Below are positions 1 through 64,000 of a stretch of DNA of 64,000 nucleotides, one piece after another. Every line of letters starts with the position of its first letter. Positions within the stretch are counted from its first letter, which is position 1. The notes below the pieces were generated by a model, which was given only the letters and a program-made list of their open reading frames with translations, was not told where the DNA came from and made no database searches. The DNA lies in contig CM075993.1 of assembly GCA_038087875.1 (NCBI GenBank), positions 11,100,001-11,164,000 on the forward strand, given 5' to 3'. This DNA comes from Malacoraja senta. Taxonomy: Eukaryota. The position numbers and the translations under genes are program-made.

Positions 1-100
1 TGGGTGTAGGATAGTGTTAATGTGTGGGGATCGCTGGTCGGCGTGGACCCGGTGGGCCGAAGGGCCTGTTTCCATGCTGTATCTCTAAACTAAACCAAAC
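1..100 (+). mobile_element. HE1-type V-SINE, 3' end
   Basis: GGGCCGAAGGGCCTGTTTCC..CTGTATCTC followed by a (TAAAC)n tail, as in the full copies elsewhere in the window. Confidence 0.8.
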
Positions 101-383
101 TATTTGGAGATTATATGTTTAAGAAGGAACCGCAGATGCTGGAAAATTAAAGGTAGACAAAAATGCTGGAGAAACTCAACGGGTGAGGCAGCATCTATGG
201 AGCGAAGGAAATAGGCAACGTTTCGGGCTTTATATAGGTGTTGGTGAGGCCACATCTGGATTACCATACAGTGTTGCTCTCCTTATTCAAGAATGTAAAT
301 GTATTGGAAGCTGTTCAGAGTAGGTTTTCTGGACTGGAATGATAGGTTGTCTTCTGGAGAAAGATTTGGAAGCCTTTTTCAGA

Positions 384-414
384 CTGAAGAAGGGTCTCGA
401 CCCAAAACGTCACC
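384..414 (+). ncRNA. Degenerate minimal hammerhead ribozyme motif in a Penelope-like terminal repeat
   Basis: CTGAAGA-A-GGGTC-TC-GACCC-AAAAC-GTC; G12 is mutated at a CpG. Confidence 0.5.
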
Positions 415-789
415 CATTCCTTCTCTCCAGAGATGCTGCCTATCCCGCAGAGTTACTCCAGCTTTTTAGTGTCTATTGTGTGTTCTACACAAGATTCTCC
501 ATCTGCACCTTCCTTGTATCTCCACATTGAATGCAAAGCCTGGTAGACGGAAGGTGAGGACCAAGGGAACTCTTGTTTCTCTGCGAGTAAAAAAACAACT
601 TATTTTCACTCTCCCAGTTGTGACAAAGGGAATTGGACAAAGCATTGAACTTAGATAGACACAAAAAACTGGAGTACCTCAGCAGGTCAGGCAGCATCTC
701 TGGAGGTGACGTTTCTGGTTGAGACCCTTCTCCAGAGATGCTGTCTGACCCGCTGAGTTACTCCAGCTTTTTGTGTCTATCTTCGGTTC

Positions 790-1390
790 AAACCTTCCTA
801 CGCATATCCTTTGCTCAGTCCGCGTGGACCTACTCGATCTCCCAACTGCCAAACACTTTAACTCCCCCACCCATTCCCGCACTGACCTTTCAGTCCTGGG
901 CCTCCTCCACTGTCAGAGTGAGACCCAATGCAAATTGGTGGAACAGCACCTCATATATGACAAAGGAATATTGTCGTTTTGGGCAGCTTATATCCCAGTT
1001 GTATGAATATTGATTTCTATTAACTTTAAGTAACCCTTGTCTCTCTGTTGCTCCCCCACCCAACTTGTTGTACTATTCAAAGCCATCATGTTGAGTTTCA
1101 TTGTCTATAACTCGTTTTCACCTAGCCCACAGCTAACGATGGCCTGTTTCTGATACGATACGATAGAACATTATTTATCCCAGGAGGGAAATTAATTACC
1201 AAGAGTCATTAAAAACACTTTATCATCGTTACTTTTATGCATATCTTTCATCCATTTGTTCTATATCTCTCCATATCACTGTCTATCTCTCTCGTTCTCT
1301 TCTCCCCTGAGTCTGAAGAAGGGTCTCGACCCGAAACATTAACCTATTCCTTTTCGCCAGAGATGCTGCCTGACCCGCTGAGTTACTCGT
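790..1390 (+). mobile_element. Penelope-like element fragment (GIY-YIG C-terminus plus terminal repeat)
   Basis: ORF 773..1006 reads DLPTAKHFNSPTHSRTDLSVLGLLHCQSETQCKLVEQHLI, typical of a PLE endonuclease end; a hammerhead-like core follows at 1313. Confidence 0.75.
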
Positions 1391-1710
1391 CATAGAGTGA
1401 TACAGCGGGGAAAGGCCCTTCGGCCCAACCTGCCCACACTGGCCAACATGTCCCAGCTACACTCGTCCCACCTGCCCACATTTCGTCCCTATCCCTACAA
1501 ATCTGTCCTATCCATGTACCTGTCAATCTGTTTCTTAAATGTTGGGATAGTCCCAGCCTCAACTACCTCCTCCGGCAGCTCGTTCCATACACCCACCACC
1601 CTTTGTGTGAAAAAGTTGCCCCTCAGAATCCTATTAAATCTTTCCCCCTTCACCGTCAACCTATGTCCTCTGGTCCTTGATTCCCCTACTCTGGGCAAGA
1701 GACTCTGTGC
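1390..1710 (-). mobile_element. CR1/HER1 LINE 3' fragment
   Basis: Minus frame SRTRGH..RGNFFTQRVVGVWNELPEEVVEAGT; tail shared with the SINEs. Confidence 0.85.
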
Positions 1711-1740
1711 ATACATGTCATGAATATCATGTAGATGAGT

Positions 1741-1771
1741 CTGAAGAAGGGTCTCGACCCGAAACATCACC
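1741..1771 (+). ncRNA. Minimal hammerhead ribozyme motif
   Basis: CTGAAGA-A-GGGTC-TC-GACCC-GAAAC-ATC: both conserved core boxes intact, stem III altered at a CpG. Confidence 0.55.
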
Positions 1772-2514
1772 CATTCCTTCTCTCCGGAGATGCTGCCTTG
1801 TCCCACTGAGTTTCTCCAGCACTTTGGGTCTATCTTCGGTATAAACCAGCATCTGCATTTTGTTTTCCTGTCTACATATTGCGCATGTCCTCATGTGAAG
1901 CCCGTCTGACAGCGACGGCCCCTGAGGTACTGGTGCTACGGACAGGCTGAGACGGACCCAGCCCCCCCCCTACACATTCTCAGCTGCGATAGACAGGATC
2001 AACACAAGCTGTACATTTTCACGACCAGATTCTGCTGTCAGTCCTTTCAGATTGATTTCATTATTTTAATGACACTTATTATCAGGATGAATTTGAATCC
2101 CCTGATTTCTGAGCTGTGAAGATAATGTAACAATTTGAAGATTGGACACGATAAAAATCCCCCTCTCTGTGGCAGTTGCTTTATTATGACAATAAAACAT
2201 AGTTGAATGCAGATTCAAAATAAATGGCCTGTGATTCAAAGCCTGGAAGTGATGCAATATGTCACACAAGACATACAGCTATTGTTTTAGCACCCAGAGA
2301 TATTTTATCATCATTTGTCTGCTGGCCACTAACCTTCTACACATCATTGCCTGCTCCTGCTTAGTTAGTTTGTCAAGGTCAGGGTGCTATGGCCGGTTAT
2401 GGATGTTCAACTATTAAGGAACCAACATAGGCCTGGCATAAACGGATTTAAATACTCGTGTCGGATCAGCACAACTTGACTCCAGCAGTCCAGGGATTTC
2501 TCCAGACTGGGGGG

Positions 2515-2890
2515 TTGGAGGTACAGGAGCCTGAAAACTGTAACGTCCAGGAACAGCTTCTTCCCCACAGCCATCAGGCTAGTAAACCGGACAACCTCAA
2601 GTAAACTCTGAACTACAATAGAGTATTATTGTTATTATTGCTGCACGATTATAGTTTGTTTTTTATGTGTACGTGTGTAAATATATACATATATATGATC
2701 TATATACTGCATATGTGTATTTGTGAGTAAGTGTATAGAAACATACATTGAACTTTTTTCCCTCTCATTTATTATATTGTTCACAGTGTACTATGTTTAC
2801 ATATTGTGTTGTGCTGCAGCAAGTAAGAATGTCATTGTTCTCTCTGGGACATATGACAATAAAACACTCTGGACTCTCTTGATTCTTGAA
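2515..2890 (+). mobile_element. Rex1/Babar-like LINE 3' end
   Basis: YRSLKT..RNSFFPTAIRL-like ORF end; 3' UTR ending TGACAATAAA plus a short-repeat tail. Confidence 0.6.
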
Positions 2891-3134
2891 AGCAGGAAGA
2901 CTGGAATGAGAATCGTCACGTATTTAGGCAGAATGTTTTAATAGTAACTCCGCAGGAAGCTTTCAGTCGCTCCGTGGCTGGTATTCTAGAGACTTGCACC
3001 TCCTCCAACCTCATCTACTGTTCAGTTCAGTTTAGTTTACTGTCACGTGTATCGAGGTACAGTGAAAAGCTTTCGCTGCGTACAATCCAGTCATCAGGAC
3101 CACAATACATGATTACAATCGAGCCATTTACATC

Positions 3135-3790
3135 ATAAGGGAATATCTGAGGAAGGATGTGCTGGCTCTGGAGAGGGTCCAGAGGAGGTTTACAAGAATG
3201 ATTCCAGGAATGAGTGGGTTGGCATATGATGAGTGCTTGACAGTATTCGCTGGAGTTTTGAAGGTTGAGGGGGGACCTCATTGAAAGTTACAAAATAATA
3301 AAAGGCATAGATAGAGTGGATGTGGAGAGGATGTTTCCACTGACAATAGACAATAGACAATAGGTGCAGGAGTAGGCCATTTGGCCCTTCGAGCCAGCAC
3401 CGCCATTCAATATGATCATGGCTGATCATCCCCAATCAATACCCTGTTCCTGCCTTCTCCCTATATCCCCTATTTTTAAGAGCCCTATCTAGCTCTCTCT
3501 TGAAAGCAAGTGGGAGAGTCTAGGAGCAGAGGTCATAGCCTCAGAATTAAAGGATGCTCTTTTAGAAAGGAGGTGAGTAGCTACTTCTTTAGTCAGAGGG
3601 TAGTTAATCTGTGGAACTCATTGCCACAGAGGGATGTGGAGGCCCAGTGGATATTTTTAAGGCAGAAATAGACAAATTCTTGATTAGAACGGGTGAAAGG
3701 GTTATGGAGAGAAGGCAGGAAAATGGGATTAGGAGGCAGAGATCAGCCATGATTAAATGGCGGAGTAGATTCGATGGGCCGAATGGACCT
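3135..3790 (+). mobile_element. CR1 3' fragment interrupted by an inverted CR1 tail (~3341-3507)
   Basis: CR1 ORF2-end and 3' UTR motifs; the inner copy has an (AATAGAC)n tail on the plus strand. Confidence 0.75.
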
Positions 3791-5284
3791 CTGGTCCTAG
3801 GCTCTCCCACCAGTAGAAACATCCTTTCCACATCTACTCTATCTAAGCCTTTCATTATTCTTTATTCAGGCTAGGACTTCAAGTAACTCTTGTTTTCCAT
3901 CTGGCTCAGTCCCTCCCCCACCCTAGTACTCCGACTAGTTTCAATGTCCTTCTGATTAATTTACTGATTGTTTGCCTTCCGCTCAGCAAACAATGAACTA
4001 TTCTGCATTTCCTTATCATCGTCTGCTTTGATCTATTGTTTTCACACCTTACCCTTCTATATCTCTGGACTCCCGCTCGATTCTCAGTCTGAAGAAGTGT
4101 CACCCGTTCCTTCCCTCCAGAGTGGCTGCCTGTCCGCTGAGTTACTCCAGCATTTTGTGTCTACCTTCGGAGTTTATTCCTTGTGGAGCAGGAGGATGAG
4201 GGGGATAAACGCTCGGAGTCTCTTGCCCAGAGTAGGGGAATCGAGAACCAGAGGACATAGGTGAGTGGGGGAACGATTTAATAGGAACCTGAGGGGGAAG
4301 GTTTTTACACAAAGGGTGGTTGGGTGTATGGAACGAGCTGCCAGAGGAGGTAGTTGAGGCAGGGACTATCCCAACATTTAAGAAGCATTTGGACAGGTAC
4401 ACGCACGGTGCATGGATAAGACAGGGATATGCGGCAAACGCAGGCAACACTAGTGTAGATGGGACATGATGGTTGGCATGGGCAAGATGGGCCGAAGGGC
4501 CTGTTTCCGCACTGTATGACTATGACTCTATGAAATCCCACCTCCAGGAACAGCTCCAATTTGTTTCCAGATGGAACTCAATGAAGCATCCGAGCCAAAC
4601 AAGGCAGTGCTCATCCTCACCACCCAGTTGGCATTATGCAGAGCCCCTTTTAAGGGCGGCACAGTGGCACAGTTGGTAGAGCTGCTGCCTCACTGTGCCA
4701 GTCACCCAGCTTCGATTCTGATGTCGGCTGTTGTCTGTGCGGAGTTTGCACGTCCTTCCTGTGACTGCGTGCATTTCCTTCCCCATCCCAATATGTGTGG
4801 GTTTCTCATAAGGTCATAAGGAATAGTAGAATTAGGCCATTTGGCCCATCAAGTCTACTCCGCCATTCAATCATGGCTGATCTATCTCTCCCTCCTAACC
4901 CCATTCTCCTGCCTTCTCCCCATAACCTTTGACACCCGTACTAATCAAGGATCTATCTATCTCTGCCTTAAAACTATCCGTTGACTTGGCCTCTGCAGCC
5001 TTCAGTAGCGAATAATTCCACAGATTCACCACCTTCTGACTATAGAGGTGTAGGTTAATTGGTCCTCTGTAAGTTTCCCCGAATGTGTAGGGAGTGGGTG
5101 TGAAAGTGGGATAAGATAGGACTAGTGTGAATGGGCGATCAATGGTTGGCGTGGACTCAGTGGGTTGAGGGGCCCGTTTCTGTGCTGTATCTTTTAATCA
5201 ATCATTTTCAACCAAATAAATCATTTAGTTGTTAAATCTCCTCTCCCCAACACCGGTTAGATAATGTTGTTTCTGTGAACTTGA

Positions 5285-6145
5285 GTAGAGTTGCTACCTT
5301 ACAGTGCCGGGGACCCGGGTTCGATCCTGACTACGGGTGCTGTCAGAACAAAGAAGAACAAAGGGAAGAGATAAGACTTTGCCTTCCATCACAGTGAGGA
5401 GATGGGGTTGGACAGGCTAGATGCAGGAAGATTGTTCCCGATGTTGGGGAAGTCCAGGACAAGGGGTCACAGCTTAAGGATAAGGGGGAAATCCTTTAAG
5501 ACCGAGATGAGGAAAAACTTTTTCACACAGAGAGTGGTGAATCTCTGGAACTCTCTGCCACAGAGGGTAGTTGAGGCCAGTTCATTGGCTATATTTAAGA
5601 GGGAGTTAGATGTGGCCCTTGTGGCTAAAGGGATCAGGGGGTATGGAGAGAAGGCAGGTACGGGATACTGAGTTGGATGATCAGCCATGATCATATTGAA
5701 TGGCGGTGCAGGCTCGAAGGGCCGAATGGCCTACTCCTGCACCTATTTTCTATGTATCTATGTATCTAGGAGATGTTGGAGACTCACTGTGATGGATGTT
5801 TGTGTAAACTGTGTTAAGTGTGGGTCTTGTTTTTTTTTGTAATGTAAGACTAGAAAATGCAATTTTGTTCAAACCGAGATGTTTGAATGACAATAAAAGG
5901 CATTCTATTCTATTCTCTATTCCATTCTGTCTGCACGGAGTTTGCACGTCCTCCCTGTGACCTGCGTGGGGTTTCTCCGGGTGCTCCGGTTTCCTCCCAC
6001 ATTTCAAACGATGTGCAGGTTTCTGTAAATTGTTCCTGGTGTGTAGGATGGAGCTAGCGTACGGGGTGATCACTGGTAAACATGGACCCCGTGGGCCAAA
6101 GGGCTTGTTTCCACGCTGTATCTCCAAAATTAAATTAAATTAAAC
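5285..6145 (+). mobile_element. HE1-type SINE hosting a Rex1-tail element (5345-5926), which hosts a CR1 (5405-5767)
   Basis: B box GTTCGATCC; TSD CTGTC at 5340-5344/5927-5931; inner TSD AGGAGATG at 5397-5404/5768-5775. Confidence 0.8.
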
Positions 6146-6440
6146 ATTTGAGCACGATATCATCAAAACCTACAGAGCTCCTCCGCCACTACTTTAGACG
6201 AATAAAAATTTCCAAATTTAAAGTCGGCTACAACTCACATAATATCCACTTGGTCTTTGTTGCAGTTTCACCTGATTTGATCTTGGTTTAACACAGGTGG
6301 ATTTGTTTTTCATTATATATTAAGAGAGAAGATTTAGTCCATGGAGACACAAGGAACTGCAGATGCCAGAATCTTGAGCAAAGCACTCTGTGCTGGAGAT
6401 TACTTTTGACTGTATTATTATTATCTATTTATTTGGCCCC

Positions 6441-6780
6441 ATGGCAGAAGCATCCACGTCGCGGGGCTGGATACTGGAAGTATCCTGAGCTACGTTTGCG
6501 ACCACCATCATCTATTGCGACCAGTGATGGCTTCCAACATTGTCGCCGGAAGCTTGCGTCCTTTTCAGGACGGACGATGACAGCGAGGTCAATATTTGTA
6601 ACAAGATGGACTCGAAAAGAAGAAGAAGTTCTATTTATTTATTTTTTAATATATATACTGACGTTTGTTGTTGTTTATTGTGGGTTTTACATGTTTACAT
6701 ATTACGTTGTGCTGCTGCAAGTAAGAGTTTCATTGTTCCGATTTGGGACATAAGACAATAAAACACTCTCGACTCTTCAC
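6441..6780 (+). mobile_element. Non-autonomous retroposon with a Rex1-like 3' tail
   Basis: Tail GTGCTGCTGCAAGTAAGA..GACAATAAAACACTC matches 2800-2880, but the head is unrelated and not recognisably coding. Confidence 0.5.
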
Positions 6781-7155
6781 TCTCCCCACAGACGCTGCCT
6801 GACCAGCTGGGTGTTTTTTGAATGTTTTTCTTTTATCTCAGATTTCCAGCATCTGCGTTTTTTAATACATTTTTGTGTCGCTGATATGTAAAAATGTTTA
6901 AAATTCAGCCAAGAAATTGATTTAAAAATGGGAAAATATATACATGGGAGTAAACTAACGTAAAATATTGAAACTTAGAGACAGAAAAATAGATGCAGGA
7001 TTAGGCCATTCGGCCCTTCCAGCCGGCACCGACATTCAATATGATCATGGCTGATCATCTAAAAATCAGTATCCCGTTCCTGCTTTCTCCCCATACCCCT
7101 TGATTTCTTTAGCCCAAAGAGATAAATCTAACTGCCTCTTGAAACCATCCAGTTG

Positions 7156-7497
7156 ATACAATACAATACAATTTATTTGTCATTCGGACCCCGTTGAGGT
7201 CCAAACGAAATGTCGTTTCTGCAGCCATACATCACAAAATGAAAAAGACCGGAGACACGACACAATTTACACATACATCCATCACAGCGCTGTGATGGAA
7301 GGCAAAAAGACTTATCTCTCCACTGCACTCCCCCCCCCCGATGTCAGAGTCAAAGTCAAAGCCCCCGGTGGGCGATGGTGATTGTCCCGCGGCCATTAAA
7401 GCCACGCCGGGCGATGCAAGGTCGCGCACCGGGTCTTGGTGTTAGAGCCCCGGCGCACGCTCGCAAAGTCCCGCGGCATTCCAAGCCACGCGGGGCT
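7156..7497 (-). mobile_element. GC-rich non-autonomous retroposon fragment inserted in a CR1 tail
   Basis: CpG-rich body, 22-bp palindrome at 7278-7299, minus-strand TGACAAATAAA end with an (ATTGT)n tail. Confidence 0.55.
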
Positions 7498-8169
7498 TGG
7501 CCTCCACTGCCTTCAGTGGCAGAGAATTCCACAGATTCACAACTCTATGGGTGAAAACTATTTTCCTCATCTCAGTTGCAGGCTGTCAGAACGCAGAACA
7601 TCAAACATGGAGCTGCGCAGCAAAGGACAGGCCATTCGGCCCACAATGTCTATGCCAAACATGAAGCCAAGACCACGTCGTAACTGCCTGCATTTAACCC
7701 ACAGCCCTCCATTCTCTGTTCATCCCTATGTCTATTCAATAGCTTCTTAAATGCTACTAATGCATCTGCTTCAATATCTAACCCCCACAGCGCGTTCCAG
7801 GCACTCACCTCCCTGGTAGTGGTGGGAAGGGTGGGAGGGTGGGGGTGGGCGGGGGGGGGGGTGGGGGTTGGGGGAGAGGGGGGGGAAGTGGAGTCAGTCT
7901 ACTCCACGACAGATGGGGGCAGGAGTTGTGCAGGTACAGAAGGGGGAGGAGATGGTTTTATTGTCATATGTCCCAGATAGAACAATGACATTCTTACTTG
8001 CAGCAGCACAACAGAATGTGTAAACATAGTACACTGTGAACAATATGATAAACAAGAGAGAAACAAAAAGTTCAGTGTGTATATGTACATATACACATAC
8101 AAATACACACATTTAGATCATGTATAGTATATATATATATACACACACACACACACAAAAGCATTATAA

Positions 8170-9450
8170 TAATAATAATAGATTTTATTTATATAGAGCT
8201 TTTCAGGACTCAAAGTCGCTTTACATTGAGAGTCAGGAATAAACAAAACAAAATAGAGCAGTAACACAGAGGGGAGGGGAACATGGGACTAAGGGTATGC
8301 AGAGGTGAAGAGATGGGTCTTGAGGCGGGACTGGAAGATGGTGAGGGACTCAGAATTTCGGATCAGTTGTGGGAGGGAATTCCAGAGCCTGGGAGCTGCC
8401 CTGGAGAAGGCTCTGCCTCCAAAAGTGCAGAGGTTTGATTTCGGAGTGGAGAGGAGACCGGCTGACGTGGATCTGAGGGACCGTGAGGGTTGGTAGGGGG
8501 AGAGGAGGTCAATGAGATAAGGGGGGGGGGAGGTTGTTGAGGGCTTTGTAGGTGAGGACCAGGATTTTGTAGGTGATCCGGTGGGAAATGGGAAGCCAGT
8601 GAAGTTCTTTGAGAACTGGGGTGATGTGGTGCCAGGATTTGGTGTGGGTGACGAGTCGAGCGGCTGCATTTTGGACCAGTTGGAGTCGGTTGATGTTGCT
8701 GGAATTGATTCCGAAAAGAAGAGAGTTACAGTAGTCCAGTCGGGAGGAGATGAAGGCATGGATGAGTCTTTCAGCAGCGGGGGGTGTGAGAGAGGATCTG
8801 ATTTTTGCAATGTTGCGGAGGTGAAAAAATGATGTTTTGACAACATGGCGGATGTTAGGCTCAAGGGAGAGGGTTGAGTCAAGGATCATGCCAAGGTTGC
8901 GGGCCTGAGGAGATGGGGAGACAGTGGTGCCGTCGATAGTGAGAGTGGGGTTGTTAATTTTAGTGAGTGTTGATTTGGAGCCAATGAGGAGAAATTCTGT
9001 TTTGCTACTGTTTAATTTAAGGAAGTTGAGTTGCATCCAAGATTTGATGGCTGATAGGCAGGAGTTGATATGGGAGAGAGGGGGGTGGTGGGGGGACTTG
9101 GTGCTGAGATAGATCTGGGTGTCATCAGCATAGCAGTGGAAGTCCAGGTTGAAGTGACGGAGTATATGACCAAGGGGGAGGATGTAGATGATGAAGAGGA
9201 GGGGACCAAGAACGGAGCCTTGGGGAACGCCTTGAATGACAGTGGCTGTGGCAGAGGTGTGGTTGTGGAGAGAGATGAAGTGGGATCGGTTGGAAAGGTA
9301 GGAACGGAACCAGCTGAGTGCAGAACCTTCAATGCCAAGGTCCCTAAGTCTGGTGAGCAGGATGTTGTGGTTGACGGTATCGAAGGCTGCACTCAGGTCG
9401 AGGAGGATGAGGATATTGAGGGAGCCAGTGTCAGCAGAGGTAAGGAGGTC
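8170..9450 (-). mobile_element. L2-clade LINE, 5'-truncated, with RT domain and C-terminus
   Basis: Minus frame LLDLSAAFDTVNH..GVPQGSVLGPLLF..YADDTQIY continues into ORF 8509..9036 (SRLDYCNS..LQLVQNAAAR..LHWLP); one frameshift at the G-run 8521-8530 leads to the C-terminus AAPRLWNSLP..LKTHLF. Confidence 0.9.
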
Positions 9451-10065
9451 ATTGGCATGTTGGCCTTTATAACAAGAGGAGTCGAGTATAGGAGCAAAGA
9501 GGTCCTTCTGCAGTTGTACAGGGCCCTAGTGAGACCACACCTGGAGTATTGTGTGCAGTTTTGGTCCCCTAATTTGAGGAAGGACATTCTTGTTATTGAG
9601 GGAGTGCAGCGTAGGTTTACAAGGTTAATTCCCAGGATGGCGGGACTGTCATATGCTGAGAGAATGGAACGGCTGGGCTTGTACACTCTGGAGTTTAGAA
9701 GGATGAGAGGGAATCTTATTGAAACATATAAGATTGTTAAGGGCTTGGACACACTAGAGGCAGGAAACATGTTCCCGATGTTGGGGGAGTCCAGAACCAG
9801 AGGCCACAGTTTAAGCCATTTAGAACAGAGATGAGGAAACACTTTTTCTCACAGCGAGTTGTGAGTCTGTGGAATTCTCTGCCTCAGAGGGCGGGGGAGG
9901 CCGGTTCTCTGGATGCTTTCAAGAGAGAGGGCTCTTAAAGATAGCGGAGTCAGGGGATATGGGGAGAAGGCAGGAACGGGGTACTGATTGGGGATGATCA
10001 GCCATGATCACATTGCTGGCTCGAAGGGCCGAATGGCCTACTCCTGCACCTATTGTCTATTGTCT
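9451..10065 (+). mobile_element. CR1 LINE 3' fragment
   Basis: LYRALVRPHLEYCVQFWSP..SRTRGH; (ATTGTCT)n tail. Confidence 0.9.
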
Positions 10066-10375
10066 AATAGCCTGATGGCTGTAGTGAAGAAGCTGTTCCT
10101 GAACCTGGACGTTACAGTTTTCAGGCTCTTGTACCTTCTTCCCGATGGCAGGAGTGAAATGAGTGATTGGCCAGGTTGGTGTGGGTCTCTGATGATGCTG
10201 GCTCCCTTTTCGAGGCAGCGACTCCGGTAAATCCCTTTGATGGGGGGGAGGTCAGAACCCGATGATGGACTGGGCAGTGTTCACCACGTTTCGCAGTCTT
10301 CTTCGCTGCTGGGCATTCAAGTTGCCGAACCAGGCCGTGATGCAACGAGTCAATATGCTCTCTACTCTGCACCTG
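10066..10375 (-). mobile_element. Rex1/Babar-like ORF end; its 3' UTR probably lies at 7953-8165
   Basis: Minus strand encodes LQRVVNTAQSII..LLPSGRRYKSLKT..RFRNSFF-like motifs; matches 2515-2890. Confidence 0.6.
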
Positions 10376-10419
10376 AGTTGTACAGTTAAATGCTGCCTGA
10401 CCCATTGAGTTTATAGATT

Positions 10420-10700
10420 TTAATTTTAGAGATACAGTTTTAGAGATACAGGCCCACCGGGTCCGCAGCGACTAGCGATCCCCGCACATTAACACAACCC
10501 CACACACACTAGGGACAATTTACATTTTATACCAAGCCAATTAAACTACAAACCCGCACGTCTTTGGAGTGTGGGAGGAAAACAAAGATCTCGGAGAAGT
10601 CCCATGCTGGTCATGGGGAGAACGTACAAACTCTGCACAGACAGCACCCGTAGTCAGGATCGAACCCTGTTCTCTGGTGCTGTGAGGCAGAAGATCCACG
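10420..10700 (-). mobile_element. HE1-type SINE
   Basis: Reverse complement of the B box, V-domain core and CR1-like tail. Confidence 0.8.
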
Positions 10701-11134
10701 GCTTTGACCGACATGCCGCCCACTGAGTTACTCCTGCACTTGTTTTCCACACAAGAGTCCAACTCCTTGTGTCTACCAGAGACGTCACTGACCTTTAAAA
10801 CAAATAAATTCCAACGACACACAACACAGAGTGTAGAAACAAAGAACTGCAAGGATAGGGTGCATGAACCATGTCTTATCTCCAGCTTGGCTAAACAAGA
10901 ACAAGGGGATAGGTTTAAGGTGAGATGGGAAAAACTAATTGGAATCTGATGGGCATCTGAGGAGTGGATGTGGAGAGGATGTTTCCACTAGTGGGAGAGT
11001 CTAGGACTAGAGGTCATAGCCTCAGAATTAAAGGACGTTCTTTTAGGAAGGTGATAAGGAGGAATTTCTTTAGTCACAGGGTGGTGAATCTGTGGAATTA
11101 TCTTCCGCAGAAGGCTGTGGAGGCCAAGACACTG

Positions 11135-14100
11135 GATATTTTGAAGGCAGAGATAGAGTTAGAGGTTCTGGGCAGAGGGAACAGAATGGGGTCAGGAGGG
11201 AGAGATAGATCAGCCGTGATTGAATGGCGGAGTAGACTTGATGGGCCGCATGACCTAATTCTGCTCCTATTCCTTATGACCTTTTGACCTTATGTCAACT
11301 TTCTCACACAGAGGGTGGTGGGTAAATGGAATGAGCTGCCAGAGGTGGCAGTTGAGGCAGGTATGAGAAACAGCATTTCAGACATTTGGGCAGGTACTTG
11401 GATGGTACCAGTGTTTGGCCTGAGTTGTTACCAATCTGTAAACACGTACAGAATAGGAGTGGATGTGGGGACCAGATGGAATCTTTACAAGTTTGCTGAT
11501 GACACAAAACTGAGTGGGAATGCTAGCAGTGAAAGAAGATGCAAAGATGTTTCAATGAGACCTGGTCAAGTTTGAGCAACACGGTGGTGCAGCTGCCTCA
11601 AAGCTCCAGAAACCTGGGTTCGATCCTGACTACGGGCGCTGTCTGTACAGAGTTTGTACGTTCTCCCCGTGACCACATGGGTTTTCTCCGGATGCTCCGG
11701 TTTCCTCCCACACTCAAAAGGCGTACAGGTTTATATGTTAATTGGCTTTGGTAAAATTGTAAATTGTCTCTAGTGTGTAGGACAGTGTTAGTGTGTGGGG
11801 ATCGCTGGTCGGTGCGGACTTGTTGGGCCGAAGGGCCTGCATCCACACTGTATCTCTAAACTAAATTAAACTAACTGATTGGGCAACATGGCAGATTTGG
11901 TTTGATGAAGTAAAATGTGAGGGTATCTGGGCTGCTCAAATGGCAGAAATGCTGTATGTTTTGTAATCGGTTTACTTTAGAGATGCAGCATGGAAACAGG
12001 CCCTTCAACCCATCAAGTCCATGCCGACCAACAATCCCGGCACACTTACACTATCCTACACACTAGTGATGATTTACAATTTTATCAAAGCCAATTAACC
12101 TACAAACCTGTAAGTTTTTGGAGTGTGGGAGGAAACCGGAGATCTCGAAGAAAACCCACGCAGTTCACACTAGTTCTATGTTATTCCCATTTTCTCATCC
12201 ACTCCCTACACACCAAGGGCAATTTATAGAGGGCCAATTAATCTACAAACCCGCACATCTTTGGAGTGTGGGAGGAAACCGGAGAACCCGGAGAAAACCA
12301 CGTGGTCACAGGTAGAACGTGCAAACTCTGTACAGACAGCACCAGTAGTCAGGATCGAACACGGGTCTCCAGCGCTGTAAGGCAGCAACTCTACCGCTGA
12401 CCGCTGCTCATGTCATTGAGTTTATTCAAATCAGACACTGATTGTTTTGCTGGTGTTGAAGAAATCAAGCAATATTGGGAAGTGCTGGAAAATGAAAGCA
12501 CGGTGGAACAGCGGTAGAGTTGCTGCCTCACAGCGCCAGAGACCAGGGTTCCATCCCGACTACAGGTGCTTGTCTGTACGGAGTTTTACGTTCTCCCCAT
12601 GACCTACGTGGGTTTTCTCCTGGTGCTCCGGTTTCCTCCCACATTCCTAAGACGTACAGGGTTGTAGGTTAATTGGCTTGGTATAATTGTAAATTGTCCC
12701 TAATGTGTGTAGGATAGTGTTAATGTGCGGGGATTGCTGGATGGTGCAGACTTGGTGGGATGAAGGGCCTGTTTCTGCGCTGTATCTCTAAACTAAGCTA
12801 AAACTAAGAGGAGCACCTCTGGTCTTGATGGAGCAGGATCATCACTTCTAATCGTACTGATCCTTTGTTCCACAGGAGTTCTGCACCATTCTCTACAGGG
12901 TTGGATCTCCGAGGTTTATAGGGTGGATGTGGAGAGGATGTTACCTCTTTCCAATGTATTCACACCATTCCTATTGGTGGCAACCTGATTCATTGTTATC
13001 AGGCAACTGAACCATCCGACCACAACCAGAGAGCAGCGCTGAACTACGATCTACCTCTTTGGTGACTTTCGGACTATCCTTGATCAGACTTTGCTGGCTT
13101 TACCTTGCGTTAAACGTTATTCCCTTATCATGTATCGGCGCTGTAAATGGCTCGTGTATTGTTTTTCTGCTGACTGGATAGCATGCAACAAAAGCTTTTC
13201 ACGGTACCTCAGTACACATGACAATGAACTAAACTGAACTCAAGGGGGCGCCGTCCTGTATGGGTATGGCTGCCCAGCCTGCCGCTGTCCGTTTTTTCAC
13301 CTCTTTTTTTTTAATTTTTAATGAGTTAAAGTGTTTTGTTTTTTGAGGTTTAGTCTTTTTTATGTGGGGGGTGCGGGGGGGAGGGGGTAACTGCTTTTCA
13401 GGGTCCCTACCTGGTCGGAGAGGCAGCTTTCTTCCGGGCAGCATCTTCGACCCGTTATCGCGGCCTACCAGCGGGCCTGGAGCGGCGTTTATTGAGGGGA
13501 CCGGCCAGAACCTCGGCTTCGGGGGGCGGCCACGCTGGACCGCCATCGCGGAGCGGGCGATGCCTTGCCCGGGTCGCCGCGCTGAGTCCGCCGATGAAAC
13601 ATCGCGGAGCTGCAGGTCTGTGGAGCGGCCAGTCGCGGGCGGCGGCGTTGAACTTTACATCGGGAGCCTGGGATCTCTCGCCGAGATCACCAGTGGTGGA
13701 GCTCCATCCAGCGCGGCCTGTCGGCTTCGGAGGCCGCGGTCTCCGGTAAGGAAGCGGCCGTTCCAGGCATCCCAAGCCGCTGAGAGGGTTCTCCCGACGC
13801 CGGAGCACCATCACCCGGCGAGAAGGGCCTGGAACACCGGGCCCCGTAGCGGCGACTGTGGAGGCCTCAATAGGCCCGACTATGGGTGGACATGAGGATG
13901 GGGACTGGACTTTGTGCCTTCCCTCATAATGGGGAACCATTGTGGGGGGGTGTTTTTATGTTTAAATTTCTATACTATGGTTATGTTGTATTCTTTTTAA
14001 AGTGCTGCAATGGCAATCTGCATTTCACTACACCAATATGTGACAAATAAAGAACCTTCGAAACTTTGAATGAATTCATGGAGTTTCATGGATGCTGGCC

Positions 14101-14338
14101 CTTCAGCCCAAATTGTCCATGCTGACCATGCCCCATTTGCTTGCTTTTGCTCCATACTCCTCTGAATATTTCCCATCCTTGTACCTGTCCCAAATGTTTT
14201 TACACATTGTCATTTTACCCATCTCTGTCACACCTGTGGCAGGTCATTCTAAATACCCTCCACCTTCTGTGTGAAAATGTTACCCCTCAAATTCCTTTTA
14301 AATCTTCTTCCTTTCATCTTAAACCTAAGATGAAGGGT
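11135..14338 (+). repeat. Copy 1 of a ~3.2 kb direct near-duplicate
   Basis: Colinear with 14539-18280 from GATATTTTGAAGGCAGAG to CCTAAGATGAA. Confidence 0.95.
13243..14070 (+). mobile_element. CpG-rich non-autonomous retroposon (~830 bp)
   Basis: Candidate TSD TGAACTCA 13235-13242 / TGAATTCA 14071-14078; hairpin at 13921-13950; TGACAAATAAA end; second copy near 17194-18015. Confidence 0.6.
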
Positions 14339-14538
14339 NNNNNNNNNNNNNNNNNNNNNNNNNNNNNNNNNNNNNNNNNNNNNNNNNNNNNNNNNNNNNN
14401 NNNNNNNNNNNNNNNNNNNNNNNNNNNNNNNNNNNNNNNNNNNNNNNNNNNNNNNNNNNNNNNNNNNNNNNNNNNNNNNNNNNNNNNNNNNNNNNNNNNN
14501 NNNNNNNNNNNNNNNNNNNNNNNNNNNNNNNNNNNNNN
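14339..14538. other. Assembly gap (200 N)
   Basis: Run of N. Confidence 1.
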
Positions 14539-17500
14539 GATATTTTGAAGGCAGAGATAGAGTTAGAGGTTCTGGGCAGAGGGAAACAGAATGGGGTCAG
14601 GAGGGAGAGATAGATCAGCCGTGATTGAATGGCGGAGTAGACTTGATGGGCCGCATGACCTAATTCTGCTCCTATTCTTATGACCTTTTGACCTTATGTC
14701 AACTTTCTCCACACAGAGGGTGGTGGGTAAATGGAATGAGCTGCCAGAGGCGGCAGTTGAGGCAGGTATGAGAAACAGCATTTCAGACATTTGGGCAGGT
14801 ACTTGGATGGTACCAGTGTTTGGCCTGAGTTGTTACCAATCTGTAAACACGTACAGAATAGGAGTGGATGTGAGACCAGATGGAATCTTTACAAGTTTGC
14901 TGATGACACAAAACTGAGTGGGAATGCTAGCGGTGAAAGAAGATGCAAAGATGTTTCAAAGAGACCTGGTCAAGTTTGAGCAACACGGTGGTGCAGCTGC
15001 CTCAAAGCTCCAGAAACCTGGGTTCGATCCTGACTACTGGGCGCTGTCTGTACAGAGTTTGTACGTTCTCCCCGTGACCACATGGGTTTCTCCGGATACT
15101 CCGGTTTCCTCCCACACTCAAAAGGCGTACAGGTTTATATGTTAATTGGCTTTGGTAAAATTGTAAATTGTCACTAGTGTGTAGGACAGGGTTAGTGTGT
15201 GGGGATCGCTGGTCGGTGCGGACTTGTTGGGCCGAAGGGCCTGCATCCACACTGTATCTCTTAAACTAAACTAAACTAACTGATTGGGCAACATGTCAGA
15301 TATGGTTTGATGAAGTAAAATGTGAGGGTATCTGGGCTGCTCAAATGGCAGAAATGCTGTATGTTTTTTAATCGTTTACTTTAGAGATGCAGCATGGAAA
15401 CAGGCCCTTCAACCCATCAAGTCCATGCCGACCAACAATCCCCGCACACTTACACTATCCTACACACTAGTGATGATTTACAATTTTATCAAAGCCAATT
15501 AACCTACAAACCTGTAAGTCTTTGGAGTGTGGAAGGAAACCGGAGATCTCGAAGAAACCCACGCAGTTCACACTAGTTCTATGTTATTCCCATTTCTCAT
15601 CCACTCCCTACACACCAAGGGCAATTTATAGAGGGCCAATTATCTACAAACCCGCACATCTTTGGAGTGTGGGAGGAAACCGGAGAACCCGGAGAAACCA
15701 CGTGGTCACAGGTAGAACGTGCAAACTCTGTACAGACAGCACCAGTAGTCAGGATCGAACCTGGGTCTCTAGCGCTTTAAGGCAGCAACTCTACCGCTGA
15801 CCGCTGCTCATGTCATTGAGTTAATTCAAATCAGACACTGATTGATTTGCTGGTGTTGAAGAATCAAGCAATATTGGGAAGTGCTGGAAAGTGAAAGCAC
15901 GGTGGGAACAGCGGTAGAGTTGCTGCCTCACAGCGCCAGAGACCAGGGTTCCATCCCGACTACAGGTGCTGTCTGTACAGAGTTTTTACCTTCACCCCGT
16001 GACCTGCGTGGGTTTCTCCTGGTGCTCCGGTTTCCTCCCACACTCCTAAGACATAGAAACATAGAAACATAGAAAATAGGTGCAGGAGGAGGCCATTCGG
16101 CCCTTCGAGCCAGCACCACCATTCATTGTGATCATGGCTGATCGTCCCCTATCAATAACCCGTGCCTGCCTTCTCCCCATATCCCTTGACTCCACTAGCC
16201 CCTAGAGCTCTATCTAACTCTCTCTTAAATCCATCCAGTGACTTGGCCTCCACTGCCCTCTGTGGCAGGGAATTCCATAAATTCACAACTCTCTTGGTGA
16301 AAAAGTTTATTCTCACCTCAGTCTTAAATGACCTCCCCTTTAAGAGCTCTCTTTAAGAGTCTATCTAACTCTCTCTTGAAATAATCCAGTGAATTGGCCT
16401 CCATTGCCTTCTGTGGCAGAGAAATCCACGGATTCACAACTGACTGAGATGTGAAAAGTTTTTCTTCATCTCAGTCCTAATAGCCTACCCCTTATTCTTA
16501 AACTGTGTGACCCCTGCTTCTGGACTCCCCCAACACCGGGAATATTTTTTCTGCAACTACCTTTTCTAATCCTAAGGATTTTATATGTTTCCCTAAGATC
16601 CTAAGACGTACAGGGTTGTAGGTTAATTGGCTTGGTATAATTGTGAATGTCCCTAATGTGTGTAGGATAGTGTTAATGTGCGGGGATTGCTGGATGGTGC
16701 AGACTTGGTGGGATGAAGGGCCTGTTTCTGCGCTGTATCTCTAAACTAAGCTAAAACTAAGAGGAGCACCTCTGGTCTTGATGGAGCAGGATCATCACTT
16801 CTAATCGTAATGATCCTTTGTTCCACAGGAGTTCTGCACCATTGTCTACAGGGCTGGATCTCCGACGTTTATATGGTGGGATGTGGAGAGGATGTTACCT
16901 CTTTCCAATGTATTCACACATTCCTATTGGTGGCAACCTGATTCATTGTTATCAGGCAACTGAACCATCCGACCACAACCAGAGAGCAGCGCTGAACTAC
17001 TATCTACCTCTTTGGTGACTCTCGGACTATCCTTGATCGGACTTTGCTGGCTTTACCTTGCGTTAAACGTTATTCCCTTATCATGTATCGGCACTGTAAA
17101 TGGCTCGTGTATTGTCTTTCTGCTGACTGGATAGCGTGCAACAAAGCTTTTCGCGGTAACTCGGTACACATGACAATGAACTAAACTGAACTCAAGGGGG
17201 CGCCGTCCTGTATGGGTATGGCTGCCCAGCCTGCCGCTGTCCGTTTTTCACCTCTTTTTTTTTAATTTTTAATGAGTTAAGTGTTTTGTTTTTTGAGGTT
17301 TAGTCTTTTTTATGTTGGGGGGTGCGGGGGGGAGGGGGTAACTGCTTTCAGGGTCCCTACCTGGTCGGAGAGCAGCTTTCTTCCGGGCAGCATCTTCGAC
17401 CCGTTATCGCGGCCTACCAGCGGGCCTGGAGCGGCGTTTATTGAGGGGACCGGCCAGAACCTCGGCTTCGGGGGCGGCCACGCTGGACCCGCCATCGCGG

Positions 17501-18280
17501 AGCGGGCGATGCCTTGCCCGGGTCGCCGCGCTGAGTCCGCCGATGAGAACATCGTGGAGCTGCGGGTCTGTGGAGCGGCCAGTCGCGGGCGGCGGCGTGA
17601 ACTTTACATCGGGAGCCTGGGATCTCTCGCCGAGATCACAGTGGTGGAGCTCCATCCAGCGCGGCCTGTCGGCTTCGGAGGCCGCGGTCTCCGGTAAGGA
17701 AGCGGCCGTTTCCAGGCATCCCAAGCCGCTGAGAGGTTCTCCCGACGCCGGAGCACCATCACCCGGCGAGAAGGGCCTGGAACACCGGGCCCCGTAGCGG
17801 CGACTGTGGAGGCCTCATAGCCCGACTATGGGTGACATGAGGATGGGGACTGGACTTTGTGCCTTCCCTCATAATGGGGAACCATTGTGGGGGGTGTTTT
17901 ATTATGTTTAAATTTCTATACTATGGTTATGTTGTATTATTTTTAAAGTGCTGCAATGGCAATCTGCATTTCCTACACCAATATGTGACAAATAAAGAAC
18001 CTTCGAAACTTTGAATGAATTCATGGAGTTTCATGGATGCTGGCCCTTCAGCCCAAATTGTCCATGCTGACCATGCCCCATTTGCTTGCTTTTGCTCCAT
18101 ACTCCTCTGAATATTTCCCATCCTTGTACCTGTCCCAAATGTTTTTACACATTATCATTTTACCCATCTCTGTCACACCTGTGGCAGGTCATTCTAAATA
18201 CCCTCCACCTTCTGTGTGAAAAAAGCCCCTCAAATTCCTTTTAAATCTTCTTCCTTTCATCTTAACCTAAGATGAAAGGT
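14539..18280 (+). repeat. Copy 2 of the near-duplicate, with an extra CR1 insertion
   Basis: Colinear with 11135-14338 apart from SNPs, small indels and 16053-16598. Confidence 0.95.
16053..16598 (-). mobile_element. CR1 3' insertion present only in copy 2
   Basis: TSD TCCTAAGAC at 16044-16052/16599-16607; (CATAGAAA)n tail; empty site near 12645-12653. Confidence 0.9.
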
Positions 18281-19440
18281 TGTTTCATCTTTCTTTCTTG
18301 TTTTTAGACAAGAAAAAACTCTTGTTTTAGACTCCCCTCTGCTGGGGAAAAGTGTGTAACTATCTGCCCTAAAAGCCTCTCGTGATTTTATAAACCTCTA
18401 TAATGTAACCTCTTGTCTTCCTTCATTCCAGGAAAAACAATCCAAGCTTATCCAGTCTCTCATAGAAACATAGAAACATAGAAAATAGTAGCAGGAGGAG
18501 GCTATTCGCCTTCGTGCCAGCACCGCCATTCATTGCGATCATAGCTGATCGTCCCAATCAATAACCCGTGCCTGCCTTCTCCCCATATCCCTTGACTCCA
18601 CTAGCCCCTAGAGCTCTATCTAACTCTCTCTTAAATCATCCAGTGACTTGGCCTCAACTGCCCTCTGTGGCAGGGAATTCCACAAATTCCACAAATTCAT
18701 AACTCTCTGGGTGAAAAAGGTTTTTCTCACCTCAGTCTTAAATGGCCTCCCCTTTATTCTAAGAACTCTCCTCATAACTCAAGCCCTCCTGTCCTGGTAT
18801 CATATATTTAGTTTAGTTCAGTTTTACTTTAGAGATAAACGCGGCCCACCGAGCCCGCTCCGACCAGTAACACAGATCCCCGCACACTGACATTATCCTA
18901 CACACACAAGGACAATTTTACATCATACCGAGGCCTTTGAGTGTGGGAGGAAACCGGAGATCTCGGAAAAACCCCACGCGGGTCACGGGGAGAACATACA
19001 AACTCTGTACAGACAGCACCCGTAGTCGGGATCGAACCTGGGTCCCTGGTGCTGTAAGCTGCAGCAGGCAGCAACTCGACCGCTGCATCACCTTTTTGAT
19101 CCCTTTCTTCCACCCTCTCTAGATTAATCACCCTTTACCTATACCATGTTGACCTGAACTACCACACAATGGTCCAAATACAGTCTAACCCAACAATCGA
19201 ACATAGTAACACAGTATAGCACAGGAACGGGCCCTTTGGCCCACAACGTTTGTGCCGAACATGATGCCAAGTTAACCTGATCTCATCTGCCTGTACATGA
19301 TCCCTATCCCTCATTCCCTGGACTTCCATGTGCCTATCTAAAAGCCTCTTAAATGCCACTATCGTATATGCCACCACCACCACCCCTGGCCACGCGTTCT
19401 AGGCTCCCACCACTCTAGATGTAACAGTGAAGACAGAGGT

Positions 19441-19740
19441 GGTCACGGTGGCACAGCAGTAGAGCTGCTGCCTTACAGCGACAGAGACCCGGGTTCGATC
19501 CTGACTACAGGTCTTTGGCTGTACGGAGTTGTGATCTGTGGGTTTTCTCCGAGATCTTCTATTTCTCCCGGACTGCACAGATGTACAGGCTGTATGCTAT
19601 TTGGCTTGGAATAGGATGTAAAAATGATCCCTAGTGCATGTGGGCTAGTGTTAATGTGTGGGGATCGCGGGTCGGCACGGACTCGAGCACCGAAGGGCCT
19701 GTTTCCATGCTGTATCACTAAACTAAACCAAACTAAACAA
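19441..19740 (+). mobile_element. HE1-type SINE
   Basis: A box TGGCACAGCAG, B box GTTCGATCC, (TAAAC)n tail. Confidence 0.8.
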
Positions 19741-20435
19741 GTCTGCCAAGTGCCTACTTCACCACCTAGTTTCCATGGTTTACCACTTCCAGGGAACTGA
19801 GAACTTGTACCCTGAGGTTTCTTTGGCCTACAACCTCTCTCCAGGATCCTGCCATTCTCTGTGCAAGACCAACCCTGGTTTAACTTCCCAAAATGCATCA
19901 CTTTACTCTTTTCCCAAGTTAAATTCCATCTGCCATGGCCTTGCCCGCTTTCTCAGTTAGCCAGATTTAGTTTAGTTTTAGTTTAGAGATACAGCACGGA
20001 AACAGGCCCTTCTGCCCACCGAGTCTGCACCGACCTGCACACTAACACTATCCTACACACACTAGGGACATTTACAATTATACCGCCAAATTAACCTCCA
20101 ACCTTGTACGTCTCAGGGAGTGTGGGAGGAAACTGGAGCACCAGGAGAAAACCCACGTAGGTCACGGTGAGAACGAAAACAGGCCCCTTTCTGCCCACCG
20201 AGTCCCCACCGACCAGCGATCCCCGCACACTAACACTATCCTACACACACGAGGGGACAATTTTCATTCATACCAACCCAATGACCCTACAAACCTACAC
20301 GTCTTTAGGAGTGTGGGAGGAAACCAAAGATCTCCTGAGAAAGCCAACGTGGTTATGTGGAGAAGGTACAAACTCCGTACAGACAGCGCCCGTAGTCGGG
20401 ATCGAACCCGTGTCTCCGGTGCTGCAAGCGTGTAA

Positions 20436-20672
20436 AGGGCTTGTCCCACTTTCACGACCTAATTCACGACTTTTTTACTCGTGGACATTTTTCATCAGGC
20501 TAGAAAAAAGCTCCGACCTACTTGATGCCACGAGTACCTACGACTAGCATCACGACCTGCTACGACCTACCTACGACCTCATACGACCTCGTGACGACCT
20601 TGCTGCGAGTATGAGTCAAGGGCCAAACTCGGCAGAGGTCGTGAATTAGGTCGTGAAAGTGGGACCGGCCTT
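20436..20672. mobile_element. PIF/Harbinger-type MITE inserted in a SINE
   Basis: ~34-bp TIR AGGGCTTGTCCCACTTTCACGACCTAATTCACGAC; TAA TSD at 20433-35/20673-75; internal ACGACCT repeats. Confidence 0.8.
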
Positions 20673-22190
20673 TAAGGCAGCAACTCTACCGCAGTGCCAC
20701 TGTGCCGCCCCTGATCCATATCCCTCCCATTCCCTGCTCTTCCATATGCCCGTCCAAAAGCTTCAACTACACTATCGTATCTGCCTCCACCACCACCCCT
20801 GGCAGTACGTTCCAGGCCCACGCCACTCTCCGCGTAAAAACTTGCATCTCCGTGAAAGTTTGCCCCTCTCACTTTGAAGCCTTTGCCATTTCCACCCTGG
20901 GAAAAAGAACTGTGTGTCTTTCCTCTCTCTTCCTCTCATAATTTAATATTCTTCCTATCAGGTCTCCCCTCAACCTCCGACGGTCTGGAGAAAACATTCC
21001 AATTTTGTGCTACCTCTCCTTGCAGCTAATGTCCTCTATTCCAGGCAACATTCTGGTATACCCCTTCTGCACCTCTCCATGATGTTAGAAAGCTCGATAA
21101 GATCACCCCTCAGCCTCTTAAGCTTCAACGAAAAATGTCTTAGTTTATCCAGCCTCTCCTTACAACTCAACCCCTTCAGTCATGGTAACATTGCACTAAA
21201 CGCTATCCCCTTATCATGTCACAGAGTCATAGAGTGATACAGTGTGGAAACAGGCCATTCGGCCCAACTTGCCCACACCGGCCAACATGTCCCAGCTACA
21301 CTAGTCCCACCTGCCTACGCTTGGTCCATATCCTCCAAACTTGTCCTATCCATGTACCTGTCTAACTGTTTCTTAACTACCTCAACTACCTCCTCTGGCA
21401 GCTTGTTCCATACACCCACCACACTTTGTGTGAAAAAGCTACCCCTCAGATTCTATTAAATCTTTTCCCCTTCATCTCAAACCTATGTCCTCTGGTGCTC
21501 GATTCCCCTACTCTGGGCAAGAGACTCTGTGCATCTACCCGATCTATTCCTCTCATGATTTTATAAACCTCTATAAGATCTCCCCTGTACACTATAGTGT
21601 ATCTGTACACTATAAGTGGCTCGACTGTAATCATGTATTGTCTTTCCACTGACGTTGGCCCGCAACAGAAGCTTTTCACTTTACATTTGGATCACGTGAG
21701 AAATAAACTAAGCTGTAAATGTAAATGTTGTTTTGTATTCTTTCTTGCTAAATGGCTTCCTTCCTCTAACTGGTGGCTGGATCTATACTCCAAATGTAAC
21801 CTTATCAACATCTTCTACATGCCTTTGCAAGTCAAGTACTCAACACCCACGGCTAATGAAGGTGTCAAACTGCTTCAGCACCAACCTGTCCACCTCAAAT
21901 GTGATAGGAGCAGAATTAGGCCATTCGGCCCATCAAGTCTACTCCACCATTCAATCATGGCTGATCTATCTCTCCCTACTAACCCCAATCTCCTGCCTTC
22001 TCCCCTATCACCCGTACTAATCAAGAATCTATCTATGTGTATGAAAGAACTGCAGATGCTGGTTTAAATCAAAGATCCTGTAGACACAAAATGCTGGAGT
22101 AACAGGTAGCATCTCTGGAGAGAAGGAATCTATCCATCTCTGCCTCCACAGCCTTTTGTGGCAAAGGATTCCACAGATTCACAACCCTCT

Positions 22191-24457
22191 TTTCTTTTAA
22201 AATCTTTTTATTAATTTTTCAAAAACAAAAAAAATAAAAATAATGAATAAACATAACAGTGATATTGATACAATAGATAATAGACAATAGGTGCAGGAGT
22301 AAGCCATTCGGCCCTTCGAGCCAGCACCGCCATTCAATGTGAGCATGGCTGATCATCCCCAATCAGTACCCCGTTCCTGCCTTCTCCCCATATCCCCTGA
22401 CCCAGCTATTTTTAAGAGCCTTATCTAGCTCTCTCTTGAATGTATCCAGAGAACCTGCCTCCACCGCCCTCTGAGGCAGAGAATTCCACAGACTCACCAC
22501 TCTCTGTGAGAAAACGTTTCCTCGTCTCCGTTCTAAATGGCTTACTCCTTATTCTTAAACTGTGGCCCCTGGTTCTGGACTCCCCCAACATCGGGAACAT
22601 GTTTCCTGCCTCTAGTGTGTCCAAGCCCTTAACAATCTTATATGTTTCAATGAGATATCCTCTCATCCTTCTAAATTCCAGAGTGTACAAGCCCAGCTGC
22701 TCCATTCTCTCAGCATATGACAGTCCCGCCATCCCGGGAATTAACCTTGTAAACCTACGCTGCACTCCCTCAATAGCAAGAATGTCCTTCCTCAAATTAG
22801 GGGACCAAAACTGCACGCAATACTCCAGGTGTGGTCTCACTAGGGCTCTGTACAACTGCAGAAGGACCTCTTTGCTCCTATACTCGATTCCTCTTGTTAT
22901 AAAGGCCAACATGCCATTCGCTTTCTTCACTGCCTGCTGTACCTGCATGCTTACTTTCATAGACTGATGTACAAGGACCCCCAGATCCCGTTGTACTTCC
23001 CCTTTTCCCAACTTGACGCCATTTAGATAGTAATCTGCCTTCCTGTTTTAGCTACCAAAGTGGATAACCTCACATTTATCCGCATTAAACTTCACCTGCC
23101 ATGCATCTGCCCACTCCCCCAACCTGTCCAAGTCACCCTGCATTCTCATAGCATCCTCCTCACAGTTCACACTGCCACCCAGCTTTGTGTCATCTGCAAA
23201 TTTGCTAATGTTACTTTGAATCCCTTCATCCAAATCATTGATGTATATTGTAAATAGCTGCGGTCCCAGCTACCCCACTAGTCACTGCCTGCCATTCTGA
23301 AAGGGACCCGTTAATCCCTACTCTTTGTTTCCTGTCTGCCAACCATTTCTCTATCCATGTCAGCACTCTACCCCCAATACCATGTGCCCTAATTTTGCCC
23401 ACTAATCTCCTATGTGGGACCCTATCAAATGTTTTCTGAAAGCCCACTAGCTCTCCCTTGTCCATTTTCCTAGTTACATCCTCAAAAAATTCCAGAAGAT
23501 TAGTCAACCATGATTTCCCCTTCGTAAATCCATGCTGACTCGGACCGATCCTGTTTCTGCTATCCAAATGTTCGGCTATCTCATCTTTCATAATTGACTC
23601 CAGCATCTTCCCCACCACCGATGTCAGGCTAACTGGTCTATAATACCCATTTCTCTCTCCCGACATTTTTAAAAAGTGGGATAACATTAGCTATCCTCCA
23701 ATCCACAGGAACTGATCCTAAAAGTCTATAGAACATTGGAAAATTTGGAAAATTATCACCAATGCATCCACGATTTCTAGAGCCACTTCCTTAAGGATAC
23801 ATAGGGATCCAGGATTACATTAACAACAAGTGTAACCTAAGTATGAATCCAGGATCAAAATACACATTGGGTATAGACCTCCCATATGTAAATATAATTA
23901 AATGTTTAAAAGAGATCTTGTACATATAAAAGCAAAAATTAAAAAATTAAAAAAGAGAGAAAACCAAAACTCCCTAAACTAAAATAAGCAAAACAAGAAA
24001 AAAAAACAGAATCTGGGCTGCAAAGTGTTTCAACAATTTAGATCCCTTTGTCGTCAAGGCAGTTCCACCGTATAAAGGTGAGAGAATTATTATAACGGTT
24101 GGAGAGAGAACAATTTATGTCGTGTGAAAATATTGAATAAATTTTCCACAAGTCCTATCAAATTTAACCAAGGGTTCAACAATGTCACTCCTAATTTTTT
24201 CTAAATTTAAACATGATATCGTTTCAGAGTACCAATGGAGGGTGGTCAGAGGGTTGGAGTCTTTCCATTTAAATAAAATAGATCTTCTGCCGATTAATGT
24301 GGTAAAAGCAATCAGCCGATGGGCCGAACGGGACAAATGAATAGAATCTAACATTGGTAGCCCAAAAATTGCAGTAATAGGATGAGGTTGTAGATCAATA
24401 CCTAAAACTACAGAAATAGTATCAAAAATGTATTTCCAATATTTTTCCAAAAGTGGG
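22191..24457 (-). mobile_element. L1-clade LINE 3' end (ORF2 C-terminus, 3' UTR, A-tail) inserted in a CR1 tail
   Basis: ORF 24115..24450 (..TAIFG..RRSILFKWK..LNLEKI..) resembles a fish-type L1 ORF2 end; TSD CAACCCTCT at 22182-90/24458-66. Confidence 0.75.
22273..23795 (-). mobile_element. CR1 LINE, 5'-truncated, with RT domain, inserted in the L1 3' UTR
   Basis: YRPVSLTSVVGK, SQHGF, KFADDTKL and LVRPHLEYCVQFW motifs with deletions; TSD GATACA at 22267-72/23796-801. Confidence 0.9.
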
Positions 24458-25536
24458 CAACCCTCTGATTAATGAAATTCCTCCTCATCCCCTTCCTAAA
24501 AGAACGTCCTTTAATTCTGAGCCTACGATCTCTGGTCCTAGACTCTCCCACTAGTAGAAACATCCTCTCCATATCCACTCTATCTACGCCTTTCATTATT
24601 CTGTAAGTTTCAATGAGGTTCCCCCCTCAACCTTCTAAACCCCAGCGAGTAGAGGCCCAGTGCTGGCAAACGCTCATCATATGCTGACCCACTCATTCCT
24701 GGGATTCCCTCCTGTGGGATGACGGGGACATTGGATCTGGAGCGGCTGCTGCTCGATGCTGTGATGGGCGGTGGGGGGATGGGGAGAGGGGAGTGATGGG
24801 GGGAGGGGGGAAGAGTGTCCGAGAGCGAATCAGGCAAAACTCCCCCAATGGGAGAACAATCTCACCCCCCCCCTCTCTCTCTCACCCCCCTCTCCCTCCC
24901 TCTCCCTCCCTCTCTCTCTCCCTCTCTAGGACTGATAACAGTCGATGTTGGGGCAAGGGGATCTCGACAGGTGGAACACCTCCTTGAGAGACCTTCTCGG
25001 CTGTTTGAACGTGTTGGCGGAGGGGGTTGTTTGACAAACTGCGGTGGAGTTTGGGTGCATTCATTACGAGGCACCAAGAGAATTGGAATAAACTTCACCC
25101 TTCAGTGGATGTGGAGACCACCCTGTTTATAATTGATGTTCGCTGCTCCAATGTGACTAATGAACTCGATTACCAGCCTCCCTGGAGGAGTTCCTTTCAT
25201 GGATTTGGCAGCTGGAAGAGAACATAAGACAATGGGACGAGGGAGTGGAGAAGCAAGTGCAGCCTGGGGCTTCTGCTCCATCAGGGAAGGGACCAAAACT
25301 GTTTATTACAAGGGGCATTGTTGGGGGGTTAGCAGATTAATGGTTGCCACTTATAGCTGGCGACACAACGTGAAGAGACACAGACTGAGACAAGAGGCAT
25401 AAACATCCTCGTCAGCCAATCTGCGAGGCTCGGGCAGAACAAGACACAAGAGAACCCGTTGTTATTGATTCAGGAGGACGGTGTAGGTCATGGAACAACA
25501 ACAGCAGCATTCCAAGACAGTTGGAATACAATGGCA

Positions 25537-25779
25537 GACAAAATTGCTGGAGAAACTCAGCGGGTACGGCAGCCTCTATGGAGCGAAGGAAATAGGCAAC
25601 GTTTCGGGCCGAAACCCTTGTACTGATCATCAGTCTGAAGAAGGGTTTCACATCAGTCTGAAGAAGGGTTTCAGCCTGAAAAGTTGCCTATTTCCTTCGC
25701 TCCATAGATGCTGCCGTACCTGCTGAGTTTCTCCAGCAATTTTGTCTACCTTCGATTTTCCAGCATCTGCAGTTCCTTC
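25537..25779. mobile_element. Penelope-derived inverted-repeat insert with hammerhead-like cores
   Basis: Arms are inverted copies of each other; 15-bp flanking direct repeat TGGAATACAATGGCA at 25522-36/25780-94; CAGTCTGAAGAAGGGTTTC occurs twice. Confidence 0.7.
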
Positions 25780-25949
25780 TGGAATACAATGGCACTTAGT
25801 ATATCCACTGTGTGTATGTGGTGTGTCAGGCTCTGAGCTCAGACAATCTTCCACACAAGACCATAAGATAGGGCAGAGTCCAGGTCCTCGATTCACCTAC
25901 TCTGGGCAATAGATTCCAATTAAATATTTTCCCCTTCACCTTAAACCTA

Positions 25950-26385
25950 GTCTGAGCTATAGGGGGAGGTTGAGTAGGCTGCGATTCTTATTCCCTGGAG
26001 CACTGGAGGATGAGGGGTGATCTTATGGAGGTGTACAAAATCATGAGAAGAATAGATCGGGATAGGTGCACAGAGTCTCTTGCCCAGAGTCGGGGAATCG
26101 AGGACCAGAGGACATAGGTTTAAGGTGAAGGGGAAAAGACTGAATGGGAATCTGAGGGGTAACTTTTTCCACACAAAGGGTGGTGGGTGCATGGAACGAG
26201 CTGCCAGAGGAGGTAGTTGAGGCAGGGACTACCCCAACATTTAAGAAGTAATTAGGTAGGTACATGGATAGGACAGGTTTGGAGGTAAATGCAGGTGAGT
26301 GCGGCTAGTGTAGATGGGCCATGTTGGCCAGTGTGGGCAAGTTGGGCCGAAGGGCCTGTTTCCACTTTGTATGACTCTCTGTGAC
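25950..26385 (+). mobile_element. CR1/HER1 3' fragment
   Basis: ORF2-end and 3' UTR motifs. Confidence 0.85.
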
Positions 26386-27684
26386 TTGAATTAGGCCACT
26401 CAGCCCATCGAGTTTACTCCGCCATTCGATCGTGGCTGATCTATCTTTCCCACTCAACCCCATTCTCCTGCCTTCACCCCATAACCTCTGACACCTGTAC
26501 TAATCAAGAAGCTATCAATCTCCTCTCTAAGAATACCCAATGTCTTTGTCTCCATCACCGTCTGTGGCAATGAATTCCACACATTCACCACCCTCTGGCT
26601 AAAGAAGTTCCTCCTCATCTCTTCATCTCCATTCTAAAGGAACGTCCTTTTATTCTGACGCTATGACCTCTGGTCCTAGACTCTCCCACTAGTTGAAAGA
26701 TCCTCTCCACGTCCAGGCTTTTCACTATTCGGTAAGTTTCAATAAGGTCCCCACCCCTCATTCTTCGAATCTCTAACGAGTTAGAGACAGGCCCAGAGAC
26801 ATCAAATGTTCGTCATAGATTAACACAAACATCCCCAAGATCATTCTCGATCATTATCATCCTTCTTCAATCTCTGGGCCCAAAAGCGCTCACTATTCCA
26901 AACATGGCCTTGACCAGCATCTTACAAAGCCTCAGTGGGATGCAACTGTTGAGGCACGAATGGTTTTGGGGAGGGTGTGTGTGTGTGGGGGGGGGGGGGG
27001 GGGGGGGGGGGGGTAGGCTAAGCCATCCCTCCTCCATGGACACTTTAGGTATATCAAGGCAAATCTATGTAAGACTCACCTGCCTGTGTTTGGCCCATAT
27101 CCTGTCAAACCTTTCCTATCCATGTGCCTGTCTAAATATATTTTAAATGTTGCTGTACTGCATGCCTCAACTACCTTCTCTGGCAGCTCGTTCCTTGTTC
27201 CCCCAACAGCCTCTGTGTGAAAAAGTTGCCCCTCAGGTTCCTATTATATCTTTCCCCTCTCACCTTAAACCTATATCCTTTGGCTCTTGAATCCTCTACT
27301 CTGGTTAAAGACTACCCAATGTATCCCACTCATGATTTTATACACCTCTATAAGATCACCCACATCCTTCTGCAATCCAAGGAATATAGTCCTAGCCTAC
27401 CCAACCTCTCCCTATAGCTCAGGCACCTCCAGTCCTGGCAACAGACATCTTCCCTACACTCTTTGCAGATTAACAATATCTTTCTCATAGCAGGGTGACA
27501 AAAAACTAAACACAATACTCCAAATATGGCCTCATCAAAGTCTTGTACAACTAAAACATTACATCCCAACCATGTGTAGGAAGGAACTGCAGATGCTGGT
27601 TTAAACCAAGGATAGACACAAAAAGATGGATTAACTCAGCGGGACAGGCAGCATCTCTGGAGAAAAGGAATAGGTGACGTTTCA

Positions 27685-28130
27685 CTGGATAGACTCGGCT
27701 TGTACTCGCTAGAATTTAGAAGATTGAGGGGGATCTTATAGAAAACTTACAAAAATTCTTAAGGGGTTGGACAGGCTAGATGCAGGAAGATTGTTCCCGA
27801 TGTTGGGGAAGTCCAGGACAAGGGGTCACAGCTTAAGGATAAGGGGGAAATCCTTTAAGACCGAGATGAGGAAAAACCTTTTCACACAGAGAGTGGTGAA
27901 TCTCTGGAACTCTCTGCCACAGAGGGTAGTTGAAGCCAGTTCATTGGCTATATTTAAGAGAGAGTTAGATGTGGCCCTTGTGGCTAAAGGGATCAGGGGG
28001 TATGGAGAGAAGGCAAGTACAGGATACTGAGTTGGATGAACAGCCATGATCATATTGAATGGCGGTGCAGGCTCGAAAGGCCGAATGGCCTACTCCTGCA
28101 CCTATTTTCTATGTTTCTATGTTTCTATGT
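27685..28130 (+). mobile_element. Young CR1 3' fragment
   Basis: Near-identical to 5405-5767; (TTCTATGT)n tail. Confidence 0.9.
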
Positions 28131-28544
28131 TTCAGTTCTTCTGAAAGTCTCGACCCGAAATGTCATCTATTCCTTCTCTCCAGAGATGCTGCCTGACCCA
28201 CTGAGTTACTCCAGCTTTTTGTGTCTATCCCAACCTTTTTACTTAGTACCCTATTTGATGAAAGCCACTGTGCTGAAATCCGCCTTGGCCACCCTTTCTA
28301 CCTCTGATGCCACTTTCAAGGAACTATTTAATTGCACTCCTGGATCATTCTGCTCTACAACATTCCCCAGAACACTGCCATTCACTATGGACATTCTGAC
28401 CTGCTTTGCCTTTCCAAAATGCAACACCTTGCACTTATCTGCATTAAACTCCATCAACCATTCTTCAGCCCACTTGCCCAACTGATCAAGATCCTGCTAT
28501 ACTTTTTGCTTATCCTGATGCACTAGCTACAATACCATCTACAA

Positions 28545-29030
28545 TACAAGGTTAATTCCCGGGATGGCGGGACTGTCATATGCTGAGAGAATGGAGCGGC
28601 TGGGCCTGTACACTCTGGAGTTTAGAAGGATGAGAGGATATCTCATTGAAACATATAAGATTGTTAAGGGCTTGGACACGCTAGAGGCAGGAAAAATGTT
28701 CCCGATGTTGGAGGAGTCCAGAACCAGGGGCCACAGTTTAAGAATAAGGGGTAAGCCATTTAGAACGGAGACGAGGAAACACTTTTTCTCACAGAGAGTG
28801 GTGAGTCTGTGGAATTCTCTGCCTCAGAGGACAGTGGAGGCAGGTTCTCTGGATGCTTTCAAGAGAGAGCTAGATAGGGCTCTTAAAAACAGCGGAGTCA
28901 GGGGATATGGGGAGAAGGCAGTTACGGGGTACTGATTGGGGATGATCAGCCATGATCACATTGAATGGCGGTGCTGGCTCAAAGGGCCAAATGCTCCTGC
29001 ACCTATTGTCTATTGTCTATTGTCTATTGT
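28545..29030 (+). mobile_element. Young CR1 3' fragment
   Basis: ORF 28564..28935 is an intact ORF2 C-terminus; (ATTGTCT)n tail. Confidence 0.9.
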
Positions 29031-30000
29031 CACCCATTTTAGATAGACCTAAAATGCTGGAGTAACTCAGCGGAACAGGCCACATCTCTGGATAGAAGGA
29101 ATGGGTGACGTTTTGGGTCGAGACCTTCTTCAGACTCTCGACCTGAAACGACCTGAAATGTCACCCATTCCTTCTCTCCAGAGATGCTGCCTGTCCTGCT
29201 GAGTTACTCCAGCATTTTGTGTCTATTTTCGGTATAAACCAAGGTGTTCCTTCCATGTTAGTATTATCTGCAAACTCACAAATCATGTCGTACATTCCCA
29301 TCCAAATTGTTGATAGAAAAGACAAACTGCACCAAACCCTGAGGCACACCACTAGTCACAGGCATCCAGTCTGAAAAATAACCTTCCACCAATACATGCT
29401 TCCTTCCATGAAGCACATTTTCTATCCAGTCAGCTAGCTCTCCCTGGACCCCATGCGATCGAACCTTCCAGAGCAGCCTACCATGCAGAACCTTCTCAGA
29501 TGCCTTGCTGCAGCCCATTCGGACAATGTCCATGGCTTTCCCCTCATTAACCTTTTTGGTTACTTCTTCAAAAAACTATTAGATTCATGAGACATGATCT
29601 TCCACAGACAAAACAGTGGTGACTATCCCTAATTAGCCCCCCTCTATCCAAATGTCTCATCCCTCAAAATCCTCTGCAATAACTTGCCTACCACAGATGT
29701 TAGGCTCACTGGCCTATAGTTCCCAGGCTTTTCCTTGCAGCCCTTCTTTAATAGAGGCACAACATTAGGCACGCTCCAGTTATCCGGCACCTCACCCGTA
29801 TCTAATGATGATATATATCTCCGGCAGGACTCCAACAATTTAATCTCTAGCTTCCCCCAGTGTCCTTGGATATATCTGATCAGGCCCCGGAGGTTTGTGT
29901 AACTTCATGCTCCTTAGTACATTCAGTACCTCCTTGACTGTAATACTGACTGTCCTCGAGACACTTCCATTGACTGCCCCAAGTTCCCCAGTCTTCATGT

Positions 30001-30655
30001 TGTCAAGCTGGAGAGGGCGCCGAGAAGATTTACGAGGATGTTGCCAGGACTAGAGGGTCTGAGCTATAGGGAGAGGTTGAGTAGACAGGGTCTCTATTTC
30101 CCGTGAAGAGCAGGAGGATGAGGGGTGATCTTATAGAGGTGTATGAAATCATCAGAGGAATAGATCGGATACATGCACAGTCTCTTGCTCAGAGTTGGTG
30201 AATCGGGGACCAAGTCAAGTCAAGTCAAGTCACATTTATTTATATAGCATATTTAAAAAACAACTCTTGTTGGCCAAAGTGCTTTACATTTGTTATACGA
30301 ATAGCATAAATAAAACAAACTACATACATATATACACGTAGCCCTCACTCAGCCCTCATAGGACCAGAGGACATATGTTTAAGGTGAAGGGGAAAAGATT
30401 TAATAGGAATCTGAGGGGTAACTTTTTCACACAAAGGGTGGTGGGTGTATGGAACAAGCTGCCAGAGGAGGTAGTTAAGGCTGGGACTGGCCCAACGTTT
30501 AAGAAGCAGTTAGACAGGTACATGGATAGGACAGGTTTGGAGGGATATGGACCAAACGCAGGCAGGTGGGACTAATGTAGCTGGGACACGTTGGCAGGTG
30601 TGGGCAGGTTGGGCCGAAGGGCCTGTTTCCACACTGTATCACTCTATGACTATGT
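30001..30655 (+). mobile_element. CR1/HER1 3' fragment containing an inverted L2 tail (30213-30360)
   Basis: TSD GGACCA at 30207-12/30361-66; the insert matches the reverse complement of the L2 tail at 43085-43212. Confidence 0.8.
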
Positions 30656-31119
30656 AATTCTCCATGGTAAAAACAATGAGAAATACTCATTGAGGACCTT
30701 GCCTTTCTCCTGTGGCTCTACACAGAGGCAACTGCTTTGGTTTCTGAGTCAGCCTCGGTCTCCCTCCTTCCATAATGACCTTATAAATTCTCATTGGATG
30801 TCCCTTAATATTATCTGCCAGAGCCATCCCCGGCCCCATTTTTGTCCTCCTGATTTCCTTCTTTAGCGGGCTCCACAGTTCCTGAAACTCCTCCAGAGGC
30901 GGCACAGTGGCACAGCGGTAGAGTTGCGGCCTTACAGCGCCAGAGACCCAGGTTCGATCCTGACTACGGTTGTTGCCTGTACAGAGTTTTCCCCGTGATC
31001 TGCGTGGGTTTTCTCCGAGATCTTCGGTTTCCTCCCACACTCCACAGACATACAGGTTTGTAGGTTAATTGGTTTGGTATAAGTGTAGAATTGTCCCTAG
31101 TGTGTGGAGCATAGAGTTA

Positions 31120-31382
31120 AGGGGCTGTCCCACTGCGGCGACCTAATTGGCGAGTTTAGAAGTGTTTAGGAGAGTTTGAAAAAATGTCATGTTGAAGACC
31201 TCCTTCGACTATGTTGAAGACTAGCTTCGACTAGCTACGACTAACCGGAAAAAATTGGACACCGAATAGTGGAGAGTGAAGACGCCCTCTTTCGAGCATG
31301 AAGGAGAGTTACAAAGACCTCCTAGGACCTCGTGTCGACCATGCTGCGAGTATGACTCGAGGGCAAACTCGCCAGAACTCGC
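31120..31382. mobile_element. Harbinger-type MITE with right TIR lost, inserted in a SINE
   Basis: Left end AGGGGCTGTCCCACTGCGGCGACCTAATT after TTA; right subterminal TGCTGCGAGTATGA..GGGCAAACTCG is homologous to 20601-20635. Confidence 0.65.
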
Positions 31383-31729
31383 TGATCACTGGTCGGTGTG
31401 GACTCGGTGGGCCGAGGGGCCTGTTTCCGCGCTGTATCTCTAAACTAAACTAAACTAAACAATCACCTTGAGCAAGTTCCTGTCTAACACTACCATAGTT
31501 GGCCATGCCCCAATTCAGAATTTATCTCGTGGGCCCGCTATAATTATCTTCTATCTAATTGAACAGTGATCGCTGGTCCCAAAGGCTTGCCCAGGGAATC
31601 TTCAGTCACTTGCCTGTCCCACTTTCCTCAGAGTAGGTCAATGGTTGTCCTCCCTCATGTAGGGCCTTCTGCAAATTGCCCGAGGAAACCTTCCTGAACA
31701 CCTTTGACAAATTCCATCCCGCCTAAGCT

Positions 31730-32040
31730 GGCACGGTTGCGCAGCGGTAGAGCTGCTGCCTCACAGCGCCAGAGACACGGGTTCGATCCTGACTACGGGT
31801 GCTGTCTGTGCAGAGTTTGTACCTTCTCCCCGTGACCTGCGTGGGTTTTCTCCGATATCTTCGGCTTCCTGCCACACTCCAAAAACGCACGGGTTTGTAG
31901 GTTAATTGGTTTGGTGTGAACGCAAAAAAAATTGTCGCTAGTGTGTGTAGGGTAGAGGTAATGTGCGGGGATGGCTGGTCAGCGCGGACACGGTGGGCCG
32001 AAGGGCCTGTTTCCGCGCTGTATCTCTAAGCTAAAAATAA
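31730..32040 (+). mobile_element. Full-length HE1-type SINE
   Basis: tRNA-like head with A and B boxes, V-domain, CR1-like tail. Confidence 0.85.
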
Positions 32041-32094
32041 ACGAAACACCGTTTATCGTTATCGTTATAAAGACATTTATTATGAAGCTGTAGA

Positions 32095-32500
32095 TGAGAG
32101 CCATCCATTACACAGTCCCCATTATACAGCAATCTATTGCAGACTGATCCATCATACATCACCATTCATGAGATAATGGTCCATCAGACACCATCCATTA
32201 TACATGCCATCATTAGAGGCCCGTCCATTATACAGTAGACTATTTCACACCCATCCATTATACACTCATTCACATTGTACTCATCTGTTTCATACCCATG
32301 TATTGTAGGGCTAACACTTACACAACTGTCCATTTCACACTTGTCCGTTGCACACCTGTCCATTTTACAGCTGTCTACGACACAGTTGACATTCACAGAG
32401 TTGCACACCTGTTCACTTCACCTCCATTCATTATACAAGCATCTACATACATTCATTACACACTGATCCATTAGGATGGCCCATTGTATGCTACTGTTTA
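32095..32500. repeat. Degenerate 15-bp-period tandem array
   Basis: Units such as CTGTCCATTTCACAC, TTGTCCGTTGCACAC, CTGTCCATTTTACAG and CCATCCATTATACAC. Confidence 0.65.
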
Positions 32501-32519
32501 GACCAGCGGGCCATGGCCT

Positions 32520-33080
32520 GTCATAGAGTGATACAGTGTGGAAACAGGCCCTTCGGCCCAACTTGCCCACATTGACCAACATGTCCCATCTGCACGAGTC
32601 CTACTTACCTGCGTTTGACCCATATCCCTCCAAACCTGTCCTCCCCATGTGTACCTGTCTAATTGCTTCTTAAACATTGCATTAGTCCCTGCCTCAACTA
32701 CCTCATCTGGCAGCTCGTTCCATACACCCACCATCCTTTGCGTGAAAAAGTTATCCCTCAGATTCCTATGAAATCTTTCCCCCTTCACCTTAAACCTATA
32801 CAGTGTCCTCGTGTTCTTGATTCCCCTACTCTGTGCATCTACCCGATCTATTCCTCTCATGATTTTATACACCTCTATAAGATCACCCCTCATCCTCCTG
32901 CGCTCCAAGGAATAGAGTCCCAGCCTACTCAACCTCTCCCTATAGCTCAGACCCTCTAGCCCTGGCAACATCTTCATAAATCATCTCTGTACCCTTTCCA
33001 GCTTGACAACATCTTTCCTATAATATGGTGCCCAGAACTGAACACATGACTCTAAATGCGGCCTCGCCAACGTCTTATAT
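32520..33080 (-). mobile_element. CR1/HER1 3' fragment
   Basis: ORF 32498..32977 LSYRERLSRLGLYSLERRRMRGDLIEVYK. Confidence 0.85.
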
Positions 33081-34815
33081 AAGATGGCACGGTGGTGGAG
33101 CAGTAGGGTTGCTGCCTTACAGCGCCAGTGACCCAGGTTTGATCCTGACTACGGGAGCTTGTCTGTATGGAGTTTGTAAGTACTCCCCCGACCCAGCCAA
33201 CTCAACCTCTCCTTATAGCTCAGGCCCTCGAGTCCTGGCAACATCATTGTAGATCTTCTCTGCACCCTTTCCAACTTCACATCTTACCTATATCTTTTCT
33301 GTTGAAGGAAGCTGCTGCCAAACGCAGCCCTGCTCATCCCCGAAGGCCAGCGATGGGCACTGGACAAAGGGTCGGTGGAGCACCCAGGGGAGGGGTTCTT
33401 ACCTTGAGGCCTGGATAGAGTGGATGTGGAGAGGATGATTACGCTAGTGAGAGAGTCTAGGACCAGAGGTCATAGCCTCAGAATTAAAGGACGTTCCTTC
33501 AAGAAGAAGATGAGGAAGAATTTCTTTAGTCAGAGGGTGGTGAATCTGTGGAATTCTTTGCCACAGATGGCTGTGGAGGCCACGTCAGTGGATATTTAAG
33601 CCAGAGAATGATGGATTCTTGATTAGTACGGGTGTCAGGGGTAATGGGGAGAAGGCAGGAGAATGGGGCTAGATCAGCCATGATTGAATGGCAGTGGACT
33701 TGATGGGCCGAATGGCCTAATTCTGCTCCTATCACCTGATGAACCTTCCATGCCTTCAAGGTCGGCTGCGGGAGGCGCTACCCGCGGCACGAAGGGTAAA
33801 GGCCTGGAGATGAGAGAAGGACAGAAAGCTCGCTGGTGATACGAATGGGATGATGGCTGCAATGGGCCTTTATGGCCAGCTGCAGCCTGGACTGGGTAAA
33901 ATAGCATCAAAACCTGGTGACATAAATATGGACTCAGTGTGCTGCTTCCATGTGTGGGGGACTTAACCAGGCATTGTGTATGGCAATAATTGCACTGATC
34001 TAGATTGCAAAAAATGTGTTTCACTGTACCTTGCGTACACATGACAACAAAAGAACCATTGAACCAAGAGTCAATAGATAATGACAATAGACAATAGGTG
34101 CAGGAGTAGGCCATTTGGCCCTTCAAGCCAGCACCGCCATTCAATGTGATCATGGCTGATCATCCCCAATCCTGCCTCTCCCCATATCCCCTGACTCCGC
34201 TATCCTTAAGAGCCCTATCTAGCTCTCTCTTGAAAGTATCCAGAGAACCGGCCTCCACCGCCCTCTGAGCAGATAATTCCACAGACTCACCTCTCTCTGT
34301 GAGAAAAAGTGTTTCCTCGTCTCCGTTCTAAATGGCTTACCCCTTATTCTTAAACTGTGGCCCCTGGCTCTGGACTCCCCCAACATCGGGAAGATTTCCT
34401 GCCTCTAGCGTGTCCAAACCCTTAATAATCATATATGTCAAGAGTGTTTTATTGTCATATGTCCAAGATAGAACAATGAAATTCTTACTTGCAGCAGCAC
34501 AACAGAATGTGTAAACATAGTACACTGTGAACAATATAACAAACAAGAAGAAAATGCTCAGTGTGTGTGTATATGTACACACACACATACACACACATAT
34601 ACTGTATATGAATGAATGAATGAATAAGTTTATTGGCCAAGTATTCACATACAAGGAATTTGCCTTGGTGCTCCACTCGCAAGTAACAGCACGACATACA
34701 GTGACAATTAAGAGTGACACATAAAACATTAAACATTAATAATAAAACATTATAATTTAAACATGGGAATGAAATAAAATACCAGAGCAAAAAGGAGGCT
34801 ACAGATTTTTGGTTA

Positions 34816-34936
34816 AGAAGGAACTGCAGATGCTGGAAAATCGAAGGTAGACAAAAATGCTGGAGAAACTCAGCGGGTGAGGCAGCATCTAATAGATGCT
34901 GCCTCACCGCTGAGTTTCTCCAGCATTTTTGTCTAC
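34816..34936. mobile_element. Penelope-derived inverted-repeat insert within a Rex1-like tail
   Basis: Fold-back arms; 17-bp flanking repeat CTACAGATTTYTGGTTA at 34799-815/34937-953. Confidence 0.65.
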
Positions 34937-36004
34937 CTACAGATTTCTGGTTATTGAGTAGAGCCACTGCCCGTGGGAAAATGGTGTATCCATTCCTTTT
35001 CATCTTTGCCAATTGTACATCCTTCCTTTGTGAACCCATCCTTTATACATCTGTCTATGATTCACCTCTCAACAAAATGTCCATCTATTATAGATACATC
35101 AATAATACCTCTCCCAGCATCTATGCTAAACGACTAGACAGCAGCCCATTCTAGGTCAGTCCATTAAATACTCACTGTTATTACTCATCTGTCCATTGTA
35201 AATGATGTCATCATATGGTAAACACAGCGCAGTCCTCCTGATTAATTTTACTATAGGCCTCGTTGTCACCTTCCCCTCAGCCAACAATGAATCATTAACT
35301 TCCATACGCATTTCCATCCTGCATTTGTGGACCATCTCCTGAAGATAGACACAAAATGCTGGAGTAACTCAGTGGGACAGGCAGTATCTCCGGAGAGAAG
35401 GAATGGGTGATGTTTTGGGTCAAGACCCTTCCTACATCTCCCGAGCATTTCTGGATCTCACCGTCTCCATCACAGGAGATAGACTATTGACTGCCATCTG
35501 ACATCAACCCAGCGGTATGAATGTCAGACTTCACTAACTTCTATTAACCTTTGCTTTACCCTTCTCTCCACCCTCCCCCATCCACACACAAGAGGGTGGA
35601 TTGTACACGCATCATCCATAAAATAATCCTCCTTTACCAACTTGACCGCGATGAGCGACACCAACCTCTGACAGGAAAGAGAACAAGGACAATAGACAAT
35701 ATGAGCCAGAGAATTCCACAGACTCACAACTCTCTGTGTGAAAAAGTGTTTCCTCGTCTCCGTTTAAGGGCTTACCCCTTATTCCTAAACTGTGGTTCTG
35801 GACTCCCCCAACATCGGGAACATGTTTCCTGCCTCTAGCGTGTCCGAACCCTTAACAATCTTATGTGTTTCAATAAGAAAGGAACAAGTGATCACCTTCC
35901 AAGTCTCAAGATCGATCTCTCAGCAAAGGCAGACATTAGTGGTGAGATTCTCCATCACATCCTAAAGCACTTACAACAAGACACAATTCCTCGTTGTGTA
36001 ATAG

Positions 36005-36315
36005 GGTGGCACGGTGGCACAGCGGTAGGGTTGCTGCCTCGCAGCGCCAGAGACCCAGGTTCCATCCTGACCACGTGTGCAGTCTGTACGGAGTTTGTAC
36101 GTTCTCCCCGTGACCGCGTGGGTTTACTCCGGGTGCTCCGGTTTCCTCCCACACACCAAAGATGTACAGGTTTGTGGGTTAATTGGCTTTGGTAAAATTG
36201 TAAATCGTCCCTAGTGTGTGTGGGATAGTGTTAGTGTGCAGGGGACACTGGTTGGCACTGACTCGACGGGCTGAAGGGCCTGTTTCCACGTTGTATCTCT
36301 AAATTAAACTAAACT
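36005..36315 (+). mobile_element. Full-length HE1-type SINE
   Basis: A and B boxes, V-domain, (TAAAC)n tail. Confidence 0.85.
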
Positions 36316-36349
36316 AAGACTCTATGAATCTAGGCACATATTCACACGC

Positions 36350-37262
<913 letters not shown>

Positions 37263-37632
37263 GCCCCCACTCAATGGTACTTTATTTCTCACATGTACCG
37301 AGGTACAGTGAAATTCATTTCTGTATACTGTTCAATCTTTTATAAGCATCTCAGATACAGTTCAAGTGTATAGCAGTAATACACTGCGACAGTATACAGA
37401 GTCCAAGATAGACAGGGAATGCTGGAGTAACACAATGGGTCAGACAGCATCTATGAAAAAGGAACAGGTGATGTCTCGGGTCGAGACCCTGCTTCTTTAG
37501 AAGGGGGTCAACCCAAAATGTCACCTATTCCTTCTCTCAGAGATGCTGCCTGTCCCACAGAGTTACTCTTGCATTCTGTGTCTATGTTCCATCTAAACCA
37601 GCATCTACAGTTCCTTCCTACTCAGTATACAG

Positions 37633-38410
37633 AATCATAGAGTGATACAGTGTGGAAACAGGCCCTTCGGCCCAACTTGCCCACTCCGGCCAACATGTCC
37701 TAGCTATACTAATCCCACTTGCCCGCGTTGGGTCCATATCCCTCCAAACCTGTCCTATCCATGTACCTGTCTAACTGTTTCTTAAATGTTGGGAGAGTCC
37801 TTGCCCCAACTACCTCCTCTGGCAGCTCGTTCCATACACCCACCACCCTTTGTGTGATAAAGTTACCCCTCAGATTCCTATTAAATCTGTTCCCCTTCAC
37901 CTTAAACCTATGTCCTCTGGACCTCGATTCACCTACTCTGGGCAAGAGACACTAATGAATCTACCCGATCTATTCCTCTCATGGAGTCTCTAGATTTAGC
38001 ACCATTTTCAGAATTAAGAACATAACAAAAATAAACATAGAAAATAGGTCCAGGAGTAGGCCATTCGACCCTTCAAGCCAGCACTGCCATCCAATATGAT
38101 CATGGCTGATCATCCCAAATCAGCACCCCGTTCCTGCTTTCTCCCCATATCCCTTGATTCCCTTAGCCCTAAGAGCTAAATCTAACACTCTCTTGAAAAC
38201 ATCCAGTGAATCGGACTCCACTGCCTTCTGTGGCAGAGAATTCCACAGATTCACAACTCTCTGGGTGAAAAGGTTTTTCCTCATCTCGGTCCAAAATGGC
38301 CTACCCCTTATTCTTAAACTGTGTGACCCTTGGTTCTGGACTCCCCCAACATGGGGAACATTTTTCCTGCATCTAGCCTGTCCAATCCCTTAAACCTTTT
38401 ATATGTTTAT
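37633..38410 (-). mobile_element. Two adjacent CR1 3' fragments of different subfamilies
   Basis: 3' UTR and ORF2-end motifs at ~37633-37983 and ~38033-38410. Confidence 0.8.
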
Positions 38411-38414
38411 AATG

Positions 38415-39850
38415 CATTATAAACTGGATTTATTGCTCTAATAATTGGGGGGGGGGGGGGGTTGATGTCTATTGTTACAATTTTTAAAATGACATCCATA
38501 TCCACTTCAGAACATGCAAAGAGCCATTATGTTGGAGAGAGAGAGAGAGAGTCCCCCTGCTTTATGGACCCTGTTGACATTCTCAAGATCAGCCCATTCC
38601 GTTTCCTCCGTCCGTCCAGCCCTCACACCACAGATTTTAATAGAAACCGGAGATAAGGCAGAAAATGCAAAACTCATTAAAATTAACTGTCCCAGTATTA
38701 TCAAGGGCTGAATCCACTTCAAAGAATCTTTAAAAAAAAATTTAACGGCAGCATGTCAGAAGAAAAAAAAAAGCAGCAAGTGGCTGATGTAATGTGTGGG
38801 GTATGTACATTCTGGGCTCATGTAGTTTCATCAAAATCTGACATGATTGGGTTTGTGACTGCTACAGGAAGTAATTTGAGATTATTTGAAGCCTGCCTGG
38901 GGATCTAAATTATTCTACACAGGAAAGTTATAATTTTAAGGGAAGCTCTCGCAAACGTGCATCAGTCTAATTAAACCAGTACAATGTAGGTCAAGCAAAA
39001 GCAGGTCTGCTTTGCACAATTCATTTGTTTAATAAGGTCTATAATAATTAATTTACACATGTACGGGTAATCTCCTAAAATTAAGGACCACTTTAAACTT
39101 AATCAAATTCCAATATGAAAATTCCTACCTGACCTGAAATCTTGCCATTGTTTCCCAGCCTGTTCTGAAGCTAATCTTCATTCTTTATATTCAACTATTT
39201 ACACAGTATCTGGAAGGGGGAATTGCGTCGTCTTTTATTGAAGGGGTATTTCATGCAATTCCCTCCGTTTATATAAAAAAAAGCCTTGTCTCGTTCTCTG
39301 CTCATTAGAGGGCTATACAGTGCCATTAATAAAAGGCTGAATTACCATACGTTATTGAGTATTATTTTGCATTGTGATCTCCGATTGTTAAAAAGGTCTC
39401 CCTCTTTGTTTCCTTGATCTGAAAGGCTTCTTCCCACTTTATCTTTTTATCAAAGGAGTATTTTACAATTTCACCTTGTTATAAAAATTCATTTCACAAC
39501 TCTCTACCCTAATAAAAGGAAATGTCACTGTTTATTTTTAGAAGGGTTCTCTGCGGTACTAAAGGGATTTTAGTCACATAACGATTTGTCCAGGGCCAGT
39601 TAACGGTTTAATATATTGTTAAAAGGAATTACTGGTTTATTATCAAACCAGCATTTTATATTATTTCCTCTGTTCGTAAAACCATGTTGTAACCACTGTT
39701 TATTGTGAAACAAATATTTGCTATGGCTTATTCCCATTGGGTTACCGCACATTATTTAATCTGATTAAATAAGTGTTTCCATCTTTATAATTAAGGGAGC
39801 AATTCGGAGTGTTTACTTTGGTTTAAAATACGTTCGTTTATCCTCATACT
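38415..39850. promoter_or_regulatory. Repeat-free AT-rich island, candidate conserved non-coding element
   Basis: Longest stretch without a recognisable TE; many TAAT/ATTA motifs; no convincing ORF. Confidence 0.35.
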
Positions 39851-39854
39851 TTTG

Positions 39855-40180
39855 GTTTTGTTTTGTTTAGAGATACAGCGCGGAATCAGGCCCTTCGGCC
39901 CACCGAGTCCGCGCCGACCCCGATCCCCGCACACTAACACTGTCCAACGCACACTAGGGACAGTTTACATTTATGCCAAATATGCAAACCCAAGCCAATG
40001 AACCGACAAACTTGTACGTCTTTGGAGTGTGGGAGGAAACTGAAGATCTCGGAGAAAACCCACGCAGGTCACGGGGAGAACGTACAAACTCCACATGGAC
40101 AGCACCCGTAGTTGGGATTGAATCCGAGTCTGCAAGCGCCTTAAGGCAGCAACTCTACCGCTGCGCCACCGTGCGGCCCT
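39855..40180 (-). mobile_element. Full-length HE1-type SINE
   Basis: Reverse complement of the SINE consensus. Confidence 0.85.
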
Positions 40181-40457
40181 TCATTTTTTGTCAACATTTC
40201 CAACATGGTCAGGACAGGTTTGGAGGGATATGGGCCAAATGCGGGCAGGTGGGACTAGTGTAGCTGGGATATGTTAGCCAGTGTGGGCAAGTTGGGCCGA
40301 AGGGCCTGTTTCCACGCTGTATGATTCTATGACTCTATGATTATGACTAATGTTTCATTAGATATCTGGATACATCTCGCTCCATGGACAGGGTGGATTT
40401 GTCAGAGATGAGATGATGAGACTCTACAGGAGGTGCGTCAGGAATCCTCAACGCGGA

Positions 40458-40775
40458 TGGCAGAACAGCAGAACGGTAGAGTTGTTGCCTTACAGCTTGT
40501 TCAGGGCCGGAGGCCCGGGTTCGATCCTGACCACGGGTGCTGTTTGTATGGAGTTTGTACGTTCTCCCCGTGACCCTCGTGGGTTTTCTCCGGGTGCCCC
40601 GGTTTCCTCCCACACTCCAAAGACATACAGATTTGTAGGTTAACTGGCTTGGTAAAATTGTAATTTGTCTCCAGTGTGTGTAGGATAGCGTTAGCGTTAG
40701 CTGGTACCGACTCGGTGGGCCGAAGGGCCTGTTTCTGTGCTGTATCTCTAAACTAAACTAAACTAAACCAAACTC
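40458..40775 (+). mobile_element. HE1-type SINE
   Basis: B box GTTCGATCC, V-domain, tail. Confidence 0.8.
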
Positions 40776-42096
40776 ATCTTATGAATTCTCATGACATCAT
40801 CTATTCTTGATCACCACTCTCTGCCGTCATCTCACCTGATGCATCATTTCTCTTCCGAGCCGAACAACACTTGGAAGAAGTACTGAGGGACGCACCGATT
40901 ACCCTGTGGGTGGGGAGCTCAATGTCCGACACCATCAGTAGCTTGATGGTACCATCATTCACCAGACTAGCCGAGTCCTGGTGATGTGTCTCCCTGTAGA
41001 TTCTATGCCACACAAGAGACAAGTATTTGACTTCACTCTCACTAAATATAGATGTAGATGTAGGTACTTCGACAAACACCCCTTCCTCTCCCCTTGCTCT
41101 TCCATCTCCCCCATCCCCCTCACTCCCTTCCTCCATTAATGGCCGGTTAACAAGTTCCCCAGTTCCCAATCATGTATCCATCTTGGAATCACACCATCCC
41201 TCGCCAACAATCAGCCCATCAGGGAACCTCCCTGATTCAGGTCATCGGTTGCCGCGCCTCATTTGTCCTGGTCTTTTCTTGCTTCCAGTCCCACCCTCCG
41301 CTCGCCTTTAGTCAGTCCGAAGAAGGGCCCCGACCCGAAACATCACCTATCCGTGTTCTCCAGAGATGCTGCCTGGCCCACTGAGTTACTCCAACATTTT
41401 GTGCCTGTCTTTAAATGCCCATGGTTGCTTTTGTCGAAATGGCCATCGCACGTGTGTGGAGGCAGTCTCTCTTCAGGAAATCTCATGAGAGTGGGACAAC
41501 CACTGTGCTAAGTATCGTTCAGGTCCATGTAGTCTGGGCTGTCACCACCAGTGGCATTATAACCCATCGTAATCTATAACCGCAAGGCCAATCATGTCCC
41601 TCCCTCTCTATCATGAAGCTTGGGAGAGATGGGAGCTCAGGGAGATGAACAAAAATGGAGTGTCCACCAGATAAAGACACAAAAGTTGGGGGCGTACAGT
41701 AGCGCAGCGTTAGAGTAGCTGCCATACAGCGCCAGAGACCCAGGTTCAATCCTGACTATGAGTGCTTTCTGTATAGAGTTTGTACGTTCTCCCCATGACC
41801 TGAGTGGGTTTCCTCCAGGAGCTCTGGTTTCTCCCCACATTCCAAGACGTACGTACAGGTTTGCAGGTTGGTAGACACTAAATGCTGGAGTAATGCAGCG
41901 GGTCAGGCAGCATCTCTGGAGAACAGGAATAGGTGACATTTCGGGTTGAGACCCTTCTTAATTGGTTTTGGTAAAAGTGTAAATTGTCCCGCGAGTATAA
42001 AAAAGTGCAAGTGTGAGGGCTGATCGGTGGTCGGGTGGACTCGGTGGACCAAAGGGCCTGTTTCCACGCTGTATCTCTAAACTGAACTCAATAAAC

Positions 42097-42125
42097 CTGA
42101 AGAAGGGTCTCGACCCGAAATGTCG
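42097..42125 (+). ncRNA. Minimal hammerhead ribozyme motif
   Basis: CTGAAGA-A-GGGTC-TC-GACCC-GAAAT-GTC. Confidence 0.55.
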
Positions 42126-42404
42126 CCCCCCTTTCCTCCAGAGATGCTGCCTGTCCTGCTGAATGACTCCAGCATTTGTGTCTATCTTCTACAAAATCCA
42201 ACTGGTAAGTGACCACCCAATCGGTCTACTCTCAATCACTAGTGACGTGATGGAAGCCACCAGCTGGCACTACCCACCAGCCACCCATCGCCAATGACCA
42301 GTGTTGGTTTTGCCCGGCTCGCTCCACTCTGCCCTCTTCACCCTTAGTCCAAACATGGGTTAACGGGCTGAATGACAGAGACAGGGTGAGAAGTCCCCTC
42401 GGAC

Positions 42405-43212
42405 TCAATCAATCAAAATGATAGCAGGCAGCCTTGGAAGCCTTACCCCACTACTCAAACCTCATGTCAAAAACATTGGCGTGATATTTGACTCAGCACT
42501 GAAATTTGACAAACAAGTCAACACCGTGGTAAAAGCTAGCTTCTTTCAGCTTCGGACGATAGCTAAAATAAAACAATTCCTCCACTTTGATGACCTCGAA
42601 AAGATCATCCACACATTCATCTCCTCCCGCCTAGATTACTGCAACTCCCTTTACACTGGCATCAGCCAATCTTCCCTGTCCCGCCTGCAACTGGTCCAAA
42701 ACGCCGCAGCGAGACTCCAGACGGGCACCCGAAAAAGGGACCACATCACCCGATCCTGGTCTCTCGCCACTGGCTCCCTGTGCGGTTCCGTATACATTTC
42801 AAGATCCTCCTCTCTGTCTACAAAGCCCTCAATGGGCTTGCCCCCACCTACATTAAAAGTCTTCTCACCCACCACTCCACCTCCAGGTCCCTCAGATCGG
42901 CCGACTTGGGGTTGCTGAATATCCCACGGTCTAGGCATAAGCTCAGGGGCGACCGCGCCTTTGCGGTTGCAGCTCCTAGACTGTGGAACAGCATCCCCTT
43001 CCCATCAGAACCGCCCCCTCCATCGACTCCTTTAAGTCAAGACTAAAACCTTATCTATACTCCCAAGCCTTTCTTGACATCCTCTGAGCGAGGGCTATAT
43101 GTATATATGTATGTAGTTTGTTTGTTTATATTATTCTTATAACAAATGTAAAGCACTTTGGCCAACGAGAGTTGTTTTTTAAATGTGCTATATAAATAAA
43201 TGTGACTTGACT
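42405..43212 (+). mobile_element. L2-clade LINE 3' fragment
   Basis: VKNIGVIFDSAL..SRLDYCNSLY..LQLVQNAAAR..GDRAFAVAAPRLWN across frameshifts; tail AAAGCACTTTG..ATAAATAAA(TGACT)n. Confidence 0.9.
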
Positions 43213-44766
43213 CTCAGCCTTAAGAAGGGTCTTGGCCCAAAACGCCGTCCATTCCTTCTCTCCAGAGATGCTGCCTGACCCGCTGGGTTACTCCAGCATT
43301 TGGTGTCTAATTCCAACATTAATTGGGTGTTGCTTGTTCAGAGTTTTGAGATATAGCATGGAAAGAGGGCCATTCAGCCCACTGTCCACACCAACCATCG
43401 ATCACCCATTCATACTAGCTCAACATTATCCCCATTTTGCTACCACTCCCTACACACTAGGGACAATTTACAGAGGCCAATTAACCTACAAACACGCACG
43501 CCTCTGGGATAGGTCTTATTCATTAGTGATAGGAGCAGAATTAGGCCATTCGGCCCATCGTGTTTACTCCGCCATTCAACCATGGCTGATCTAAATCTCT
43601 CTCCTAACCCCATTCTCCTGCCTTTCTCCCCATAACCCCTGACACTCCTACTAATCAAGAATCTATCTATCTCTGCCTTAAATATATCTACTGACTTTGC
43701 CTTCACAGCCGTCCGTGGCAATGGATTCCACAGATTCACCACCCTCTGACTAAAGAAATGTCTCCTCAACTACTTCCTAAAGGAATGTCCTTTTATTCTG
43801 CGGCTATGACCTCTGGTCCTAGACTGGATTGGGATGTGGGAGGAAACCCGGAGGAAACCCAGGCGGACATGGCGAGAACGTGCAAACTCCACACAGACAG
43901 CACTGGAGGTCAGGATCGAACCTGGGTCTCTGGCGCTTTGAGGCAGATGCTCTACCCGCTGCGCCACCGGGCTCTCCTTGGCAATTAAATGTATAGGTAA
44001 CCCTTTACCTCTGGGTCTTTCAATCTGTATACGATGACATGAAAGGAAAATGTTGCACTTTTTACCCAGTTACTAATCCTGCCGTGTTGTGTGGAAGCAG
44101 TCAGCTCGTTTTTTCTGCACCAAAATTCATACAATTTCTCCAATGTTAAATTGAGTAATTATATCCAGGAATGGTTACACATCTCATTAAGTTGCCGAGG
44201 TTAATATGCTGAAACTTGGAATTTTTAAAATTAATTTCTGTCCGTGTGATATTCATTAGATGCAGGAAATAGACGAGGCTTTTAAAAGCAAAACATCAGC
44301 AAAGATTATAAAAGATATTTGGAATAAATATCAGGGTGCAGTTCTGCTGAGAGATGGCCATGGTGCTTAGGACTGTACTGTGCGATCTCTCTTGTAGTTA
44401 AATGCTCAGTTAAAGTGGAACTGATGTGGTGATAAAGCACCTAACTAGCCCCTATTAACCGCTCCTGATCCAAACCCAATCGATTGATTGATATTTTATT
44501 ATCCCATGGGACATGTCTCAGTGAAATTCTTTGATACACAAGGTATGCAAAGAGTCGCCACGTATAGGGCGGCGACAATGTTACAAATGGGCGGCACGGT
44601 GTCACTGCGGTAGAGTTGCTGTCTTACAGCGCCAGAGACCGGGTTCCATCCTGACTACGGGTGCTGTCTGTACGGAGTTTGTACCTTCACCCTGTGACCA
44701 CGTGGGTTTTCTCTGGGTGCTCCGGTTTCCTCCCACACTCCAAAGACATAAGCATTTGTAGGTTAA

Positions 44767-45095
44767 TAACCCTGTCCCACGGTACGAGTTCATTCCAAGA
44801 GCTCTCCCGAGTTTAAAAAAAATCAAACTCGCGGTAAGCACGGAGAATGAACGTAGGGGTACGTCGGAGCGCGGGGACGTCTCTTAGCGGCTCGTAACGC
44901 TAACGGCAGGTACTCGGGAGGACTCGCTAATGGCAGGTAAACACTGGAAGACTCGTGAACATTTTTCAACATGTTAAAAAATGTCCACGAGAGCCCCGAG
45001 TACAGACGAGTGGTCATTACCGTAAATCTCCGAGTTCGAATCAGGGCAAACTCGGGGGAACTCATGGAATGAACTCGTACCGTGGGACAGTGGTT
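44767..45095. mobile_element. Harbinger-type MITE inserted in a SINE (44589-45365)
   Basis: ~48-bp TIR ..CTGTCCCACGGTACGAGTTCATTCCA..; TAA TSD at 44764-66/45096-98. Confidence 0.85.
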
Positions 45096-45158
45096 TAATT
45101 GTCTTCGGTAGAAATTGTAAATTGTCGCTAGTGTTTGGGATCGTGCTAGCGTACGGGG

Positions 45159-45296
45159 GGAGATTGCCACCTTGACGTGGTCCGCCCTGTTTCGACGAAT
45201 GCAATCAACCTGTCGTGCACAATCAAATAAGATCAAATAGAACAAGTTGTCCTACAACTTTAGACTGTGCAGGCCACACGCCAGAAGAAGAAGAAG
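45159..45296 (+). mobile_element. Short retroposed insert with an (AGA)n tail in the same SINE
   Basis: Interrupts the SINE 3' region; ends CCAGAAGAAGAAGAAG. Confidence 0.5.
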
Positions 45297-45436
45297 TTAC
45301 AGGGATCGCTGTTCGGTGCGGACTCGGTGGCCTGGAGGGGCCTGTTTCTGCGCTGCATCGTTAAAGTTTGTCTAAAGAGCATCACGTACAGGATATCACA
45401 GGGAAGGAGACTGGGCATTCGGCCCACTTGCCCAGT

Positions 45437-45467
45437 CTGAAGAAGGGTCTCGACCTGAAACGTCACC
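45437..45467 (+). ncRNA. Minimal hammerhead ribozyme motif
   Basis: CTGAAGA-A-GGGTC-TC-GACCT-GAAAC-GTC with palindromic ACGT stem III and a GUC cleavage triplet. Confidence 0.6.
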
Positions 45468-46291
45468 CATTCCTTCTCACCAGAGATGCTGCCTGTCCCG
45501 CTGAGTTACTCCAGCATTTTGTGTCTATCTTCAGTTTTAACCAGTATCTGCGGTTCCTTCCTACACATGATTTATTGATAATACTTTCTCTGCTTCAGTT
45601 ATAGTAAGGTAAGTCAGGTCATATCGCACAAGAATGCTGAGGTACGATGAAATATGTTGCAGGTAGCAGCATCAGACAAGAAAGACCGCTGTGCAAAAAA
45701 CAAGACATTAGTGCAAAAATCTATATTAGGAAATATTAAACAAGTCCATGGTGGAATCTGCAACAGACATTTTTTGCATCACCATATTTATTTTCGGATT
45801 TCAAGTTAATAAGTTAATCAGAATGTCCCCAGAATTGGATAAAGGAACAAAAGTTGTAAAACCAAGTCAGTAGATAAGGGTTGACACAAAAAGCTGGAGT
45901 AACTCAGTGGGACAGGCAGCATCTCTGGAGAGAAGGAATGGGTGACGTTTCGGTTCTTCAGATAGATAGGGACGACTGGAAAAGGAAGACAAAAAGGGTG
46001 TCAGACAAGGAGAGAAGGGGAGGAGTGGGGAATGCATAACTAGAATGAGGCATATGGGTGCAAGGGGGACAGGGGAGAGGGTAAAGAGAAGAGATGAAAG
46101 GCAATTGTGGTACTTGAGGATAGGAGATGGGTAACACAGTCACGTGGTTTTCTCCGGGAGCTCCGGTTTCCTCCCACACTCCAAAGACGTACAGGCCTGT
46201 AGGTTAATTGGATTCTGTAAAATTGTAAATTGCCCCTAGTGTGTCGAATAGTGCTAGTGTACGGGGTGATCGCAGGTCGCCGCTGACTCGG

Positions 46292-46733
46292 TGTGTGAAT
46301 TGCTCGTATCTAAGCTTCCCCCCAGTCTAGTTTCAGTCCAAAAACCACTGAATCAAGCACTTGATCAACTAATCTTTATTTTGACAAAACACAATTACAG
46401 TTCAACCACTGTACCTATCCCACCGTGGGTTCGATCCTCGTATCTGCCTGCTCAAGCCCTCTAGGCCTCGCTCAAACAGAGACACTCCAGAAGGTCACGC
46501 AGTCCTAAACGCTCTCCCAGAAGATCGACGCTGGACCTCGTGGTAGCGGACTTTTATAGGTCCCGGGACCTCGAGGGGCCGAACCACATGGGGGTGGTCT
46601 CTGAACAATCCAATTGCAGATATCGATTAACCCCATACATAACAGACATGTCCCAATAATAACCCAATAATACATCAGCTCAATACATTGTATTCAAACA
46701 GGGCCTCTCTCGGAGGAAGCAAACTTAGCAACA
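46292..46733 (-). mobile_element. Probable solo LTR
   Basis: TG..CA ends; on the minus strand CCAAT box (~46612), then TATAAAA (46558-52), then AATAAA (46380-75); no TSD found. Confidence 0.5.
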
Positions 46734-46899
46734 TTTACCCTGATCTGCAAGAAAACCAAGTACTGACAAGGGACGCTGGCCATGGGGGAGAGATGATGGG
46801 GGCCTGTTGGGTTGTGAGTTACCCAACGCAGAATATGAGGTGCTGTACCTCCAGTTTAGAATATTTGTTAAGTGAAGGAATTGAAACATGGGGAAGAGT

Positions 46900-47160
46900 A
46901 GATACGTTACGATACGATACGATAGAACCTTATTTTTCTCAGGAGGGGAATTGAACTGCCAACAATCCTAAAACACAAAATACATGAAACATGAAATTAA
47001 AGTGACGAGTGGAAAGGATTGGGGATGTGCAAAGATTGGAGGGGTGGTGGTGGGGGGGGGGGAGGGGGGGGGGTCAGTCTGCCCCACGACAGAAGGGGGA
47101 GGAGTTGTACAGTTTGATAGCCGCAGGGAAGAAGGATCTCCTGTGGCGTTCTGTCCTGCG
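46900..47160 (-). mobile_element. Rex1/Babar-like 3' end
   Basis: Minus frame RTERHRRSFFPAAIKLYNSSP; (TATCG)n tail; related piece at 7810-7950. Confidence 0.65.
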
Positions 47161-47349
47161 TTCTGTACTAACGTTCGGCCCACCGTGTCCGCGCCGACCC
47201 AGCGATCATCCCGTACAATGGCACTATCCTACACACTAGGGACAATTCACAATTTACAGAAGCCAATTAACCTACGAAACTATGGAGTGTGGAAGGAAAC
47301 CAGAGCACCTGGAGGAAACCCATACGGTCGCTGGCAGAACGTACAAACT

Positions 47350-47692
47350 GTTAAATCCGATGCTGGGTTGGGTGAGGCGGGGTGGGGGGTGTGAGGGGCA
47401 AGGCATATCTCCATTTTTCTTTTTTTCTTATTCTTCTATCTTTCTGCCACACTGCTTTGGTAGTTTAGGGGAGTTTTTCTTGTTCTCCTTTATCCTTTCA
47501 CTTTTTACTTCTTTTCTTTCTTGCTTTTTTTTTCTTTCCTTTTTATAATTTAGGTTATAAGGTTAAAAATGAAGCTGTACAATAATTGTATCATTTTAGA
47601 TGCCGAATGTTTTATCCGTGTACAATTGCTTCTAATAAAATAAAATATAAAAATAATAAAAAATAATAAAAATAAAAGCAAATGTAATAAAA
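47350..47692 (+). mobile_element. A-tailed L1-type 3' UTR insert in a SINE
   Basis: 14-bp TSD AGAACGTACAAACT at 47336-49/47693-706; AATAAA followed by an A-rich tail. Confidence 0.75.
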
Positions 47693-48439
47693 AGAACGTA
47701 CAAACTCCATACAGACAGCACCCGAGGTCAGGATCGAACCCGGGTCTCGGGCACTGCGAGTATAAAGCAATTTTATTGGGTAAAAGCAGCAAAACAATTT
47801 CAATGGAGACAAAAGAAACTGCAGACGTTGGCAGCTTGGCTAAAACACAAAGTGCTGGAGGAACTCAGTGGGTCAAGCAGCATCTGTGGAGGGAATGGAC
47901 AGGAAATGTTTCAGGCTGGGACCCTTCTTCATTCTGATAGGAGTAGGAGGGAGAAAACTCTTTCACTGGTGAGGAATCCTACACGAGAGAATAAAATCTC
48001 AAGTTTAATGTCGTTCAGAGATACAACAGGGAAACAGGCCCTTCGGCCCACCGAGTCTGCACCGACCAGCAGTCCCTGCACCGGCACTATCAGACATGCA
48101 CCAGGGACAATTACATTTTTTTTTACCAAAGTCAATTAACCCACAAACCTGTACGTCTTTGGAGTGTGAGAGGAAACCAGAGCACCCAGAGAAAACCCAC
48201 ACGGTCACGGGGAGAACGTACAAACTCTGTACAGACAGCGTCCATAGTCAGGATCGAACCCGGGTCTCCGGTGCTGCAAGGCAGCAACTCTCATTAGGAA
48301 CAGCCTCAAAATTAAAAACAAGCTGAGTTTTTCCCCAAAGGCAGGGGGTGGAATGGCAAGGAAAGACCAGAGCTTCTGGAGTCAGGTTAGCTTGTCCAAG
48401 TTTTGTACCTGGATCAGACGGTAAATAGAGAGGGAGTTG

Positions 48440-48730
48440 AGGGCGGCACAGCGGTAGAGTTGCTGCCTCACAGCGCCAGAGACCCGGGTTCGATCCTGAC
48501 TACGGGTGCTGTCGGTACGGAGTTTGTACGTTTTCCCCGTGACTGCGTGGGTTTCCTCCGGGTGCTCAGGTTTCCTTCAACATTCAAAGCTGTACAGGTT
48601 TGTAGGTTAATTGGCTTCTGTAAATTTCCCTCAGTGTGCAGAGTAGAAAGAACAAGTGTACAGGGGATCGATGGGCAGTATGGGCTCGGTGGGCCGAAGG
48701 GCCCATTTCCACGCTGCAACTCTCAACTAT
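48440..48730 (+). mobile_element. HE1-type SINE
   Basis: A and B boxes, V-domain. Confidence 0.8.
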
Positions 48731-48867
48731 CAACAGCTATCAACAGCATGTTAGAACTGGACAGACGCAAAGTGCTGGAGTAACTCAGCCGGTCAGGCAG
48801 AGTCTCTGGAGATAAAGGTATAGGTGGTGCTTCAGTTCGGGACCTTCGAACGAGGAAAGATTAAAAA

Positions 48868-49970
48868 GACTAGGCTTGTATTCACTGGAGTTTAGAAGGA
48901 TGAGGGGGGGGTCTTATAGAAACATATAACATTATAAAAGGAATGGACAAGCTAGATGCAGGAAAAATGTTCCCAATGTTGGGCGAGTCCAGAACCAGGG
49001 GCCACAGTCTTAGAATAAAGGGGAGGCCATTTAAGACTGAGGTGAGAAAAAACTTTTTCACCCAGAGAGTTGTGAATTTATGGAATTCCCTGCCACAGAG
49101 GGCAGTGGAGGCCAAGTCACTGGATGGATTTAAGAGAGAGTTAGATAGAGCTCGAGGGGCTGGTGGGGTCAAGGGATATGGGGAGAAGGCAGGCACGGGT
49201 TATTGATAGGGGACGATCAGCCGTGATCACAATGAATGGCGGTGCTGGCTCGAAGGGCCGAATGGCCTCCTCCTGCACCTATTTTCTATGTTTCTATGTT
49301 TCTATGGGACCCTTCTTGAGGCAAAAGGGTGTTAGTTCTAGGAGTACAGGTGCATGGTTCCTTAAAGGTGGAGTCGCAGGTAGATAGGGAAGTCAAAAAG
49401 GCTTTTGGCACTTTGGCCTTCATCAATCAGAGAATTGAGTAAAGAAGATGGGAGGTCATGTAGAAGACGTTGGTGAGACCTCAATTAGAGTGTTGCGTTC
49501 AGTTCTGGGCACCATGTTATAGGAAAGATATTGTCATGTTGGAAAGGGTGCGGAGAAGATTTACGAGGATGCTGCCAGCGCTAGTGGGTGTGAGCTATAG
49601 GGAGAGGTTGAGAAGGCTGGGATTCTATTCCTCGGAGCACAGGAGGATGAGGGTTGACCTTACAGAGGTATATAATAGATAGGGTAGATGCACGGAATCT
49701 CTTGGCCAGAGTAGGGGAATCGAGGACCAGAGATTTAATAAGATTTTACCTTTCCACACAAAGGGCGGTGGGTGTATGGAACAAGCTGTCGGAGGAGGTA
49801 GTTGAGGTTGGGACTATCCCATTATTTCAAGAAAGAAGTAGACAGGTACATGGATAGGACAGGTTTGGAGGGGTGTGGGCTAAACGCGGGCGGGTGGGAC
49901 TAATGTAGCTGGGACATGTTGGCAAGTTGGGCTGAAGGGCCTGTTTCCACACTGTATGACTCTATGACTC
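48868..49970 (+). mobile_element. Two consecutive CR1 3' fragments
   Basis: ORFs 48943..49206 and 49470..49682 are CR1 ORF2 ends with distinct 3' UTRs. Confidence 0.85.
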
Positions 49971-50301
49971 GATAAGGACAGAAGAGGAGAAGTGAAATGT
50001 AAAGCCAGGAGGCACATGGACAACAGTGAATCATCCCGTGTGGAGGTGGTGAGGCTCGCAGTGGGCATTGGCACAGAGAGCCATGGAAGCATCCCTCACG
50101 AGATAATGTGAAGGCTCAGATAGGCACAAAAAGCTGGAGTAACTCAGCGGGACAGGCAGCATCTCTGGAGAGAAGGAACGGGTGACATTTTGGGTCGAGG
50201 CCCTTTTTCAGACTGTGAAGGCTTCCCGTCCTGCATTCAATGTAAATCACAGCATGTGTGCTGTCAGTGAGTGGCTCTACCAGTGTGTGTGTGTGTGCGT
50301 G

Positions 50302-51300
50302 CAATAGATAATAGACAATAGACAATAGACAATAGACAATAGGTGCCGGAGTAGGCCATTCGGCCCTTCGAGCCAGCACCGCCGTTCAATGTGATCATGG
50401 CTGATCATCCCCAATCAGTACCCCGTTCCTGCTTTCTCCCCATATCCCCTGACTCCGCTATATTTAAGAGCCCTATCTAGCTCTCTCTTGAAAGTATCCA
50501 GAGAACCGGCCTCCACCACCCTCTGAGGCAGAGAATTCCACAGATTCACAACTCTCTGTGAGAAAAAGTGTTTCCTCGTCTCCGTTCTAAATGGCTTACC
50601 CTTTATTCTTAAACTGCTGTCCCTGGTTCTGGACTCCCCCAACATCGGGAACATGTTTCCTGCCTCTAGCGTGTCCAAACCCTTAATAATCTTATATGTT
50701 TCAATAAGATCTCCTCTCATCGTTCTAAACTCCAGAGTATACAAGCCCAGCCGCTCCATTCTCTCAGCGTATGACAGTCCTGCCATCCCGGGAATTAACC
50801 TTGTAAACCTACGCTGCACTCCCTCAATAGTAAGAATGTCCTTCCTCAAATTAGGGGACCAAAACTGCACACAATACTCCAGGTGTGGTCTCACTACCGC
50901 CCTGTACTGGGCCCTAAAACTGCAGAAGGACCTCTTTGCTCCTATACTCAACTCCTCTTGTTATAAAAGCCATTCGCTTTCTTCACTGCCTGCTGTACCT
51001 GCATGCTTAGTTTCATTGACTGATGAACAAGGACCCCCAGATCCCGTTGTACTTCCCCCTTTCCCAACTTGATGGCATTTAGATAGTAATCTGCCTTCCT
51101 GTTTTTGCTACCAAAGTAGATAACCTTACATTTATCCACATTAAACTGCATCTGCCATGCATCTGCCCACTCACCCAATCTGTCCAAGTCTCCCTGCATT
51201 CTCATAGCATCCTCCTCACAGTTCACACTGCCACCCAGCTTTGTGTCATCTGCAAATTTGCTAATGTTACTTTGAATATCTTCATCTAAATCATTGATGT
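50302..51300 (-). mobile_element. CR1 LINE 3' ~1 kb
   Basis: YINDLD..KFADDTKLGG..VRPHLEYCVQFWSP..; (ATTGTCT)n tail. Confidence 0.9.
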
Positions 51301-51321
51301 ATTTTGTATACTGCAGGAGCT

Positions 51322-51324
<3 letters not shown>

Positions 51325-51376
<52 letters not shown>

Positions 51377-51490
51377 GCGTGTGTGTGCTTGTGCGTGTGT
51401 GTGCGTGTTTGTGTGTGTGCTTGTGTGTGTGCGTGTGCAGGCGTGTGTGTGTGTGTGTGTATGTGTGTGCGTGTGCAGGCGTGTGTGTGC

Positions 51491-51534
<44 letters not shown>

Positions 51535-51578
51535 GCGTGTGCGGTGTGTGTGTGTGCGTGCGCGGTTGTGTGTGTGTG

Positions 51579-51610
<32 letters not shown>

Positions 51611-51912
51611 CGTGTGCGTGTGCGGTGTGTGTGTGTGCGTGCGCGGTGTGTGTGTGTGCGTGTGCGGTGTGTGTGTGTGTGTGTGTGTGTGCGTGTGCGT
51701 GTGCGGTGTGTGTGTGTGCGTGTGCGGTGTGTGCGTGTGCGTGTGCGGTGCGTGTGTGCGTGCGCGGTGTGTGTGTGTGCGTGTGCGTGTGCGGTGCGTG
51801 TGTGTGTGTGTGTGTGCGTGCGCGGTGTGTGCGTGTGCGGTGCGTGTGTGTGTGTGTGTGTGTGTGCGTGTGCGTGTGCGGTGTGTGTGTGTGTGCGTGT
51901 GCGTGTGTGTGT
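51325..51912. repeat. Compound (GT)n microsatellite, ~0.6 kb
   Basis: Direct inspection; GTGCGG and GCAGGC variants. Confidence 0.98.
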
Positions 51913-52740
51913 GGTTCATGTTAAAATTATTCCTCTTTTGGGAAGATTCAAATGTCAGAAAGTCCTTCAGCGAGGCTTTTGGCATTTCAAAGCAAACAGG
52001 CAGGCAGGATCATTAAATATTGTACCTGACTGCTGAGGGTAAAGCATAAAGCAAGCTGTTGAGAATGAAAGCATATCTCCCGTGTTAGTGGTTGAGTGGA
52101 TCAGTCGTGATTAAACGGAGGTGTTCTCTCCTTCAACAAACAAACAAGGAAACACCGTGATTCCACAAGGAAACTTGAACCCAGGAACACACTGCTTTGT
52201 GAAGTTACTAAGTGCGTAGTGCGCTGAATTCAATGCAGGATAATGTAACAGTATGCTTCACATTGCCTTTACCCTAGTTGTGTTAAGTCACACGTATTAA
52301 CAAGTACGCCACTCCAAGAAGCATTTATTAATACCTTGCTTGCTACAAGCTGCTGCACCACTTTTTGTCTGGGGTCATTTCGAATCTTATTATGTATTCG
52401 GTGGGTGGATGGATAATTTTGTGATAAATTCTTCGCCATGCCCTTCACCGTTGTCATATTAGGATCATAAATACCATTTATAACAACCAGAGAAAAGTTG
52501 CCGGTGAAAAAGCTTCCAATAGCCTGCTTAACATTTAGAAAAAAAAACATTAGGCTGGCATGGCCTTTTGTTTAAGGCAGCATTTCCTGCAAGTGCTTGT
52601 GAGATTCACAATTAGATGTGTAACTATTATGCTTAGATAGGGGAGAGGGTGGGGGGAGACCGTTGCTGTTTTTTTAACCCCAAAATAACTTATTCCATTA
52701 TTTACATTAATATGTGCAATACGGCAAATACGTACGATAG

Positions 52741-53038
52741 GGGCGGCACGGTGGCGCAGCGGTAGAGTTGCTGCCGTATACCCGGGTTCGATCCCGACTA
52801 CGGGTGCTGTCTGTGCGGAGTTTGTACGTTCTCCCTGTGACCGCGTGGGTTTTCTCCGAGATCTTCGGTTTCCTCCCACACTCCAAAGACGTCCGGGTTT
52901 GTAGGTTAATTGGCTTGGTGTATATAAAATTTGTCCCTAGTGTAGGATAGCGTTAATGTGTGGGGAACACTGGTCGGTGTGGACCCGGTGGGCCGAAGGG
53001 CCTGTTTCCGCGCTGTTTCTCTAAATTAAACTAAACTA
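52741..53038 (+). mobile_element. Full-length HE1-type SINE
   Basis: GGGCGGCACGGTGGCGCAGCGG head, B box, tail. Confidence 0.85.
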
Positions 53039-53039
53039 A

Positions 53040-53405
53040 TACAAAATAATTTCAAACAAGGCCCGAGTCAAACAAATAATATCAAATATAGTATTGAACA
53101 AATATTTCCTCATCCTTATTACGGATACATTCTACGCCCCACGGTGCCCAGCGTTCCCCGAAATCCCCCAGGGCGCCCGTGGACAGCGCCCGGGCGCCCC
53201 TCTAACACCACCCGGGCAAGGATGTAACCCCGGAAAAGGGGCAGGCAGCCAGCTCTGGCAAAGCCCTTTTCCGCCTGGCGCCGTGACTCGGGGATGGCCA
53301 GCTTGGCCAGGCCCAGGAGCAACCCAACTAGGACATCCTCGGCCCTACCCTCTCCCTACGCACAGGGTGTCCGAAGATGAGGATGGAGGGTGTGAAGGGC
53401 AGCTG
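53040..53405 (-). mobile_element. Tx1-clade LINE ORF2 C-terminal fragment
   Basis: Minus strand FTPSILIFGHPVR..EDVLVGLLLGLAKLAI..CLPLFRGYILARVVLE..FGERWAP, with frameshifts. Confidence 0.65.
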
Positions 53406-55269
53406 TTTATGGTGACTGACTGAGGTCGGACGTTCGACGTATCTGCTGCAAATTCCAGCGAGATGGGCTCCAAGTGAGAGGAATAGATCGGGTAGATGCA
53501 CAGAGTCTCTTGCCCAGAGTATGGGATTCGAGGGCCAGAGGACGTAGGTTTAAGGTGAAGGGGATATGAATTAACTTGAATCTGATGGGTAACTTTTTCA
53601 CACATATGGGGGGTGGGTGTATGGAACAAGCTGCCAGAGGAGGTAGTTGAGGCAGGGACTATCCCAATATTTAAGAAACATTTGGACAGATACATGGATA
53701 GCGCAAGTGTGGAGGGATGTGGGCCAAACACAGGCAGGTGGGACTAGTGTAGCTGGGACATGTTGGCAAGTTGGGCCGAAGGGCCTGTTTCCATACTGTA
53801 TCACTCTATGACTATGACTCTCGAAAAGTATCGGATGGCGTTTTAAAGGTACGAAATGTCCCGTCAGCCTGCGTTAAGCCTGCCCTAGTGACTGCAGGCA
53901 ACAAACCATCTCCCTGCAGTCTCCTCAGCCACACTGGTTATTTACTGCTGAGGGAAACTGCTTCTACACAGATAATCACACACAAGCCTGGTTCACTTAA
54001 TCAGGTGGAGAACCGACCCAAATAATTAATGGATGGTTTGCCGTAATGTGATCATTTGTATAATTAGCACAAATAAAAAGAATAAATGAAGGTTAGTTAC
54101 AGCCAAGGACTCGTCATGTGTGAAGGAATTACTGTGGGCGAGTCTAGTGGAGAGAGTGAGTGTGTCAGGCGGGAGGGAGTCAAGGGTAATCGGATAATGG
54201 GTGAGGGTGAGCGGGCAGCGGGCAAGAGTGGTCAGGGAAGTGAGCCGGGGGCAATGGCCCTGCCACCCAGGGTTCCAGTTACTCCAGCACTCTGGGGAGG
54301 CAAGGTGGCGCAGCGGTAGAGTTGCTGCCTTACAGCGCCAGAGCCCCGGGTTCGATCCGGGTTCGGTGCTTGTCTGAACGGAGTTAGGACTTTCTCTCCG
54401 TGACCTGCGTGGGTTTTCTCCGGGTGCTCCGGTTTCCCCCCCAAACTCCAAATACGTGCAGGGTTGCGGGTTAATTTGTTTCGGTTTAAAAAAAAGTAAA
54501 TTGTCATAGATAGTTAGAAAATAGGTGCAGGAGGAGGCCATTCGGCCCTTCGAGCCAGCACCGCCATTCATTGTGATCATGGCTGATCGTCCCCTGTCAA
54601 TAACCCGTGCCTGCCTTCTCCCCATATCTTGTCCCCTTGTCCCTAGTGTGTTAGTGTATGGGGATCGCTGGTCGGCACGGACTCGGTGGGCCGAAGGGCC
54701 TGCTTCCGCACTTTCTCACTAAATTAAATAAAATCTAAACACGTTGTGTTTTTTATTCTTGATTAGTACGGGTGTCAGAGGTTATGGGGGGAAGGCAGGA
54801 GAATGGGTATAGGAGGGAGAGATAGATCAGCCATAATTGAATGGCGGAGTAAACTTGATGGGCCGAATGGCCTAATTCTACTCCTATCACTTATGATCTT
54901 ACGACACCCATCCCTTTCCTTCACATTCACTGGCCTGACTGGGGAATCTGCCACAATAGACATTCAGACTTTAGAGAATCAGCGAGGAAACAGGCCCTTC
55001 GGCCCACCGAGTCCACCCCGTATGCTAGCACTATCCTACACACACTAGGGACAATTTACATTGATATAAAGCCAATTAGCCTACAAACCTGCACGTCTTT
55101 GGAGTGTGGGAGGGAACCGGAGCACCCGGAGGAAAGCCGCACAGGTCACGGGGAGAACGTGCAAACTCCGTACAGACAGCACCCGCAGCCAGCATCCCCG
55201 AACCCCCTCAGCTGGGGGGGTGCCTACCATTTAAGCAACTTCTTAAGAGTCAAAAAAGGAGGACTTAGA

Positions 55270-55861
55270 AGAGTACAGCTCAGCAACAGGTCCTTCGGCC
55301 CACAATGTCTGTGTTGAACATGATGCCAAGATAAGCTAGGAACATAGAAGATAGAGCATAGCACAGTACAGCTCAGCAACAGGCCCTTCGGCCCATAATG
55401 ATTCATACTTCTCCATTCCCTGCATATCCACGTGCCAATCTAAAATCCTCGTTAATGCCACTATTGTGTCTGCCTCCACCACCACCCCTTGGCAGCACCT
55501 TCCAGGCCCCCACCACCCTCTGTGTAAGTAACCTGCCCCATAAATCTCCTTTAACATTTGCCACTTTCACCTTAAAGCTAATACCTCTAGTCTTTGACAT
55601 TTTCACCCTTGGGAAAAGGATCTGACTGTCTACCCTATCTATGCCTCTCGTGATCTTATCTGTTTCCATCAGGTCTCCCCTCAACCTCTGGCATTCCAGA
55701 GAAAACGTTTGCCCAACCTCTCCCTGTAGCTAATGCCTTCTGATCCAAGCAGCATTCCGATACACCTCATCTGCACCCTCTCCAAAGCCTCCACATCCTT
55801 CCTGCAACAGGGTGGCCAGAAATGCATGCAATACTCCAAATGCGATCTAACCAAAGTTCTA
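55270..55861 (-). mobile_element. Older CR1 3' fragment
   Basis: LVRSHLEYCMHFW and RGDLMETDKI motifs. Confidence 0.75.
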
Positions 55862-55864
55862 TCA

Positions 55865-56700
55865 TGCCCCTGTCTCACTTAGGAAACCTAAACGGAAACC
55901 TCTGGAGACCTTGCGCCCCACCCAATGTTTCCGTGAGGTTCCCGGAGGTTTTGGTCACTCTCCCTAATGGTCGAAAGTGGTTTCCCGCGTAGTCGAGGCT
56001 TCTTCTATGTTCCTGCGATTATTTCAACAAAATCAAAACCGGCCTCGACTAAAAATAGGTTGCCGTTTGGTCGAAGCCAGTGGAGTGGGGTCGCTATTTA
56101 CTTACAGGCAGTCGAAGGCCATCTCCTTCGCTGACCGGCCATTTTGATTGGCTCATTAGAGTTTTCAGCAAATATCCTTTGGTTTTCAGGACCTAGAAGA
56201 TCCGCCGGAAGGTAAAATGCCCGCTAACTTTATTAAACTTCTTAAAACTGTCTCCACTCCTTCTCCCCCCTTCTCTCCCCTTTTCTCCCTCTTCTCTCTC
56301 CCCTTCTCCCCCCTTCTCTCTCCCCTTTTCTCCCCTCTCTCCCCCTTCTCTCTCCCCTTCTCTGTCCTTCTCTTCCCTTCTTTCCCCATCTCTCCCCCCC
56401 TCCCGCGCTCTCTAAAGGACTTACCGTACACTGTGGCAGCCGTTTACCTTCCTCTTCATCGCGCAGACAGCGCTCCTCCACTGTCCCTGGCCCCCACCTT
56501 CGCGATGTGTTTGTGTGTGTGTGTGTGTGTGTGTGCGGTCGGTAGCAAAGATCCTGTAGGATCGGTCAGTAGATGCAGCTCACGCTTCGGTCGAGGTTTC
56601 CAGGCAAGTGACCAAAACCTCTGGCGACTCATGGAAACCTTGGGTGGGGCGCAAGGTCACCAGAGGTTTCCGTTCAGGTTTCCTAAATGGGACAGGGGCA
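55865..56700. mobile_element. Harbinger-type non-autonomous DNA transposon (836 bp)
   Basis: ~95-bp TIRs starting TGCCCCTGTCYCA; flanks TCA/TAA; internal CT-rich and GT tracts. Confidence 0.85.
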
Positions 56701-56709
56701 TAAACCTTG

Positions 56710-57347
56710 GGACAGGGACAGGTGAATTGATCATGGGGAACAAGGATATGGCAGACCAATTGAATAACTACTTTGGTTCCGTCTTCACTAAGGAAGACAT
56801 AAATAATCTGCCGGAAATAGCAGGGGGCCGCGGGTCAAAGGATATGGAGGAACTGAGTGAAATCCAGGTTAGTCGGGAAGTGGTGTTGGGTAAATTGAAT
56901 GGATTAAAGGCCGATAAATCACCAGGGCCAGATAGGCTGCATCCCAGAGTACTTAAGGAAGTAGCTCCAGAAATAGTGGATGCATTAGTGATAATTTTTC
57001 AAAACTCTTTAGATTCTGGAGTAGTTCCTGAGGATTGGAGGGTACCAAACGTAACCCCACTTTTTAAGAAGGGAGGAGAGAAAAAACGGGGAATTACAGA
57101 CCAGTTAGTCTAACATCGGTAGTGGGGAAACTGCTAGAGTCAGTTATTAAAGATGGGATAGCAGCACATTTGGAAAGTGGTGAAATCATTGGACAAAGTC
57201 AGCATGGATTTACGAAAGGTAAATCGTGTCTGACGAATCTTATAGAATTTTTCGAGGATGTAACTAGTAGAGTGGATAGGGGAGAACCAGTGGATGTGTT
57301 GTATCTGGACTTTCAGAAGGCTTTCGACAAGGTACCACATAAGAGAT
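56710..57347 (+). mobile_element. Young CR1 ORF2 internal segment running into a gap
   Basis: LNNYFGSVFT..KSPGPD..VPEDWR..VTPLFKKG, then a frameshift, then SQHGFTKGKSCLTNL..YLDFQKAFDKVPH. Confidence 0.9.
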
Positions 57348-57547
57348 NNNNNNNNNNNNNNNNNNNNNNNNNNNNNNNNNNNNNNNNNNNNNNNNNNNNN
57401 NNNNNNNNNNNNNNNNNNNNNNNNNNNNNNNNNNNNNNNNNNNNNNNNNNNNNNNNNNNNNNNNNNNNNNNNNNNNNNNNNNNNNNNNNNNNNNNNNNNN
57501 NNNNNNNNNNNNNNNNNNNNNNNNNNNNNNNNNNNNNNNNNNNNNNN
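57348..57547. other. Assembly gap (200 N)
   Basis: Run of N. Confidence 1.
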
Positions 57548-57659
57548 CCCCGTTCCTGCCTTCTCCACATATCCCCTGACTCCGCTATCTTTAAGAGCCC
57601 TATCTAGCTCTCTCTTGAAAGCATCCAGAGAACAGATCGATACAATTGACAAACAAAGC

Positions 57660-58915
57660 CCTCTTCTCCACTCTCCATTCAGGCAAGAGGTACAAAAGTG
57701 TGAAAACGCACACCTCCAGATTATGGCATAGTTTCTTCCCAGCTGTTATCAGGCAACTGAACCATCCTATCACCAACTAGAGGGCGATCCTGAGCTACTT
57801 TCTATCTCATTGAAGACCCATGGACTATCTTTAATCGGACTTTATCTTGCACTAAACATTATTCCCTTTATCATGTATCTGTACACTGTGGATGGCTAGA
57901 TTGTAATCATGTATTGTCTTTCCGCTGACTGGAGAGCACGCAACAAAAGCTTTTCACTGTACCTCGGTACATGTGACAATAAACTCAACTAAACCCAAGT
58001 AAAGAGATGTGAATGAAGGCTCTGAGTTCCCGATGAGGTAAGTGTAGATAGTCGTTCAGGACTGCTCTCTGGTTGTGATAGAATGGTTCAGTTGCCTGAT
58101 AACTGCTGAGAAGAAACTGTCCCTGAATCTGGAGAGAAGGGATATAAACATCCCGGAACTGTGGGATGTACAAGACTGGGAATATGGTGCTGGGAATGTG
58201 AAGGAAAGAAGAGATTTGGGAATACTCAGTGGGACGGTCGGCATCTGTGGAGGGAGAATATTTGTAGTCAATGTTACAGATTCATGACCCTCATCAAAGC
58301 TGGCCATTTGTGACACAAACAGCAATGCTGGCTATCTGAAACCTGTTGCAATCAATGCCATGGCCAGAGGGCTGAGACTCATCTACCTACAGAGGCCCAC
58401 AGATGGCTGTGGAGGCCAAGTCAGTGAATATTTTTATGACAGAGATAGATAGATTCTTTATTAGTATGGGTGTCAGGGGTTATGGGGAGAAGGCAGGAGA
58501 ATGGGGTTAGGAGGGAAAGATAGATCAGCCATGATTGAATGGCAGAGTAGACGTGATGGGCCGAATGGCCTAATGCCCTCTTCTTCCTGTCTCCCATCAG
58601 GCAAAAGGTACAGAAGCGTGAAAACGCACACCTCCAGATTCAGAGACAGTTTCTTCCCAGCTGTTATCAGGCAACTGAACCATCCTACCACAACCAAAGA
58701 GCAGCCCTGAGCTACTATCTACTGTACTCATCGGGGACCTCGGACTATCCTTGATCGGACTTTGCTGGCTTTACCTTGCACTAAACGTTATTCCCTTATC
58801 AAGTAACTATACACTGTAAATGGATCGATAATAATCATGTATTGTCTTTCTGCTGACTGGTTAGCACGCAACAAAAGCTTCTCACTGTACAATGGTACAT
58901 TAAACTGAAACTGAA
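57660..58915 (+). mobile_element. Cluster of Rex1/Babar-like 3' fragments (with a CR1 tail at ~58400-58575)
   Basis: LPSGKRYRSVKTHTSRFRDSFFPAVIRQLN; the same family occurs at 12950-13240, 61110-61585 and 63093-63350. Confidence 0.7.
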
Positions 58916-59994
58916 ACTGTTCATATCACTTATGAACTTATGAACTATATGGAAGGGGAGATGATGTCATGGAGTCTGAGCTGAGCTCTTTTGAAACAGA
59001 GTCGGTCAGTGGCAGAGATGTCACAGTGGGAGAGGTTGTCTTGCGGGCGTAAGGATCCTCGCGTGGCCTCAAGAAGGCGGCATCTGCCGCCAAGGATCCC
59101 CACCATCCGGGCCGTGCCCTCTTCCCACTGCTACCGTCGGGCAGGAGGTACAGAAGCCTGAAGTCCCACACCAGCAGGTTCAGGAACAGCGACTGTCCTA
59201 CAACTACTGGCCTCCACAGCCTTCTGTGGCAAATAATTCCACAGATTCACCACCCTCTGACTAAAGAAATTCCTCCTCGTCTCCTTCCTAAAAAAACGTC
59301 CTTTAATTCTGAGGCCGTGACCTCTAGTCTTGGACTCTCCCACTAGTGGAAACATCCTCTACACAGCCACTCTATCCAGGCCTTTCCCCCCTCATTCTTC
59401 TAAACTCCAGCGAGTACAGGCCCAGTGCCGACCAACGCTCAAATTGCTTCGTATCTGTCTTCATCACCACCTCTGGCAGTGCGTTCCAGGGACCCACCAC
59501 CCTCTGTGCAAAAAATCTTGTCCCGCACATCCCCTTTAAACTCTCCCTCTCTCACCTTAAAGCTAAGCCCAGTAGTCTTTGACGTTTCGACCCTGGGAAT
59601 AAGGTTCTGACTGTCTATCCTATTTCTGCCCCACCATAATGGGAGTCATTATTCCGCAAGAATAGAATGAAAATTGAAGAACTGAGCGACAGAAAGTGGT
59701 GAGTCTTTGGAATTCTCTACCCTGGATGCCCTGTTGCTGAAGATATTGAAGGCTGCAATCAAATGATTTTTGAAATGCATGTATACGATGGGCCGAAGGA
59801 CCTATTACATTCTGTACGATCCAATGACAATGATCAATGAAAGGAACATAGAACATAGGACAGTAGGGCAGAGGAACAGGCCCTTCGGCCCACAATGTTT
59901 GTGCCGACATTACGCCCAGTTAAACTGATCTCACCTTCTTGTACATGATCGTATCTCTCTATTCCTTGCGCTTCCATGTTCTATGTTCTATGAC

Positions 59995-60625
59995 TTTAGA
60001 GGTACAGTGTGGAAATAGAGCCTTTGGCCCACTGAGTCCGCGCCGACCAGCGATCACCCCGTACACTAACACTATTCGACACGAAGGACAATTAATCAAA
60101 ACCAGTTAACCTACAACCTGCACGTCTTTGGAATGTGGGAGTAACTCCGAGCACCCGGAGAAAACCCACGCAGGTCACGGGGAGAACATACAAACTCCGT
60201 ACAGACAGCATCCGCAGTCAGGATCGAACCCACGTCTCTGGCGCTGTGAGGCAGCAGCTCTACCGCTGCGCCACCGTGCCTACCTAAAAGCCTCTAAATT
60301 CCACTATTTTTAGTTGAGTTTGGCATGGGAAACAGAGCGGAAACAGGCCATTCGGCCCACCGAGTCCGCACCGACCAGCGATCCCCGCACATTAACACCA
60401 ACCTACCAACACTAGGGACAGTTTTACATTTAGACACTTATAGCAAGCCAGTTAACCTGCAAACCTGTACATCATTGGAATGTGGGAGGAAACCGAAGAT
60501 CTCGGAGAAAGATCACGCAGGTCACAGGGAGAATGTACAAACTCCGTACAGACAGCACTTGTAGTCGGTATCGAACCCGGGTCTCTGGCGCTGTAAGGCA
60601 GCAACTCTACCCCTGTGCCACTGTG
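59995..60625 (-). mobile_element. Two tandem HE1-type SINEs within a CR1 tail
   Basis: Two reverse-complement SINE copies at ~59995-60280 and ~60310-60625. Confidence 0.8.
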
Positions 60626-62509
60626 CCTATCTAAAAGACTCAAATGCCACTATCAGATCTGTCTCCACCACCACCCCTGGTAATGTGTTCCAGGCCCCAC
60701 CAATCTCTGTGCTAAAAACTCACGTCTCCATATATCTTCCCCCCTCTCGCCTTACAGCTATGCCCTCTAGTGCTGGGCGTTTCCACCCTGGGAAAAAGGT
60801 TCTGACTGTCTACCCTGTCTATGCCTCTCCTAATTTTATATACTTGTATCGTGTCCCCTCCACCTCCGCTGCTCCAGAGTAACATGGTTGGTGAGGATGG
60901 TCCTGGAGAATTAGCACTGAGGCAGGGTTGAGGGGTCCGAGGCCCCGAGCTCCCACTCCCTACCGCACACTCCGTGACACCTGCCCCCTCTCACACCAGC
61001 TACAGTCACACCCAGAGAAAGACACAAGATGCTGGAGTAACTCAGCGGGACAGGCAGCATCTCTGGAGACCAGGGACTTGCTTCACGTCGCACCCCGGCC
61101 ACTACCTCTTCCCCCCTCTCCCATCAGGCAATAGGTACAGAAGTGTGAAAACACACACCTCCAGATTCAGCGACAATTCCATCCCCGCAGTTATCGGGCA
61201 ACTGAACCATCCTATCACAACCAGAAAGCAATGCTGAACTACTATCTACCTCATTGGTGACCCTCAGACTATCCTTGATCGGTCTGAAGAAGGGCCTCCA
61301 ACTGAAACATCACCCATCCCTTCTCTCCAGAGATGCTGCCTGTCCTGCTGAGTTACTCCCAGCATTTTGTGTCTATCATCGGTTTAAACCAGCATCTGCA
61401 GTTCCTTCCTACACACTTGATCAGACTTTGCTGGCTTTACCTTGCACTAAACGTTATTCCCTTATCATGTATTTACACACTGTGAATGTCTTGATTGTAG
61501 TCACGTATTGTCTTTCTGCTGACTGGTTAGCACCCAGCAATAGCTGTTCACTGTACCTCGGTACATGTGACAGTAAACTAAACTGCACTGACTTTCTCTT
61601 GTACTTGTCTCAGTTATCTAGGGAGGTTTGGTCGGGTTGCATCCCCCAGAGGCTGGCTGCTGAACTCCAGTATCTGATTTCATCGTCCCAACGCTTCTCG
61701 CTACCAACGTTCTTGCACGTTGGAAACAGGGAGAGGGGTGAAATGGAGCAAATCAGACAGCCAGCTCAGCAGCTGCCCCATGTCACCATCTGCTAAGCTA
61801 ATGCAGTGCCCTCCTGGAGTGTCGACAGCCTGAGGGGCAAGACTCATCCCTCGCGTTGAAAGCCCCTGACTCTGGAAATCCCAGAGCTCACCTCTGGGCT
61901 CGGCAAGGTACTGCCTCGCTGCGAGGAGCGACACTGCCTCAGCAGATGCCGCTGAGATAATATTTAGCAATGGGCGCGGAAGTTCGACCAAACTTAGCAA
62001 GAGTAATCTTTGCAGAACACCATTAATCATAATTAAGGCAGGTGAGACAGGCTCTTCAGTGACATCGCCTACAGACATTGGCTTCCTTGAAACGAACCCC
62101 CCAGGAGGGATTCTTCCTCACGGTCCATGGGCTCGCTGTGGAGCAGTTAAAATGGCAATACTCTCGGTCTGGGATCTGGCATTATTCAACAGGTGACAGA
62201 GGACTGGCCAGTTTCATCCCCAGCTGTTATTAGGCAACTGAACCATCCTGGAGATAGTGGAGGAAGGAACTGCAGATACTGGTTTGTAGATAATAGGTGC
62301 AGGAGTAGGCCATTCGGCCCTTCGAGCCAGCACCGCCATTCAATGTGATCATGGCTGATCATCCACAATCAGTACCCCGTTCCTGCCTTCTCCCCATATT
62401 CTCCGCTATTTTTAAGAGCCCTATCTAGCTCTCTCTTGAAAGCGTCCAGAGAACCTGCCTCCACCGTCCTCTGAGGCAGAGATTTCCACAGACTCACCAC
62501 TCTCTGTGT

Positions 62510-63092
62510 TTTAAACCGAAGGTAGACACAAAACACTGGAGTAACTTAGCGGGACAGGCAGCATCTCTGGAGAGAAGGGATGGGTGATGTTTCGGGTCGA
62601 GACCCTTCTCCAGACTGGTTATGGATAAGTGAAACCAGAGATATAGACGGCGATGTGGAGAGATAAAGAACAATGAATGAAAGATATGCAAAAAAGTAAT
62701 GATGATAAAGGAAACAGGCCATTGTAAGCTGTTTGTTGGGTGAAAACGAGAAGCTGGTGTGACTTGGGTGGGGGAGGGATAGAGAGAGAGGGAATGCCGG
62801 GGCTACCTGAAGTGAGAGAAATCAATATTCATACCACTGGGCTGTAAGCTGCCCAAACAAAATATGACATGCTGTTCCTCCAATGTGCGTTTAGCCTCAC
62901 TCTGACAATGGAGGAGACCGAGGACAGAAAGGTCTGTGTGGGAATGGGAAGAATTAAAGTGTCCAGCAACCGGGAGATCAGGTACTGTAGGTTCTCAAGA
63001 AAGGCACAAAAAGCTGGAGTAACTCAGCGGGACAGGCAGCATCTCTGGAGAGGAGGAATGGGTGATGTTTCGGGTCGAGACCCTTCTTCAGA
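62510..63092 (-). mobile_element. Penelope-like fragments with terminal repeats and hammerhead-like cores
   Basis: Reverse complement of the GIY-YIG C-terminus; CAGTCTGAAGAAGGGTCTCGACCCGAAACATC on the minus strand at ~63064-63095. Confidence 0.7.
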
Positions 63093-63459
63093 CTGAACCA
63101 TCCCTGCAAAGAACCAGAGAGCAGCCCTGAGGTACTGTCCACCTCATTGGAGACCCTCGGACCAACTTCAATCGGACTTCACTGGACTTTATCTTGCACT
63201 AACCGTTATTCATGTTATTCCCTTCATCGTGTATCTGTACACCGTGGACGGCTCGATTATAATCATGTATTGTCTTTCCCCTGGCTGGTGAGCACGCAAC
63301 AAAAACGTTTTTCACTGCACTTGTCATAGGTGATAATAAACTAAACCGAACCAAAGTAAAGAGATGTGAAAGAAGGCGGAGGAGAGAAGGGATATAAACA
63401 TCCCGGAACTGAAGGTGTTGGGAATGTGAAGGACAGAAGACCATTGGGAATACTCAGTA

Positions 63460-63850
63460 GGCCTGGACCTACCTGATCTCCCGGTTGCCAAACACTTCAA
63501 CTCCCCCTTCCATTCCCACACTGACCTTTCTGTCCTGGGCCTCCTCCATTGTCAGAGTGAGGCCCAGCGCAAATTGGAGGAACAGCACCTCATAATTCGC
63601 TTGGGCAGCTTACACCCCAGCGGTATGAATATTGATTTCTCTAACTTCAAGTAGCCCTTGCTTTCCCCCCTCTCTCTCCATCCCCTCCCCCACTCTAGTC
63701 ATCGTACTAGTTTCACTGTTGTCCTGTTGATTTCCACCGTCTGTTATCACCTATCCCACAGCCAACAATGGACCATTGTGGGCTCCACATTTCCTTGATT
63801 ATCGTTGCTTTCTGCATATCTTCCATTCATTTGACCTAAGTACTGTCTAT
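63460..63850 (+). mobile_element. Penelope-like GIY-YIG C-terminal fragment
   Basis: DLPVAKHFNSPFHSHTDLSVLGLLHCQSEAQRKLEEQHLIIRLGSLHPSGMNIDFSNFK-stop. Confidence 0.8.
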
Positions 63851-64000
63851 ACTGTCTATAAAAACAGTTTTTATCCACGAGTAGTTGCTCTACTCAACAG
63901 CCAAAAATCTGTAGCCTCCCTTTGATCTGGTATTTTGTTGGTTCACATGCTTGATCAATGGTGTTTTATCATTAATGTTTTATTATTATTAATGTTTAAT

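What the first reader, a model, noticed from the sequence alone, without database searches (positions are those of the whole stretch)
384..63095. Dispersed family of minimal hammerhead ribozyme motifs carried by Penelope-derived repeats
Seen: consensus CAGT-CTGAAGA-A-GGGTC-TC-GACCC-GAAAC-GTC-ACC recurs on the plus strand (384, 1313, 1741, ~41317, 42097, 45437, ~61284) and the minus strand (~29105-29135, ~50180-50212, ~62585-62615, ~63064-63095). A second variant, CTGAAGAAGGGTTTCGGCCCGAAACGTT, can be pieced together from the arms near 25600-25690. Both fit CUGANGA / stem II / GAAA / stem III / NUH with an extra A after A9 and a loopless palindromic ACGU stem III. The variant keeps stem II through G-U pairs, and most damage in individual copies is at CpG sites. 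Established: Penelope-like elements carry minimal type I hammerheads proposed to cleave as dimers. Inference: this is a high-copy non-autonomous ribozyme-bearing family, present here about once per 5-6 kb, which could cut host transcripts. Caveats: stem I is only about 2 bp in the consensus and no copy here is perfect.
Basis: partly seen in the sequence, partly recalled or inferred. Interest (0 to 1): 0.72.

Follow-up and report, generated by a model that had tools for sequence, protein, structure and literature searches.

The report
Penelope retroelement ends carrying minimal hammerheads
The repeated motif is the decayed end of a known kind of jumping gene (a Penelope-like element) in a skate- or ray-like fish, carrying a known minimal self-cutting RNA motif; the one unusual trait is that many copies begin right at the front edge of that motif instead of at its cut site.

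Summary
The motif is real at all quoted coordinates and is the 5' part of a ~100-135-nt repeat with 37 hits in the window. It is the pseudo-LTR of a GIY-YIG Penelope-like element (PLE): two copies follow the endonuclease C-terminus and 3' UTR, five pairs are head-to-head inverted, 3' ends fall into two groups about 35 nt apart (the PLE 'tail'), and 5 of 12 solo copies show 6-10-bp duplications. The motif matches the published minimal type I hammerhead (PMC4209133); no cartilaginous fish is in that paper's table. Copies decay neutrally: core non-CpG 9/143 versus downstream 77/1064; 27 of 44 substitutions hit CpG. Only copy 45437 fits a strict descriptor, stem I is 2 bp, and the active dimer is predicted 18-22 kcal/mol above competing folds, so cutting of host transcripts is unlikely. 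A separate non-autonomous family is not needed. Of interest: 17 of 35 copies start within -11..+9 of the core (about 9-fold hotspot), none piles at the cleavage site; this fits run-off cDNA from an uncleaved RNA whose 5' end lies there. New member of a known kind.

The parts
45433..45569 (+). Most intact pseudo-LTR copy: min-HHR 45437-45464 (predicted cut after 45464), downstream hairpin region, full tail
   Evidence: only strict-descriptor hit
62513..62617 (-). 3' pseudo-LTR of a 5'-truncated PLE (HHR 62613-62586; A6>G, G16.2>A), partial tail
62618..62808 (-). PLE 3' UTR joining the endonuclease end to the HHR
   Evidence: 85% identical over 89 nt to the UTR upstream of copy 1313
62809..62994 (-). 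GIY-YIG endonuclease C-terminal remnant
   Evidence: 70% over 63 aa to P0002, E 3e-24; one search hits to RT+GIY-YIG proteins
62995..63095 (-). Upstream pseudo-LTR of the partial tandem (HHR 63091-63064; G16.2>A), short 3' class
63454..63860 (+). Second endonuclease remnant (63454-63648) plus 3' UTR, no HHR behind it
651..735 (-). Inverted pseudo-LTR arm at the 5' end of composite unit 651-1388
729..806 (+). Direct pseudo-LTR fragment starting at +36, joined to the inverted arm by a short shared stretch
809..1030 (+). GIY-YIG endonuclease C-terminal remnant (frameshifted by a 17-nt insertion)
1031..1309 (+). PLE 3' UTR with a ~67-nt insertion
1310..1388 (+). 3' pseudo-LTR (HHR 1313; G16.2>A), cut short by another repeat
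380..476 (+). Solo copy (G12>A), short 3' class
1738..1868 (+). Solo copy with tail (G16.2>A), starts at -3 behind a G
3874..4171 (+). 3' UTR remnant plus pseudo-LTR whose stem II is deleted
25519..25786 (.). Head-to-head inverted pair of variant B (25519-25623 -, 25654-25786 +) with short duplications at the junction
29037..29252 (.). Head-to-head inverted pair (29037-29136 -, 29148-29252 +)
34812..34947 (.). Head-to-head inverted pair of variant B lacking the HHR (34812-34891 -, 34892-34947 +)
37400..37623 (.). Head-to-head inverted pair joined inside the core (37400-37496 -, 37499-37623 +)
41313..41410 (+). Copy of a further subfamily (U4>C, G16.2>A), probably with its own UTR upstream
41870..41959 (-). 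Solo copy starting at +4
42097..42192 (+). Solo copy starting at +1 (core intact, C15.2>U, 5' strand of stem I missing)
43205..43310 (+). Solo copy starting near -11, three core lesions
45875..45961 (-). Solo copy with stem II deleted
47808..47936 (-). Copy of a further subfamily (C3>A)
50118..50215 (-). Solo copy, short 3' class, 10-bp target-site duplication (G8>A, G12>A)
61282..61414 (+). Solo copy with full tail and a 7-bp duplication, inserted in another repeat
116..229 (-). Variant B solo copy starting in loop II, with tail
22037..22129 (-). Solo copy without HHR, with tail and 8-bp duplication
27572..27684 (-). Solo copy starting at +20, with tail
28146..28233 (+). Solo copy, damaged 5' part
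35337..35433 (-). Solo copy starting at +6, 7-bp duplication
48759..48845 (-). Diverged copy starting near +10
61011..61087 (-). Copy without HHR
58188..58296 (-). Old, diverged relative
   Evidence: E 3e-6
6346..6862 (.). Two diverged fragments in head-to-head orientation (6346-6399 -, 6770-6862 +) with other sequence between

Best explanation
The repeat is the pseudo-LTR end of endonuclease-bearing Penelope-like retroelements (probably Neptune or Nematis type) of a cartilaginous fish, present as several subfamilies of dead, 5'-truncated insertions. Shown: linkage to the GIY-YIG C-terminus, inverted pairs, two 3'-end classes, short duplications, neutral CpG-driven decay. Established from papers: PLE pseudo-LTRs carry this minimal hammerhead; in the anole element reverse transcription starts inside the RNA at two sites ~110 nt behind the hammerhead, uses uncleaved RNA, and the ribozyme cuts only when the element's protein is present. 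Inferred: the PLE protein nicks AT-rich DNA and starts at about +95 or +130, each 16-25 nt behind a repeated CCAGCA motif; the cDNA runs through the uncut hammerhead and most often ends at its 5' edge, most likely because the RNA template begins there (about 0.4), giving ~100-135-nt solo copies; some cDNA ends fold back and give head-to-head pairs. In the active ancestor the hammerhead was probably a weak, protein-assisted dimer ribozyme held off by a competing hairpin; in today's copies it is a passenger that methylation destroys.
For: Window peptide P0001 is 70-75% identical to skate-annotated P0002/P0003, whose upstream parts give GIY-YIG matches (below Pfam cut-off); three window remnants match the last 50-70 residues of 813-927-aa RT + GIY-YIG proteins. 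UTR links for copies 1313, 62613 and 4089. Five head-to-head pairs among 37 hits; opposite-strand joints also in public contigs. 3' ends: 13 of 37 at +90..99, 9 of 37 at +120..134; published tail is 30-40 bp (10.1101/2021.04.23.441226; PMC11167929). Duplications of 6-10 bp flush with the ends in 5 of 12 solo copies. Same core follows a PLE endonuclease end by 67-165 nt in 26 of 32 metagenome loci with a PLE hit. Motif fits the published consensus (PMC4209133 supplement). Core decays like downstream sequence, 9/143 vs 77/1064, p=0.86. 5' ends: 17 of 35 in -11..+9, hazard ratio ~9. In runs X19 and X20 the best-supported upstream loose ends lie at 62609, 62616, 62617, the motif's 5' edge.
Against: No RT fragment of the element lies in the window (15 long proteins searched), so the full-length parent was not seen and its clade rests on homologues. 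No covariation above shuffles in 17 window copies. The sharp 5' edge is equally what a short master copy would give. Several copies carry 1-2 or more bases upstream of the putative start, and the extra-G signal is only the first consensus letter of one loose-end row in two runs plus 2-3 window copies. The 5' boundaries were partly set by eye, the window was chosen after seeing the data, and UTRs of subfamilies B-D are not available, so some 'stops' may be unrecognised UTRs. The loose-end rows at 62609 and 62617 are partly caused by lesions and the UTR variant of the reference copy, and only 24 of 2,276 rows were shown. No chance control was run for the duplications.
Confidence: 0.85

Rival explanations
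1. A dedicated non-autonomous, SINE-like family: short master copies (~135 nt, starting at the hammerhead's 5' edge) are transcribed on their own and mobilised in trans by the PLE protein.
For: Sharp 5' edge; pseudo-LTR hits outnumber endonuclease remnants about 37 to 3-5 in the window; summed contig depth in X19 is 46 M over the pseudo-LTR body, 12 M over the core, ~3 M over the UTR, up to 5 M over the ORF end (not a copy number); pseudo-LTRs suffice in cis for mobilisation (PMC3846280).
Against: ORF-linked copies 1313 and 62613 align within the same type-A group as the solo copies; both 3' classes and inversions occur as in ordinary PLEs; 13 of 35 copies start further downstream and 5 run on upstream, so the 5' end is a hotspot, not a fixed end; no promoter for a short master was tested.
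Confidence: 0.12
2. The dispersed copies act as ribozymes on host transcripts, pairing up as dimers within one pre-mRNA or in trans.
For: Density of ~1 core per 4.6 kb; copy 45437 fits the motif and could take copy 42097 (same strand, 3.3 kb upstream) as substrate with a full stem III and 2-bp stem I; dimeric min-HHRs show low but real cleavage in vitro (PMC4209133).
Against: 1 of 17 anchored copies fits; no excess core conservation; active dimer 18-22 kcal/mol above competing folds, versus a median of 9.5 for 81 other PLE-type contexts; the anole PLE hammerhead is silent without its protein and no RNA ends were found at its site (PMC11167929); 8 of 9 Xenopus retrozyme dimers tested did not cleave (10.64898/2026.07.22.740005); no host exon identified.
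Confidence: 0.05
3. The 5' hotspot is not a transcript start but a structural stop: after copying the folded hammerhead region the cDNA end is released and folds back or anneals to the target by microhomology.
For: The core pairs with the +29..+40 pyrimidine tract in the predicted fold; junction 735/729 and several opposite-strand joints in public contigs join -4..+6 to +36..+41; duplications at 50211 and 61284 overlap the element's first 2-3 bases; two copies lack exactly stem II.
Against: A hairpin would be expected to stop the enzyme at its 3' side, not after it is copied (inference); in one unrelated 14-copy family only 3 of 14 copies end within 10 nt of the core, though other families there show more clustering.
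Confidence: 0.35
4. The motif only resembles a hammerhead; it is a protein-binding stem-loop never selected for cleavage in this lineage.
For: No Rfam hammerhead hit; no covariation; 2-bp stem I with an A-U or G-U pair.
Against: All core bases, the extra A, G10.1-C11.1 and the palindromic stem III are present in variants A and B; same core with covarying stem I (mean 3.0 vs 1.27 bp, 0 of 2000 shuffles) in unrelated PLE families; 2-bp helix I occurs in published cases.
Confidence: 0.15

Closest known systems
Minimal type I hammerheads in PLE pseudo-LTRs (Cervera and de la Pena 2014, PMC4209133)
   Same: Core with extra base after A9, G10.1-C11.1, loopless palindromic 15.2-16.2, position behind the GIY-YIG end, mostly single dispersed motifs, nearby opposite-strand pairs.
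   Different: No cartilaginous fish among the 56 motifs of its Fig. S3; stem I here is 2 bp (published mostly 3-5, some 2); local density far above the 4,000 and 9,000 descriptor hits per genome it gives for coelacanth and Xenopus, though those count intact motifs only.
Poseidon of Anolis carolinensis, PAc (Frangieh et al. 2024, PMC11167929)
   Same: Two internal reverse-transcription starts ~110 nt behind the hammerhead that define an optional tail; uncleaved template; AT-rich targets.
   Different: Different clade (the homologues here have a cysteine linker); no ORF start inside the hammerhead was found here; no 5' hotspot described in the passages read.
Neptune/Nematis clade EN+ PLEs (Craig et al. 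2021, 10.1101/2021.04.23.441226)
   Same: C-terminal GIY-YIG, cysteine linker in the closest homologues (P0003, P0007), partial tandems, inverted 5' copy, 30-40-bp tail.
   Different: RT and linker are not present in the window apart from a non-significant 10-residue hit; clade not tested by phylogeny.
Non-LTR retrozymes of animals (Li, Clavereau and Pollet 2026, 10.64898/2026.07.22.740005)
   Same: Non-coding, type I hammerhead, derived from PLE pseudo-LTRs, dispersed monomers exist; one chondrichthyan was surveyed.
   Different: Defined by head-to-tail arrays with intact motifs; none is present here.

Membership tests
EN+ Penelope-like element | C-terminal GIY-YIG endonuclease upstream of the pseudo-LTR on the same strand | tested here: met
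   three remnants, two joined to the motif through the UTR
EN+ Penelope-like element | Telomerase-like RT in the same ORF | tested here: inconclusive
   No RT hit in the window; homologues that match the remnants carry RT; no genome held
EN+ Penelope-like element | Partial tandem forming pseudo-LTRs | tested here: met
   63095-62513(-) and 729-1388(+)
EN+ Penelope-like element | Inverted 5'-truncated copy at the 5' end | tested here: met
   5 head-to-head pairs in 37 hits; opposite-strand joints
EN+ Penelope-like element | Optional 30-40-bp tail | tested here: met
   13 of 37 ends at +90..99, 9 at +120..134, 7 at +100..109
EN+ Penelope-like element | Short target-site duplications | tested here: inconclusive
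   6-10 bp in 5 of 12 solo copies, no chance control
Neptune/Nematis clade | Cysteine Zn-finger linker between RT and EN | tested here: inconclusive
   Seen in homologues P0003, P0007; not in the window
Minimal type I hammerhead of PLEs | Core CUGANGA, extra base, GAAA, NUH | tested here: met
Minimal type I hammerhead of PLEs | G10.1-C11.1 closing a stem II | tested here: met
   4-bp stem, 89.7% of cells paired
Minimal type I hammerhead of PLEs | Palindromic 15.2-16.2 for dimer formation | tested here: met
   CG in the ancestral state; decayed in 13 of 36 cells
Minimal type I hammerhead of PLEs | Helix I | tested here: met
   2 bp only, the lower end of the published range
Minimal type I hammerhead of PLEs | Covariation across families | tested here: inconclusive
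   Not above shuffles in 17 window copies (189/500 for the score); too few subfamilies
Minimal type I hammerhead of PLEs | Self-cleavage as a dimer | not testable with these tools
   Only folding energies
Rfam hammerhead families | Match to a covariance model | tested here: not met
   No hit at E<=1 in the window or E<=10 around copy 45437
Non-LTR retrozyme | Head-to-tail array with at least two consecutive intact motifs | tested here: not met
   No such array among the 37 hits; one intact motif
Non-LTR retrozyme | Circular RNA | not testable with these tools
   Only contigs were offered
SINE-like non-autonomous family | Own lineage with fixed ends and own promoter | tested here: inconclusive
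   5' hotspot but not fixed; 3' ends variable; promoter not tested

The most novel reading that the evidence does not exclude
The solo copies are run-off cDNAs: the PLE protein starts reverse transcription inside the 5' pseudo-LTR of its own capped mRNA and reaches the RNA's 5' end after 100-135 nt. The genome would then hold a fossil map of the element's transcription start and of both initiation sites in a very large number of copies, show in vivo that the hammerhead is uncut during integration, and reveal a route by which an autonomous PLE mass-produces SINE-sized hammerhead repeats with no non-autonomous master. A conserved competing hairpin would be the off switch of a protein-assisted ribozyme.
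Probability: 0.35. Interest if true: 0.55.

Novelty: new member of a known kind. Interest (0 to 1): 0.3.

Why it matters
As it stands it extends a described PLE hammerhead to cartilaginous fish, where it is very abundant (140,115 of 27.2 million contigs of one run fit a 511-base stretch at 80% or more). The role of PLE hammerheads is an open question in the papers read. The pile-up of 5' ends in front of the core and not at the cut site is genomic evidence that agrees with the in vitro finding that uncleaved RNA is the template, and it makes the run-off model testable with existing skate genomes and cap data. It gives little reason to expect effects on host transcripts.

Tried and rejected
Whole genome: none held. 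Rfam: no hammerhead family matched. Pfam on the 64-aa remnant: nothing, it lies behind the modelled half of the domain. RT of the element: none in the window; the RT fragments present match Pfam RVT_1 and look like other LINEs (family names recalled). Host gene: 129 of 134 frames from mostly unique DNA and 5 gave only RT hits and one sub-threshold plant-domain hit; short exons would be missed, so intronic position is neither shown nor excluded. Expression: no RNA holder listed; runs X1 and X6 are guessed RNA and are contigs, which cannot show ends, strand or level. Viral contigs: 0 matches. Metagenome loci: 122 stretches, none similar to the downstream 100 nt of this repeat, so they are other families and serve only as comparison. 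Covariation within the window: not above shuffles. Single-strand folding of copy 45437 is no more stable than shuffles (z 0.05 and -0.31). Shared 440 nt upstream of copies 27684 and 48845: read as independent insertion into an abundant LINE, not as element sequence. Earlier scan notes: none for this sequence; the 8 listed concern other genomes and were not used. A type II or III topology placing a cut just upstream of the core was considered by eye and found no pairing. Literature searches for a report of this family in sharks or skates and of a PLE 5' hotspot or cap-derived G listed none, from titles and abstract starts; Repbase and Dfam were not searchable, and the family may well be catalogued there.


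Full report
Observation. Positions below count from C3 of the core (+1); C17 is +28. An ungapped scan gave 18 matches against 0.12 in shuffles, and the exact pattern 6 against 1.0. The motif is the front of a longer repeat: a profile from 6 window copies found 37 hits, 18 on + and 19 on -, none in the reversed window. Two hits are weak (25-27 nt). About 14 copies keep a full-length core. About 65% of the window (41,761 bases) is repeated within itself.

What it is. The frame 63454-63645 is 70-75% identical to two proteins annotated from the little skate, whose upstream residues give GIY-YIG matches below the Pfam cut-off. A search with one of them returned 750-930-aa proteins; six of these were scanned, five gave an RT match and all six a GIY-YIG match, partly below cut-off. 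Three window stretches match the last 50-70 residues of such proteins: 809-994(+), 62994-62809(-), 63454-63648(+). In two of them a homologous 3' UTR leads straight to the hammerhead (copies 1313 and 62613), and a third UTR remnant leads to copy 4089. No RT part was found. The host is thus most likely a skate or ray; this rests on the nearest named proteins only.

PLE hallmarks. The passages read in Craig et al. (10.1101/2021.04.23.441226) list 5' truncation, partial tandems, an inverted copy at the 5' end and a 30-40-bp tail. All appear. 63095-62513(-) is pseudo-LTR, endonuclease end, UTR, pseudo-LTR; 651-1388 adds an inverted arm. Five head-to-head pairs occur. 3' ends: 4 of 37 below +85, 2 at +85..89, 13 at +90..99, 7 at +100..109, 2 at +115..119, 9 at +120..134. 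Each main class lies 16-25 nt behind one of two CCAGCA-like motifs at about +76 and +105, both complementary to a stretch at +49. Duplications of 6-10 bp abut 5 of 12 solo copies (no chance control). For comparison, the same core pattern was found in 122 metagenome stretches: 32 of 122 have a PLE protein hit within the short flanks, and in 26 of 32 the motif follows the endonuclease end by 67-165 nt on the same strand.

The ribozyme motif. It fits the consensus in the supplement of PMC4209133 (main text parts 1-2 of 4 and supplement parts 1-2 of 3 read). That list of 56 motifs has no cartilaginous fish and includes cases with a 2-bp helix I. Rfam has no matching model. Of 17 copies anchored at C3, one (45437) keeps core, stem II, stem III and a 2-bp stem I; it is the only strict-descriptor hit in the window. 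In 18 type-A copies 27 of 44 substitutions in +1..+28 fall on three CpGs, two of which include G12 and stem III. Non-CpG core positions vary at 9/143 against 77/1064 downstream (p=0.86; 54/996, p=0.69, without 5 subfamily-diagnostic columns): no sign of selection on inserted copies, at low power. Pair counts on 17 copies do not exceed shuffles. The predicted monomer fold pairs the core with the pyrimidine tract at +29..+40. The active dimer lies 22.1 (copy 45437), 18.1 (majority sequence) and 18.9 kcal/mol (pair 42097 + 45437) above two folded monomers, against a median of 9.5 and a 90th percentile of 18.5 for 81 metagenome contexts; these energies ignore tertiary contacts and protein.

The 5' edge. 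Of 35 copies, 13 start at +10 or later, 17 between -11 and +9, and 5 run on upstream; the stop rate per base is about 9 times higher in the 20-base zone (zone chosen after inspection, six boundaries set by eye or from UTR matches). No pile-up is seen at +29. Contigs of four public runs were laid on 62490-63000: 140,115 of 27.2 million records in X19 and 163,510 of 27.7 million in X20 fit. The best-supported upstream loose ends are at 62609, 62616 and 62617, the 5' edge of the motif; the cut site (62586/62585) is not among the 24 of 2,276 rows shown. At 62616 (base -3) the next consensus letter is G on the element's strand in both X19 and X20, followed by AT-rich sequence, and copies 1741 and 29133 show the same G. 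An extra G marks cap copying in full-length L1 insertions (PMC11702581, one passage). Against this: rows 62609 and 62617 are partly produced by the reference's own lesion and UTR variant, several copies include bases -4 and -5, and in one unrelated 14-copy family only 3 copies stop near the core.

Mechanism. Frangieh et al. (PMC11167929, parts 1-2 of 4) showed for the anole element that reverse transcription starts inside the RNA at two sites that define the tail, that hammerhead mutants insert normally, that the ribozyme cuts only with protein, and that no RNA reads end at its site. The pseudo-LTR holds the transcription start in Penelope (PMC8557442, passages), and an initiator-like motif was noted in a rotifer pseudo-LTR, along with solo pseudo-LTRs and palindromic inverted junctions (PMC3846280, passages). 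I infer that the protein starts at +95 or +130, copies through the uncut hammerhead and usually ends at its 5' edge, either because the RNA starts there (about 0.4), or through a structural stop with fold-back or microhomology (about 0.35), or because a short master exists (about 0.12). Two copies lack exactly stem II, as if the enzyme skipped a folded hairpin. The steps shown are anatomy and decay; initiation, run-off and any cleavage are inferred.

A separate non-autonomous family is not required and retrozyme arrays, as defined in the 2026 preprint (parts 1-3 of 5), are absent. Cutting of host transcripts is unlikely: one fitting copy, one formally possible partner 3.3 kb away, neutral decay, a competing fold, and no host exon identified.

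Verdict. A real, very abundant member of a described class: PLE pseudo-LTR remnants with the minimal hammerhead, in a lineage not listed in the paper that defined the motif. Searches for a report on sharks or skates listed none, but repeat databases were not searchable. Interest 0.3; the run-off reading (probability 0.35) would deserve 0.55.

Noticed in passing
window 6435-6497 (+): HDV-like ribozyme candidate: Rfam CPEB3 model 27.3 bits (gathering 35), E 0.0045 in the whole window and 2e-5 locally, with P1 and P4 kept by changed pairs. Single copy in the window; about 200 bases downstream lies an 80-nt repeat found three more times, possibly a LINE 3' end, so it may be the 5' ribozyme of an internally deleted LINE. 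It sits between two inverted pseudo-LTR fragments.
   Followed up: partly
window 1313, 1741, 41317, 61284, 62613, 63091 versus 42097, 50211: CpG decay turns the palindromic stem III into two complementary alleles, so a mixed pair of decayed copies could restore Watson-Crick pairing there; no such same-strand pair in the window also keeps core and stem I.
   Followed up: partly
window 4089 (+) and 45961 (-): Two copies have deletions that remove stem II, suggesting template skipping over a folded hairpin.
   Followed up: partly
window 729-735 and joints 62573/62578 to 62608-62617: A recurrent inverted junction joins the core edge to +36..+41, the two arms of the predicted competing hairpin.
   Followed up: partly
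window 8509-9525 (-), 22421-23690 (-), 50415-50960 (-), 56610-57350 (+), 42376-43046 (+): Fragments of other LINE-type reverse transcriptases; two scored above the Pfam RVT_1 cut-off.
   Followed up: partly
window 36310-37370 and 51280-51920: Long CA-rich microsatellite arrays; four N gaps total 400 bases in the window.
   Followed up: no
window 13230-13950 and 17280-17810: Two copies of a GC-rich repeat with long open frames on both strands, inside a densely repeated block 10962-18280.
   Followed up: no
P0005 (skate myocardin isoform), residues ~790-825: An annotated host protein contains a stretch 63% identical to the PLE endonuclease end, perhaps an exonised fragment or an annotation artefact.
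   Followed up: no
L001-L122: Unrelated PLE families in metagenome contigs share the core with 3-6-bp stem I; one 14-copy family shows the same two 3'-end classes about 45 nt apart.
   Followed up: partly
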